A stretch of 45,733 bases of DNA, from positions 1 through 45,733 of the forward strand of contig NJDO01000001.1 of assembly GCA_002254385.1 (NCBI GenBank). The letters are read 5' to 3'. A program made the translations under genes and the position numbers. Below the pieces are notes generated by a model that saw nothing but the letters and a program-made list of their open reading frames with translations, did not search any database and was not told the DNA's origin. Of this stretch, positions 1-45,733 are shown piece by piece; positions within the stretch are counted from its first letter, which is position 1, and the number at the start of each line of letters is the position of its first letter. This DNA comes from Thermoplasmatales archaeon ex4484_6 (GTDB lineage: Archaea; Thermoplasmatota; Penumbrarchaeia; Penumbrarchaeales; Penumbrarchaeaceae).

Positions 1-126
1 GTCATGGACTTGTCAACACTTCTAGCTTTCGGCTGGAAGGTTCCATGATCCGCTATTCATTTCCTATCTTGCAGGTTGCAACACCATGTATTATAATACC
101 AATATAATGAAAGCATTTCATTTAGA

Positions 127-205
127 TCCTGTCTCTTCGACTTAAACGCACAAAAGGAAGAAGGGAGGATCGGAGAGCCTTCCCGGGAAATCGCGAAGAG
201 CAGGA
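127..205. other. Possible structured RNA or regulatory element in a ~290-nt non-coding stretch
   Basis: TCCTGtCTCTTCG (127-139) pairs with CGAAGAGCAGGA (194-205), giving 12 Watson-Crick pairs with a 1-nt bulge. An inner hairpin pairs GGGAGG (163-168) with CTTCCC (179-184). I recognised no known RNA family. Confidence 0.2.
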
Positions 206-294
206 GGGGAGCTCGGAGGGATCGGATGAATAGGGAAGGTGAGCGAGCCCGGTTCACTCGATGATATCGTATCCTGTCAGTTTATCCATTCAGC

Positions 295-306
295 AAAGTA
301 TATATC
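295..306 (+). promoter_or_regulatory. TATA-like box for the GT2 gene
   Basis: AAAGTATATATC lies about 32-43 nt upstream of the ATG at 338. Confidence 0.45.
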
Positions 307-337
307 AATAATATCTCTACAACGGAGCTGAGGGCCC

Positions 338-1030
338 ATGAAGGTTAGCGTTGTGATCCCGACCCTGAACGAGGAGGATTCCATCGGTCAGACCCTGGAC
401 CAGATACCCAGGATGGAGGATATGGAGATCCTCATAGTGGATGGTCTCTCCACCGACAGGACCCGGGAGATAGCCGTATCCAGGGGGGCAAGGGTTGTGG
501 AGGAGAAAAGGAGGGGTTACGGTAGGGCCTACAAGACCGGCTTCAAGGAAGCTCTCGGCGACATCATAGTGACAATGGACGGGGACACCACATACCCCGC
601 GGAGCTCGTCCCCGAACTCGTGAGGACCCTTGAGGAGGAGAACCTCGATTTCATCTCCTGCGACAGGATAAGGAAAGCGGAGAAGGGTGCGTTCACCCCC
701 ACCCATGCCCTGGGCAACTGGATACTGAAGGTCACGACGAACATACTCTTCGGTCTTCACCTCAACGATTCCCAGACGGGGATGTGGTGCTTCCGAAAGA
801 GTATTTTGAAGAAGATGACGATAACATCTGACGGCATGCCCCTCTCCGAGGAGATAAAGATAGAGGCTTTTCGCCATCCTGAAATAAAGGCAAGGGAGAT
901 CTCCGTCCCGTATCGTGTAAGGGTGGGAGAGAAGGCGCTGAACACATGGAAGGACGGGCTGAGGAACGAGATGTTCCTGCTCAGGAAGCGGTTCCGCCCT
1001 TCAAAACTCGGTCCCGGGGAGAGCTTCTGA
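338..1030 (+). CDS. Family-2 glycosyltransferase (polyprenol/dolichol-phosphate sugar transferase-like)
   Basis: 230-aa ORF with a GT-A/GT2 N-terminus 'VSVVIPTLNEEDSI' and a DxD-type 'VTMDGDTTYP'. The ATG at 338 lies about 35 nt downstream of a TATA-like box. Confidence 0.85.
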   Translation: MKVSVVIPTLNEEDSIGQTLDQIPRMEDMEILIVDGLSTDRTREIAVSRGARVVEEKRRGYGRAYKTGFKEALGDIIVTMDGDTTYPAELVPELVRTLEEENLDFISCDRIRKAEKGAFTPTHALGNWILKVTTNILFGLHLNDSQTGMWCFRKSILKKMTITSDGMPLSEEIKIEAFRHPEIKAREISVPYRVRVGEKALNTWKDGLRNEMFLLRKRFRPSKLGPGESF

Positions 1031-1036
1031 GATCCG

Positions 1037-1291
1037 TCAGATCTCCACTCCGGGGATGGTCATTGTCTCCTCCACACCGGGAATCGTACGTATCTTCTCG
1101 AGAACTATCCGGGATATTTCCGGCAGGTCCCTTCCCTCTATCTTCGCGATCAGGTCGAATTCCCCGAAAAGGGGGATGAGCTCCTTTATCTCCTCCAATT
1201 TCATCAGGGTCCTGTATGTCTGAACCTCCGTCCTGGGATGTGTCTTGATGAAAATGAACCCTATGACCATGCGTACATGCATTCGATACAT
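1037..1291 (-). CDS. Stand-alone Lrp/AsnC-type ligand-binding (RAM) domain protein, with no HTH
   Basis: 84-aa ORF with an ATG start. The pattern 'IGFIFIKT...EVQ..Y..L..L..I.E...L.G.FDLIAKIE..D...I..IV.EKIR.I.GV..T.T' is typical of the AsnC_trans_reg/RAM fold. It is too short to carry a DNA-binding domain. It converges on the GT2 gene with a 6-nt gap. Confidence 0.6.
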   Translation of the reverse strand: MYRMHVRMVIGFIFIKTHPRTEVQTYRTLMKLEEIKELIPLFGEFDLIAKIEGRDLPEISRIVLEKIRTIPGVEETMTIPGVEI

Positions 1292-1301
1292 GATAGATAA
1301 T

Positions 1302-1326
1302 CGAACCGGTCAATTGTATCGGTTCG
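1302..1326. promoter_or_regulatory. Dyad symmetry element in the divergent region between the RAM-domain gene and the giant gene
   Basis: CGAACCG (1302-1308) and CGGTTCG (1320-1326) are inverted repeats flanking a spacer that contains the palindrome CAATTG. Confidence 0.3.
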
Positions 1327-1376
1327 GATGGAATTCTTTCGGATCCGTGGAGGATGTCTGCTCTTTTCGCGGAATG

Positions 1377-1384
1377 TTTAATAT
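1377..1384 (+). promoter_or_regulatory. TATA-like box (TTTAATAT) for the 1428 giant gene
   Basis: About 44 nt upstream of the GTG at 1428. GGGAGGG (1414-1420) lies in the predicted short leader. Confidence 0.4.
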
Positions 1385-1427
1385 CACTCCTATACCATCC
1401 GAATGGTAGTTCCGGGAGGGAAATGCC

Positions 1428-4400
1428 GTGAAGAGTTTACGATATTCCGTTCTTCTGATGGTCCTTGTTCTGGCCGCCGTCGATCTTGGTCTGCCCGCCT
1501 CATCCGATATGGTATCACATGAAAGGGGGAGCCCGGCAAGGGAGCTCTCCCCGTCCGGACCGATACGGATCGAAAGCGATACGGATTTCAACGCGACCGC
1601 TGCTGCGGAGGGATGGCCCGGTAACGGTTCTCCCGATTCACCATACATCATCGAGAACCTCGATATAGATGCGAACGGAGCCGATAATGCCGTGATGATC
1701 AGCAATACAACTTATGATTTCATCATCAGGAACTGCATAATGAGAGGGGCAGGATCGAATGGATATCGGATCGGCGCGGGTATGGGCATTCTGATCGATA
1801 ACGTTCTGAACGGAACTATCGAATCGAATGAATTCGTGGACAACCTGAATGGAGGAATATATCTTCGCAACTCCAGGAAGATGATCGTGAGGAACTGCAC
1901 GGTATCGGGGGACGAGGGATACATTGGCCTGGTCGGAGAGGCCCTGCAAGAGGTAAGGATAGAGGACTGCAGCTTCCGGCTCAGCCATGGAAACGGTATA
2001 TTCGTATCTTCCTCGTCCAGCATCATACTGAAGAACAACCATATCCCCCGGCCGCTCGAATACGGTATGAGCATCCGTTCAAGTTCGGATATGCTGCTGC
2101 AGGAGAATACTATCGGTAGTGGCGATCGTTTTTCCCTGCTTCTTTACATGGTTGTGAACAGCAGGATGTACTCGAACCGTCTTCTCGGGACCAGGTTGTC
2201 TGTCTCGATATTCCCTCCGTTCTTCGGAACACTGGAGATCCCCCCTAACAATACGGTTGACGGGGCTCCGATCTACTTCTTCAAGAACGGCGATTTCTCG
2301 GGGGAAAGGGTTCCCCTGGATGCGGGCCAGGTCATAATTCTGAACGTGACGGGGTTGGAGGTTGCCGGGCTTCGTTTTCACGGGTCCGGTAATGCAGTGA
2401 CCATTTCGTCATCATCAGGGATCCTTCTGGATTCCAATATCTATGAAGGAATTGATTCTCCCGTCTACTCGGAAGCCGTTATTATTGCCCAAACGATCGA
2501 TGGCCTTGTAATAAGGAACCAATCGATGACCGACATCGGGATTTACGGGATCGATCTGATCGAATGCAACGATGTCCGGATAGAGGAATGCATGTTCGAG
2601 AACGTATCGACTCCGATCCGGGCGTCCGGTGGTGGGAACCTTTCCGTGTGGAACAACACGATGAACGGGTCCGACCAGGGCGTTCGTCTTGAAAGGGTTG
2701 AGGATGTCCTCCTGGCTTCGAATCATGTAAAGGGATTCTCATCAGCGGGGATGTATGCAAACAGCTGCCTGAAGCTGAACGTGACCAATAACACTCTAAC
2801 TGGAGACGATAACCTTCATGACGGGTCCTCTGGTATCCGCATTGTTACATCGAAAGATATTCTCCTTTCCGAAAATACGGTGGAACGTGCTGGTAGAGGG
2901 ATCGTTATCTCGGGGGATCTTTTTATCCTCTCTTCCGGGATCCGGGTTTTCTCTAACATCATCCGGGACATGAACGGAACCGGACTGGAGATAATTATGT
3001 CGAGGGATTGCCTCGTCCGATCGAATCTGTTCTTCAATAATTCCGCCTTCGGAACGAGTCTTTCCGATGTGGAGAATGCAACAATGCTTTCGAACACCTT
3101 CATCGCGAATAATGGTGCAGGCGAGGAGTATTCCACATTGACCATACAGGCGTCCCAGCAGGGAAGCTCCTGCGTCTGGTCCGTCGATGGAAGAGGCAAT
3201 CACTGGAGCGATTGGACATCACCCGATGAGGACTTGGACGGCATAGTGGACCTCCCTTACCTCATATTCGGTTCGACCGTGTACGACGAATACCCGGTCA
3301 CGGAACCCATGTTCACATTTCTATCGGCACCCTCCTCCTTTGAGGTCCTTAGCGGAAGGGATTCCGTCGAGCTTCATTTTTCCAGGCCGGTCTTCGATCT
3401 TGATGGGTCCTTTTACGGATACCTGGTATTCAGAAGTACCGGGGAGGAGGGGAACTGGACATCCATGTTCCTCGGGTCCTCCCGAACCATGTTCCTGGAC
3501 GAGGACGTGGAGGACGGCCAGGTCTACCATTACTACATGAGAGCACTGAACAGGTACGGAGAGGGAAATAGGACCCGCATCCTAACCGCTGTACCGGATT
3601 CCTCCCCTCCCGCCGTGACCATCATTTCACCCGAAGAGGGAGCCGTGGAAGGAAATGCGGAAGTGGACGTATCCTGGAATATGACGGACAATATCGGGGT
3701 GACGGAGGTTCTCATCTCCCTGGACGGCGGTGCAATGATGGATGCGGGTTTGGGAACAAGCTTCCATCTATCGAACCTTACGGAGGGCCCCCACTCGGTT
3801 CGGATCCTTGTATTTGACGCCCTGATGAACAACGCCTCGGCCATTGTAAATTTCACGGTGGACATATCCCCTCCCGGGGTCGTCATACTGCAGCCCCGGA
3901 ACGGGACCGTTCTCAACATGACCGTGATCCATGTTCGATGGGACGGCACCGATGATGTCTCGAAAATATCCCGCTATCTCCTGAAACTTGACGACGGCCC
4001 GTGGTCCGATATGGGGAATTCCACCGAGGCCGATGTGGATGCGGGATCTCCTGGCATTCATGTTGTCCGGTTGAAGGCAGTGGACGTGGCCGGTCATGAA
4101 TACACGGCTGCGGTGGAGGTCCTCGTGGACATTGCTCCACCGGAGCTTTTCATCTCCTACCCGCCCGACGGATACAGCACGACCTCCTCGACGGTGAAGA
4201 TCTTCTGGGTGGCATATGACAGGGACAGTGCCATGGCCTCTTTCGAGCTCCGTCTCGACGGTGAGCTTGTCGGGGAGCTGCCGGCCGGTGCATCCAACCA
4301 TACCCTGACCGGTCTGACCGTGGGCAGCCATATCCTGATGTTGAGCGGTCGGGACATCGCGGGAAACATGAGGACGTCGATCATCAGCTTCGAGGTCATC

Positions 4401-4826
4401 GAAGAGGTGCATGAAGCCGAACTCGTGGTGATATCCGGCCGAATTGTTGACAGCGATGGCAATCCCGTAGGTGGTGCCAGGATAGAGTCGGGTACCGGTG
4501 AGGGTGCGATCAGCGATTCCGGGGGATACTTCTTCATCGAAATGGAGAGGGGTATCGTGACCCTCACCATCACCAGGAAGGGATACAAGGATGTGTACAT
4601 CAATATCGACGCCAGATACGATGGCAATGAATCATTGGATGACATCGTGATGGAGAAGGAGAGGGAAGAGGACAATGATTCAGCATTGGTTGAATTATTC
4701 CGTTCCAATACATACTGCCAGGTCTGCTGCGGGGCGTTGATAATCGTTCCGATCTTTCTCATGCTCCTGGGACTTCTTGCACGGTCCAGGTCGAGATCAA
4801 GGAAGAGAAGGGAATATGAGGAATAG
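1428..4826 (+). CDS. Giant surface protein: signal peptide, right-handed beta-helix (NosD/PbH1-like), Fn3-like domain, 3 Ig-like modules, CarboxypepD_reg-like domain, C-terminal TM anchor
   Basis: 1132-aa ORF with a GTG start at 1428, 7 nt downstream of GGGAGGG. Signal peptide 'MKSLRYSVLLMVLVLAAVDLGLPASS'. Repeated 'N..I..N.I..N..GI' beta-helix turns. NosD-type end motif 'GNHWSDWTSPDEDLDGIVDLPY'. 'ISGRIVDSDGNPVGGARIE' matches CarboxypepD_reg. Terminal TM 'ALIIVPIFLMLLGLLA' followed by 'RSRSRSRKRREYEE'. Many N-x-S/T sequons. Confidence 0.85.
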   Translation: MKSLRYSVLLMVLVLAAVDLGLPASSDMVSHERGSPARELSPSGPIRIESDTDFNATAAAEGWPGNGSPDSPYIIENLDIDANGADNAVMISNTTYDFIIRNCIMRGAGSNGYRIGAGMGILIDNVLNGTIESNEFVDNLNGGIYLRNSRKMIVRNCTVSGDEGYIGLVGEALQEVRIEDCSFRLSHGNGIFVSSSSSIILKNNHIPRPLEYGMSIRSSSDMLLQENTIGSGDRFSLLLYMVVNSRMYSNRLLGTRLSVSIFPPFFGTLEIPPNNTVDGAPIYFFKNGDFSGERVPLDAGQVIILNVTGLEVAGLRFHGSGNAVTISSSSGILLDSNIYEGIDSPVYSEAVIIAQTIDGLVIRNQSMTDIGIYGIDLIECNDVRIEECMFENVSTPIRASGGGNLSVWNNTMNGSDQGVRLERVEDVLLASNHVKGFSSAGMYANSCLKLNVTNNTLTGDDNLHDGSSGIRIVTSKDILLSENTVERAGRGIVISGDLFILSSGIRVFSNIIRDMNGTGLEIIMSRDCLVRSNLFFNNSAFGTSLSDVENATMLSNTFIANNGAGEEYSTLTIQASQQGSSCVWSVDGRGNHWSDWTSPDEDLDGIVDLPYLIFGSTVYDEYPVTEPMFTFLSAPSSFEVLSGRDSVELHFSRPVFDLDGSFYGYLVFRSTGEEGNWTSMFLGSSRTMFLDEDVEDGQVYHYYMRALNRYGEGNRTRILTAVPDSSPPAVTIISPEEGAVEGNAEVDVSWNMTDNIGVTEVLISLDGGAMMDAGLGTSFHLSNLTEGPHSVRILVFDALMNNASAIVNFTVDISPPGVVILQPRNGTVLNMTVIHVRWDGTDDVSKISRYLLKLDDGPWSDMGNSTEADVDAGSPGIHVVRLKAVDVAGHEYTAAVEVLVDIAPPELFISYPPDGYSTTSSTVKIFWVAYDRDSAMASFELRLDGELVGELPAGASNHTLTGLTVGSHILMLSGRDIAGNMRTSIISFEVIEEVHEAELVVISGRIVDSDGNPVGGARIESGTGEGAISDSGGYFFIEMERGIVTLTITRKGYKDVYINIDARYDGNESLDDIVMEKEREEDNDSALVELFRSNTYCQVCCGALIIVPIFLMLLGLLARSRSRSRKRREYEE
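3600..4397 (+). repeat. Three tandem ~88-89-aa Ig-like modules (coding repeats) inside the 1428-4826 gene
   Basis: Residues 725-812, 813-901 and 902-990 each start x-x-P-P-x-V/L-x-I and end F-x-V-D/E. They share internal W, D..S.I..Y.L.LDG and AxDxAGN-like positions. Confidence 0.7.
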
Positions 4827-4957
4827 GGAGAGCGGTTAATCAAATCAGATAATAATAAATAAGAAAAGCAACTTGCCACAAAAGCCCCGCCGGATATTCG
4901 TCGTATCCATTTCGCGGGGAAGACAGGGAGATGTGCCCTGAAAGGGGTGAATCCAAA

Positions 4958-4968
4958 GGAAGTGATCC
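4958..4968 (+). promoter_or_regulatory. Shine-Dalgarno GGAAGTGATCC upstream of rpl15e
   Basis: One mismatch to GGAGGTGATCC, the complement of the conserved 16S rRNA 3' end. The identical 11-mer precedes hutH at 17821-17831. Confidence 0.6.
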
Positions 4969-4970
4969 GC

Positions 4971-5585
4971 ATGTCGAAATCGGTTTATGGTTATATTTCC
5001 GAAGCATGGAAGAGACCCTATGATGGCGAGATGAAAGAGCTGAACCGTCAGAGGTTGATAGAGTGGAGGCACGGTCCGACCTTTGAGAGGGTGGACCGCC
5101 CCCTGCGGCTGGACCGCGCAAGGGCCCTGGGTTACAGGGCCAAGCAGGGCTATGTCATCGTAAGGGCCAAGGTAAGGAAGGGTTCCCTCAGGAAGAGGGC
5201 CATTCGAAAGGGTCGAAGGGCCAAGCGAAGGGGTCTTATCAGGATGAGGGTCAACAAGAATCTCCAGAGGATAGCCGAGGAGAGGGTGGCAAAACGCCAT
5301 TCGAACATGGAGGTCCTCAATTCCTATCTGGTTGGAGAGGACGGGAAGCACAAATTCTATGAGGTCATACTCGTGGACCCCCATCACCCCGCGATAGTCA
5401 AGGATCCCAAGATGGGATGGATCCACGAGGTCCAGCATACCGGAAGGGTCTACAGGGGCCTCACGTCCGCCGGAAAGAAGAGCAGGGGTCTGAGGAACAA
5501 GGGCATTGGTGCAGAGAAGAACAGACCCTCCGTGGCAAGGCACAAGCACAGAAAGAGACCCGGGAAGAAGGTCAGATTCAGCTGA
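4971..5585 (+). CDS. rpl15e: 50S ribosomal protein L15e
   Basis: 'MSKSVYGYISEAWKRP...RLIEWR...RVDRPLRLDRARALGYRAKQGYVIVRAKVRKG' is the conserved L15e N-terminus. I chose the ATG at 4971 over the ORF-track GTG at 4947 because GGAAGTGATCC (4958-4968) sits immediately upstream. Confidence 0.95.
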   Translation: MSKSVYGYISEAWKRPYDGEMKELNRQRLIEWRHGPTFERVDRPLRLDRARALGYRAKQGYVIVRAKVRKGSLRKRAIRKGRRAKRRGLIRMRVNKNLQRIAEERVAKRHSNMEVLNSYLVGEDGKHKFYEVILVDPHHPAIVKDPKMGWIHEVQHTGRVYRGLTSAGKKSRGLRNKGIGAEKNRPSVARHKHRKRPGKKVRFS

Positions 5586-5596
5586 TCCGTGGATGA

Positions 5597-7096
5597 TCAA
5601 ACGAGTCGTTCCGGGCACTGGTCCCTTCTGGAGCAGTGCCTGCATTTCCCCTCTCGCTCATGGTTCCTGTGAGCCTCTCCCGTCCTCTCGGCCTCCCTTA
5701 TCTCCGAAACCTTGGAGAGAACCATCGCTTTCAGAAGCATGTCCCATTCCACTTTATGCCTGGTCCTGTTTCCGTTGGGCGGAACGTACTCGATGTAACC
5801 GTAAGGGGTTTCCTGATGGATGTTCACATCTATGAGCAGCAGGTAGACACCCAGCTGCATCACATGGCTGAAGTGGGGTTTGACAGGTGCCCGTCCGGTC
5901 TTTATCTCGACAGGGATCATCTTTCCGTGTTCCTCGATTATTATATCCGGGGAACCCACGAGATAATGCTTCTTCGAGGTAAGGGGTTTCCCCCTCATTC
6001 CCGAACCGATGTCATCCGCCATTTTCACGTGTGAGTTCACCGGCAGGCCGGCCGCTCCTTTGGCATCGTGGGCTTCCCGGTCGTATCTAGCTCCCTTGAC
6101 GAGGAAGAATACGGCCCCGATCAACCACAATCCGGCCATGATAATGCTTATCATGCCATAGTCCTCGAGATGTTCTCCCCTGGCAAGGAATGCCATCACC
6201 ATGAAGATCGAGGCCACGAGCGCCATCGTTGTCACGGGCAGGCTGCCCTTTCTACCTTTGCCACCCGCATTCACTCCCTTTCTCGACATCCGGATGATGT
6301 CAAAGACGAGAGCCCCCAGGAACCAAACGAGGGACAGGGAGAGGAACACCCATCCGAACGTTCCGTTCGGGTCTATCCTGTCGGACCATATTATGAAAAG
6401 AACGGAGATGGATACGACGAGCATGAGCACGAGCGGCATTCCAATGCTCAGCTCCCTTTTTTCCCTGCCTGTCTTTCTTGCACGGATGAACGAGGCAAAA
6501 TACACTATGAGAACACCGTAAAGGAACAGCAGCGAGGTTGTCAGTACGGTGACTATGATATCATTCGGCATTCCGAGTGGGCGAAGGAGTACCACCCCGT
6601 TGATGAGCAGTATCAGGCCCAGCACGTAGGAGAGGACCGGAAGGAATCTCCCCGTGCTCCTGCTGAATTCCATTCTCCTGATCGTATTTATGAATCCGGT
6701 CATCGGGCCTTTTCTTCCGGAAAAAGGGGTCAGAATGTATATGGTCGTGGAGATGAGCAGCAGCAGAATGGAAACGATGATGACAACGATCCTCCACAAA
6801 GTTCCTTTCAGGAATCCGACATTGGTGAGGAGTATGAGGAGAAATGCCATCATGATGATGATGGCGGAGAATGAGAGGAATGCCATTGTGATGGTCCGTG
6901 CCTTCCTCGATTCCTCCTCGCGGGATATTATTCGGGTGATCTCCCTCCCGATCCGCTCATGGGCCTTTCTGCCCTCCGTCAAAGGTATGGAAGAGCCGGT
7001 TCTTCCCTGCCTCTCGATCAGCCAGGAAACGGGACAGTAGGACCATCTCTCGACCTCGGATGCCGAGATAAGCCTGTCGGGATCCCATTCTGCCAT
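5597..7096 (-). CDS. Cas4/DUF83-family PD-(D/E)XK nuclease interrupted by an 8-TM membrane domain
   Basis: ORF-track numbering from the TTG at 7105. Hallmarks: 'SEVERWSYCPVSWLIE' (C24), 'GRKAHERIG', eight hydrophobic segments across residues 72-337, 'GSPDIIIEEHGKMIPVEIKTG' (D387/E400/K402), 'QLGVY' (Q417/Y421) and C488-x2-C491-x5-C497. I prefer the ATG at 7096 because the TATA-like ATATATAT (7121-7128) is 25-32 nt upstream, which suggests a leaderless transcript. Confidence 0.8.
   Translation of the reverse strand: MAEWDPDRLISASEVERWSYCPVSWLIERQGRTGSSIPLTEGRKAHERIGREITRIISREEESRKARTITMAFLSFSAIIIMMAFLLILLTNVGFLKGTLWRIVVIIVSILLLLISTTIYILTPFSGRKGPMTGFINTIRRMEFSRSTGRFLPVLSYVLGLILLINGVVLLRPLGMPNDIIVTVLTTSLLFLYGVLIVYFASFIRARKTGREKRELSIGMPLVLMLVVSISVLFIIWSDRIDPNGTFGWVFLSLSLVWFLGALVFDIIRMSRKGVNAGGKGRKGSLPVTTMALVASIFMVMAFLARGEHLEDYGMISIIMAGLWLIGAVFFLVKGARYDREAHDAKGAAGLPVNSHVKMADDIGSGMRGKPLTSKKHYLVGSPDIIIEEHGKMIPVEIKTGRAPVKPHFSHVMQLGVYLLLIDVNIHQETPYGYIEYVPPNGNRTRHKVEWDMLLKAMVLSKVSEIREAERTGEAHRNHEREGKCRHCSRRDQCPERLV
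6095..6892 (-). other. Membrane insertion (about 8 predicted TM helices) splitting the Cas4-like fold
   Basis: Hydrophobic 20-25-aa stretches separated by short R/K-rich loops, for example 'AFLSFSAIIIMMAFLLILL', 'IVVIIVSILLLLISTTIYIL', 'VLSYVLGLILLINGVVLL', 'IIVTVLTTSLLFLYGVLIVYFASF', 'MPLVLMLVVSISVLFIIW', 'WVFLSLSLVWFLGALVF', 'TTMALVASIFMVMAFLA' and 'ISIIMAGLWLIGAVFFLV'. Confidence 0.7.
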
Positions 7097-7120
7097 TGTT
7101 TTCAATAGAGAAGGGGGGGC

Positions 7121-7128
7121 ATATATAT
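7121..7128 (-). promoter_or_regulatory. TATA box (ATATATAT) for the membrane Cas4-like gene
   Basis: 25-32 nt upstream of the ATG at 7096 on the coding strand, which is leaderless geometry. Confidence 0.5.
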
Positions 7129-7395
7129 CGTTTTGTCATTTTTCCATCCCATGTGAATAAGCCCGTCCAGCAAGTGATCCTGCTGAATACCTGCATGCGG
7201 CGGTCGAACGACCTCGAATGCCGGTGTTCCTAATGCTCGCTCGATGTCTGATATACCCGGGATCGGGGGGAAAGATGGACCTGTCATGAATTCCTGCCAG
7301 CAACTCGTTCGGACATCCGGATCATTCGATACTTCATGGATCTTGTTCTTCATACCTGCGGGGCCGTGAAAACGTAGGTACCGGCAGCTCCGGAC

Positions 7396-7914
7396 ATGAA
7401 TCAGGAAAACAATTATTATCAATCAGGATTGTTGACACTCATGGATCGGACAAGGTTTCTTTCCTTCTCGATACTGTCCGTTTTTCTTATCACAATCATC
7501 GTCATAGGTGTGTTCCTCCATTATCCTTTGAATCTCATCGTTGATGGGATCGCCCTTGCAGTGGTCGGAATTGCCGCCCTTGTCTATATTGTGATATGGT
7601 CCTTCCTGGGAGACAGGATAGTCGTACATGATGACCACATGAAGGTGATGACGAGGAGATTTCCCATATGGTCGATCAAGGAAAGAGTGATCTACTTCCA
7701 TGAGGTGTCCCATTACATTGTTAACGGCTCCGATATGATACTGCTCACGAAAAAGGAGGATATCTTTCATATTTACAAACCGGAATCGGAGAAAGGAATG
7801 AGGATCCACGATCTTCCGGCAATCATGGAGAGGAAGGGGATTACAAGGATGGCCTACAAGGACTTCATAAAAAAGAAGAGCGGGAAAAAGGGCAGCTACA
7901 TGACGAAGATCTGA
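7396..7914 (+). CDS. Hypothetical membrane protein: 2 TM helices plus a ~100-aa cytoplasmic beta-rich domain (bacterial-PH-like topology)
   Basis: 172-aa ORF with an ATG start. TM helices 'FLSFSILSVFLITIIVIGVFL' and 'GIALAVVGIAALVYIVIWSFL', with a Lys-rich C-terminus. Visibly more A/T-rich than its neighbours. I recognised no catalytic motif. Confidence 0.6.
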   Translation: MNQENNYYQSGLLTLMDRTRFLSFSILSVFLITIIVIGVFLHYPLNLIVDGIALAVVGIAALVYIVIWSFLGDRIVVHDDHMKVMTRRFPIWSIKERVIYFHEVSHYIVNGSDMILLTKKEDIFHIYKPESEKGMRIHDLPAIMERKGITRMAYKDFIKKKSGKKGSYMTKI

Positions 7915-8045
7915 TAGTTCGAGATGCCATCAATCCAAACGGCTCGTCTTGAGAATAATATGGCAAATTTTTGTACATTCATCCCGGAATCCGCATCCAT
8001 TAAATATCATTTAACTGATGATATTCATCAAACGGGGGAAAAGCA

Positions 8046-11000
8046 ATGAGGTCATGGAGTATGGTAAAGGCAGTTTCGGCATTGTCCCTGATCGTCCTCT
8101 CGTCGCTCATGATGGGGGGCATCCTGTCCGGTGAGGAGAGGGCCTTCCCACCACCGGGACACTGGGCGAAGGTATTCTTCAACGTCACCTTCGAGGATGA
8201 TTCTCCGGTTGACGGAGCCCTGATAGAGATAAAGGCCTACCATTCGTCAATGATGTACACGGAAACCGGAGTGACGAATTCCGCTGGGAAAGCGATGGTG
8301 AATGTCACCGGGGTGAACTGGGGACCCTGCTGGATACAGGTGAAGGACAGCTCCGAGGACCATTTTATCAGGTTCGACAGGTTCATCTCCCCGGATGAGG
8401 TGATATATCTCGACATCGTCCTGCCCGAACATCTTCCCTACGACAGATACATCAACGGGACACTGCGGTACCTAAATAACGGCCTTCCCGTTTCCGGCTC
8501 CATTGTGAGGATTCAGGGAGAGGATTCCATGGGACGTGCGGTCGATGAGACGGATACTACTGATGGTTCGGGGCAATTCCATCTGACCGTACCCTATTCC
8601 GCATCGGTGTATTCCCTCACGGCCCTTCCCCCGGTTCCTACAATTGACAGTTCCGAGATAGTGATACAGCTGGATCCCGCCTCGAAAGAGTATTTCTACG
8701 AACTCTATCTGCGCCCCACCCTTGTGAGGACCGTACCGATAAGCATCGGTGTCTACAACTCATCAACGATGAAGAACATGACTGGAAGCAGCTGCCGCAT
8801 CGATGGTACGGCCGTGGATAAGGACATGTCAAGAGATTACGTCAATCTTGGAAAGGATCCGGTATCCGGTCGATTTGAAGGGGATGTCATGAAAGGGAGC
8901 TACAATCTCCAGTGGGAATCCGTGGAGGACACGCATTGGAACATCTCCTATTATCTCAATACCTACATCTACGTGAACGATACCCCTTTGAATATGGACA
9001 TCCCCATGGATACGATCGAGGATCTCAGGGGAGTTCGATTGGAGATATGGAAGGATTCGGGGCCGCTCGGATACTGTCATGTCGACTATTACCATACTAT
9101 CGGATCCGAGGGTGAATCTTACACGAGTATCAACATGATGCAAACCGCAGATTCCTCGGGAAGATTGTTCTTCGGGATTCCCGCCGGGGAGGAGATACGA
9201 TTATCGGTATGGTATTATGGATACAGGGAGAGAGAGATCGTGATACCACCTGGGACCTCCTCAGAACCCGTGGAGCTCAATGTCACACTGGAGAAGAGCT
9301 CCGCCTCAACATTTCCCATGGGTAACATTTCTTTGAAGGTAATAGACGGTCTGACAGGCATCCCGGTTCCACGGGCATCGATATCCGCCAGTGCATGGGA
9401 TGAAGAGGGTTCTTATCACAGTTACTTTCGCAGTACCAATGAGTTCGGTTATTCCAATGGAACACTGGATGCCGTTACATATTCATCCGTTGATGTGAAG
9501 CATTCGCTGGGATACGCATCCGCCAAGAACGTCACGATCGCGGAAGGAGAGACAACGGTACTTACGGTCGCCCTCGAACGGTGGGAGATGCCGGAATCAT
9601 TGGATACGTATATCCTTCATCTTGCGGATCCCGAGGGGAATCCGGTCTCGGGAGTGCCCATGCGTATCAGTCCCTCCCCATCATCGGCCCTTTCAAGGTC
9701 CTGCTCGGATTCCACCGGACGGATCGTCTTTCATGGAAAGGAGGGAGAATACAACATTCATGTGGAAGCTCCCGGAGATCACTGGTTCTATTCTCCCAGG
9801 TGGCAGGAGGAGAGGACGACGTTCCACTTCCCGGCAGGAGGAGGGGACCTTGGGACCCTCACACTCTATCCATTGGACGGAATGGAAGCCGTAGAGGGAT
9901 CGGTCCTCGATTCTTCGACAATGGACCCCGTCCCCTTCGCCAATATCCATGGAGAATCCTTTCATCCGCTCGAGGGAGGTACGAGGGACATGTGCCGTGA
10001 ATATCCCTGGGCCGTGGAATTCTTTTCCGATATGGCGCAGGATCGGGGACCCGGTATAACTCTCTTCACGGACCATACCCATTCCGTTGCGGATGGATAC
10101 TACAGGGTATGGGGAAAGGAAAAGGTTTACATAAGATGCTCCACGGAGGGATACTTCCCGTACCAGGGGCTTGTTGACCTTACAACCAGGGCAGGGGATA
10201 CTAACAATATTCTGCTGGATCCGATACCTCCTGCAACAAGCCACATCGTCGGCATGATTCAGGATGAGAACGGCAATCCGATCCCGGGGACCATATATCT
10301 CATAGAACAGGATCATCCCGATAATCTTTTTGATGCTCTGGATGTGGGGGAGAACGGGACCTTCGACATCCGGCTCCATCCGGCATCGTACAGGATCATC
10401 TACGGGAACGAGACACTCCACAACGAGACATTACTGGAAGTCAACGAGAGCGGCATTGAAGATCTCATTCTACCCCTTATACCATACTCCTACATCAACG
10501 GGACCGTGACGAACGGATCGGGAGCTCCCCTCCCCGGTTTCAACGTTTCGCTTTATCCCGCAGGGGAAGCCGTTCCCCCGATCGATTCCAGGCAGACGGA
10601 CGGGAACGGGAACTTCTCGTTCCTTGCAAGGAGCGGAGATTACAGGATAGAGGTGAATGGAACGGACCAATATCTGGACCTTTCCCTGAACATTCCAGGT
10701 GTTACCGGATGGAACGACATCCATCTGGATGTGGTCCTCTACAACAGAACCTCGGGGAATGTGGAAGGTGTCGTCAGGGGAGATGGAGGCCCCCTCGAAG
10801 TGGCGGTTCCCAATGCATCCGTCATGCTGAGGAATTCCACCGGCGGCATCCTGGCAGAAACGATGACGGACTCTCTCGGCCATTTCGTTTTCAACAATGT
10901 TCAGTTCGGGAGCGGGTATTATATTATCGTGGAGCCTCCCAGTGATTGGAAGAAGACAACGGAAGGTGGCCACGGTTACCTGAACCTCACAACCGACAGG

Positions 11001-11831
11001 TTCGACCTGCACACACGGGTTCTGTTCCTCGATCTCGTCCTTGAATACATCGAGCCTCCGCTCCCCGGTTTCTTCAACGTGACCCTGCATTCTCCCGTGG
11101 GCACCGGGGTGCTGCTGGACGAGCCTGTACGATTGTCATTCTCCGATGCGGTGAACTCCTCATATCTGGAAGGGAATCTTTCCGTATCACCCCTGGTGGG
11201 AAACCTGACCTTCAGATGGAACGGGGATGGAACGGGGGTCGTGATCGACCACGATGACTTCCGGAAGAACACCACATATACCGTTACCATCTCCGGCCTG
11301 TTGACCTCTTCCTCGGGGAAGCTTCTGTGGGGCGAGGGGGATTTCAGCTGGAATTTCACAACAGGCGATGAGACCGGTGCCTGGAACCTCATCACGGCCA
11401 CGGTGGAAACCCTCTCCGACAGGACCACCTTCTTCAACGCTACCGGGGATCCGGGCCTGACGGTCCATGTGGTCATCGAGGGGAAAGGCTCGTACATGCT
11501 GGTGGAAGCCGGGGCCGGCATCTATTCCGTCGAGATACCACCCGGGGACCTTGAATGGGACACGGAATACTTCTACCATTTCTCCGATGTCATCGACGGT
11601 CCCGATCTGGCACCCGATCTGGCAGGGAGCTTCAGGACCGCGGCCCGGCCTTCGGTACAGGGAGGTGACGACGACGATGATGACACATCGAAGGAAGATG
11701 AGAGCAGCGATGCGTGGAAGATAGTCCTTTTTGTCATCCTCGTCCTGCTGATACTCGCGGTGCTCACAGCGATCTTGGTCCTGCTTGCCGCAAGGTCCGG
11801 GAAGGGCGGGTACGGAGGGGAAGAGGAATAG
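8046..11831 (+). CDS. Giant surface protein with repeated CarboxypepD_reg/Ig-like beta-sandwich domains, an SbsA/Big_5-like Ig domain, an acidic stalk and a C-terminal TM anchor
   Basis: 1261-aa ORF with an ATG at 8046. Signal peptide 'MRSWSMVKAVSALSLIVLSSLMMGGILSG'. Recurrent 'G.V.D..G.P..GA.I' strands. 'PVRLSFSDAVNSS...TYTVTISG...' is SbsA_Ig-like. Poly-Asp run 'GGDDDDDDTSKEDESSD', then 'WKIVLFVILVLLILAVLTAILVLLAA' and 'RSGKGGYGGEEE'. Confidence 0.85.
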   Translation: MRSWSMVKAVSALSLIVLSSLMMGGILSGEERAFPPPGHWAKVFFNVTFEDDSPVDGALIEIKAYHSSMMYTETGVTNSAGKAMVNVTGVNWGPCWIQVKDSSEDHFIRFDRFISPDEVIYLDIVLPEHLPYDRYINGTLRYLNNGLPVSGSIVRIQGEDSMGRAVDETDTTDGSGQFHLTVPYSASVYSLTALPPVPTIDSSEIVIQLDPASKEYFYELYLRPTLVRTVPISIGVYNSSTMKNMTGSSCRIDGTAVDKDMSRDYVNLGKDPVSGRFEGDVMKGSYNLQWESVEDTHWNISYYLNTYIYVNDTPLNMDIPMDTIEDLRGVRLEIWKDSGPLGYCHVDYYHTIGSEGESYTSINMMQTADSSGRLFFGIPAGEEIRLSVWYYGYREREIVIPPGTSSEPVELNVTLEKSSASTFPMGNISLKVIDGLTGIPVPRASISASAWDEEGSYHSYFRSTNEFGYSNGTLDAVTYSSVDVKHSLGYASAKNVTIAEGETTVLTVALERWEMPESLDTYILHLADPEGNPVSGVPMRISPSPSSALSRSCSDSTGRIVFHGKEGEYNIHVEAPGDHWFYSPRWQEERTTFHFPAGGGDLGTLTLYPLDGMEAVEGSVLDSSTMDPVPFANIHGESFHPLEGGTRDMCREYPWAVEFFSDMAQDRGPGITLFTDHTHSVADGYYRVWGKEKVYIRCSTEGYFPYQGLVDLTTRAGDTNNILLDPIPPATSHIVGMIQDENGNPIPGTIYLIEQDHPDNLFDALDVGENGTFDIRLHPASYRIIYGNETLHNETLLEVNESGIEDLILPLIPYSYINGTVTNGSGAPLPGFNVSLYPAGEAVPPIDSRQTDGNGNFSFLARSGDYRIEVNGTDQYLDLSLNIPGVTGWNDIHLDVVLYNRTSGNVEGVVRGDGGPLEVAVPNASVMLRNSTGGILAETMTDSLGHFVFNNVQFGSGYYIIVEPPSDWKKTTEGGHGYLNLTTDRFDLHTRVLFLDLVLEYIEPPLPGFFNVTLHSPVGTGVLLDEPVRLSFSDAVNSSYLEGNLSVSPLVGNLTFRWNGDGTGVVIDHDDFRKNTTYTVTISGLLTSSSGKLLWGEGDFSWNFTTGDETGAWNLITATVETLSDRTTFFNATGDPGLTVHVVIEGKGSYMLVEAGAGIYSVEIPPGDLEWDTEYFYHFSDVIDGPDLAPDLAGSFRTAARPSVQGGDDDDDDTSKEDESSDAWKIVLFVILVLLILAVLTAILVLLAARSGKGGYGGEEE

Positions 11832-11854
11832 TCGTCACCCCGGTGGACCCGGCC

Positions 11855-11875
11855 GGGTGATATTCGATATCACCC
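11855..11875 (+). terminator. Perfect 9-bp hairpin between the 8046 giant gene and subtilase 1
   Basis: GGGTGATAT-tcg-ATATCACCC, 24 nt after the stop at 11831. No T-run follows, so a terminator function is uncertain. Confidence 0.3.
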
Positions 11876-11924
11876 AAAAGGGATATATGGACGTATTTAC
11901 CATGAAGCCACGGGTGGTTCGGAA

Positions 11925-14270
11925 TTGTTCAGCTCCCTCTCCCGAAGGTTCACACTCCTGGCACTGCTGACGACCATGGTCCTCGTAATTCCGCAGGGCT
12001 CGGCCCTTGACGTCGGGCGCATCGATCCGAGGCTGAGGACCCATGACATACCCGGAGGCTCGGTCGACCCCTATCTCGAGAAGGTCCTGGAAGGGGATCA
12101 TGAAGAGAGGATGAGGGTCCTGGTCCGGTTCAGCAGCTGGCCGATAGAGGACGATATAGGATTCGCAAGGGAGATAGGCATGGACCATCTCTGCACGATG
12201 AAGGTTCTTCCCGTGGCCTGGCTGGAAGGTACGGAGGAACAGATAAGGACCCTGTCGAACTACCGCAGGACGGAATGGATGGAGTATGACGGCGATCTGG
12301 ACCTGTTCATGGAAAGGTCCCTCACGACGATAAACGCGACAGTTGCCTGGAATTCGTGGATAGAGAGGACGCCCAACAGGTACGAGACCATTGACGGCAG
12401 CGGGATAACGGTGGTGGTCCTCGATACCGGGATAGATGCCGGTCACCCGGACCTGGACTATGGTGAGAAGACCCTTGTCAATCTGAAGGCGGACATACCG
12501 GGAGCACCATGGTATGAACTGGAGAATTCGGATACCAGTTATGGCCACGGCACCCATTGTGCGGGTACGATAGCGGGGAACGGTGACGCTTCCGCGGGGG
12601 CAAGGTCCGGGGTGGCCCCCGGAGCGAACCTGATCGGGCTGTGTGTCGGTGATGTGGGGATCACGCTGACGAACACCTACTACGGTCTGGAATGGGTTTA
12701 CGAGAATTCCCGACCCCCGAACCCGTACAACATAAAGGTTGTGTCCAACTCGTGGGGAGGGGGAGCGGCGGAATATGACCCCCAGGATGCCACTTCCCTC
12801 ATCTGCCAGAAGATAACGTTCGAGAACAACGTACTGGTGGTGTTCGCGATGGGTAACGCAGGGAGCGGGGATCATGACGGTTCCGAACTGACGGCATCGC
12901 CCACCGGTCTGATACCGTCGAATATCGGAGTGGCGGCCACAGAAAGGGATGGCTCCGGCATCGCCTATTTCTCGTCCCGGGGGGAGAAGGGAAAGAACCA
13001 CACTTATCCGGACGTTGCAGCTCCCGGGGTCAAGATATGGTCCGCCCATGCAAGATTGACGGAGATATCCGCAATGTCCAAACTTCGAGGAAATCCCAAC
13101 CCCTATTATCTGGCCATATCGGGCACCTCGATGGCGACACCCCATGTATCGGGGCTTGCCGCCCTGATGTTCCAGGCTGCTCCGTCATTGAGGATATCAG
13201 ATAGATGGGAGGATTATTCGGGGGATGATCCCGAAGCATGGTATTCGAACACTTTCAACAGGATCCATGAGATAGAATGGATAATGGAGCAGTCAGCGAG
13301 ATACATCCAGCCGGACGGCATCCCACTATCGGACGAATCGGGGGACAATGGTGTTCCCGAGCCAGGGGACAGGGGGCCAACCGAGGTGGGATGGGATGGG
13401 AAACCCATAGATTGGGCGCAGGGATACGGTCTTGTGGATGCGGAGAAATGCGTGGGGATCGCGCTGACACTGCAGGAATTGAGGGACCGATGGCCTCAGA
13501 CCGAATGGAACGTCAATGACGCGATCAGGATATACGAGGAAAGGGAGGTGTTCCACAGGTCCGCCATCACTGCCGAGACGGACATCCTCGAGACGGGATG
13601 GGAGGGCGAATTCGCGAGATATGCACAGGACCAGGACGGTCCGCTGCTCGTGCAGAACCAGTCCAGATTGATATGGATACCCGAGCATGCGGTGGAGCTT
13701 TCCATATTGATGAACTATGATCTCGTGAACATCCAGGACAGGACCGTGGGGGACCTCACATTCGTGATAGATTTCGACAATGACGGTGTGTTCGATTACC
13801 AGCATCCCTTTCTCGGATCCCGCCTGACAGGTACCAAATCCGAAACCCTGCCGATAGACAGTGAAGATACGGGAAGGTACTGGGCAATCGGCGTCTACGG
13901 CCAGGGTTTCAAGGTCATAAGGCCGCTCAAGGACAGGGAATTCATGGAGCTGAGGATAGAATACACCATGGGGCTCCGACTCAGGATGGACGTGGGATCG
14001 CAGGAGGATGTGGTGGTATCTCCCCCTCCGCCCAGTTCCCAGGTCTCCGCATGGATGCCCGGGGAGTCATCTCCCGACCATGCCGGAGGAAGACTGATTC
14101 TGGAGGGGGTCGAGTACGATATTTCAAGGGTCCAGCCGCTTCCCGAACCCGAGAAGGGGATGGAGAAGGGTGGATTCCCGTGGTGGTGGATCCTCCTGCT
14201 GGCTGCCGCTGTTCTCTTCGGTGGAGCCTTCTACCTGAGAAAAAGAAAAGGGAGGCGAAGCAGGGAATGA
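11925..14270 (+). CDS. Membrane-anchored subtilisin-like serine protease (peptidase S8), copy 1
   Basis: Catalytic triad contexts 'VVVLDTGIDAGHPDL' (D), 'HGTHCAGTIAGNG' (H) and 'GTSMATPHVSGLAA' (S), with oxyanion 'SNSWGG'. The only in-frame start after the upstream stop that retains a signal peptide is the TTG at 11925, giving 'MFSSLSRRFTLLALLTTMVLVIPQGSA'. C-terminal TM 'WWWILLLAAAVLFGGAFYL' followed by 'RKRKGRRSRE'. Confidence 0.9.
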   Translation: MFSSLSRRFTLLALLTTMVLVIPQGSALDVGRIDPRLRTHDIPGGSVDPYLEKVLEGDHEERMRVLVRFSSWPIEDDIGFAREIGMDHLCTMKVLPVAWLEGTEEQIRTLSNYRRTEWMEYDGDLDLFMERSLTTINATVAWNSWIERTPNRYETIDGSGITVVVLDTGIDAGHPDLDYGEKTLVNLKADIPGAPWYELENSDTSYGHGTHCAGTIAGNGDASAGARSGVAPGANLIGLCVGDVGITLTNTYYGLEWVYENSRPPNPYNIKVVSNSWGGGAAEYDPQDATSLICQKITFENNVLVVFAMGNAGSGDHDGSELTASPTGLIPSNIGVAATERDGSGIAYFSSRGEKGKNHTYPDVAAPGVKIWSAHARLTEISAMSKLRGNPNPYYLAISGTSMATPHVSGLAALMFQAAPSLRISDRWEDYSGDDPEAWYSNTFNRIHEIEWIMEQSARYIQPDGIPLSDESGDNGVPEPGDRGPTEVGWDGKPIDWAQGYGLVDAEKCVGIALTLQELRDRWPQTEWNVNDAIRIYEEREVFHRSAITAETDILETGWEGEFARYAQDQDGPLLVQNQSRLIWIPEHAVELSILMNYDLVNIQDRTVGDLTFVIDFDNDGVFDYQHPFLGSRLTGTKSETLPIDSEDTGRYWAIGVYGQGFKVIRPLKDREFMELRIEYTMGLRLRMDVGSQEDVVVSPPPPSSQVSAWMPGESSPDHAGGRLILEGVEYDISRVQPLPEPEKGMEKGGFPWWWILLLAAAVLFGGAFYLRKRKGRRSRE

Positions 14271-16585
14271 GGTTCGCGTCCCCCACGCTTCTCGTCTTGC
14301 TGTTCCTGGTATCCTTACAGGTATCTCCGTCGACATACGGTGTCCCTCCCGGGAACGAGGGAGGCGATATCATCCTGTCGAAGCTTTCGGTCTCCCTCCT
14401 TCATGCGGGCATCGAGGTCCGAGACGGTGTCCTGGTCCATGAACTGTGTGACCGGGATCCACTACCGGTGCTGCTGCATGTCGATGAGGGTAAGAGGGGC
14501 GCTCTCCGCCCGAGGCTCGTGGAAATGGGCGTCAGGATGGGTTACAGATTCACCTCTCTGGAGGTGTACGAAGCATGGGCGCCTCTTGATGTCATGCCCC
14601 GTTTGACCCTGCTGGATGAGGTGACCTACATCGAATGGAACGCTCCCGGCACCTTCGACACGGAGATCTCGACAGCCGCGATAATGGCCCCCAGGGTCTG
14701 GTCATCCGTCATCAGGGACGGCTCTTCTGTCAAGGAGGGGATCAGGGGGCGCGGGATCGGAATTGCGGTCGTTGATTCGGGAATAGATGCCGGTCACCCG
14801 GACCTTGACTACGGCTTCAAGACCGTGAAGAACATCAAGGCCGTGAGGGCCGGTGACCCCTGGGTGGAGATGGAGAACACCGACACTTCGGTGGGACACG
14901 GCTCCCACTGTGCCGGTATCTCCGCCGGCAACGGGGATGCCTCCGCGGGGGGACGGTCGGGTGTGGCTCCGGAGGCGAACCTCATAGGGCTCTCGCTCAC
15001 CGAAGGTGACGAGGAGGTATCGACATCGAACTATCTTTACGGCCTGGAATGGGTGTTCGAGAATTCCAGACCGCATGCGAACCCCTACAACATCAAGGTA
15101 TGCACGAATTCGTGGCACACAACGGTCGGAGAGTACGATCCGGAGATGGCACTGTCGAAGATCATAAACAGGCTGACATACGAGAACAATGTCGTATGCA
15201 CGTTCTCGGCAGGGAACGACGGGAGGCAGGATCCGGAGGGTACGGTGGTATGGACCTCCCAGCAGGGGAACACACCCTCGGCCGTGATGGTGGCGGCCTA
15301 TGCGAGGGACGGGTCCTATGTGGCGGAGTTCACATCCCACGGCCAGGTGGGTCTGAACCATACCTATCCTGACGTGGGGGCGCCAGGGGTCAGGATATGG
15401 TCCGCCCATGCGAGAAGGACCGGGATATCCGCGGGTTCCAAACTGTCCGGTAATCCGAATCCCTACTATCTTGCAATATCGGGGACATCGATGTCCACTC
15501 CCCATGTTGCCGGAACGGTCGCGCTTCTCTGGGAAGCATGCCCTTCGATGGGTATTTCCGGATGGGAGGAGGATTACAACGGGTCGGACCCGGAATGGTT
15601 CCATTCGCACGAGTTCAGGTTCGTCCATGATGCGGAGCTCATACTGGAGGCATCCGCGACTCCCATACCCTTCAGGGAAGGGTCGGGCGATTCGACCGGC
15701 GTCTTCGTCGACGATCCCTCCGTGGGATGGGGCGGGAGGGAGATCGATTACGCCCAGGGTTACGGTTTTATCGATGTGGAGAAGGCCGTGGGCATCGCTC
15801 TCACCCTTCAGGAACTGAGGAGCAGGTTCCTTGACAGATACGTCGATGTATTCACAGCACTGAAGGTGTATGAGGGCGCAATGGACCTCAACCTGTCGGT
15901 CGCATCCTCCACATTGATGACCTCATGGGAAGGGGAGTATTCCCGCTTCAACGACCAGAACGGCAAACCCCTTGTGGTCCAGAACCAGACCAAGCTGGTC
16001 TATGTCCCGGAAGGGGTGGGGTCGATGAGCATTACACTTGAATATGACGCCCTCTCACTCCCGGACATGTACGTTGGCGGTCTGACGGTCGATGTCGATA
16101 CGGACGGTGATGGTCAGGCGGATTTCAGCGGGGGCCCGCCTCTTGCACCCGGAACAAGGACATTCCGGATCCCGGTGTCGGGAACGGACGTCTTCTACCG
16201 CGTCATGATAAGGGGTCAGGGGATAAAGGTGATACGACCCGTAAGGGAAACGAGCTACGTGGAACTGAGGATACCGTATTCCATCACGGTGGAAATGGAG
16301 CTTGACACCCAGGGAGCCGAGGTCCCGAGGGAAGCATATTCGAGTGCAATGGGTGCTTTCATCATAGGGGACGGCAGAGAGTCCCCTGTCAACAGCACAT
16401 TGGGGATCAGGGTCTACGATCTCGGCGGCATAGGCGACCCGTTCGGGGAAGAGGGATATCGTGAGAGGGGCGAGGCCCCCTCCTCCCTGCTGTTGATAAT
16501 CCTGCTCACCGCAGCGGTGACATTGCTGTCCATTTACGGATATCACAGGATCAGGAAAAGGAATCGGAAAGGGGGAGAATCCTGA
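14267..16585 (+). CDS. Membrane-anchored subtilisin-like serine protease (peptidase S8), copy 2 (tandem paralogue)
   Basis: 'VAVVDSGIDAGHPDL', 'HGSHCAGISAGNG' and 'GTSMSTPHVAGTVA'. The ATG at 14267 overlaps the copy-1 stop (ATGA) and gives the signal peptide 'MRFASPTLLVLLFLVSLQVSPSTYG'. The longer ORF-track start at 14051 lies inside copy 1 and I reject it. C-terminal TM 'LLLIILLTAAVTLLSIYGY' followed by 'HRIRKRNRKGGES'. Confidence 0.9.
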   Translation: MRFASPTLLVLLFLVSLQVSPSTYGVPPGNEGGDIILSKLSVSLLHAGIEVRDGVLVHELCDRDPLPVLLHVDEGKRGALRPRLVEMGVRMGYRFTSLEVYEAWAPLDVMPRLTLLDEVTYIEWNAPGTFDTEISTAAIMAPRVWSSVIRDGSSVKEGIRGRGIGIAVVDSGIDAGHPDLDYGFKTVKNIKAVRAGDPWVEMENTDTSVGHGSHCAGISAGNGDASAGGRSGVAPEANLIGLSLTEGDEEVSTSNYLYGLEWVFENSRPHANPYNIKVCTNSWHTTVGEYDPEMALSKIINRLTYENNVVCTFSAGNDGRQDPEGTVVWTSQQGNTPSAVMVAAYARDGSYVAEFTSHGQVGLNHTYPDVGAPGVRIWSAHARRTGISAGSKLSGNPNPYYLAISGTSMSTPHVAGTVALLWEACPSMGISGWEEDYNGSDPEWFHSHEFRFVHDAELILEASATPIPFREGSGDSTGVFVDDPSVGWGGREIDYAQGYGFIDVEKAVGIALTLQELRSRFLDRYVDVFTALKVYEGAMDLNLSVASSTLMTSWEGEYSRFNDQNGKPLVVQNQTKLVYVPEGVGSMSITLEYDALSLPDMYVGGLTVDVDTDGDGQADFSGGPPLAPGTRTFRIPVSGTDVFYRVMIRGQGIKVIRPVRETSYVELRIPYSITVEMELDTQGAEVPREAYSSAMGAFIIGDGRESPVNSTLGIRVYDLGGIGDPFGEEGYRERGEAPSSLLLIILLTAAVTLLSIYGYHRIRKRNRKGGES

Positions 16586-16686
16586 GATCGTTTCCGATGT
16601 GAACAAGGACACCTTTGGAATCGCCGAACCCCCTTGAGTAACGGATTCTTACGCATGTTCTGCATATTTAGGGGTTCTTTTTATTG

Positions 16687-16695
16687 GTAAATAAA
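16687..16695 (+). promoter_or_regulatory. TATA-like box (GTAAATAAA) for the wHTH regulator
   Basis: 24-32 nt upstream of the ATG at 16719, preceded by a T-run. Confidence 0.45.
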
Positions 16696-16718
16696 CCCAA
16701 CTCCCTTCCGGTGACAGC

Positions 16719-17138
16719 ATGGGGTACAGAAGAATAAACACCGTGGAGGAGCTTCTTCAGAACAGGAACAGACAGAAGATCTACGATGCGATAAGGAGGT
16801 ACCCGGGGATGAGCTTCACCGATCTGAGAGTGATGCTCGATATCAAGAACGGTACACTCTCGCACCACCTTATAAAGCTCGAGAAGGAGGGCCTCGTCCG
16901 GTCGAAGAAGATAGGGATCTTCAGACGGTTCTATCCGGCAGGGAGCGCCATGCCCAAGGACATGGAAGAGAAGATAATCGAGGTGATCCTTGATGATCCG
17001 GGCATCTCCCAGACCGCGGTTGCAAAGCGTCTCTCCATTACAAGGCAGGTGGCGAACTATCATATCAACTCCCTTCGCAGAAGGGGAAAACTTGTCGTTC
17101 GCAGGTCGGGAAGGAGTTCCGAGATATATCTGAGATGA
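16719..17138 (+). CDS. Winged-helix transcriptional regulator with two wHTH units (ArsR/TrmB-like)
   Basis: 139-aa ORF. 'RQKIYDAIRRYPGMSFTDLRVMLDIKNGTLSHHLIKLEKEGLVRS' is an ArsR-type wHTH. A second HTH is 'ISQTAVAKRLSITRQVANYHINSLRRRGKL'. The TATA-like GTAAATAAA lies 24-32 nt upstream of the ATG. Confidence 0.8.
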   Translation: MGYRRINTVEELLQNRNRQKIYDAIRRYPGMSFTDLRVMLDIKNGTLSHHLIKLEKEGLVRSKKIGIFRRFYPAGSAMPKDMEEKIIEVILDDPGISQTAVAKRLSITRQVANYHINSLRRRGKLVVRRSGRSSEIYLR

Positions 17139-17247
17139 ATCACGGAAGATGAGTCTGTTCAGCCCCCAGGCTGCCCACAACATGATAATGACAGCATATG
17201 GGTCCAACCCCCCTCCGCTTCGGGGAACCGTGGCATCCCCTGTCATC

Positions 17248-17373
17248 CTATCTCTTGTTAAGCGTGTAAGCACAGTTGGTGCATTTCCACAGTTCGAATA
17301 TATCCTGACCCCTTGAAAAAGGTATCAGATATCCCTTCTCGCATTTCGGACAGGGTGGAAAGAATTCCGCCAT
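17248..17373 (-). CDS. Small (41-aa) zinc-ribbon protein, absent from the ORF track
   Basis: My hand translation gives MAEFFPPCPKCEKGYLIPFSRGQDIFELWKCTNCAYTLNKR*. It has a CPxC...CxxC zinc-ribbon pattern. On the coding strand, GGAGG (17382-17386) lies 8 nt upstream of the ATG and a TTATATA box sits at 17407-17413. Confidence 0.55.
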   Translation of the reverse strand: MAEFFPPCPKCEKGYLIPFSRGQDIFELWKCTNCAYTLNKR

Positions 17374-17444
17374 TTTTGCCGCCTCCAACACTAAAACCCG
17401 GAATCAGTATATAATCATTGCTGAAAGCCAGCGTTGTCTGGCGA

Positions 17445-17642
17445 TCAAAGGATCTTCGACAGGATTATTATGCCGAGGGAAACCACGACAACGGTGATAA
17501 GCAGAAGAGTGAGATGGACATGCGGTCCCTGTTCCTCATCGTTCAGAGCTCCCACCAGACCTTTCCTTTTCAGGGTTCGGAAGACAACCGAAACGGAATA
17601 CCTGGGGGGGGAGATCCCGCCTTCTCTTTCTCCGTTCTCCAT
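17445..17642 (-). CDS. Possible small tail-anchored membrane protein (65 aa)
   Basis: ATG start, C-terminal TM 'LTLLLITVVVVSLGIIILS', and a TATA-like ATTAAGTAAT about 30 nt upstream on the coding strand. I recognised no family, so this could be a chance ORF. Confidence 0.3.
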   Translation of the reverse strand: MENGEREGGISPPRYSVSVVFRTLKRKGLVGALNDEEQGPHVHLTLLLITVVVVSLGIIILSKIL

Positions 17643-17820
17643 GGTATCGGGCGAAGAAAGGCCGGGGATTACTTAATCGTTTCCATCCGGGATCTTCCTT
17701 CCCTTCCGGGAAATCCGTATCACTTTCGACGCCACCCATTCACTTTCCGTCCCTGCCCGGTAGCCTTCGGTCCATCACCCGATAAAGTTATTATCGATAC
17801 AGGGTTACACCATTGATTTC

Positions 17821-17831
17821 GGAAGTGATCC
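17821..17831 (+). promoter_or_regulatory. Shine-Dalgarno GGAAGTGATCC upstream of hutH
   Basis: The same 11-mer as at rpl15e. It ends 1 nt before the ATG at 17833. Confidence 0.6.
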
Positions 17832-17832
17832 G

Positions 17833-19356
17833 ATGACAGTTATCGTTGATGGTGATGGGCTCACGATAGAGGACATCGTAAGGATAGCCAGGCGCGGTGA
17901 GAAGATGGAGTTCTCACCGGAAGCCCGGGCAAGGATCGAGAGGTGTCAGAAAATGATCACCGAGCTCGTGGCGCGGGGTGAGAAGATATATGGTGTGACG
18001 ACGGGCATAGGTGAGCTGGCATCTGTTTTCCTCACACCGGAACAGGGACTGGAGCTCCAGAAGAAGATAGTATTCTCACATTCGGCCTCCTACGGGGATG
18101 AGCTTCCGGCGGAAGAGATAAGGGCCGCAATGGCCGCGAGGGCGAACACCTGGGCGAAGGGTCATTCGGGGCTGCGTCTTGACACCGCAAGGACCTATGT
18201 CGAGATGGTCAACCGTCGTGTCACCCCCGTCGTCTACGAGAAGGGATCGGTCGGCTGCTCGGGGGATCTGAGCCCCCTTTCACAGATCGCCGAGGTACTG
18301 CTCGGGGAGGGTACGGCAACCTACGAGGGGGAGAAGGTTCCCGGAGAGAAGGCCATGAAGATGGCCGGCCTGGAACCGGTGACCCCGACCTACAAGGAGG
18401 GGTTGGCCCTGATAAACGGGACACAGGTGATGGTGGGCCAGATGGCACTCATCCTCAACGATTCCAGGGACCTCATCAAGAACGCCATCATAGCCTCCGC
18501 CATGAGCCTTGACGCTCTCAATTCGGTGGTCAAGCCGTTCGATGAGAGGGTTCACGCACTGAGACCGCACAGGGGCCAGGTCATCGTCGCTTCCCACCTG
18601 AGAAGGCTTTTCCGGGATTCGGAGATACTGTCCAATCCGTCGGGAAAGGTTCAGGACGGGTATTCCTTGAGATGTACACCCCAGGCCCTTGGTCCGACAA
18701 TAGATCTCTGGCATTATGCCAGGGATACGATAGAACTCGAACTCAACTCGGTGGTGGACAATCCCATATTCTTCCCCGACGAGATGGACCATATCGGGGC
18801 GGGGAACTTCCACGGACAGCCCATAGGAATCGCGGCGGATGTTCTGAAGATAGGGATGGCCGAGGTGTGCGACCTCTCGGAGAGACATATCAACAGACTT
18901 CTCAATCCGGCTCTGTCCGGACTTCCCGCCTTCCTGGTCGAGGGTGCCGGAATGAATTCGGGCCAGATGGTGGCACAGTACACCGCTGCGGTGATGGTGT
19001 CGGAGAACAAGGTCCTCTCCCATCCCGCATCGGTGGATTCCATCTCCGTTTCCGCGGACCAGGAGGACCATGTTTCCATGGGCCCCGTGGCCATCAGACA
19101 TCTGAAGGAGATAAACAGGAACGCCGTCGGAGTGCTGGCCATCGAGATGATGGCGGCGGCACAGGCTATGGACTTCAGGAAACCCCTGAAACCCGGAAAG
19201 GGAACCGGGGCCGCCTACGAGATGATAAGGGAGAGGGTGGACTTCATGGAGGAGGATCGTCCCCTCCATCCGGATATCAGGGCCATTTCCGATCTCATCA
19301 CCTCCGGCAGGCTCCTCGAGGCTGTTGAGAGCGAGGTCGGAGAGCTTACGATCTGA
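17833..19356 (+). CDS. hutH: Histidine ammonia-lyase family (MIO-dependent aromatic amino-acid lyase)
   Basis: 507 aa. 'IYGVTTGIGELAS', 'FSHSAS' (S-H as in HAL), an MIO-position tripeptide in 'GSVGCSGDLSPLS' (Cys142-Ser143-Gly144), 'NGTQ' and 'QEDHVSMG'. The SD GGAAGTGATCC (17821-17831) lies directly upstream of the ATG. Confidence 0.9.
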   Translation: MTVIVDGDGLTIEDIVRIARRGEKMEFSPEARARIERCQKMITELVARGEKIYGVTTGIGELASVFLTPEQGLELQKKIVFSHSASYGDELPAEEIRAAMAARANTWAKGHSGLRLDTARTYVEMVNRRVTPVVYEKGSVGCSGDLSPLSQIAEVLLGEGTATYEGEKVPGEKAMKMAGLEPVTPTYKEGLALINGTQVMVGQMALILNDSRDLIKNAIIASAMSLDALNSVVKPFDERVHALRPHRGQVIVASHLRRLFRDSEILSNPSGKVQDGYSLRCTPQALGPTIDLWHYARDTIELELNSVVDNPIFFPDEMDHIGAGNFHGQPIGIAADVLKIGMAEVCDLSERHINRLLNPALSGLPAFLVEGAGMNSGQMVAQYTAAVMVSENKVLSHPASVDSISVSADQEDHVSMGPVAIRHLKEINRNAVGVLAIEMMAAAQAMDFRKPLKPGKGTGAAYEMIRERVDFMEEDRPLHPDIRAISDLITSGRLLEAVESEVGELTI

Positions 19357-19524
19357 GACCCATTCCCCGCATGGCCCCCCGTCTCTGGCCAATCCAGCAC
19401 CATTTCCCTTCATGGAAAATTAAATATGTTAAAACGATAATACTTCACAGGCTCAACCAAACTACTGCCACCAGTGTGTCAAGTGGTCAGGTTTCCTAAT
19501 AGAGATGTGTGTCAGGTGGGGCAT

Positions 19525-22500
19525 ATGATGATTCGAAAAACGTTCTTGGTAGCTGTGTCAGTCTTGGTCTTAGTGGGTGTTCCTATCTTCAGCCTAACCT
19601 CCGTGGAGGGAGCTGGCGATGGTCAGGATCTTGGTCCCGGAGCAACCACTGTTACAACTGATTACGAGGTTCTATCCGGAGAGACGAAAGAGATCACCGA
19701 TGAGGATTGGGAGCTCAATGCGAACATATATGTACGCAATGGAGGAACGCTCTACATAAACAATACGAAGATAAAATGGGGAGGGACCACAGATGGCGAA
19801 TATGGCCTGTATGTGGACAACGGCGGTGTCCTGTACATCGATCAGAACTGCAATTTCACAGCTCAGGATACCACAACCCATCAATATAGGGAGAAGGTCA
19901 TTGGTACGAACACTTATGTAATGGAATCCTGGGGGGTACACTGGAAATTCTATGTGAGGGGGACCGCCAGGATCAACAATTCGTATTTCGGCTATATGTG
20001 GGGGGAGACTGGTGGCTACATCACGGACCATGAAGGTGGGATCGTATGTGCCAGTGATGACATAATCATCTACAATTGCGTGATCCAATATACCGAGTGC
20101 AACGCCATCGCGATCCTGAATCCTGATCTGGCGGATTATCAGAGCCAGGGTGATGGTTTCTCGCCCAGGATAGATAGGGTTACAATTGACAACACCACCC
20201 GGTACGGCATATTTGTCGGTGGTGACAAGAGTTCTCCCACCATCACCAATTCAACGGTAAGGGGAGCACCTGTTCAGGGCATCACTTACTTTGTGGGGGC
20301 TGACGGGTATTTGAATGACACCACCATTTCCGGTTGCGAGGATGGTCTGGAACTGGATCCAGTAACAGGCAGCGGATATTCCGCCACGCTGCTTGTCAAC
20401 AGATGTCATTTCGATGGAAACAACAATTCTGGATTCATAGCAGGACGCGGGGGAACGGTGAAGTTCCGCAACTCCACGTTCAACAACAACAAGGGGCCAG
20501 GGGTGATAATGCAGGTATCCACCTCCAGCGGAATACAGTCCATAGAGATCTACGATTCCGAGGTGAAGAATAACGCAAAGGAAGGGTTGACAGCATTGGT
20601 TAATACGGTATCAGCAATAATTCAGAACGTCGAGATTGCAGAGAATGGAGGTAACGGGATATGGCTTCCGGCCACTTCCAACTCTGCTCCTTATATTGTA
20701 GATTCAAGTATCCACGATAACGGTAGATACGGTATCTATTCCAACGGTAGCGCGGGATATGTTCAGGGAACGGAGCTTTACAGGAATGATCTGGGGAATA
20801 TATTTGCGGTAAATGGATCCACGATCTCCATTTCGTCAAGTGACATCCATCATGCCGATTACGGAATAAAGGTCCTGGATGCGGCACCGTCTATCTCGGA
20901 TAATGATCTAAGATTGAACGGTGTGGGAGTGAATCTTGATGGATCCGGTGCCCTCTCCTTGGGAGGAAACACCTTCTTCTCCAACGAGATAGGCCTGTTT
21001 TCAAGAGTGGATGACGTCGCTGTCCAGCAAAACAATTTCGACAGTCATTCGTCGAACACTGCGATGATTCTCGATCTCAGGGGAGATAAAACAGCAAATG
21101 TGAGGTTCTGCAACTTCACGAACAACAAGGATGCCGTGAAAATTTACGGAGGCGAAGTTGCAAGGTTCCAGAATATTAGTGTCACCGGATCATCGGGCAG
21201 CGCCCTGTTCGGTCGATACGGGGCGAACTTCACCGTGCGGACCTCCGAATTCTCCGGGAACACCATGGACTTCATCCTGAACGATGCTTCAACGGGAAAG
21301 GCCTTTTCTTGCGGAACACCTTCCTCCAAGGTCACGATACAGGATAGGGATTCCGAATTCTGGCATTACTGGAGGGTTTCCGTGGAGGTCATGAACAACG
21401 TTACCCTTGCCCCGGTGACCGATGCCAACATGGTGATATATTCCGATGAAGGGGAGGCCCTGGCATCGGAAGAAACCTTCTTCGACGGCACCGCAGCGGT
21501 TGATTCCCCGCAGTACATGATCGATGGTTCGGGGATGACCAGCTACATGCCGGTCAATCTTACGGTGGCCAAGGAGAACTACATACCTTTCTGGGAACCC
21601 GACCTTCCGAACACGGAGGACCATCATGAGGTGGTGTACCTGGCTGAGAACAGGGCCCCGTCGCTTCCGTTCCCGCCGGGAAACCAGCCGACAATCACTC
21701 ATCAGAACAGGCCCCTTTTGACATGGCTTCCTCCTTACGACTGGAATCAGGATAAGATAGGATACAAGGTAAACGTGTGGCAGGATGACATGAGCACCGG
21801 ACAGCACGTGGTCGTCGACGCCATTGTCCACAATCCCCAGTACATGTTCAGGAAGAACCTGAGATACAACCACGAATTCTGGGTCGAGGTGGTCGCATTC
21901 GATCCATGGGGCCTCAGCGACACCACGGTGTTCAGCTTCAGGACGGTGAACACTCCCCCAACATCCCCGGTGGCTTCCTTCGTTGAAGCCCCGGTCCCTT
22001 CACTTGTGGACCTTGAGGTTCGGATAGACAATGCTTCGACGGATTCTGACACGAATCCCGTCGATAACATCACATATCTCGTGGAATGGTATGCCTTCAG
22101 GGAGGACACCTGGGTCATTATCATGTCGGGTTCGAACCAGTTCATACTGGACCACAATCTTACTTTCGAGGGCGACAAGATAAGGGCGGTAATCAAGCCG
22201 TTCGACGGTATCGAATACGGTGTTCCGGTGACCCTCGAGACCCAGGTTGTGAACTTCGTCCCGCATGCTCTTGTGGATTATGTCGAGATAGAACTTAACG
22301 AGGATGAACCTGCAACCGGTCTCATCAATCTGTCGGCACTGTTCACGGACAGGGACGGTGACGATCTCTCTTTCAACGTTAAGATACAGAGAAACGTCGG
22401 CGCGGAGATCGACAAGGTGACGAACGCGATCACCTTCATACCGGATCCGAACTGGATGGGCAAGGATTACCTGATCATCGAAGCGCTTGACTCCAAGCCC

Positions 22501-23826
22501 CACGCCGAGGACAATCCCACAATTCAGGTAAATATAACCGTGAAAGGTGTGAACGATGCTCCTGTCATCACCGAGGTAAACGACAAGGTGGTGGAAAAGG
22601 GTTCCATATCCCTTGTTCAGGACATCCAGGGCGCGACCGCCGTCATCACGGTGAAGGGTTACGACCCCGATGAGCTTTACGGTGATTCCTACGAGTTCTC
22701 AACGAACTTCCTGGATGTCATCGGTGAAGGGATCCTGGATGAGGACGACTTCATGTTCGAGAGGACCACCGGCAGAATGTCCGTCTTCCTGAAGAACGCC
22801 ATTGTGGGAGAACATATCTTCAACATCACCGTCACGGATGAAGCCGGGCTTTCCTCATCGACACCCATAAAACTTCTCGTCGAGAACAGGAACGACGCTC
22901 CGACCGTTCCGGAGATAATCTCCCACACGAACGGAGAGGTTGTCAAGCTTCCGCCCGGCGAGAACAAGATAACTTTCTCGGCTTCGCCGGCAGACGATCC
23001 GGACCTTCACATACCCGACTCGGAAGAACATCTCGAATATGATTGGAACTTCGGAGAGGGATGGATCGAGAACATAGGGTTCGAGAACGTCGAGGCCGAG
23101 TTCCCCGTATCGGGTGAATACGAGATACGGGTGAGGGTGAGGGATTCGATGGGTCTCTACGAGGAATCCTCCATAAAGATCATGGTGAACGTTACCGCGG
23201 AGTCGATCCAGTTTGCGGAACAGACAGAGAAGACCTTCTTCGAGGAGTGGGGTCTGATATTGATACTTGCCATCATAGCGGTTATCGTCATCGCAGTGAT
23301 ACTCTTCCTGGTGTTCAGAAAGGATGAGCTCTCCGACACTGCCAAGGAGGTGGAACAGGAACACGAGGCTCTGGTTGCCAAGCAGCAGGAGGAGGCATTG
23401 ATGGCCCAGGAAAAGCTCCAGGCATTGATGTCCGGGACACCCTATCCGGAGACCACGGGACCGGCCCTGCCTTCCGCAGGGGAGGGGGTGCCATCATACG
23501 AGGCCCTGCCCTCAGCGGAAACGGAGGGAGCTCCTCCGCAGGAAGGTGCGGTGGAGGGATATCAGGAACAGCCTCCCGTGCCTGGATATGAGCAGCAGCC
23601 CCCCGCCGAGCCGGGCTATGAACAGCCACCTGCACCTGCCTATCAGCCTCCGGCAATGGAAGAGCAGCCCATGCAGGCTCCACCCACGGAGATGCCGCCC
23701 GGCACCCCGGAGGAGCAGCCTCCGGCAGCTCCCGAACCGGCGGTACCCGGAGCGGTTCCCCCGACACAGCCTCAGGAAGGCCAGGACCCGACATACCTGC
23801 CTCCGCCCGAAGAGCAGCAGCAGTAA
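19525..23826 (+). CDS. Giant surface protein: signal peptide, beta-helix repeats, Ig/cadherin-like domains, PKD domain, TM helix and a 169-aa cytoplasmic Pro/Gln/Glu-rich tail
   Basis: The ATG at 19525 gives 'MMIRKTFLVAVSVLVLVGVPIFSLTSVEG'. PbH1-like turns include 'NSGFIAG', 'NKGPGVIM', 'NAKEGL', 'NGGNGIW' and 'NGRYGIYS'. Domain boundaries read 'VNTPP', 'VNDAP' and 'RNDAP'. 'EYDWNFGEG...YEIRVRVRDSMG' is a PKD signature. TM helix 'WGLILILAIIAVIVIAVILFLVF'. Confidence 0.85.
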   Translation: MMIRKTFLVAVSVLVLVGVPIFSLTSVEGAGDGQDLGPGATTVTTDYEVLSGETKEITDEDWELNANIYVRNGGTLYINNTKIKWGGTTDGEYGLYVDNGGVLYIDQNCNFTAQDTTTHQYREKVIGTNTYVMESWGVHWKFYVRGTARINNSYFGYMWGETGGYITDHEGGIVCASDDIIIYNCVIQYTECNAIAILNPDLADYQSQGDGFSPRIDRVTIDNTTRYGIFVGGDKSSPTITNSTVRGAPVQGITYFVGADGYLNDTTISGCEDGLELDPVTGSGYSATLLVNRCHFDGNNNSGFIAGRGGTVKFRNSTFNNNKGPGVIMQVSTSSGIQSIEIYDSEVKNNAKEGLTALVNTVSAIIQNVEIAENGGNGIWLPATSNSAPYIVDSSIHDNGRYGIYSNGSAGYVQGTELYRNDLGNIFAVNGSTISISSSDIHHADYGIKVLDAAPSISDNDLRLNGVGVNLDGSGALSLGGNTFFSNEIGLFSRVDDVAVQQNNFDSHSSNTAMILDLRGDKTANVRFCNFTNNKDAVKIYGGEVARFQNISVTGSSGSALFGRYGANFTVRTSEFSGNTMDFILNDASTGKAFSCGTPSSKVTIQDRDSEFWHYWRVSVEVMNNVTLAPVTDANMVIYSDEGEALASEETFFDGTAAVDSPQYMIDGSGMTSYMPVNLTVAKENYIPFWEPDLPNTEDHHEVVYLAENRAPSLPFPPGNQPTITHQNRPLLTWLPPYDWNQDKIGYKVNVWQDDMSTGQHVVVDAIVHNPQYMFRKNLRYNHEFWVEVVAFDPWGLSDTTVFSFRTVNTPPTSPVASFVEAPVPSLVDLEVRIDNASTDSDTNPVDNITYLVEWYAFREDTWVIIMSGSNQFILDHNLTFEGDKIRAVIKPFDGIEYGVPVTLETQVVNFVPHALVDYVEIELNEDEPATGLINLSALFTDRDGDDLSFNVKIQRNVGAEIDKVTNAITFIPDPNWMGKDYLIIEALDSKPHAEDNPTIQVNITVKGVNDAPVITEVNDKVVEKGSISLVQDIQGATAVITVKGYDPDELYGDSYEFSTNFLDVIGEGILDEDDFMFERTTGRMSVFLKNAIVGEHIFNITVTDEAGLSSSTPIKLLVENRNDAPTVPEIISHTNGEVVKLPPGENKITFSASPADDPDLHIPDSEEHLEYDWNFGEGWIENIGFENVEAEFPVSGEYEIRVRVRDSMGLYEESSIKIMVNVTAESIQFAEQTEKTFFEEWGLILILAIIAVIVIAVILFLVFRKDELSDTAKEVEQEHEALVAKQQEEALMAQEKLQALMSGTPYPETTGPALPSAGEGVPSYEALPSAETEGAPPQEGAVEGYQEQPPVPGYEQQPPAEPGYEQPPAPAYQPPAMEEQPMQAPPTEMPPGTPEEQPPAAPEPAVPGAVPPTQPQEGQDPTYLPPPEEQQQ
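23317..23823 (+). other. Low-complexity Pro/Gln/Glu-rich cytoplasmic tail (169 aa) of the 19525-23826 protein
   Basis: Downstream of the TM helix there is a heptad-like 'EVEQEHEALVAKQQEEALMAQEKLQALM', followed by 'PGYEQQPPAEPGYEQPPAPAYQPPAMEEQP...PPPEEQQQ'. Confidence 0.75.
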
Positions 23827-23846
23827 AGAGTATGAAACGGTAAGGA

Positions 23847-23873
23847 AGTGGGGGCCATGCCCCCACTCTTTTC
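23847..23873. terminator. Bidirectional hairpin terminator between the convergent 19525 giant gene and birA
   Basis: AGTGGGGGC-cat-GCCCCCACT (9-bp GC-rich stem), followed by CTTTTC on the + strand. Confidence 0.55.
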
Positions 23874-23923
23874 AACCTGATCCATAGATATAACTCGGGC
23901 CGAAAACGGTCTAATCGAACCTT

Positions 23924-24745
23924 TCATGCGCTCAATTTGATGCAGTCCCCCGACGAGATCCTTTCGAGTCCGCTGTCGGTCCTGACGACAAGTGCACCCG
24001 TCTGGTCGAGTCCAAGGGCCCTCCCGAAAACATCCCCCCCGCTGGTCAGGACCCTTACCTCCTCACCGATGGTATCGGATCTGCTGCTCCACTGGTCCAG
24101 AAGGTCCTCTTTCTGTCCGTCGATGAACTGGGAGTAAACGAGATCCAGGAAATAGAGCAGGTCTCTTGCGAACTGGTTCGGGTCTATATCCGTTCCGGAG
24201 ACATCCCTGAGGGATGTGGAGCTCTGCCTGATATCTTCGGGGAGATCATCCAGCGATGTATTGACGTTGATGCCTATTCCGACAATGACATGTTCCACGT
24301 TTCTTCCCTTGACGGACGATCTCGTCATGATGCCCGAAACCTTCTTTCCATCGATGAGCACATCATTCGGCCATTTCAGTCTTGCCTCGGTGAATGTCGT
24401 GCACTGTATGGCCTTGGATACTGCGAGCCCCATCACCAGGGGGAGCACGGAAATCTCGTCGGGTCCCAGGCTGGGTCTGAGCACGATGGAGAGATAGATC
24501 CCACCCCTGGGGGAGTGGAACCTTCTTTCATTCCTCCCCTTTCCCTCGCTCTGGGAGTTTGCAATGATGACGGTTCCTTCCCGGGCCCCTCCTTCCGCCA
24601 TCTCCCGGGCCAGTTCGTTGGTGGATGTCACGACGTCGTGAAAGTGGATGATGCGGCCTATGGTCCGGGTTGTGAGACCCTTCACACATGCATCCTTCTC
24701 AATATCTATCGAGGTCAATCCAACCACGACCGTGTCGTCACTCAA
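23924..24745 (-). CDS. birA: Biotin--[acetyl-CoA-carboxylase] ligase (group I, no HTH)
   Basis: 'VTSTNELA', 'SQSEGKGRNERRFHSPRGGIYLSIVL' (GRGR..R.W.SP.G-type biotin loop) and 'KWPNDVLIDGKKVSGI'. The start is non-ATG: a TTG at 24745 overlaps the TGA of the upstream CBS gene, and the first in-frame ATG would delete conserved N-terminal residues. Confidence 0.88.
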   Translation of the reverse strand: MSDDTVVVGLTSIDIEKDACVKGLTTRTIGRIIHFHDVVTSTNELAREMAEGGAREGTVIIANSQSEGKGRNERRFHSPRGGIYLSIVLRPSLGPDEISVLPLVMGLAVSKAIQCTTFTEARLKWPNDVLIDGKKVSGIMTRSSVKGRNVEHVIVGIGINVNTSLDDLPEDIRQSSTSLRDVSGTDIDPNQFARDLLYFLDLVYSQFIDGQKEDLLDQWSSRSDTIGEEVRVLTSGGDVFGRALGLDQTGALVVRTDSGLERISSGDCIKLSA

Positions 24746-25581
24746 TCGAAGAGTGTTCTCAGCAGGTCCATATCATATATCATCGCATGGATGTGGTCAT
24801 CCTTGTCAACGACGGGCATCTGGTCGTAATCCTTCCTTCTCATCGTCCTGGCGGCCTCCCATACGGGGGCCCTTCTGTAGATTGTGGACAGATCCCTTGA
24901 CATGAACTTCTCTATTGGATCCCTGGGAAGGTCGATCTTTGCCTCCTGGTAGTAGAGGTTCATCACGTTCCTCAGCCCCTCCCAGGTCCAGGAATCCTCA
25001 TCCTCCGATATCCCGAGTGTGGTGAGAGTGACGTTCTCCCCGAGGTATTTGAAGTCGAAAAGGTCCCGGTCGGTCACCAGTCCGCAGAGTTCGGCATCAT
25101 CGTCCAGAACCGGCATGGCGTAGACCTTTGACAGATTGATCATGGTGGCTGCAACGTTTGCGGGAGTGCACTTGTGGATGCATACGGTGTGGGAGCGGAT
25201 GAGATCCTCCACCGGAAGGTCTATCTTCCTCTTCTCCACGACCTTCAGCATATCGGAGGGTGTGATGAGGCCGACGATCTCTCCCTTTCTGACAACGGGC
25301 AGCCTCCGGATGTTTTCCTCGAACATCAACCTTGCCGCCTTCTCCAAGGTCGTGTTGGGAGATGCCGTCGGGACATCCCATTCCATGAGAACCGCCACCT
25401 GTTCCTCCTCCGGGTTATCGAAGATATCCTTTCTGGTGATCATCCCCAGAACCTTGTTGTTCTCGTCGACAACGGGTAGACCTGTCCTCTTGTTCTTTAC
25501 AAGCAGGGAGAGTACCTCATCCCTTGTTGTGGGCAGTCTTGCAACTATGGGTTCCGGGACCATTACTTCCGAGATGTTCAT
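24742..25581 (-). CDS. CBS-domain protein (four CBS motifs, two Bateman modules)
   Basis: Repeated 'V..IM......V.......V..LL.......LPVVD....L.G.IT..D' units. I chose the ATG at 25581 because GGAGG lies 9 nt upstream, and the longer ORF-track start would overlap the upstream gene. Confidence 0.85.
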   Translation of the reverse strand: MNISEVMVPEPIVARLPTTRDEVLSLLVKNKRTGLPVVDENNKVLGMITRKDIFDNPEEEQVAVLMEWDVPTASPNTTLEKAARLMFEENIRRLPVVRKGEIVGLITPSDMLKVVEKRKIDLPVEDLIRSHTVCIHKCTPANVAATMINLSKVYAMPVLDDDAELCGLVTDRDLFDFKYLGENVTLTTLGISEDEDSWTWEGLRNVMNLYYQEAKIDLPRDPIEKFMSRDLSTIYRRAPVWEAARTMRRKDYDQMPVVDKDDHIHAMIYDMDLLRTLFD

Positions 25582-25622
25582 GGGTTCGTACCTCCGGTTC
25601 ACTAGCCATCTTGGAATTGGTA

Positions 25623-26756
25623 TTAAAGGCTTTTGAGACGTCTGCGGGGAGGGGTTTTCGACCACGGTCCGGTCCACAGAACATCCTCGCTCCCCGCGAA
25701 CCTCACGATGTGGGATACGGGATCGGCGGTCATCTCGCCGACCCCGGTATCGATGATGAGAAGATGTGCCTCATCTCCCACACGGGGCCATCCGCTCCCC
25801 CACATCCTGCCCCCTCCAGGGAGCTTGTTCAGGAGGGATGATCCGGCAAGTGAGGCTCCCGCAGCCATCATGAAAACCCTGTAAGCCGCCTCGCTGCCCT
25901 CCATGCCGGCGGTTCTGAGCAGCATCCACGCCTCCTCCATCTCCCTGAACATGTCCTGTCTGACCGAGAGGGCATTGTCCGTTCCCAGACCGATCATCAG
26001 CCCCTCGTCCATCATCCGTGGGAGGGGCACACCGAGGGAGAAGGTCCGATTTGCCCGGGGGCATACCGCCACCGGAATATTCCTTTCGGCAAGCGCCCTC
26101 CAATCGTCCCGGGTTCCGGAAACCATATGCACCACGAGGTCCGGGTCAAGTTCGAGAAGCCTGTCCATATCTTCCCTGAAAAGTTCGGAGGCATGCAGGG
26201 CAAATACCTTCCCTTCATTCCTGCAGAGCTCCCTCAATTCCGGGGTACAGCTCTCCAGAGAGGGCATTCCAAGACCGTCGGAGGTATCTATCAGCGTTTC
26301 CGGGTCATCTCCCTTTTCCGGCCTTCCGAGGGGATGTATCCTGGGTCCCGTATCTTCTGATGCTGCCCTCAGGACCTTCACACCCTCGATCCCCCCCTCC
26401 CTGAAATCAAGGACCCGGGTGGTGCCCGTCGACAGCTCCCTTATGGAGGCTCTGATGGAGGAGAGGAGGGAAGCTCCGGACGCGTTCTCCAGAAAGCGGT
26501 GTTTGAGCCCCCCGGGAAGTACGGTATCCTCCAGGGAGGGCGGGAGATGACCTCTTGCGCCATGATCTCCCAGATGCGCATGCATGTCGAAAAGACCGGG
26601 GTAGATCGATCCCCTCACGACCTCACCGTCTCCATCCCTGACGGTCTCTCCAATGTCAACGTACTCTATCCTGCCATCCACGACACCGATGGTGCATCTC
26701 TCGTGACCGTCGGGCAGGATGAGGTCTCCGGTGAGGATGGTTCTCCCCATGTCCAT
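25623..26756 (-). CDS. Metal-dependent amidohydrolase (chlorohydrolase/deaminase ATZ-TRZ/SsnA-like)
   Basis: 'GLFDMHAHLGDH' (HxH), 'FALHASE', 'LVVHMV' and 'GLGTDNA' (the Asp ligand) are in the canonical order. The ATG at 26756 (or 26750) is about 24 nt from the shared TATA 26776-26783. Confidence 0.85.
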   Translation of the reverse strand: MDMGRTILTGDLILPDGHERCTIGVVDGRIEYVDIGETVRDGDGEVVRGSIYPGLFDMHAHLGDHGARGHLPPSLEDTVLPGGLKHRFLENASGASLLSSIRASIRELSTGTTRVLDFREGGIEGVKVLRAASEDTGPRIHPLGRPEKGDDPETLIDTSDGLGMPSLESCTPELRELCRNEGKVFALHASELFREDMDRLLELDPDLVVHMVSGTRDDWRALAERNIPVAVCPRANRTFSLGVPLPRMMDEGLMIGLGTDNALSVRQDMFREMEEAWMLLRTAGMEGSEAAYRVFMMAAGASLAGSSLLNKLPGGGRMWGSGWPRVGDEAHLLIIDTGVGEMTADPVSHIVRFAGSEDVLWTGPWSKTPPRRRLKSL

Positions 26757-26844
26757 GAATCCCGCATGGCCTTGATTATATTTGTGTGTGAGGATGGGGG
26801 AACAATCAATATCGTTATTTGCCAACAATGCAATCGGGACATGG
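26757..26844. promoter_or_regulatory. Divergent promoter region (amidohydrolase operon / glycan operon)
   Basis: TTATATTT (26776-26783) lies about 24 nt from the minus-strand ATG at 26756. GTTATTTG (26813-26820) lies 25-32 nt from the plus-strand ATG at 26845. Confidence 0.45.
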
Positions 26845-27759
26845 ATGAGGATCCTCCATGTGAACAACCAGGCATCCGTCGGTTACCTCCTGTCGAGGGC
26901 TCAGAGGGAGCTTGGTCACGTATCGGACCTTCTTGCACAGCCCAATCCATATCAGAGAGCTCCGGACCATACAGCGGAGGGTGTCAAGGGGATATTTCTC
27001 AAGCTCATGGCCCTGGCACCGGGGTATGATCTGATCCACGTTCACGGAGGGATAGGTATTTCGGGAGTCGGTATGGCCCCCCTCAAGGTGTTGAGAAAGA
27101 GGTTCTTCGCCCATTATCACGGTTCCGAGCTGAGGTCCGATATCCAGACCTCGTTCCACATGCTTGCCGAGAGGATCTTCGTGTCGACACCGGACCTGCT
27201 CGCTTTCTCCGGCCATGTTGGCGGCAGGGAGCTCATACACATACCGAATCCGGTATTCGTCGAGGGAGTGGAACCCGTGGACTGGGAGGCAAGGATGGCC
27301 GGATTGGAGGGGGGAGCTCCTCTCAGGATAGTCCATCTCCCCTCGGTAAGGGAAGTGAAGGGGACGGACTTCGTGCTGAAGGCCGTGGAGGAGGCAAGGG
27401 AAAGGGGTGCCAGGGTCGAACTTGACATAGTGGAGAACGTCCCCGTCGCCGATGCCATGAAGAGGCTCGAGGCCTCGGATCTCTGCATAGACTGGATGTC
27501 CCCGGATTACAGGATCCACGGAGTGGTTTCCATAGAGGCAATGCTCAGGGCCATTCCGGTGATCTGCAACATAGACCGTACCCTTTATCCGGAAGAGATA
27601 CCGATAATATCCGCCCCGCCCGGCGGACTGGCGGAGAAACTGCTCGAGATCGACAGGATGAGGGAGGAGCTTCCGCGCAGGGGGAAGCTTTCAAGGGAGT
27701 ATGCCATCAGGATGCATCATCCGATGAAGGCTGCAAGGATGATAGAGGAATATCTATGA
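26845..27759 (+). CDS. GT-B (GT4-like) glycosyltransferase, short form
   Basis: 'MRILHVNN' N-terminus and a C-terminal 'HGVVSIEAMLRAIPVIC' (E..7..E-type GT4 motif region). The ATG at 26845 is preferred over the ORF-track TTG at 26782. Confidence 0.7.
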   Translation: MRILHVNNQASVGYLLSRAQRELGHVSDLLAQPNPYQRAPDHTAEGVKGIFLKLMALAPGYDLIHVHGGIGISGVGMAPLKVLRKRFFAHYHGSELRSDIQTSFHMLAERIFVSTPDLLAFSGHVGGRELIHIPNPVFVEGVEPVDWEARMAGLEGGAPLRIVHLPSVREVKGTDFVLKAVEEARERGARVELDIVENVPVADAMKRLEASDLCIDWMSPDYRIHGVVSIEAMLRAIPVICNIDRTLYPEEIPIISAPPGGLAEKLLEIDRMREELPRRGKLSREYAIRMHHPMKAARMIEEYL

Positions 27760-27814
27760 GGAGCCAAGGAACGGGGAACGGGCTGCTAGGGATGATCGGA
27801 AGGAGGATGATACG

Positions 27815-28504
27815 ATGATAAGCGAGAGGGCCGCGGTCCACGAGAACGTTGAAATGGGCAAGGAATGCATTGTGGAGGACTTTGCGGTGATCGGAGCGCC
27901 TGTCATGGGGGAAGAGACGAACCCGAGAACGATTATAGGTGACGGGGCCGTGATCCGTTCTCACACCGTGATCTATGCCGGGAATGTCATAGGCAGAGGG
28001 TTCCGGACCGGAAACAAGACGAACATAAGGGAATTCAACAGGATAGGGGATGATGTCAGCATAGGCACCCTTTCCGTGGTGGAGCATCATGTGACGATCG
28101 GAAATGGTGTAAGGATCCATTCCCAGGCGTTCATTCCCGAGTTCTCCCGGCTCGAGGACGGGTGCTGGATAGGTCCGAATGTGGTCCTGACCAATGCCCG
28201 GTATCCCAATTCACCCCGTACAAAGGAGCATCTGGAAGGCGTTGTAGTGGGAAGAGGTGCCGTTGTGGGGGCAAATGCCACACTGCTTCCGGGAATAGAG
28301 CTGGGAGAGAACAGCCTGGTGGGAGCCGGCTCCGTCGTTTCCAGGGATGTGCCCCCCCATCGGATAGTTGCCGGAAATCCCGCAAGACCCATCGGTTGGG
28401 CCTGTGAATGCGGGATGCCCCTGAGGAAGGGGGATGTCATGATATGCCCCGGGTGCGGTAACAGGTATGCCCTGGATGGGAAGGAGAAGATCCGCCCGTT
28501 GTGA
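27815..28504 (+). CDS. Left-handed beta-helix (hexapeptide-repeat) N-acetyltransferase, WbpD/WlbB-like, with a C-terminal zinc ribbon
   Basis: Hexapeptide turns 'IGDGAVIRSHTVIYAGNVIG', 'IGDDVSIG' and 'VGRGAVVGANATLLPGIELG'. The C-terminal 'C197-E-C199 ... C211-P-G-C214' pattern falls at 28403-28456. GGAGG lies upstream of the ATG. Confidence 0.85.
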   Translation: MISERAAVHENVEMGKECIVEDFAVIGAPVMGEETNPRTIIGDGAVIRSHTVIYAGNVIGRGFRTGNKTNIREFNRIGDDVSIGTLSVVEHHVTIGNGVRIHSQAFIPEFSRLEDGCWIGPNVVLTNARYPNSPRTKEHLEGVVVGRGAVVGANATLLPGIELGENSLVGAGSVVSRDVPPHRIVAGNPARPIGWACECGMPLRKGDVMICPGCGNRYALDGKEKIRPL

Positions 28505-28591
28505 CCCTCTTTGACAGGGGCATCTTTATAGGATTGGCAGGTATTCCACTGCCGATCCACGCCTTCGTGGTCCCGAAAGGAGGCATTCCCG

Positions 28592-29680
28592 ATGAAGGTT
28601 GAACTGAACAGGATGTTCGTGAATGACAGGATAAAGGAATCCGTTCTCTCCGTGCTCGAGTCGGGGAGGTACGTCAAGGGGCCGATGGCAGCCGAGATGG
28701 AGAGAAAATTCGCCTCCATGGTGGGGTCCCCCTTCGCCGTGAGCTGCTCGTCGGGATCCACCGCCCTGATGCTTGCCTTCAGGGCCCTTGGTCTCGGCCC
28801 CGGAGACGAGGTCCTCATGCCCTCGCACACCTTCGTTGCATCCCTGAACGGATTCTACCATTACGGGGCGAGACCCGTTTTCGTGGACGTGGACCCGGAA
28901 ACAATGACCATGGACCCGGAGAAAGCTTCCGATGCCGTAACGGATTCCACGAAGGCGGTTCTACCCGTTCACATATACGGCCACCCTGCGGACATGGGAG
29001 CCTTCGTCGACCTTGCCGAGGACAGGGAGATAGCCCTGATAGGTGATGCGGCCCAGGCACACGGTGCCGCATACAGGGGCACCGACGTGGGTGCCATCGG
29101 GGACATGACATGCTACTCCTTCTTCCCCTCCAAGATAGTGACCGTGGGAGGCGAGGGGGGGATGATCACATGCGAGGACGAGGAGCTCTACCTGAACCTC
29201 CAGGCCCTGAAGAATCACGGACGTTACGAGGGTGAACGCGACATATCCTCGATGCCGGGGTTCAATTTCAGGCTTCCCGAGATTCTGGCATCCATCGGCA
29301 TCGTGCAGCTGGAGCACATGGAATCATGGATAGAGAGAAGAAGGGAGATAGCAAAAAGGTACAGCAGGGAGCTCGAAGGGGTGGGCGATACGAGGGTGCC
29401 CGTTGAGAGGGATTGGGCCAGACACGTCTATTACCTCTATGTCATCAGGACCTCGAGAAGGGACGAGCTGAGGACCCACCTTAAGAACAGGGGGATCTCG
29501 ACCGGGATCCACTATCGCGTACCCGTTCATCGGATGCCATACATCGAGGGGAGATGGGAGCTTCCGGAAACGGAGTCGCTCGTGAACGAGATTCTGTCCC
29601 TTCCCATGCATCCCCTCCTGACGCCGGAGGAGCAGGATGCGGTCATAGAAGCGGTGCTGGACTTCTTCCGCAGCTCGTGA
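28592..29680 (+). CDS. DegT/DnrJ/EryC1/StrS-family PLP-dependent sugar aminotransferase (WbpE-like)
   Basis: 'GPGDEVLMPSHTFVAS', 'VLPVHIYGHPADM', 'DAAQAHGA' and 'SFFPSKIVTVGGEGGMI' (the PLP lysine context). GGAGG (28579-28583) lies 8 nt upstream of the ATG. Confidence 0.9.
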   Translation: MKVELNRMFVNDRIKESVLSVLESGRYVKGPMAAEMERKFASMVGSPFAVSCSSGSTALMLAFRALGLGPGDEVLMPSHTFVASLNGFYHYGARPVFVDVDPETMTMDPEKASDAVTDSTKAVLPVHIYGHPADMGAFVDLAEDREIALIGDAAQAHGAAYRGTDVGAIGDMTCYSFFPSKIVTVGGEGGMITCEDEELYLNLQALKNHGRYEGERDISSMPGFNFRLPEILASIGIVQLEHMESWIERRREIAKRYSRELEGVGDTRVPVERDWARHVYYLYVIRTSRRDELRTHLKNRGISTGIHYRVPVHRMPYIEGRWELPETESLVNEILSLPMHPLLTPEEQDAVIEAVLDFFRSS

Positions 29681-29702
29681 GTCCGGAGGACTCGGGGGCG
29701 GG

Positions 29703-29710
29703 TTTAAATA
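29703..29710 (+). promoter_or_regulatory. TATA box TTTAAATA for the oxidoreductase gene
   Basis: 23-30 nt upstream of the ATG at 29733. Confidence 0.5.
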
Positions 29711-29732
29711 TGCAACTTCCGTTAGAGCGCCG

Positions 29733-30833
29733 ATGTCGGAAGGTGATGTAAGGTTCGCCGTTATCGGTTACGGGAACATAGGTTCCAGACATGTGGCCTT
29801 TCTGAGTGAGGTGGAGGGAGCGGTCGTCCACTACGTCTGTGATAAGGATGAGGAGAGGGCGAAAAAGGGCGCGGAGATGGCGGGATGCAGGCACTGCACC
29901 GACATTCGGGAGGTCCTTGACGATGATGATGTGGACGTTGTGGACATATGCACCCCGTCGGGGCTCCATGCCGACATGTCGGTTATGGCCATGGAGGCGG
30001 GCAAACATGCCCTCTCCGAGAAACCCATGGCGCTGTCTTTGAAGGATGCCGACAGGGTAATAGAGGCGGAGAGAAGGACCGGCAGGAAGTATTTTCTCGT
30101 GAAACAGAACCGTTACAATCCTCCCGTTGCAGCGCTGCGTGAAATGCTGGATACGGGAAGGATGGGCGAGGTATTCCTGATATCATCCGATGTTTTCTGG
30201 AACAGGAGGAGGTCCTATTACGAGGATTCGAAATGGAGGGGCACTCTCGAACTGGACGGAGGTGCCCTCTTCACACAGTCCTCCCATTTTGTCGATCTGA
30301 TAATATGGATAGGTGGAAAACCCGTCAGGGTGGAGGCGTTCATGGAAAACGTGGACCATCCGTACATCGAGACCGAGGACACCGGGACCATCAGGATGGA
30401 GTTCGAGAACGGAGCCGTGGCCGTGATGAACTACACAACGGCAGCCTTCGGTCAGAACCTGGAAGGTTCCATCACCGTTCTCGGAAGGAAGGGCTCCATC
30501 AAGGTGGGGGGGAAATACCTGAACGAACTGACGGAATGGAATGTGGAGGGCGTGGAGAGACCCGAGCTTCCTCCCGGCAGGCCCCCCAACACCTACAAGG
30601 GCGGGTACCAGGGTTCCATGTCCAATCATGACAAGGTTCTCAGGAACGTCGTGGAGACCCTGAGGGGTAACAGCCGCATAGCGGTGAACAGCACCGAGGG
30701 ACGGCTCACGGTCGAGGTCATGCAGGCGGCACACATCTCCGCACTGGAGAGAAGACCCGTCGAGCTTCCCCTGAGGGGAAAGGATGAGGATTTCGAGCTG
30801 TCAAGGGCTCCCCCATTCCCAAGGAGAAAGTAG
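29733..30833 (+). CDS. Gfo/Idh/MocA-family NAD-dependent sugar oxidoreductase (WbpB-like)
   Basis: Rossmann motif 'VRFAVIGYGNIGSRH', plus 'EKPMALSLKDAD' and 'NRY'. The TATA box TTTAAATA (29703-29710) lies 23-30 nt upstream of the ATG, suggesting a leaderless transcript. Confidence 0.9.
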   Translation: MSEGDVRFAVIGYGNIGSRHVAFLSEVEGAVVHYVCDKDEERAKKGAEMAGCRHCTDIREVLDDDDVDVVDICTPSGLHADMSVMAMEAGKHALSEKPMALSLKDADRVIEAERRTGRKYFLVKQNRYNPPVAALREMLDTGRMGEVFLISSDVFWNRRRSYYEDSKWRGTLELDGGALFTQSSHFVDLIIWIGGKPVRVEAFMENVDHPYIETEDTGTIRMEFENGAVAVMNYTTAAFGQNLEGSITVLGRKGSIKVGGKYLNELTEWNVEGVERPELPPGRPPNTYKGGYQGSMSNHDKVLRNVVETLRGNSRIAVNSTEGRLTVEVMQAAHISALERRPVELPLRGKDEDFELSRAPPFPRRK

Positions 30834-30857
30834 GCCCCGTCATCGTGTCCGACTCCT

Positions 30858-31517
30858 TCACCCCTCCATATTATTTGACGCGGATCCCATTATGATCTCC
30901 CGAAGTTCTCTCCAATCGCTCCAGGGGATGCAGACCCTCCCGCTCCTTCTGCACAGCTCCAGGAGGCGGTCCCTGGCAAAAACCACATCAGCTATTCTTG
31001 ATACGCACTCGTCCGTGGTCCCGTCACCTATGAAGATGACCTGCTCATTTTCCCTCTTCAGTCTCTCGTAATGTGCGCACTTGCAGTTTGCATTGATGGG
31101 GCACCCTTCCCTCCTGTGATCGAAATGTATCTCCCATCCATTCTCCGATGGAACCGTCCTGTTGGAGGTCCACGGGATCCATTCGAGGCCCCAGTGCTCG
31201 AGAAGGACCTCTATGGTCCAGCCGAATCCGTCCGAACATATCTCGAGGTGTATGCCCTCTTCCCTGCACCCGAGTGCGAACTCCCTGAACCCTTCCCTCA
31301 TCCCGATATTCTCCCTGAGGAATGCGGAAGCTTCCTCCTCTCCGACCTTGACCATCCCTGCCTGGAGCTTCAGGGCCTCGAGGATCGTGATCTCGTGGGT
31401 ATAGGCCCTCTCCTCGATGCTCCTCCAGTCACCCTCACCGAACCTCTCCAGTATGGCATACGATGCATCACGGGTGGTGATGGTCCCGTCGAAATCGCAA
31501 AGGACCGCCAATCTCAT
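30858..31517 (-). CDS. HAD-IB phosphatase, MtnX/phosphoserine-phosphatase-like
   Basis: 'LAVLCDFDGTIT' (DxDxT), 'ICSDG', 'FIGDGTTDE' and a Cys-rich 'CPINANCKC' as seen in MtnX-type enzymes. I chose the ATG at 31517 because ATATAT (31542-31547) is 25-30 nt upstream. The longer ORF-track start adds a non-conserved basic extension. Confidence 0.8.
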   Translation of the reverse strand: MRLAVLCDFDGTITTRDASYAILERFGEGDWRSIEERAYTHEITILEALKLQAGMVKVGEEEASAFLRENIGMREGFREFALGCREEGIHLEICSDGFGWTIEVLLEHWGLEWIPWTSNRTVPSENGWEIHFDHRREGCPINANCKCAHYERLKRENEQVIFIGDGTTDECVSRIADVVFARDRLLELCRRSGRVCIPWSDWRELREIIMGSASNNMEG

Positions 31518-31640
31518 GGGGGGTCGAATGGCATCATTCCCATATATCCGTATGGATGCCCGTTTCCGAATGGCCCGACCCGCACCTTTGGACATAAGAG
31601 ATTTATACCAATTCCTGCGTTGAAAAGCCGGGGTCCTCAA
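31518..31640. promoter_or_regulatory. Divergent promoter region (HAD phosphatase / GH-cadherin gene)
   Basis: ATATAT (31542-31547) lies 25-30 nt from the minus-strand ATG at 31517. ATTTATAC (31601-31608) lies 33-40 nt from the plus-strand ATG at 31641. Confidence 0.45.
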
Positions 31641-34604
31641 ATGACTCGCTTCGTACCCGCAATCATAACGTCACTCGTCATAATGCTGCTTCTTCCTCCC
31701 GTCGCGGTCGGAAGGAGCTCCACCGAAGGCTCCCCTCTCGCCCTGGAGCCACTGGACGATCCGGAGCTTCCCCCCGTAGGTTTCTACAGGGGGGTGCTTC
31801 CCAATCCGCATCCCGGCCAGAGCTTCGAGGAGGTGTACGGGAACGTATCCCTCCATTCCCAGTTCGTCCCCGTTTGGGGAAAGCCATCTCCCTTCTACAA
31901 CATGTCCGACGACCTGTCCGGGAGCTGGGGATCCTATTTCGTTGACACACTGATCAGGGGAAACGGGATGTTCCCCCTAATCCACATGAATTTCTACGGG
32001 GCGGGGATGTCCCTCTCCACTCCTCCCGACCTGTCAGGAGCCGCGCTCAATGACACGTCGTGGAGGCAGAGGTACGTGGAGTCCGTGAAATCGGTGGTGA
32101 ACGCATCGAGACCCCTCTATCTATCGGTGGGGAACGAGGTGAACCGATGGTTCGAGACATACGGGCTGAACCGATCCGACGGAATGGGTTTCGAGCACTT
32201 CGTATCACTTTACAATGAGGTCTACGACTCGGTGAAATCCCTCTCACCGGGAACCATAGTCTTCTGCACCTTCGCAAGGGAAATTGTCGCGGAGCACAGG
32301 GAAGCCAACATGTCCGTTCTTTCCCTTTTCGACCCGTCAAGGCTGGACATGCTAGTACTGACGACGTATCCTTACTCCGTCCAGGGGATCAACAGCGTCT
32401 CCGACATACCCGATGATTACTATTCGTCCGCATTCGATAACATCGCTGACATGCCGTTCGGCCTGTCAGAGGCGGCATGGCCCTCGCTCTCCCAGTTCGG
32501 AGGGGAGGACGGACAGGTGAGCTTCATCGAGAACATGACGGGGAGGCTCACCCTGGACCAGGGTCTTGACATGAAGCTTCTGGGGTGGCCGTGGCTCCAC
32601 GACATAGGTCCCGCCGACGCCACCGGACTGAGGTTCAGTGACGGGACGGCGAAGAAGGCACTCTCGGCATGGAAGATGAATGACCCCCCCTCTTTCGTTC
32701 CCGGGAACAGAACAATCTCCCTGCCCGAGGATTTCGGATACTATGCCTACCCGCTGAACAATACGTTCTTCGATACCGACCCGGGGGATGAGCTCTCCTA
32801 CTTTCTGTGGAACGGGACGTCGTACACGAACCTGACCAACACCTCACTGTTCAGGGCAGAGATAAGGGGAGGCGAGCTTCTTCTTGGATCCCTGGAAAAT
32901 GTATCCGGGACCTACATGCTCCGCGTTATGGCCCGGGACAGGATGCGGGAGACCAACTGGACCTTCATTCAGGTCCGGGTCCTCGAGATCAACGATCCCC
33001 CCGCACTTCTCGATGGTCAGGGAAATGTCACATTCAACGAGGGTTTCACGCAGTTCATGGACCTGTCCCATCTCATAACCGACTGCGATGACGCGCTGTC
33101 CGAGCTCGAGATCACTGTCATTTCGGCCGAGCATCTGGTAACCATCATTCACATGACCCCGGACCCTTTCATGTACCTCTATTCGGAGGATCCGGAATGG
33201 TTCGGGGAGACCTCCCTTCTCCTTCGCGTTGTTGATACCGGCGGGGAGGGTGTCGTTCTGAACATCAGCGTGACCATACTGCCCGTGGAGGACGCTCCGG
33301 TCCTGATGATACCGAACGTGATAGACATGACCGAGGATGTCGGGAGGACATTGAACGTCTCCGCATGGTGGAGCGACCCCGACCCGGGTGAGGTCCTTGA
33401 GGTCACGGTCAATGTATCCGGCGGAAAAGTGGGACTGGAGCCCTATCTTGACATCGCGAACGGAACCATGGAACTTGTACCGGATCCGGATGTGTGGGGC
33501 ACATTTTTCCTGAATGTGACGGTTTCCGACGGCGAACTGAACACCACGGGAAGGATAGAGGTGAGGATAGAGGGTGTCAACGATCCGCCGAGAGCAGAGG
33601 ATCCGCCCCCCCTCCGACTTGTTGAGGATGAGACATACCTCTTCGATCTGGATTCCATCTCCCCGATCGACGTCGAGGGTGAAACGATATTCTTCTCCCT
33701 TGCAAACGGCTCGGATCTCATCCGTACCGTGAGCTTCCCGGAGAACGGGACCATGAAAATTGTACCGTTCCCGGACGATTTCGGGGCCGGGGAGCTCACG
33801 GTTTCCATGCGGGACGCGAGCGGGGGGATCGCATTTCTGGTATTCCATTTCAACATAACGGCCGTCAATGATCCCCCCTTTCTCATGACCCCCGAGAACT
33901 GGACCGTCTACCTGAAGAGGGGGGAGGAGAGAAGAATTGACCTTTCGGGATACCCGTTCATATTCGAGGATGTGGATGATGCCCCATCCGACCTGGTACT
34001 CCACTGCGGCAGCGGATGGTGCAGTGTCAACGGTTCATGGGTCACGATCCGCGTTCCCGAGTCAACGAACGTGAGCGATGTGAACATAAGCTTCCGGTTG
34101 GAGGACCCGTCCGGAGCGCTTTCCGAGATACGCTCCCTTCATCTTGTGGTGCTGGACCCACTCGTGGAGGGGCCGCAGCTTTCGATAGGGAACATGACGG
34201 TGGACCAGGATGGAGGGGACCTTATCGTTAGGGCGAACGGGGATGAGGGGCAGGAGATATGGGTGGTGGTAGTGCTCGGCAACGTGACCCTCTCGAGAAG
34301 GCTCGTGGAGGACGAGAACACTCCCGGTACCTATTATCTGAGGTGGAAGGACATCCCTATATCGGATGACGGGGATATCATCGTTTATCTGTCCCGGGAG
34401 GAGGGAGGAGAGAACGATTCTCCCCTGGAACCTCTGGTTTTCGGCTTCCATGCTCGTGAGATCGTGGAGGACGGAAACGGAGGCGGGTCTGATACCGGCC
34501 GGGTCTGGTTGGTGTATCTGGGCATCGCCCTACTGTTGCTGATAGTAATGTTCTTCATACTCAGATACAGGTCTCCCAGGGAGGATGTGACCTCGGAGGA
34601 GTGA
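31641..34604 (+). CDS. Membrane-anchored surface protein: clan GH-A-like (beta/alpha)8 glycosidase domain plus 5-6 cadherin-like domains plus a TM anchor
   Basis: The ATG at 31641 gives the signal peptide 'MTRFVPAIITSLVIMLLLPPVAVG'. 'LYLSVGNEVNRW' is an acid/base N-E motif and 'FGLSEAAW' is a candidate nucleophile Glu. Domain boundaries read 'INDPP', 'VEDAP' and 'VNDPP' (x2). C-terminal TM 'VWLVYLGIALLLLIVMFFIL' followed by 'RYRSPREDVTSEE'. The ORF-track extension to 31071 overlaps the opposite-strand HAD gene and I reject it. Confidence 0.85.
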   Translation: MTRFVPAIITSLVIMLLLPPVAVGRSSTEGSPLALEPLDDPELPPVGFYRGVLPNPHPGQSFEEVYGNVSLHSQFVPVWGKPSPFYNMSDDLSGSWGSYFVDTLIRGNGMFPLIHMNFYGAGMSLSTPPDLSGAALNDTSWRQRYVESVKSVVNASRPLYLSVGNEVNRWFETYGLNRSDGMGFEHFVSLYNEVYDSVKSLSPGTIVFCTFAREIVAEHREANMSVLSLFDPSRLDMLVLTTYPYSVQGINSVSDIPDDYYSSAFDNIADMPFGLSEAAWPSLSQFGGEDGQVSFIENMTGRLTLDQGLDMKLLGWPWLHDIGPADATGLRFSDGTAKKALSAWKMNDPPSFVPGNRTISLPEDFGYYAYPLNNTFFDTDPGDELSYFLWNGTSYTNLTNTSLFRAEIRGGELLLGSLENVSGTYMLRVMARDRMRETNWTFIQVRVLEINDPPALLDGQGNVTFNEGFTQFMDLSHLITDCDDALSELEITVISAEHLVTIIHMTPDPFMYLYSEDPEWFGETSLLLRVVDTGGEGVVLNISVTILPVEDAPVLMIPNVIDMTEDVGRTLNVSAWWSDPDPGEVLEVTVNVSGGKVGLEPYLDIANGTMELVPDPDVWGTFFLNVTVSDGELNTTGRIEVRIEGVNDPPRAEDPPPLRLVEDETYLFDLDSISPIDVEGETIFFSLANGSDLIRTVSFPENGTMKIVPFPDDFGAGELTVSMRDASGGIAFLVFHFNITAVNDPPFLMTPENWTVYLKRGEERRIDLSGYPFIFEDVDDAPSDLVLHCGSGWCSVNGSWVTIRVPESTNVSDVNISFRLEDPSGALSEIRSLHLVVLDPLVEGPQLSIGNMTVDQDGGDLIVRANGDEGQEIWVVVVLGNVTLSRRLVEDENTPGTYYLRWKDIPISDDGDIIVYLSREEGGENDSPLEPLVFGFHAREIVEDGNGGGSDTGRVWLVYLGIALLLLIVMFFILRYRSPREDVTSEE

Positions 34605-34661
34605 GAACCCGGGATCGGATTGACAGGTCTCATCATCGGGGAGGAAGTATCGCGCCGATCT

Positions 34662-35486
34662 CTACTTGATGTAGCTGAGGGTGTAGCTTCCCCTGATATC
34701 GAATCCCCTGTCGGAGAAGCTGTACTCCACCCATTTATTGGACTTCACCCCTTCGAGCCCCTTGACCATGATGAAGTATCTTCCCATCTCCTCCTTCAAC
34801 GTGAGGCTTCCGTCAACGGAGTTCTCTATCGCGCTGATCTCCTCCTGCTTGTGGATTCCTCCCGCAAGATCGAAGATGGCAATACCATTGTATGCCTTTA
34901 TCTTCGTCGAGATGGCGTTTACGAAATCGATGGTCCTGTTCAGGCCGTGGGTCCTGAGTATGGATGAGAGCGAATCGAATATGACCCTGTGGTAGAAGTA
35001 GTTCTCGCTGTAGGTGCTTTCGAATCTCTCGATGGCCTTCGAAAGAGCCTCCAGGTCGCCAACGCCTTTCAGGTAAAGTGCGAAAGGGTTCTTCCCCATC
35101 AGTCCGACGGTCTTGGCGTGACAGTCCACGTATGAGACCAGGCCCGCCCTTTCGCGGTCCTCCAGCTTGGGGTCCATCTCCACGATCCTCTTCCTGAACT
35201 TTGACGTTGTATAGTGTGTCAGAACGATCAGGGACGGAATGCCGAACCTGATACCCTCCGCGATGAACTGGGTCAGAAGAACATCCTTTCCGATGAAGGC
35301 GGGTCCCTGAAGAACCGACACGGTCCTGAAGGGAAATCCTCCACCCATGAGATCATCCAGCCTTCTGCCGCCGCTTCCGGCCTTTCTGGCCTTTCCGGCG
35401 GCCTTCTTCACCTTTCTCACAGGTTTTCCTGGATTTCCCTGGTTCGGGTTCATCCGGTCCATGTTCCCACTCTGTCCTGCATGCAT
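34662..35486 (-). CDS. KaiC/RecA-superfamily ATPase-like protein (archaeal single-domain type) with a degenerate Walker A and a Lys-rich N-terminal tail
   Basis: 'LDDLMGGGFPFRTVSVLQGPAFIGKDVL' is the KaiC-like P-loop context, but it reads GPAFIGKD rather than G..G.GK[ST]. 'HRVIFDSLSS' is a Walker B-like strand. The N-terminus is 'GKPVRKVKKAAGKARKAGSGGRR'. Confidence 0.75.
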   Translation of the reverse strand: MHAGQSGNMDRMNPNQGNPGKPVRKVKKAAGKARKAGSGGRRLDDLMGGGFPFRTVSVLQGPAFIGKDVLLTQFIAEGIRFGIPSLIVLTHYTTSKFRKRIVEMDPKLEDRERAGLVSYVDCHAKTVGLMGKNPFALYLKGVGDLEALSKAIERFESTYSENYFYHRVIFDSLSSILRTHGLNRTIDFVNAISTKIKAYNGIAIFDLAGGIHKQEEISAIENSVDGSLTLKEEMGRYFIMVKGLEGVKSNKWVEYSFSDRGFDIRGSYTLSYIK

Positions 35487-35576
35487 CCTGATGCCTCTAC
35501 ATCATCACTCCTGCTGAGGGTATCATCCATGCGATATTTCATCAACGGGAGGTTACTATATAATCATAACGAGAAA

Positions 35577-35595
35577 ATTCCATGTGGTGTGGAAT
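35577..35595 (-). terminator. Hairpin followed by a T-run downstream of gap
   Basis: ATTCCA-tgtggtg-TGGAAT. On the minus strand the stem is followed by TTTTC. It lies 10 nt after the gap stop. Confidence 0.45.
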
Positions 35596-35604
35596 ATCGT
35601 TAGA

Positions 35605-36618
35605 TTACTGGATTCCCAATGCCTTGTTTGTTTTTTCTATGGATTCCATGTTGTCCTCGGTGATCCTGAACATTGCCCTGATGCAGTCGATGTTCTCCGG
35701 AACAACGTCGGATTCCTGGTGAATGGCCTGATAATAGTATAGATGATCTCCGACGACATGCACTCCATCCTTCCAGACGATTATCTCGTTCAGATCCGAT
35801 CTTTCCCTGAGAAGGTCCCTTGCCATCTCCATTATCTGGGCCGTGGATTCGATGCCTTCTCCCCCGTTCACGAATCTCACCCTGGGGGTTTCTTCCCATA
35901 TGGAAAGGACCTCCTCCGTGGAGGACTCCCTCTTCAACCTGACGACGATCGAATGCAGATGCATGAGGGTTGTGGGAACCGCAACGGCCATCGTGTCGAT
36001 GTCGATGCCGTGAATGACTGTCTTCAGGTCAGGGCCGTGATGCGATGGTACCTTGAGGACGGGGACTATGGCGTTCACGGGCCCCTTCTTCGAATTGTTC
36101 GGGTCCGGCCCCCTTCTGACCATGGTGGCGTAGACCTTATCGATCCCGATCCTGTCGAAGATGGGATAGAGCGTCCTTGTCAATCCCGTTGTATTGCAGG
36201 ATACCACCCTCGTGTGGTCGACACCCAGATTCTCGCTGTAATTGGAGAGGGCGTTGAAGGACATGCCGATCATCCCGTGTTTCTCCCCTCCCTGGAATAT
36301 CGATTTCACACCGGCCTTCCTGTATGTTTCCAGATGCTCCGCTCCCTTCTTTCCGGGGGTGCAGTCCACGACGACATCGCATTTGCCGAGAAGATCGCTC
36401 AGCGTCCCCTTGATGGGAATCCCCGTATCCTCGAACCTCTTCAGGTTCTCATCGATGGCGCAGTAGAGATCATAACCCTTGTCGATGGCCATTCCAGCCT
36501 CGTAGGTGGGTCTTGTCTTTGTCACTCCCACGATCTCCATATCATCCTGCTTCGATACGGCATCCGCAACCCTTTTTCCGATCGTACCATACCCGTTGAC
36601 AGCAACCTTGATGGTCAA
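35605..36618 (-). CDS. gap: Glyceraldehyde-3-phosphate dehydrogenase, archaeal class II
   Basis: 'IKVAVNGYGTIGKRVADAV', 'VVSCNTTGL' (the catalytic Cys) and 'PSHHGPD'. TTG at 36618 is the only possible start: my hand check found no in-frame ATG or GTG between it and the upstream stop. GGTGAT lies just upstream. Confidence 0.95.
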   Translation of the reverse strand: MTIKVAVNGYGTIGKRVADAVSKQDDMEIVGVTKTRPTYEAGMAIDKGYDLYCAIDENLKRFEDTGIPIKGTLSDLLGKCDVVVDCTPGKKGAEHLETYRKAGVKSIFQGGEKHGMIGMSFNALSNYSENLGVDHTRVVSCNTTGLTRTLYPIFDRIGIDKVYATMVRRGPDPNNSKKGPVNAIVPVLKVPSHHGPDLKTVIHGIDIDTMAVAVPTTLMHLHSIVVRLKRESSTEEVLSIWEETPRVRFVNGGEGIESTAQIMEMARDLLRERSDLNEIIVWKDGVHVVGDHLYYYQAIHQESDVVPENIDCIRAMFRITEDNMESIEKTNKALGIQ

Positions 36619-36786
36619 TTCATCACCACTTACCCTTATTCGGGACCCCGATATAAACGTATTCCAGGCGGGGTGAGGAGACCGATCTCACTTTGAGCGG
36701 ATCCATGACGGATGCGGCATGGGAACCCGCCGGGAACATCCGTGAGGCAAGAAAGCTTTATCCGGGGAAGGGTTCATGTAAGGAGG
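36619..36786. promoter_or_regulatory. Divergent promoter region (gap / Ig-like surface protein)
   Basis: GTTTATAT on the minus strand (36651-36658) lies 33-40 nt from the TTG at 36618. GCTTTATC (36755-36762) lies 25-32 nt from the ATG at 36787. Confidence 0.4.
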
Positions 36787-38001
36787 ATGACACGTTCTCC
36801 CGTTCGGCGGTCCGGAAGCAGTGTTCGCATTACGATAACCGTGTCCTTCCTCCTCGCCGTCCTCGCTTCTGTCCTGTTCCTTTGCACATCCCCCTCGGAA
36901 GGTCATGCTCCGTCGGACATGGAGCTCGAGTACGATTACGGGTCCCAGGTGCTCTCCGTTACCATCACTCACACTACACCCGCACCTTCCTCGCATTACG
37001 TGGAAACGGTGGACGTCTACCGGAACGACATCCTCGTTCTGGAAGAGCATTACGACAGTCAGCCGGATCCCAGGACGTTCACCTACGAGTACGAGGTGAC
37101 CGCGGTCGACGGGGACATTCTCAGGGTTCATGCAGAATGCAGCATTCAGGGGTCCATCGAGGATGAGATAACCGTTGAAGGACCCAGGGAATACATGTAT
37201 CTCTCCGTCAATCCCACCCCGGAGGAGGTGGAGATGGGTTCCGAACTCGATCTGACCGTCAACATCTACACCGAAGAGGATGACATGCCCCTGGATGGCG
37301 TATCCGTCATCCCCCGGGTGGATTTGGGCCTTGTTTCAGAGGTTTCCGAACTGGGCCTCGGGGGGTACGCTTTCACATATTCGGCTCCGGATCTGGAGTC
37401 GGAGGATATAGAGGTCCTTAACCTCTCATGCACGAAGAACGGTTACCATCCCCTCTATTTCGAAATATCGTTCGATCTGGTCCTTTCGATCGATGATTCG
37501 AGAAAGATAGAGATAGCAATGGACCCCTGGATCTACGGCATCGATGAGGGAGAGACGAGGGAGATCAACGTCGTGGTGACTGCAGGAGGCGAACCTCTGG
37601 ACATAGGAACGCTGGATGTGGATTATTCCAAGGGCTCCCTCGATGTTGAGAAGATCGGTGTGGGGATGTTCAGATTGACCTACGAGGCCGCTCATGTGGA
37701 TGCCGATACCTCGGCCTTCATCAGGGTCTCTGCATCAATGATTGGTTACAGGTCCGACGAGAGAAGAATGGAGTTCGTCATCAGGGACACGGGCAGCACC
37801 GGGGAGGAACCTGCGGATGGCGGGGGTCCGGCCCCTTACACATGGGGGTTGGTCGCTTTGGCGGCCGGAGCCATACTGGTCACGGCATCCCTGGTATTCC
37901 TGATATATTCAAAAAGGAAGGGCAGAGGGCCGCCCGGTGAGAAGAGAGGAGGACGTGTCTATGAGGCTGTCGAGGTGGAGGAGGTCCAGGAAGACTCCTG
38001 A
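36787..38001 (+). CDS. Secreted, TM-anchored Ig-like-domain protein of unknown function
   Basis: The ATG at 36787 lies about 27 nt downstream of the TATA-like GCTTTATC. Signal peptide 'MTRSPVRRSGSSVRITITVSFLLAVLASVLFLCTSPSEG'. Beta-rich repeats. C-terminal TM 'WGLVALAAGAILVTASLVFLIY' followed by 'SKRKGRG...VEVEEVQEDS'. Confidence 0.7.
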   Translation: MTRSPVRRSGSSVRITITVSFLLAVLASVLFLCTSPSEGHAPSDMELEYDYGSQVLSVTITHTTPAPSSHYVETVDVYRNDILVLEEHYDSQPDPRTFTYEYEVTAVDGDILRVHAECSIQGSIEDEITVEGPREYMYLSVNPTPEEVEMGSELDLTVNIYTEEDDMPLDGVSVIPRVDLGLVSEVSELGLGGYAFTYSAPDLESEDIEVLNLSCTKNGYHPLYFEISFDLVLSIDDSRKIEIAMDPWIYGIDEGETREINVVVTAGGEPLDIGTLDVDYSKGSLDVEKIGVGMFRLTYEAAHVDADTSAFIRVSASMIGYRSDERRMEFVIRDTGSTGEEPADGGGPAPYTWGLVALAAGAILVTASLVFLIYSKRKGRGPPGEKRGGRVYEAVEVEEVQEDS

Positions 38002-38075
38002 AGGATTGATCATGCAGAATATCAGCAAAGGATTAAATCGGAGATGTACGGATGTACAGATATGTGCCGTCAGGA

Positions 38076-38082
38076 GGAGGTG
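38076..38082 (+). promoter_or_regulatory. Shine-Dalgarno GGAGGTG for the 38092 giant gene
   Basis: 9-nt spacing to the ATG. A TATA-like ATTAAATC sits at 38032-38039. Confidence 0.55.
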
Positions 38083-38091
38083 TGAGAGCGG

Positions 38092-41000
38092 ATGAGAGTT
38101 CTTTCCATGATGCCAGTGGCCCTTGTCCTCGTTCTCATGTCTCAGAGCACTCTCTCCCTGGGAATTGAGAGATCCCCGGCCGTGGAGGCTCCCCTGTCCG
38201 TATGCTTCGATAATTCCCCGCTCGTGGTGGAAGAGGTCCCGATACAGATAAACAGCGACGTGGAACTCTCTGATGAGGCTTCGGAGAGAGGATGGCGCGG
38301 GAAGGGGACGGTTGACGACCCGTACATCATCAGCAACATCACCCTGGATGTCAGGGGGAAGAACAGGGGTGTGTTCATAGGGAACACAACATCCCACATT
38401 CTTGTTCTGAACTGCTCGATCACGGGTGTGCGGGATGAGGAGCAGTACAAGGGTGCAGGTCTGTGGCTGGTGAATGTTTCACATGTTACAGTGCAAAACT
38501 GCACGGTCTTCGGAAATTACAATGGTATATTTGTGGAGGATTCCAACAACGTCACATTGACCCTTTCCACGATCAGAAACAACACCCGGATAGGAATATC
38601 TTTCGGGGGCCGTGACATCTCGATATCGAACAACAGCATATCCGGAAATCCGGAGGCGGGAATTACATCCATCGCATCCAGGCGGTGCACCATATCCGGA
38701 AATCTCGTATCGGGGTCCGGTTCCGGGTTCGGGGTGATCCTCTATGTCAAGGTATCGGAGATGGAGATATCCAACAATACGGTTTTTCGAAATGCGGGAG
38801 GCATCTGCGTCAGGGGAGATATCGACCTCGAGAACGGGACCTGTGCCATGATATCGAAGAACACCGTGGTGAACAACAGCGGTATGGGAATCTATTCGAC
38901 CTATGCCGAAAGGGTGTTCATCGACGGGAACATCGTCTCCGGGAATGACAAGGGTATAGTCACAGACATCATGGGCTCCGTAACTTCCAATACGGTGTCC
39001 AATTCCACCTCGGTCGGCATATCCGGGGGAGAGAAAACCAGAATTATCCTTAATCGGGTCTTCGGTGTGGGTGGTCCCGGTATCAGTATTTTCGGGAGGT
39101 ATAATGAGGTCCTGTATAATGTGATCACGAACTGCTCCGGCAGCGGCATCAGGGCGATGGCAGGGAGCTCGAACGTGGATTTCAACGTGATATCCACGTG
39201 CGGCGGGAACGGCATCTACGTGGAATCCCGGAACGTATCCCTCTCCGGGAACCTGATGACCGGATGCCGCGGATGCGGTCTCAGCCTGTCAGGTATCGGT
39301 CACCATACCGACGGGAACGTGATCTCGGAAAACGGCGGCCCCGGGATCCATCTCATATCGGGGAATGACATCGTCCTTGAAGCCGATCATGTTTTCGAGA
39401 ACAGGGGGAAGGGGCTTTCCGTCGTTGACGCTTCCAATCTCACACTGCGCCGCGTGGACCTGCATGACAATGACGGGGCCGGGATACATGTCGTGAACGC
39501 ATCCCGGGTGGAATTCGATAACGTGTCCAGTTCCTTCAATACGGGTTCAGGCATCATCGTTGGCAACGGCACCGATGTAACATTTCGGGGATGCAGGATA
39601 TTCTCATCCGGGAACGGCATAATGGTCGGAACCGGGGGGGATCTGAATATTTTTGGTTGTTTCTTTTTCGACCTCGAGGCGGGACTCGTGATCACCCGGG
39701 CTTCCTCGCTCGAGATGTCGAGGAACATGTTCCAGGGCTGCGGTGTATACATTTCAAGTGAGAATCTCTCCTTCCTGGAAAGTGCCAGGGTTGACGGAAC
39801 GAACCTCGTGAACGGCAGGAAGCTCTATCTCGTGAACAGCTCCTATCCCGATGACAGCATTCCCGTCGATGCCGGGCAGGTCATAGTTTTCGGAAGAAGC
39901 GGCATCATGATGGAAGGATTGAACCTTTCCCATTCCACCGTGGGTCTCATGAACGCGGGTGGAAACAACATAACGGTCCGGAACAGCTCGTTCGACCGCA
40001 ACCTCGTCGGAGTGCATTTCAGCGATGTCGGCGGTTTTCGGATCCGGGGATGCAGCTTTGTCCGGACGGGGATCGGTATGGAGACCACGGATTCCCGTAA
40101 TGGTCTGGTGGAGAGATGTTCCTTCAGGGAAGGGGAGGGTCCATCGCTCATCCTCGGGAACGCGACCCGAAATGTCGAGGTTCGCCGGAACCTGTTCCTC
40201 GGTTCCGTCGGCATCACGAGTTATGCCGTGTGGGCCGGAGGAGAGAACAATGTCATCTGGAACAATCAGTTCGTATACAACAGGGGTACGCGGGATGAGA
40301 ACGTGGAGTATCTTCATCAGTCCTATGATGAGGGGAACAACACCTGGTACCTGAACGGGACCGGTAACTACTGGAGGGATCTACATTGTCCGGATATCGA
40401 CGGGGACGGGCTGGTTGAAGCTGTCTATGCTATCGAAGGGCCCGAGATGAGATGGGACCTCTACCCCCTGTCGAGAAGTCCGCTGTTCGAACCTCCGTCA
40501 TTGAGGGTTCAGCCGCTGTCGGATTCCGGATCCGTGCTCCTGTCCTGGGAGAAGCCTGATCTCGAGGGATGGGCGGAGCTCAGGGGATACGGAATATACC
40601 GGATTGTGAACTTCTCCGATCCAGAGCTCATCTTCATCCCGGGGGGCGATTCGACGTCCTATCTGGATGATGAGGTGGAACCCGGGGTGACCTACGGATA
40701 TTCAATCTTTGCAAACAACAGTCTGGTAACTGGTGATAGATCTACTTACATCTCGGTCATGCTGGATACGTTTCCCCCCGATGTGCGGGTCATCTCCCCG
40801 GGTGACGGTGTGGTCATCGGTTCCGACACGGTTCTGGTGGAATGGGTGGGTTTCGACAACGAGAGCGACATCGATCATTACGAGCTGAGATTGGACTTCG
40901 GGGAGTGGTTGAGCAAGGGTCTCCTGACCGAGCATCGGTTCTTCGATCTCGGCGAGGGGATGCACACCATCGAACTGAGGGCCACCGATACGGCGGGACA

Positions 41001-42477
41001 TATCGGCCTGGCGGAATCGAGATTTATCGTGGACATGTCCCCCCCGGCACTTTCGATAATCGAACCGGTGGAGGGACAGCTGCTCTCCTCCAACTGGACC
41101 GAGGTAAGGTGGAATGCCCTTGACGACATCTCCGCCGTGGATCACATCGAATACGATCTGGATGAAAGGGGCCCCGTACCGGCAACCGCCGCGGGGTCGG
41201 TGATGCTCACCGGGCTCTCCGAGGGTCCTCACGAGGTGGAGGTGACCGCCTATGACCTTGCCTCCAATTCAGTCAGCCTGCGTGTAGGTTTCATCGTGGA
41301 TACGGTATCCCCCGTGGTCGAGGTGACGTCACCCGCCGGGGGGGAGATTCTCGGCGTATCCGATGTCATCGTATCCTGGAATGGTTACGATACGGGCACT
41401 GGAATGTTCGGATACCGCTTCAGGCTGGACGATCAGGGATGGATAGATGTGGGTCTTTCACTGGAAAGGAGGCTGTATCAGCTGGACAACGGCCCCCATG
41501 TTGTGAGGATAGCGGCGGTTGACCTTGCCGGGAATACGAACGAGTCCCGGCTTCGGTTCATGATAGACGCACAACCCCCGGTGGTGGTCATCACCTATCC
41601 TGCCGACGGTTCCCATGTTTCCGTTTCCCCTGTCACGGTTATCTGGACCGTGGAGGATGACATCTCCGGGATCAGCGGAGTCTACTTCAGGAAGGGGGAT
41701 GACGATTACGTGAAGGTCGCCTCCGACCGCTATATAATGTCGGGCCTCGGAGAGGGGCGCCATACCATCTATCTGAAAGTGGAGGACGGTGCCGGGAACC
41801 GCAAAGTGGTCTCATCGACATTCACTGTCGATAGGACACCTCCGGGGGTCCTTGGTTTCGGTCCGGTGGGAGAGGACGAGGATATCGATACGACAATCTT
41901 TGCCTACTTCTCGGAGAGGATGGCCCCCTCGAGTCTTGTTCTTGAATTGGAAGGCGTACAGGGAAATGTGGTCTGGAAGGGGGGCAGGGTGGTGTTCGAA
42001 CCTGCAGCTCCCCTCGAACCGGGCAGGGTCTACAACGTGAGCCTCAGGGGACAGGACCTTGCGGGGAATCCCCTGACACCGGTGACATGGAGCTTCAGGA
42101 CCACAACGATGGGGAGGATAAAGGGCAGGGCCGTCGATGAGAGAGGAGTCCCCGTACCCGATGCGGAGCTGATAATGGGAGATGCAAGGGCATCCTCCCG
42201 GCCCGACGGCAGTTTTTTCATGGAGGCCGGTGAAGGAATACACGAGCTGAAGGTGAAGAAGGGCGGTTACAAAACGGCTTCGCTCGAGGTGAACGTCACT
42301 GCGGGCATTCTGATCGACATCGGAACGGTTCACATGGAAAGGGAGGATGACCGCGGAGTGAACCTTCTTGCCATTCTCCTGGTACCTGCAGCCATACTGA
42401 TGATGGTATTGATAGCGGCCGTCATGGGCTCGCTGATAACCAGATACACGATGAACCCGGAGCAGGAGGAAGAGTGA
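38092..42477 (+). CDS. Giant surface protein, paralogue of 1428-4826: beta-helix (NosD/PbH1), Fn3-like domain, 4+1 Ig-like modules, CarboxypepD_reg-like domain, TM anchor
   Basis: 1461 aa. The SD GGAGGTG (38076-38082) lies 9 nt upstream of the ATG. Signal peptide 'MRVLSMMPVALVLVLMSQSTLSLG'. 'GTVDDPYIISNITLD' parallels 'GSPDSPYIIENLDID' in the paralogue, and 'GNYWRDLHCPDIDGDGLVEAVY' parallels 'GNHWSDWTSPDEDLDGIVDLPY'. 'GRIKGRAVDERGVPVPDAEL' is CarboxypepD_reg-like. TM 'LLAILLVPAAILMMVLIAAVMGSLI' followed by 'TRYTMNPEQEEE'. Confidence 0.85.
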   Translation: MRVLSMMPVALVLVLMSQSTLSLGIERSPAVEAPLSVCFDNSPLVVEEVPIQINSDVELSDEASERGWRGKGTVDDPYIISNITLDVRGKNRGVFIGNTTSHILVLNCSITGVRDEEQYKGAGLWLVNVSHVTVQNCTVFGNYNGIFVEDSNNVTLTLSTIRNNTRIGISFGGRDISISNNSISGNPEAGITSIASRRCTISGNLVSGSGSGFGVILYVKVSEMEISNNTVFRNAGGICVRGDIDLENGTCAMISKNTVVNNSGMGIYSTYAERVFIDGNIVSGNDKGIVTDIMGSVTSNTVSNSTSVGISGGEKTRIILNRVFGVGGPGISIFGRYNEVLYNVITNCSGSGIRAMAGSSNVDFNVISTCGGNGIYVESRNVSLSGNLMTGCRGCGLSLSGIGHHTDGNVISENGGPGIHLISGNDIVLEADHVFENRGKGLSVVDASNLTLRRVDLHDNDGAGIHVVNASRVEFDNVSSSFNTGSGIIVGNGTDVTFRGCRIFSSGNGIMVGTGGDLNIFGCFFFDLEAGLVITRASSLEMSRNMFQGCGVYISSENLSFLESARVDGTNLVNGRKLYLVNSSYPDDSIPVDAGQVIVFGRSGIMMEGLNLSHSTVGLMNAGGNNITVRNSSFDRNLVGVHFSDVGGFRIRGCSFVRTGIGMETTDSRNGLVERCSFREGEGPSLILGNATRNVEVRRNLFLGSVGITSYAVWAGGENNVIWNNQFVYNRGTRDENVEYLHQSYDEGNNTWYLNGTGNYWRDLHCPDIDGDGLVEAVYAIEGPEMRWDLYPLSRSPLFEPPSLRVQPLSDSGSVLLSWEKPDLEGWAELRGYGIYRIVNFSDPELIFIPGGDSTSYLDDEVEPGVTYGYSIFANNSLVTGDRSTYISVMLDTFPPDVRVISPGDGVVIGSDTVLVEWVGFDNESDIDHYELRLDFGEWLSKGLLTEHRFFDLGEGMHTIELRATDTAGHIGLAESRFIVDMSPPALSIIEPVEGQLLSSNWTEVRWNALDDISAVDHIEYDLDERGPVPATAAGSVMLTGLSEGPHEVEVTAYDLASNSVSLRVGFIVDTVSPVVEVTSPAGGEILGVSDVIVSWNGYDTGTGMFGYRFRLDDQGWIDVGLSLERRLYQLDNGPHVVRIAAVDLAGNTNESRLRFMIDAQPPVVVITYPADGSHVSVSPVTVIWTVEDDISGISGVYFRKGDDDYVKVASDRYIMSGLGEGRHTIYLKVEDGAGNRKVVSSTFTVDRTPPGVLGFGPVGEDEDIDTTIFAYFSERMAPSSLVLELEGVQGNVVWKGGRVVFEPAAPLEPGRVYNVSLRGQDLAGNPLTPVTWSFRTTTMGRIKGRAVDERGVPVPDAELIMGDARASSRPDGSFFMEAGEGIHELKVKKGGYKTASLEVNVTAGILIDIGTVHMEREDDRGVNLLAILLVPAAILMMVLIAAVMGSLITRYTMNPEQEEE
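40768..41832 (+). repeat. Four tandem ~88-89-aa Ig-like modules (coding repeats), followed by a fifth divergent SbsA-like module extending to about 42102
   Basis: Residues 893-981, 982-1070, 1071-1159 and 1160-1247 each start x-x-P-P-x-V/L and end F-I/M/T-V/I-D. They share the internal pattern of the three modules at 3600-4397. Confidence 0.7.
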
Positions 42478-42482
42478 TCGTC

Positions 42483-45733: not shown

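Follow-up and report, generated by a model that had tools for sequence, protein, structure and literature searches.

The window, by which we mean the whole 45,733-nt stretch of DNA analysed, represents a stable part of the chromosome of an uncultured Thermoplasmatota archaeon and not a mobile island. The closest relatives of its GAPDH belong to uncultured Thermoplasmatota/Thermoplasmatales MAGs (78-81% identity), compared with ~58-61% identity for the Methanomassiliicoccales enzymes, a placement that agrees with the Thermoplasmatota-like lineage guessed in the initial annotation. That annotation described an envelope set of nine genes filling about 60% of the window; the nine ORFs, which are named here by their lower coordinate, were recovered at the same positions and their recomputed sum is 27,498 nt, or 60% of the window. 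The region is dense in predicted type-I membrane-anchored, Sec-exported surface proteins, comprising adhesin-like giants with beta-helix and Ig folds, two subtilases and one small protein. Short-tailed anchored proteins account for 8 of its 28 genes, compared with 93 among the 1469 genes of the whole genome (hypergeometric p = 2e-4), and ORFs of at least 800 aa take up about a quarter of the genome in the host lineage. Glycan-synthesis genes do lie amid the surface genes, as had been noted from the sequence. The features are the following:

338-1030 (+): GT2 glycosyltransferase, in synteny with a 1428-type gene in four genomes
1428-4826 (+): 1132-aa beta-helix/NosD, Big_7 and CarboxypepD_reg surface protein, 29 sequons; helix nt 4722-4781, tail RSRSRSRKRREYEE nt 4782-4823, Glu-Glu class
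8046-11831 (+): 1261-aa CarboxypepD_reg/Big-domain surface protein, 31 sequons; helix nt 11721-11792, tail RSGKGGYGGEEE nt 11793-11828, Glu-Glu class
11925-14270 (+): 781-aa membrane-anchored subtilase (Peptidase_S8), 3 sequons; tail RKRKGRRSRE, no Glu-Glu
14267-16585 (+): 772-aa second membrane-anchored subtilase, 5 sequons, overlapping the stop of the first as ATGA; tail HRIRKRNRKGGES, no Glu-Glu
19525-23826 (+): 1433-aa beta-helix/PKD/cadherin-like surface protein; helix nt 23248-23316, then a 169-aa P/Q/E-rich cytoplasmic tail nt 23317-23823, long-tail class
26845-30833 (+): sugar-nucleotide module of four components, the GT4-like one being a weak match
27815-28504: hexapeptide acetyltransferase of this module
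28592-29680: DegT aminotransferase of this module
29733-30833: Gfo/Idh/MocA oxidoreductase of this module
31641-34604 (+): 987-aa cadherin-like/Big_9 surface protein; helix nt 34503-34562, tail RYRSPREDVTSEE nt 34563-34601, Glu-Glu class
36787-38001 (+): 404-aa anchored protein with no Pfam match, 1 sequon; 29-aa tail ending in QEDS, no Glu-Glu
38092-42477 (+): 1461-aa beta-helix/NosD, fn3, Big and CarboxypepD_reg surface protein; helix nt 42364-42441, tail RYTMNPEQEEE nt 42442-42474, Glu-Glu class
42483-45263 (-): 926-aa CARDB/Ig-like surface protein, convergent with 38092 across a 5-nt gap; helix nt 42528-42617, tail RNRDEEEAEDWGEE nt 42486-42527, Glu-Glu class

The membrane anchor and its three classes of tail

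Signal peptides, helices and gene calls were all obtained with simple in-house heuristics. By the hydropathy heuristic, all nine proteins begin with a signal-peptide-like N-terminus (a basic n-region followed by an uncharged hydrophobic stretch of at least 10 aa), as had been claimed for every product, and all nine have near the C-terminus a single strongly hydrophobic helix of 20-30 aa with R/K residues directly after it. The earlier description of one and the same arrangement at every C-terminus stands as far as this helix and its basic cluster are concerned. It does not extend to the endings themselves, since Glu-Glu is present in only five of the nine proteins (EYEE, GGEEE, TSEE, EQEEE and WGEE) while the two subtilases end in RSRE and GGES, the 36787 protein in QEDS and the 19525 protein in its 169-aa tail. 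Instead of one C-terminal design there are three tail classes, each conserved inside orthologue groups: short tails with Glu-Glu, short tails with R/K only (the subtilases) and the long P/Q/E-rich tail of the 19525 protein. An acidic stretch before the helix and a Trp at the membrane boundary had also been taken as parts of a special design. This was rejected, both traits being weak and generic: acidity before the helix is 0.18 compared with 0.15 in ectodomains, and an interfacial Trp is found in 26% of anchors where 13% is expected from composition and 19% is observed at multi-pass helix starts.

The anchor itself is ordinary, consisting of a linker, a single helix and an R/K stop-transfer cluster, and all nine proteins fit the generic bitopic pattern of signal peptide, helix and positive-inside cluster. 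Generic archaeal C-terminal anchoring (PMC3387779) displays the same signal peptide, large ectodomain, Ser/Thr/Gly/acidic linker, helix and positive-inside cluster, and the text on C-terminal transmembrane anchors in that paper mentions no terminal dipeptide. Homologous anchors of Methanomassiliicoccales, Aciduliprofundum and other lineages have plain R/K ends, unlike the Glu-Glu tails.

Known C-terminal sorting domains were rejected as an identity for these anchors. In agreement with the statement that the motif is not of the PGF-CTERM/archaeosortase type, PGF-CTERM (PF18204) gave no match in the host genome and 20 relatives (0/21) while the Haloferax and Methanosarcina controls matched, and the archaeosortase/exosortase family (PF09721) had no match in the order (0/26 genomes, several with a completeness of 90-97%) but did match in 9 of 11 genomes from the rest of the class. 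None of the NCBIfam C-terminal sorting models (LPXTG, Loki-CTERM, PGAP-CTERM, Synerg-CTERM and others) scored above its curated cut-off; the best sub-threshold matches, LPXTG_anchor at 14.6-14.7 (cut-off 15.9) and Loki-CTERM at 13.5 (cut-off 19.9), span the helix and basic cluster only. The nine N-termini contain no lipobox ([LVI][ASTVI][GAS]-Cys), again as stated earlier; a Cys following the h-region is seen in the 36787 protein alone (LFLC), where it is preceded by Leu and not by Gly, Ala or Ser. A tail-anchored (Get3-type) protein has no signal peptide, keeps its bulk in the cytosol and inserts its C-terminal helix post-translationally, an identity that was rejected here because signal peptides and sequon-rich ectodomains are present.

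A terminal Glu-Glu on giant surface proteins

The Glu-Glu end is position-specific and statistically extreme, and it occurs on at least 10 unrelated families. In the host genome it terminates 20 of 93 anchored proteins, where 5000 shuffles of the tails give 1.5 +/- 1.2 (at most 7), and in a Fisher test 19 of 92 anchored proteins as against 24 of 1295 others (1.9%; odds ratio 13.8, p = 1.4e-12). Glutamate has a frequency of 0.29 at position -1 and 0.27 at -2, but only ~0.10 at positions -3 to -5, as in other proteins. The 20 proteins form 10 homology clusters over their full length and 19 when only the last 60 aa are compared.

The Glu-Glu tails are short (median 14 aa) and lie on the cytoplasmic side. 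An R/K-rich segment always precedes the dipeptide, R and K making up 40% of the six tail residues nearest the helix, and Glu-Glu lies at a variable 8 to ~50 aa from the membrane. Position -3 is without preference, and several tails end in EEE or EEEE. A two-residue motif carries little information in itself.

The size of the protein matters, since Glu-Glu ends 19 of the 41 anchored proteins of at least 800 aa and 1 of the 52 smaller ones; about a third of the short-tailed giants in the host genome are without it. Sequon density is 1.49 per 100 aa in anchored and 0.30 in soluble proteins and an AglB/STT3 gene is present, which supports the earlier view of these products as likely glycoproteins; the eight sequons reported within residues 1-190 of the 38092 protein were found again on an exact recount. 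Among anchored proteins the density is 2.4 per 100 aa with and 1.1 without Glu-Glu (p = 5e-12), and the difference persists when only proteins of at least 800 aa are considered (2.4 versus 1.47, p = 6e-6). Glu-Glu marks large, sequon-rich and presumably N-glycosylated 'coat' proteins, while enzymes, small anchored proteins and long-tailed giants are without it.

Among giants of at least 800 aa with tails of at most 35 aa, Glu-Glu ends 17 of 26 in the host genome, 9 of 14 in the same genus, 13 of 13 in the same family, 5 of 10 in the sister family and neither of the two found in the class's other families. For the order's relatives taken together, in regions sampled around beta-helix genes, the count is 27 of 37. 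The class's other families have no Glu-Glu on any of 35 giant bitopic proteins of whatever tail length, long acidic tails being found there instead.

Reciprocal-best-hit pairs are almost always concordant, with Glu-Glu in both members of 22 pairs, in neither member of 20 and in one member of 2. Complete, full-length database orthologues of the 31641 protein (39-51% identity) end in Glu-Glu in 27 of 29 cases, and those from genomes of the family (7 genera) in 22 of 22, with tails of 8-22 aa that differ in sequence. The dipeptide is likewise found in the orthologues of the 1428 protein from all three of genomes G001, G003 and G009 (~30% identity), in 8 of 9 members of the 38092 orthologue group and in the G012 orthologue of the 42483 protein (34% identity), which ends in VWTEE. 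Conversely, no subtilase orthologue carries it, those of the 11925 subtilase (65-70% identity) ending in KK, GK or GV; the G012 orthologue of the 36787 protein ends in REEAL and the long P/E/Q tail of the 19525 protein is retained in G007 and G013. These comparisons show a predicted terminal dipeptide that stays fixed from orthologue to orthologue even as the remainder of the tail diverges.

Across the global database, Glu-Glu closes only 3 of the 46 short-tailed proteins homologous to the 38092 protein. As judged from the predicted proteins, Glu-Glu is shown to be confined to one order, which is also without archaeosortase. Because the relatives are kin, the clade-level contrasts, namely gain of Glu-Glu and loss of archaeosortase, may each represent a single event. 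A full-text literature search retrieved no description of an archaeal anchor terminated by Glu-Glu, and the conserved tag is apparently undescribed.

Possible roles of the Glu-Glu end

The conserved acidic tail had been proposed at the outset as a signal for sorting, retention or docking. When the proposal is restricted to the final two residues, a signal has strong statistical and evolutionary support, with sorting, retention and docking as its candidate functions. We lean slightly towards Glu-Glu being a cytoplasmic recognition tag on the short tails of large surface glycoproteins. Since only two residues are fixed, and these at the free C-terminus, a tag bound by a partner would be the most likely explanation. 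A cytoplasmic or membrane-peripheral partner would bind the Glu-Glu tag and would sort, retain, cluster or dock the tagged surface proteins, a role that may replace archaeosortase-type processing of surface proteins in the host's order. The search for a conserved cytoplasmic neighbour of the Glu-Glu genes recovered only syntenic housekeeping genes (GT2, L15e and GAPDH). A KaiC-like ATPase lies near Glu-Glu genes in three genomes, which is too weak a signal.

A physico-chemical role without any dedicated reader is rather unlikely but has several points in its favour. The terminal carboxylate and the two Glu residues would cap the short basic tail, and could offset the R/K cluster, hold the end off the anionic membrane or act as an anti-degron towards membrane-proximal proteases. 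Such a cap would suit a motif reduced to two residues with no preference at -3, always downstream of an R/K-rich segment, and it is general knowledge that in bacteria charged C-termini prevent recognition by several tail-specific proteases. Moreover, an 'acidic cytoplasmic end' would be a broader habit of the class because relatives outside the order carry long, very acidic tails. However, a cap should also be found on small anchored proteins and on subtilases, whereas it is present in only 1 of 52 anchored proteins below 800 aa and its absence is conserved in the subtilase orthologues. In addition, Asp is hardly used (29 Glu versus 7 Asp at the last position), and the homologous anchors of other lineages do with R/K alone.

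It is very improbable that Glu-Glu is the substrate tag of a C-terminal modifying enzyme that adds or trims Glu, as in the RimK/S6 and rlo-like ATP-grasp cassettes. The likeness resides in the Glu-Glu ends: RimK substrates are generally known to end in this way, and the tails in EEE or EEEE would also be compatible with glutamate addition. Bacteria do possess glutamate-tail systems that involve membrane partners, such as the Pseudomonas aeruginosa rlo operon, whose membrane protein has links to an ATP-grasp enzyme and to a peptidase cleaving Glu-rich sequences (PMC12239564). Here, in contrast, no ligase or peptidase tracks the Glu-Glu distribution. The strong RimK-type matches in relatives correspond to LysX inside LysW lysine/arginine clusters; they are absent from the Glu-Glu-positive genomes G001, G002, G013 and G014 yet present in Glu-Glu-negative families, and RimK-type glutamylation was rejected on these grounds. 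The other ATP-grasp matches checked are single-chain acetyl-CoA carboxylase; a 2145-aa ATP-grasp ORF proved to be a eukaryote-type acetyl-CoA carboxylase and was discarded as a glutamate ligase. The trimming peptidase MATCAP/DUF1704 had no match in 21 genomes nor in any control genome, and searches of the class for TTL and CAP-Gly were equally without match in both the class and the controls.

That there is nothing special about these ends, ordinary anchors having acquired Glu-Glu from Glu-rich composition, from one paralogous tail or by chance, is hardly credible. The proteome has a fairly high content of acidic residues (E 7.8%, D 6.7%), the tails are rich in Glu (11.8%) and Ig-like modules are common to many surface proteins, but the shuffles yielded 1.5 Glu-Glu ends against the 20 observed and only the last two positions are enriched, which excludes chance and composition; a single paralogous tail is excluded by the 19 separate clusters, and the dipeptide is kept in 22 of 22 orthologues despite the drift of the tail. 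Equally implausible is a nucleotide signal, GAGGAR plus stop serving as a terminator or in the manner of a Shine-Dalgarno sequence, with Glu-Glu as a by-product: in the host genome 19 of the 20 genes have GAG as their penultimate codon, TAG stops show some enrichment (8/20) and the ends of the two convergent Glu-Glu genes make up a short inverted repeat (GAGTGA-5 nt-TCACTC), but the GAG bias at -2 is restricted to the host genome, the relatives having GAG and GAA at 22:11 in line with genome usage and stop codons that match background, downstream contexts vary (convergent, divergent, long spacers) and Glu-Glu tracks the type of protein and not operon position. At -1, a bias to GAA is shared by Glu-ending genes at large (97:50). 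Conservation of Glu-Glu with free synonymous variation over 22 orthologues argues for selection at the protein level.

Returning to recognition of the Glu-Glu end by a partner, the closest prokaryotic parallels are the tripartite signals PGF-CTERM/archaeosortase A, PEP-CTERM/exosortase, LPXTG/sortase, GlyGly-CTERM/rhombosortase and MYXO-CTERM/myxosortase, in which many unrelated secreted proteins per genome also share one short lineage-restricted signature, a helix and a basic cluster. In those systems, however, the signature lies outside, just before the helix, and a dedicated enzyme cleaves off helix and tail, whereas in the Glu-Glu proteins nothing is conserved before the helix, the last two cytoplasmic residues are fixed and the archaeosortase family is without match (0/26). 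To our knowledge, all described prokaryotic C-terminal sorting signals act outside the membrane and get cut off. Eukaryotic type-I tail motifs such as the C-terminal KKXX, and readers of free C-termini such as the TPR carboxylate clamp (EEVD) and CAP-Gly (EEY/F), share only the logic, namely that a soluble reader recognises a very short motif at the free cytosolic end of a bitopic protein; they belong to eukaryotic trafficking and the cytoskeleton, unlike the archaeal Glu-Glu tails.

More tentatively, and with somewhat less than even confidence, -Glu-Glu-COOH could be the address label of a novel archaeal system whose cytosolic or membrane-peripheral reader would sort, cluster or tether ~40-60 giant glycoproteins per cell by their free Glu-Glu ends. 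Such a prokaryotic counterpart of the eukaryotic tail motifs would have appeared in a single Thermoplasmatota order as archaeosortase-type processing was lost. Synthetic tail peptides would let the reader be fished directly. A helix followed by a short R/K tail and Glu-Glu-stop would also provide a simple searchable criterion for the coat proteome of uncultured sediment- and soil-associated Thermoplasmatota. The organisation, retention and turnover of surface proteins in archaea without a classical wall are poorly understood. A predicted tag that dozens of unrelated giant glycoproteins carry on their inner side, and that is conserved throughout an order and complementary in its distribution to archaeosortase, points to communication between the coat and the cytoplasm.

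Surface-protein genes and their chromosomal setting

Contig C85, which the window spans from end to end, is the longest in a 1.83-Mb, 140-contig MAG estimated to be 69% complete. The nine surface-protein genes, named here by their first nucleotide, lie exactly where the initial annotation had placed them, and their combined length of 27,498 nt is 60% of the window. Glycan-synthesis genes are indeed interspersed among them.

Genes of the window, with Pfam assignments for the nine surface proteins
1428-4826: right-handed beta-helix/NosD, Ig-like and CarboxypepD_reg modules
8046-11831: CarboxypepD_reg/Big modules
11925-14270: subtilase (Peptidase_S8)
14267-16585: subtilase (Peptidase_S8)
19525-23826: right-handed beta-helix/NosD, Ig-like and CarboxypepD_reg modules
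31641-34604: cadherin-like/Big_9 modules
36787-38001: no Pfam match
38092-42477: right-handed beta-helix/NosD, Ig-like and CarboxypepD_reg modules
42483-45263, minus strand: CARDB
5597-7105, minus strand: membrane protein of 502 aa, C-terminal part matching PD-(D/E)XK/Cas4 nuclease models
Intervening housekeeping and regulatory genes: ribosomal protein L15e, histidine ammonia-lyase-type enzyme, biotin ligase, CBS protein, amidohydrolase, archaeal GAPDH, KaiC-like ATPase, HTH regulators, EamA transporter
Intervening sugar-nucleotide and glycan genes: GT2, hexapeptide acetyltransferase, DegT aminotransferase, Gfo/Idh/MocA oxidoreductase, weak GT4-like match

No CRISPR-Cas genes accompany the Cas4-like ORF among the annotated window genes. 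Since the GC content is even throughout and the part from 31641 to 45263 keeps its synteny in G012, a relative from the same family, the window is a stable chromosomal neighbourhood and not a mobile island. An ATGA overlap at 14267-14270 joins the subtilase genes and suggests translational coupling. Genes 38092 and 42483 converge with their stop codons 5 nt apart (42466-42491, GAGGAAGAGTGA tcgtc TCACTCCTC), and the ends of this pair, each encoding Glu-Glu-stop, form a 6-bp inverted repeat. The suspected Thermoplasmatota-like lineage agrees with the archaeal-type GAPDH, whose closest relatives come from uncultured Thermoplasmatota/Thermoplasmatales MAGs (78-81% identity, against about 58-61% for Methanomassiliicoccales).

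Generic anchors and a terminal Glu-Glu

Genes of this genome were called with a crude home-made codon-usage caller (1469 genes, 90% coding density, window genes reproduced), and helices and signal peptides with an equally simple home-made Kyte-Doolittle heuristic. A single C-terminal helix followed by a tail of at most 60-70 aa is predicted in 92-93 proteins, whose genes account for 12% of the genome; such genes are enriched in the window (8/28 versus 93/1469 genome-wide, p = 2e-4) and lie next to one another more often than background (20% versus 6%). ORFs of 800 aa or more, hereafter giants, number 139 and occupy 26% of the assembly.

The anchor design that the nine proteins had been said to share is for the most part generic. 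The stretch before the helix is slightly more acidic than the remaining ectodomain (D+E 0.18 versus 0.15), and Trp lies near the helix start in 26% of anchors, where composition would predict 13% and the helix starts of multi-pass proteins show 19%; an acidic or Gly/Ser-rich pre-helix stretch, Trp and an R/K cluster are ordinary membrane-anchor features. What is not generic is a terminal -Glu-Glu-COOH (EE), and it is not on all nine: 1428, 8046, 31641, 38092 and 42483 carry it, both subtilases and 36787 do not, and 19525 belongs to a second, long-tailed class.

Throughout the genome, EE ends 19 of 92 anchored proteins but 24 of 1295 others, several of which are themselves anchored (odds ratio 13.8, p = 1.4e-12). 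In anchored proteins Glu reaches a frequency of 0.29 at position -1 and 0.27 at -2, then falls at -3 to -5 to about 0.10, the level in all other proteins, while Asp is rare at the end; in EE tails nothing beyond the last two residues is fixed, position -3 being free. The feature follows size (19/41 anchored proteins of at least 800 aa versus 1/52 smaller) and, among bitopic giants, tail length (17/26 with tails of at most 35 aa, 2/15 at 36-70 aa and 2/52 above 70 aa). EE tails have a median length of 14 aa; R+K make up 40% of the first six residues, and Gly, Ser, Pro and acidic residues abound in the middle. The 52 bitopic giants with tails above 70 aa have tails rich in P, Q and E. Two EE-ending tails of about 50 aa bear a CPxCG...CxxC zinc ribbon ahead of the terminal pair; examples of tails in this genome are on contigs C94 (1474 aa) and C51 (865 aa).

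The richness in N-x-S/T sequons noted earlier holds genome-wide, at 1.49 per 100 aa in anchored proteins versus 0.30 in soluble ones and 2.3 times the expectation from the proteins' own composition. EE proteins carry about twice the density of other anchored proteins (2.4 versus 1.1, p = 5e-12), also when only those of at least 800 aa are compared (2.4 versus 1.47, p = 6e-6). The window subtilases have 3 and 5 sequons, versus 29-33 in their EE neighbours. An AglB/STT3 gene was found within a 2533-aa ORF (minus strand of contig C117, about nt 13357-20958 in strand-oriented coordinates; the fetched region L200 covers C117:8972-13252). This ORF starts with the multi-pass STT3 domain, continues into an ectodomain of some 1900 aa and closes with a C-terminal helix of its own, whose tail (YKQRTEPI) lacks EE.

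Conservation in the order

The class was sampled as 37 species genomes, 24 from the family itself (this genome included), two from the sister family of the same order and 11 from seven other families. The same pipeline was run on some 2 Mb of sequence sampled from 20 relatives, mostly around beta-helix genes; these relatives are kin, and counts across them are not independent.

EE ends among proteins of at least 800 aa with tails of at most 35 aa
Same genus: 9/14
Rest of family: 13/13
Sister family: 5/10
Six other families: 0/2

The giants of the six other families have long cytoplasmic tails (median 138 aa) that are very acidic or Pro-rich, some with zinc ribbons, and none of 35 ends in EE. 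Reciprocal best hits agree in EE status in 42 of 44 pairs (22 EE/EE, 20 without), even at 25-45% ectodomain identity and with tails differing in length and sequence; seven orthologue groups are entirely EE, 15 lack it and one is mixed (8/9 EE). Among complete database orthologues of 31641 (39-51% identity), 27/29 have EE ends and two have ME. In a separate reading of orthologues from seven genera of the family, EE was present in 22/22 cases and in one sister-family homologue, with tails from KRKTPPEE to SRNRKAKVSDFDYGSLLEE. Subtilase orthologues (65-70% identity) uniformly lack it. Short-tailed homologues of 38092 in a database of 5.8 billion proteins end in EE in 3/46 cases, and the named ones, from Methanomassiliicoccales and Aciduliprofundum, have plain R/K ends.

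An archaeosortase/exosortase-family gene was found in none of the order's 26 genomes, some of which are 90-97% complete, and in 9/11 others of the class; since each such contrast between clades may reflect a single evolutionary event, it is suggestive and not statistical. No PGF-CTERM was detected in 21 genomes searched and no NCBIfam sorting-domain model matched the tails at cut-off. The anchors fail the defining tests for PGF-CTERM/archaeosortase substrates and lipobox lipoproteins, as had been proposed, and likewise those for LPXTG-type signals, other curated CTERM domains and tail-anchored proteins. They belong to the generic archaeal secreted proteins with a C-terminal anchor, a class reviewed in PMC3387779.

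Proposed recognition of the free C-terminus

As judged from sequence comparison, selection maintains both which residues fill the last two positions and their place at the very end, in one functional class of surface proteins and one order. Because a free C-terminus is required with little other constraint on sequence, we infer that EE would be recognised in a binding pocket or in the active site of an enzyme; a bulk physico-chemical effect would fit less well.

A self-contained charge or anti-degron cap is a possible but doubtful alternative, as a general cap for short tails is at odds with the conserved absence of EE from subtilases. That EE serves as the substrate of an enzyme, an idea for which bacterial glutamate-tail systems (PMC12239564) offer a precedent, appears improbable: the RimK-type matches are LysX, adjoining a LysW that ends EEQEDWGE, and their distribution does not track EE. 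Searches for MATCAP, TTL and CAP-Gly gave no matches and were equally silent in control genomes. Another ATP-grasp match is a single-chain acetyl-CoA carboxylase.

Loci behind the ligase matches
L122:9725-15897 (G007:C5, a relative): LysW-type amino-group-carrier lysine/arginine biosynthesis cluster with LysX and LysW, the latter a 70-aa zinc ribbon
L100:3099-9536 (G001:C132:16098-22535, a relative), minus strand: eukaryote-type single-chain acetyl-CoA carboxylase of 2145 aa (Pfam: biotin carboxylase, BCCP, ACC_central, carboxyltransferase)

The likeness of the LysW end to that of the 42483 tail (AEDWGEE) is probably coincidence. ORFs of about 2100 aa similar to the carboxylase occur in G002, G003, G005, G007 and G012, the G001 copy being the one checked with Pfam; among the side matches of the RimK model, ORFs of this size are confined to the family.

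A by-product of a nucleotide-level signal is very unlikely. Of the 20 EE genes of this genome (e.g. 4818-4826 and 11823-11831), 19 use GAG for the penultimate Glu, and TAG stops are frequent (8/20 versus 17% genome-wide), but both biases are peculiar to it: relatives use GAG 22 : GAA 11, equal to genome usage, with stop codons at background, and the preference for GAA as last codon is common to all Glu-ending genes (97:50). An artefact of composition or paralogy is hardly credible, given 20 observed EE ends against 1.5 +/- 1.2 in 5000 tail shuffles (maximum 7), and since the 20 proteins fall into 10 full-length homology clusters, which become 16 and 19 when the comparison is limited to the last 150 and 60 aa, respectively.

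Recognition of EE would share the many-to-one logic of prokaryotic C-terminal sorting signals, except that EE lies across the membrane from where those signals sit and no processing enzyme was found for it. It would also resemble, in logic only, the eukaryotic motifs KKXX, EEVD/TPR and EEY/CAP-Gly, which depend on a free C-terminus in the cytosol. A full-text search of the published literature found no description of an EE-terminated archaeal anchor, and neighbour analysis of EE genes found no conserved cytoplasmic partner gene. We lean, with caution, towards EE as a cytoplasmic recognition tag, through which the glycoprotein coat of these archaea would be sorted, retained, clustered or docked.

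What the first reader, a model, noticed from the sequence alone, without database searches (positions are those of the whole stretch)
5597..7096. Cas4/DUF83-type nuclease fold split by an eight-helix membrane domain, with no CRISPR-Cas context
One ORF carries every hallmark of Cas4-family PD-(D/E)XK nucleases in the canonical order.
- N-terminal 'SEVERWSYCPVSWLIE', providing the first Fe-S cysteine (C24).
- A 'GRKAHE' helix.
- 'GSPDIIIEEHGKMIPVEIKTG' (D387...E400-x-K402).
- 'QLGVY' (the Q..Y motif).
- A terminal C488-x2-C491-x5-C497, the same spacing as the three C-terminal cluster cysteines of characterised Cas4 proteins.

About 265 residues (72-337) sit between the N-terminal helix and the catalytic core. 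They form eight strongly hydrophobic 18-25-aa segments with short R/K-rich loops. An even helix count would put both nuclease halves on the same, presumably cytoplasmic, face, so the fold could reassemble as a membrane-embedded nuclease.

I know of no characterised Cas4 or RecB-like nuclease with a polytopic membrane insertion. There are no cas genes or CRISPR array in the 45 kb. A membrane-tethered Fe-S exonuclease could act on DNA at the point of entry (defence or DNA uptake), but that is speculation.
Basis: partly seen in the sequence, partly recalled or inferred. Interest (0 to 1): 0.8.

Follow-up and report, generated by a model that had tools for sequence, protein, structure and literature searches.

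The report
Membrane-embedded Cas4-like nuclease family
This archaeal gene encodes a Cas4-type iron-sulfur nuclease whose fold is interrupted by eight membrane-spanning helices; it belongs to a conserved, apparently undescribed family of membrane-anchored nucleases that is unlinked to CRISPR and whose biological role is unknown.

Summary
Window 5597-7096 (-) encodes a 499-aa protein with three parts:
- a Cas4 N-terminal segment carrying the first cluster cysteine and the motif I histidine;
- eight strongly hydrophobic helices;
- a Cas4/PD-(D/E)XK core with D, ExK, QxxxY and CX2CX5C.

The core passes Pfam thresholds. Deleting the membrane block in silico restores one end-to-end match to PDDEXK_1 and to a soluble 198-aa relative (E 2e-33).

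It is not a chimera. More than 140 complete homologues from independent assemblies share the plan, nearly all from Thermoplasmatota. They have 2, 4 or 8 helices, always an even number. Lys/Arg is about five-fold enriched in the loops predicted to be cytoplasmic. The membrane block is built from a duplicated two-helix hairpin.

Chloroflexota carry the same design split into two genes, each product ending or starting with one helix.

No cas gene or CRISPR array lies in the window or in 88 related loci. No copies were found in viral or plasmid collections.

I found no curated family model and no paper describing it.

Most likely it is a cytoplasm-facing, membrane-fixed Fe-S nuclease independent of CRISPR. 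Its substrate and role are inferred only. The structure model neither confirms nor refutes docking of the two halves.

The parts
5597..7096 (-). Complete gene: 499 codons plus TGA stop at 5597-5599. The mechanical ORF extends to a TTG at 7105.
   Evidence: Homologues start at the equivalent ATG.
7121..7130 (-). TATA-like box CGATATATAT about 25 nt upstream of the ATG, implying a leaderless or near-leaderless transcript (inferred).
   Evidence: Sequence reading only.
6896..7096 (-). N-terminal Cas4 segment (aa 4-70 in 502-aa numbering): two short helices with the first cluster cysteine C24 (7034-7036), then the motif I helix GRKAHE with H49 (6956-6973).
   Evidence: S14, A15, E17, E19, R20, Y23, C24, P25, W28, G45 and H49 are invariant in 33 sequences.
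6077..6895 (-). Inserted membrane domain (aa 71-343), four helical hairpins making eight TM helices. TM1 6824-6892, TM2 6728-6796, TM3 6581-6649, TM4 6491-6559, TM5 6383-6451, TM6 6290-6358, TM7 6179-6241, TM8 6095-6157. K/R-rich loops 2-3, 4-5 and 6-7 are predicted cytoplasmic.
   Evidence: Hairpins 3 and 4 are homologous to the duplicated hairpin unit of the 4-TM relatives (hhalign probability 88-96%, shuffled controls at most 4.6%). No Pfam or PDB match for this block.
5600..6076 (-). C-terminal Cas4/PD-(D/E)XK core (aa 344-502). Motif II SPD387 at 5945-5953; motif III E400-I-K402 at 5900-5908; Q417xxxY421 at 5843-5857; family-specific H479-R-N-H482 at 5660-5671; C488-x2-C491-x5-C497 at 5615-5644.
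   Evidence: All these residues are invariant in alignment A1. AlphaFold2 pLDDT is 84-93 over aa 380-470.

Best explanation
The gene encodes an integral-membrane member of the Cas4 branch of PD-(D/E)XK nucleases.

**Architecture.** An array of two-helix transmembrane hairpins, four of them here, has been inserted into the loop between the motif I helix and the first strand of the catalytic sheet. Because hairpins add helices in pairs, the N-terminal segment and the C-terminal core both stay on the cytoplasmic side. The N-terminal segment carries the first cluster cysteine and the metal-binding histidine. The core carries D, ExK, QxxxY and three cysteines.

**Inferred mechanism.** By analogy with solved Cas4 structures, the two parts reassemble into one nuclease domain, with a [4Fe-4S] cluster stapling the N-terminal helix to the C-terminal tail. 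The result would be a catalytically competent, metal-dependent nuclease held against the inner face of the membrane.

**Inferred biology.** It is a stand-alone, vertically inherited chromosomal gene of Thermoplasmatota that works independently of CRISPR adaptation. Its job is probably to cut or trim nucleic-acid ends that occur at the membrane.

**Shown versus inferred.**
- Shown: the architecture, its conservation, the even helix count, the charge-bias topology, conservation of catalytic and cluster residues, and the absence of cas context.
- Inferred: reassembly, Fe-S binding, nuclease activity, substrate (DNA versus RNA or single-stranded nucleic acid) and cellular role.
For: **Cas4 identity of the core.**

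**Insertion model.** The in-silico spliced protein gives one end-to-end PDDEXK_1 alignment, passes the TIGR00372 cut-off, and aligns colinearly with soluble relative P0151 (30% identity, E 2e-33). The junction falls at the splice point. In Pcal_0546 (4r5q) the same two segments are about 16 residues apart.

**Selection on catalysis.** C24, H49, D387, E400, K402, Q417, Y421, C488, C491 and C497 are invariant in 33 sequences down to 38% identity. The motifs are present in 138-142 of 142 complete relatives.

**Topology.** Relatives have 2, 4 or 8 helices. K+R averages 4.7 per predicted inside loop against 0.97 per outside loop.

**Hairpin unit.** Hairpin 1 versus hairpin 2 of the 4-TM forms gives hhalign probability 99.2% and E 2e-19, with column-shuffled controls at most 4.6%.

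**Natural split.** In four Chloroflexota loci an 82-93-aa ORF encodes the Cas4 N-terminal Cys/His segment plus one TM helix. A separate gene encodes one TM helix plus the core. This only makes sense if the halves meet in trans through paired membrane helices.

**Not CRISPR-linked, not mobile.**
- No cas genes or arrays in the window or in 83 related loci.
- Housekeeping synteny: the L15e gene is convergent downstream in 22 loci.
- No copies in IMG/VR or phage records, and no whole-architecture copy on plasmids.
Against: - No experiment exists, and no direct structural evidence of docking. The AlphaFold2 model (mean pLDDT 67.8) leaves the Cys tail below 50, coordinates could not be inspected, and the single-sequence model of the spliced protein failed (pLDDT 35).
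- The N-terminal 70 residues alone are only marginally recognised by HMMs.
- The native protein scores 62.5 bits against TIGR00372, just under its 65-bit cut-off.
- The membrane hairpins carry conserved sequence motifs (LWLIGAxFF-like second helices, invariant N169, W104, W261, W327). This suggests more than a passive anchor, and the explanation does not account for it.
- No partner gene is conserved across the whole family, so the pathway is unknown.
- Whether the host genomes carry CRISPR-Cas elsewhere could not be tested.
Confidence: 0.6

Rival explanations
1. Innate defence nuclease at the site of DNA entry. The membrane-fixed Cas4-like exonuclease degrades linear viral or plasmid DNA as its free end emerges on the cytoplasmic face, much as RecBCD or AddAB attack incoming linear DNA.
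For: - Cas4 relatives act on DNA ends (established knowledge of SSO0001, Pcal_0546 and the AddB nuclease domains).
- The only defence-library matches are Cas4 models.
- The cytoplasmic-face topology puts the active site where entering DNA appears.
Against: - The gene behaves like a core gene, not a defence gene. It has stable housekeeping synteny, phylum-wide vertical distribution and no defence-island neighbours.
- There is no self/non-self discrimination module or partner.
- It is absent from mobile-element collections.
Confidence: 0.15
2. Membrane-proximal RNA or single-stranded nucleic-acid processing enzyme. It would be an archaeal counterpart of membrane-anchored RNases such as RNase Y or RNase E, working with other nucleases.
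For: - In four Chloroflexota loci the split version sits in an apparent operon directly behind a TRAX/translin-like gene (AfTRAX 3zc1, E 1.3e-18).
- In 12-13 Methanomassiliicoccales-type loci the gene lies 4-59 bp behind a PF14811 'TPD' gene on the same strand. From memory this is the CDIN1 family, which PMC13463051 reports to be an RNA nuclease.
- One 8-TM relative carries two C-terminal TRAM domains.
Against: - All three links are lineage-specific, and none applies to the window's own clade. No TRAX-like ORF occurs in 88 loci.
- Characterised Cas4 proteins are DNases.
- The link between PF14811 and CDIN1 was not verified here. The archaeal protein has no sequence match in the PDB.
Confidence: 0.15
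3. DNA uptake or export accessory. The nuclease processes one strand of DNA passing through a membrane translocation apparatus, as the nuclease domain of bacterial ComEC is proposed to do.
For: - The membrane location with conserved hairpin motifs.
- One 2-TM relative lies beside type IV pilus-like genes T2SSE, T2SSF and pilin (L095).
Against: - This is a single locus. No pilus or translocase gene is conserved near the family.
- The active site faces the cytoplasm.
- The hairpins have no conserved charged or polar lining typical of a channel.
Confidence: 0.07
4. A genuine CRISPR adaptation Cas4 encoded away from its array and acting in trans with Cas1-Cas2.
For: Sequence similarity is closest to Cas4 models, including the Cas4 part of Cas4/Cas1 fusions. 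Automatic annotations call relatives 'CRISPR-associated exonuclease Cas4'.
Against: - No cas1, cas2 or array in the 45.7-kb window or within about 6-8 kb of the gene in 83 related loci.
- A membrane tether is hard to reconcile with docking onto Cas1-Cas2 at the chromosomal array.
- Synteny is with ribosomal and metabolic genes.
Confidence: 0.04
5. Artefact: an assembly chimera or a mis-called fusion of a membrane-protein gene with a nuclease gene. Alternatively, a decayed, non-functional nuclease used only as a structural or Fe-S redox-sensing module.
For: None for the artefact. For the non-catalytic reading, only the absence of any biochemical data.
Against: - More than 140 complete homologues from independent NCBI, JGI, ENA and Logan assemblies have the same order of parts and conserved length classes.
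- All catalytic residues are invariant.
Confidence: 0.03

Closest known systems
Cas4 nucleases of CRISPR adaptation modules (SSO0001/4ic1, Pcal_0546/4r5q, type I-C Cas4 in 8d3l, Cas4-Cas1 fusions 7mi4/7mi5)
   Same: - RecB-like PD-(D/E)XK core with motif I His, motif II Asp, motif III ExK and QxxxY.
- One N-terminal plus three C-terminal cysteines with CX2CX5C spacing.
- Best HMM and fold matches.
   Different: - 273 residues forming eight transmembrane helices are inserted where canonical Cas4 has a loop of about 16 residues.
- No cas1, cas2 or array nearby.
- An extra invariant HRxH motif precedes the cluster cysteines.
- The native protein falls just below the TIGR00372 equivalog cut-off.
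Solo-Cas4 proteins (Cas4 homologues outside cas loci; Hudaiberdiev et al. 2017, PMC5704561; M. mazei Solo-Cas4, PMC12501428)
   Same: Stand-alone chromosomal Cas4-family gene with no CRISPR context, and an unknown physiological role.
   Different: Described solo-Cas4 proteins are soluble. The 2017 phylogenomic survey contains no mention of transmembrane segments.
Other Fe-S PD-(D/E)XK end-processing nucleases: AddB/AdnA-AdnB nuclease domains (6ppu, 7sjr), MGME1 (5zyt, 8xa9), Argonaute-associated ACE1 (9iac)
   Same: Same fold and cysteine arrangement (AdnAB, ACE1). All are recovered by sequence or fold search. They act on DNA ends outside CRISPR.
   Different: They are soluble, or fused to helicases or paired with Argonaute. 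None is membrane-integrated.
Membrane-anchored nucleases of bacteria (RNase Y and RNase E membrane tethers; the ComEC channel with its nuclease domain). Comparison from general knowledge, not tested here.
   Same: The principle of fixing a nucleic-acid-cutting domain at the cytoplasmic membrane.
   Different: - Unrelated folds.
- Their anchors are terminal helices or amphipathic segments, or a separate channel domain.
- None has hairpins inserted inside the catalytic fold.
Two-gene split version in Chloroflexota (about 85-aa N-segment+TM protein and about 175-aa TM+core protein, annotated 'Cas4')
   Same: Same N-terminal Cys/His segment, same core with RxH-CX2CX5C, and the same pairing of membrane helices.
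   Different: - The hairpin is cut in its external loop into two polypeptides.
- It is bacterial.
- It sits in an apparent operon behind a TRAX/translin-like gene.

Membership tests
Cas4 family (Pfam PF01930 Cas_Cas4 / NCBIfam TIGR00372) | Sequence scores above the curated family thresholds | tested here: inconclusive
   - PF01930: 37.4 bits against a 22.7 cut-off, so met.
- TIGR00372 equivalog: 62.5 bits against 65 for the native protein, so just missed, and 66.5 once the membrane block is removed in silico.
- The 4-TM relative P0057 scores 100.4 bits.
Cas4 family (Pfam PF01930 Cas_Cas4 / NCBIfam TIGR00372) | RecB-type catalytic motifs: motif I His, motif II Asp, motif III ExK, QhxxY | tested here: met
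   H49, D387, E400/K402 and Q417/Y421 are present, invariant in 33 homologues, and present in 138-142 of 142 relatives.
Cas4 family (Pfam PF01930 Cas_Cas4 / NCBIfam TIGR00372) | Four cluster cysteines: one N-terminal, then CX2CX5C at the C-terminus | tested here: met
   C24, C488, C491 and C497 are invariant. Actual Fe-S binding cannot be tested with these tools.
Cas4 family (Pfam PF01930 Cas_Cas4 / NCBIfam TIGR00372) | Compact soluble single domain of about 160-220 aa | tested here: not met
   499 aa, with a 273-residue eight-helix membrane insertion between motif I and the core.
Cas4 family (Pfam PF01930 Cas_Cas4 / NCBIfam TIGR00372) | Metal-dependent DNA exo/endonuclease activity | not testable with these tools
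   No biochemical data. Inferred only from residue conservation.
CRISPR-associated Cas4 (adaptation module component) | Encoded with cas1/cas2 or next to a CRISPR array | tested here: not met
   No array, cas gene or Rfam hit in the window. No cas gene among conserved neighbours in 83 loci. Whole genomes could not be examined.
Solo-Cas4 (operational class) | Cas4-family protein encoded outside any cas locus | tested here: met
PD-(D/E)XK superfamily, PDDEXK_1 (PF12705) | Profile match above gathering score covering the whole domain | tested here: met
   - Native protein: 38.5 bits, profile positions 120-247.
- Spliced protein: 43.1 bits in one stretch over positions 3-247 of 247.
Polytopic N-in/C-in membrane protein | Even number of TM helices and a positive-inside charge distribution | tested here: met
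   Eight helices here, and 2, 4 or 8 in relatives. K+R is 4.7 against 0.97 per loop. This is prediction by hydropathy only; no dedicated topology predictor or experiment was available.

The most novel reading that the evidence does not exclude
The conserved hairpins are not just an anchor. Several copies of the protein would assemble in the membrane; soluble Cas4 SSO0001 is a ring-shaped oligomer (general knowledge, not tested here). The assembly would form a nucleic-acid gate, with a membrane ring whose cytoplasmic mouth is lined by Fe-S nuclease domains. It would inspect, trim or destroy nucleic acid as it crosses or contacts the membrane. That would be a previously unknown type of archaeal DNA or RNA entry or exit checkpoint, with a two-gene bacterial counterpart in Chloroflexota.
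Probability: 0.12. Interest if true: 0.9.

Novelty: new variant of a known kind. Interest (0 to 1): 0.66.

Why it matters
**For Cas4 biology.** Cas4-family nucleases are known as soluble trimming enzymes of CRISPR adaptation, as helicase-nuclease subunits, and as poorly understood 'solo' proteins. This is a whole family in which the catalytic fold is threaded through the membrane. It is present in at least 242 GTDB species representatives of Thermoplasmatota (a lower bound set by the search patterns used) and exists as a split version in at least 994 protein clusters, those that are named coming from Chloroflexota.

**For protein architecture.** Natural insertion of two to eight transmembrane helices inside an enzyme fold is unusual. 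The two-gene version of the same design makes it a clean test case for how soluble domains reassemble across membrane hairpins.

**For physiology.** It points to an unstudied nucleic-acid transaction at the archaeal membrane. Candidates are defence, uptake or turnover. This could be tested in cultivable carriers of the 4-TM form, the DHVE2/Aciduliprofundum and Methanomassiliicoccus lineages.

**For annotation.** These proteins are currently labelled 'CRISPR-associated protein Cas4'. That label is misleading when counting CRISPR components in metagenomes.

Tried and rejected
- **AlphaFold2 on the full protein (33-sequence alignment).** It was useful for the core.
- **AlphaFold2 on the spliced protein without an alignment.** A spliced alignment should have been submitted instead.
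- **Foldseek against the PDB.** Only the core aligned (about 130 columns). There was no credible match for the membrane domain, and docking of the N-terminal segment cannot be read from local alignments.
- **Pfam and NCBIfam on the isolated membrane block.** Nothing better than E 0.058.
- **PADLOC.** Only generic Cas4/DruK nuclease models matched. No defence-system signature was found.
- **Search for a universal partner gene.** None exists. The recurring neighbours are lineage-specific synteny: L15e, S8 peptidase, an IF-2B family gene and a convergent 105-aa membrane ORF.
- **TRAX-like gene near the archaeal copies.** Absent.
- **Mobile elements.**
  - IMG/VR: none.
  - GenBank phages: none.
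  - PLSDB plasmids: only core-domain hits in two Planctomycetes plasmids.
- **Literature.** No description of a membrane-inserted Cas4 was found. The mSphere 2026 paper that co-mentions Cas4 and transmembrane helices concerns a different, soluble Cas4-DEDD fusion.
- **PF14811 (TPD) neighbour as a CDIN1 relative.** I could not verify this. It gave no PDB sequence hit, and the papers read do not cite the Pfam accession.
- **Rejected readings.** Assembly chimera or gene fusion; an odd-helix topology (the 3 and 7 counts were hydropathy-threshold artefacts); a virus-borne Cas4.
Full report
**What is in the sequence.** On the minus strand, ORF 5597..7105 (TTG) contains an in-frame ATG at 7096. The ATG is the likely start.
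- The closest homologue, P0001 (94% identity, 499 aa), and most relatives begin at the equivalent MAEWDPDR.
- A TATA-like CGATATATAT sits about 25 nt upstream at 7121-7130, as expected for a leaderless archaeal gene.

I keep that numbering. All quoted motifs are present: C24 in SYCP, GRKAHE with H49, SPD387, E400-I-K402, Q417LGVY421 and C488-x2-C491-x5-C497. Between residues 72 and 337 lie eight segments with 19-residue Kyte-Doolittle means of 2.2-2.9.

**Is the nuclease assignment sound?**
- The C-terminal 130 residues pass the Pfam gathering scores for PDDEXK_1 (E 1.6e-9) and Cas_Cas4 (E 3.5e-9).
- NCBIfam TIGR00372 (cas4) gives 62.5 bits against a 65-bit cut-off.
- PADLOC's Cas4 models reach E 1e-18.
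- PDB sequence matches are weak but specific: Cas4 4r5q and 4ic1, and the AdnAB nuclease domain. The N-terminal segment aligns to the N-terminal Cys helix of those proteins.
- The AlphaFold2 model (33-sequence alignment, mean pLDDT 67.8) is confident for the core (84-93). Foldseek then finds type I-C Cas4 (8d3l, E 2.4e-4), MGME1 and ACE1.

**Is the fold really 'split' by an insertion?** I removed residues 71-343 in silico.
- The 229-aa product aligns to PDDEXK_1 in a single stretch covering profile positions 3-247 of 247 (43.1 bits).
- It passes the TIGR00372 cut-off (66.5 bits).
- It aligns over positions 2-189 of the Cas4 part of Cas4g/Cas1g.
- It aligns colinearly, N-terminus to C-terminus, with a soluble 198-aa relative found in the representative search (P0151; 30% identity, E 2e-33). 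The splice junction falls in the short linker of that protein.
- In Pcal_0546 the two flanking segments are about 16 residues apart.

The insertion therefore sits between the motif I helix and the first core strand. The isolated membrane block matches no Pfam family (best E 0.058) and no solved structure.

**Not an artefact: a family.** The word-indexed protein search gave 46 full-length homologues (38-94% identity, about 499 aa). It also gave shorter (about 320-347 aa) and longer (516-645 aa) relatives from NCBI, JGI, ENA and Logan assemblies. A scan of one genome per GTDB species found 242 encoding loci. The 80 kept are labelled Thermoplasmatota, Thermoplasmata, DHVE2, Methanomassiliicoccales, halophilic 'plasma' lineages, 'Methanobacteriota' or plain 'archaeon', with one labelled 'Aenigmatarchaeota'. 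A profile search of 1.84 billion representatives gave 81 clusters at E <= 1e-30.

Across 142 complete proteins the helix count is 4 or 8. Further representatives have 2, at about 255-306 aa, and these are again Thermoplasmatota. Apparent counts of 3 and 7 are threshold artefacts, because the homologous 'LSWLIGASYWL' helix simply scores 1.2-1.5. Lys+Arg averages 4.7 in the N-flank, even-numbered loops and C-flank, against 0.97 in the odd loops. This is the signature of N-in/C-in topology.

C24, H49, D387, E400, K402, Q417, Y421 and the three C-terminal cysteines are invariant in the 33-sequence alignment. The motifs occur in 138-142 of 142 proteins.

**Anatomy of the membrane block.** In the 4-TM proteins the two hairpins are clear duplicates (hhalign probability 99.2%, E 2e-19). 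Hairpins 3 and 4 of the window's clade match that unit (88-96%), while hairpins 1 and 2 have diverged. Column-shuffled and reversed controls never exceed 6.3%. The domain therefore grew by adding two-helix units, which explains mechanically why the count is always even. The second helix of each unit keeps an LWLIGAxFF-like motif, and N169, W104, W261 and W327 are invariant. This conservation is more than a passive anchor needs and is unexplained.

**A natural split version.** Below E of about 1e-26 the representative search lists many proteins of about 175 aa. Each consists of one N-terminal TM helix followed directly by the core and CX2CX5C, and lacks the N-terminal Cys/His segment. They form at least 994 clusters. 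The few that carry an organism name are called 'Cas4' in Anaerolineae/Chloroflexia MAGs.

In four distinct loci (L089, L092, L093, L094) an 82-93-aa ORF upstream on the same strand encodes '...LLRASEIGQWxYCxRAWWL...G..xH...' followed by one TM helix and a stop. In L092 it matches Cas_Cas4 profile positions 3-41 (E 0.008), whereas the partner matches positions 53-158. The hairpin is thus cut in its outer loop into two polypeptides. This is strong comparative evidence that the N-segment and core function together on one side of the membrane. In all four loci a TRAX/translin-like gene lies directly upstream (AfTRAX 3zc1, E 1.3e-18).

**Context.** The window holds no CRISPR array, no Rfam family and no cas gene. 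Its genes encode ribosomal protein L15e (by reading of ORF 4947-5585 and by Pfam PF00827 on the syntenic gene in L001/L002; the window ORF itself was not scanned), S8 peptidases, huge beta-helix/Ig surface proteins, histidine ammonia-lyase-type, BirA-type and KaiC-like proteins, GAPDH and sugar-modifying enzymes.

Neighbour clustering over 83 loci found no partner common to the family.
- L15e is convergent downstream in 22 loci.
- An S8 peptidase is divergent upstream in 17.
- An IF-2B-family gene is upstream in 15.
- A PF14811 'TPD' gene lies 4-59 bp upstream on the same strand in 12-13 Methanomassiliicoccales-type loci.
- A 105-aa membrane ORF is convergent in 28.

No relatives occur in IMG/VR or GenBank phages, and plasmids give only core-domain hits. 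This is the behaviour of a vertically inherited chromosomal gene, not of a defence island or mobile element.

**How it most likely works.**
- Shown: the architecture, the topology signature, purifying selection on catalytic and cluster residues, and independence from cas loci.
- Inferred from solved Cas4 structures and biochemistry: the N-terminal helix is tied to the C-terminal tail by a [4Fe-4S] cluster, H49/D387/E400 bind the metal, and the enzyme cuts nucleic-acid ends at the inner membrane face.

The AlphaFold2 model predicts that the motif I helix runs continuously into TM1 (helix 40-96) and TM8 continues into a cytoplasmic helix (313-352). This would hold the domain close to the bilayer (moderate confidence). 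Substrate and role are open. Housekeeping-like inheritance argues against a typical defence gene. The TRAX, TPD and TRAM associations hint at RNA or single-stranded substrates, but they are lineage-specific.

**Novelty.** Pfam (2025), NCBIfam r20 and PADLOC have no model for this architecture. The Cas4 phylogenomics survey does not mention transmembrane segments, and full-text searches found no description. Database names are generic: 'Dna2/Cas4 domain-containing', 'PD-(D/E)XK nuclease family', 'CRISPR-associated protein Cas4'. I rate it a new variant of a known kind. The enzyme family is known; the membrane-threaded design, its hairpin modularity and its split form are not.

**Limits.**
- There is no dedicated topology predictor, no coordinates and no whole-genome CRISPR census.
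- One structure job was wasted on a single-sequence run.
- The PF14811-CDIN1 link rests on memory.

Noticed in passing
L089 4734-4994 and 5001-5519; L092 4704-4985 and 5001-5510; L093 4034-4282 and 5001-5558; L094 2894-3157 and 4001-4531: Chloroflexota encode the same design as two genes: a small protein (Cas4 N-terminal Cys/His segment plus one TM helix) and a protein of about 175 aa (one TM helix plus the Cas4 core). In L093 and L094 a YkuD L,D-transpeptidase gene lies between them. At least 994 protein clusters of the larger half exist, annotated simply as 'Cas4'.
   Followed up: partly
L089 4102-4737; L092 3980-4606; L093 3393-4037; L094 2189-2821: A TRAX/translin-like gene (AfTRAX 3zc1 E 1.3e-18; NCBIfam PRK14562 models, which carry a 'haloacid dehalogenase superfamily' label) sits directly upstream of the split Cas4-like pair in all four Chloroflexota loci, suggesting an operon of nucleic-acid-processing proteins. 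No TRAX-like ORF lies near the archaeal copies.
   Followed up: partly
L053, L054, L059, L068-L071, L073, L074 (3730-4545), L077, L083, L088: In Methanomassiliicoccales-type loci the 4-TM gene lies 4-59 bp downstream, on the same strand, of a Pfam PF14811 'TPD' protein (E 8e-43). From memory this is the family of human CDIN1/C15orf41, a PD-(D/E)XK RNA nuclease, but that link was not verified here.
   Followed up: partly
P0119 (635 aa, from the representative search): An 8-TM relative carries two C-terminal TRAM domains (Pfam E 1.5e-15). As called it lacks the N-terminal Cys segment, which may be encoded separately or lost to a truncated gene call.
   Followed up: no
L095 7389-12111, next to the 2-TM gene at 6001-6795: One 2-TM Thermoplasmatota copy lies beside a type IV pilus-like cluster (T2SSE/PilB3, two T2SSF, and a pilin upstream). 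This is a single locus and is not seen elsewhere.
   Followed up: no
window 5660-5671 (aa 479-482): An invariant H-R-N-H motif lies six residues before the cluster cysteines. It is kept as RxH in the split and soluble relatives. I do not recall it as a canonical Cas4 motif, and its role (cluster environment, extra ligand or DNA contact) is unexplained.
   Followed up: no
28 four-TM loci, e.g. L052 5434-5751 (-), L041 6978-7286 (-): A conserved ORF of about 105 aa with two hydrophobic helices is convergent with the Cas4-like gene, and their 3' ends overlap by 3-8 nt. It has no Pfam match. It could be mere synteny or a functional pairing.
   Followed up: no
window 1428-4826, 8046-11831, 19474-23826, 31071-34604, 38092-42477, 42483-45263: Six very large ORFs (926-1461 aa) fill much of the window. 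Two of them (1428-4826 and 8046-11831) end in a C-terminal hydrophobic anchor followed by a charged tail. Pfam scans of three others found right-handed beta-helix/NosD, Ig-like, cadherin-like and CARDB domains. 19474-23826 was not examined. Together with the two S8 peptidase ORFs, this suggests an organism with a protein-degrading, surface-rich lifestyle.
   Followed up: partly
window 11925-14270 and 14051-16585: Two adjacent S8 subtilase ORFs overlap by about 220 nt as mechanically called. The true start of the second is probably further downstream.
   Followed up: no
window 7396-7914 (+): A 172-aa ORF with two N-terminal hydrophobic helices, transcribed divergently from the Cas4-like gene, has no Pfam match. 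It is not among the neighbours conserved in related loci.
   Followed up: partly
window 5196-5235: A 21-nt unit repeated 1.9 times lies inside the L15e gene, encoding its Lys/Arg-rich stretch. It is not a CRISPR repeat.
   Followed up: yes
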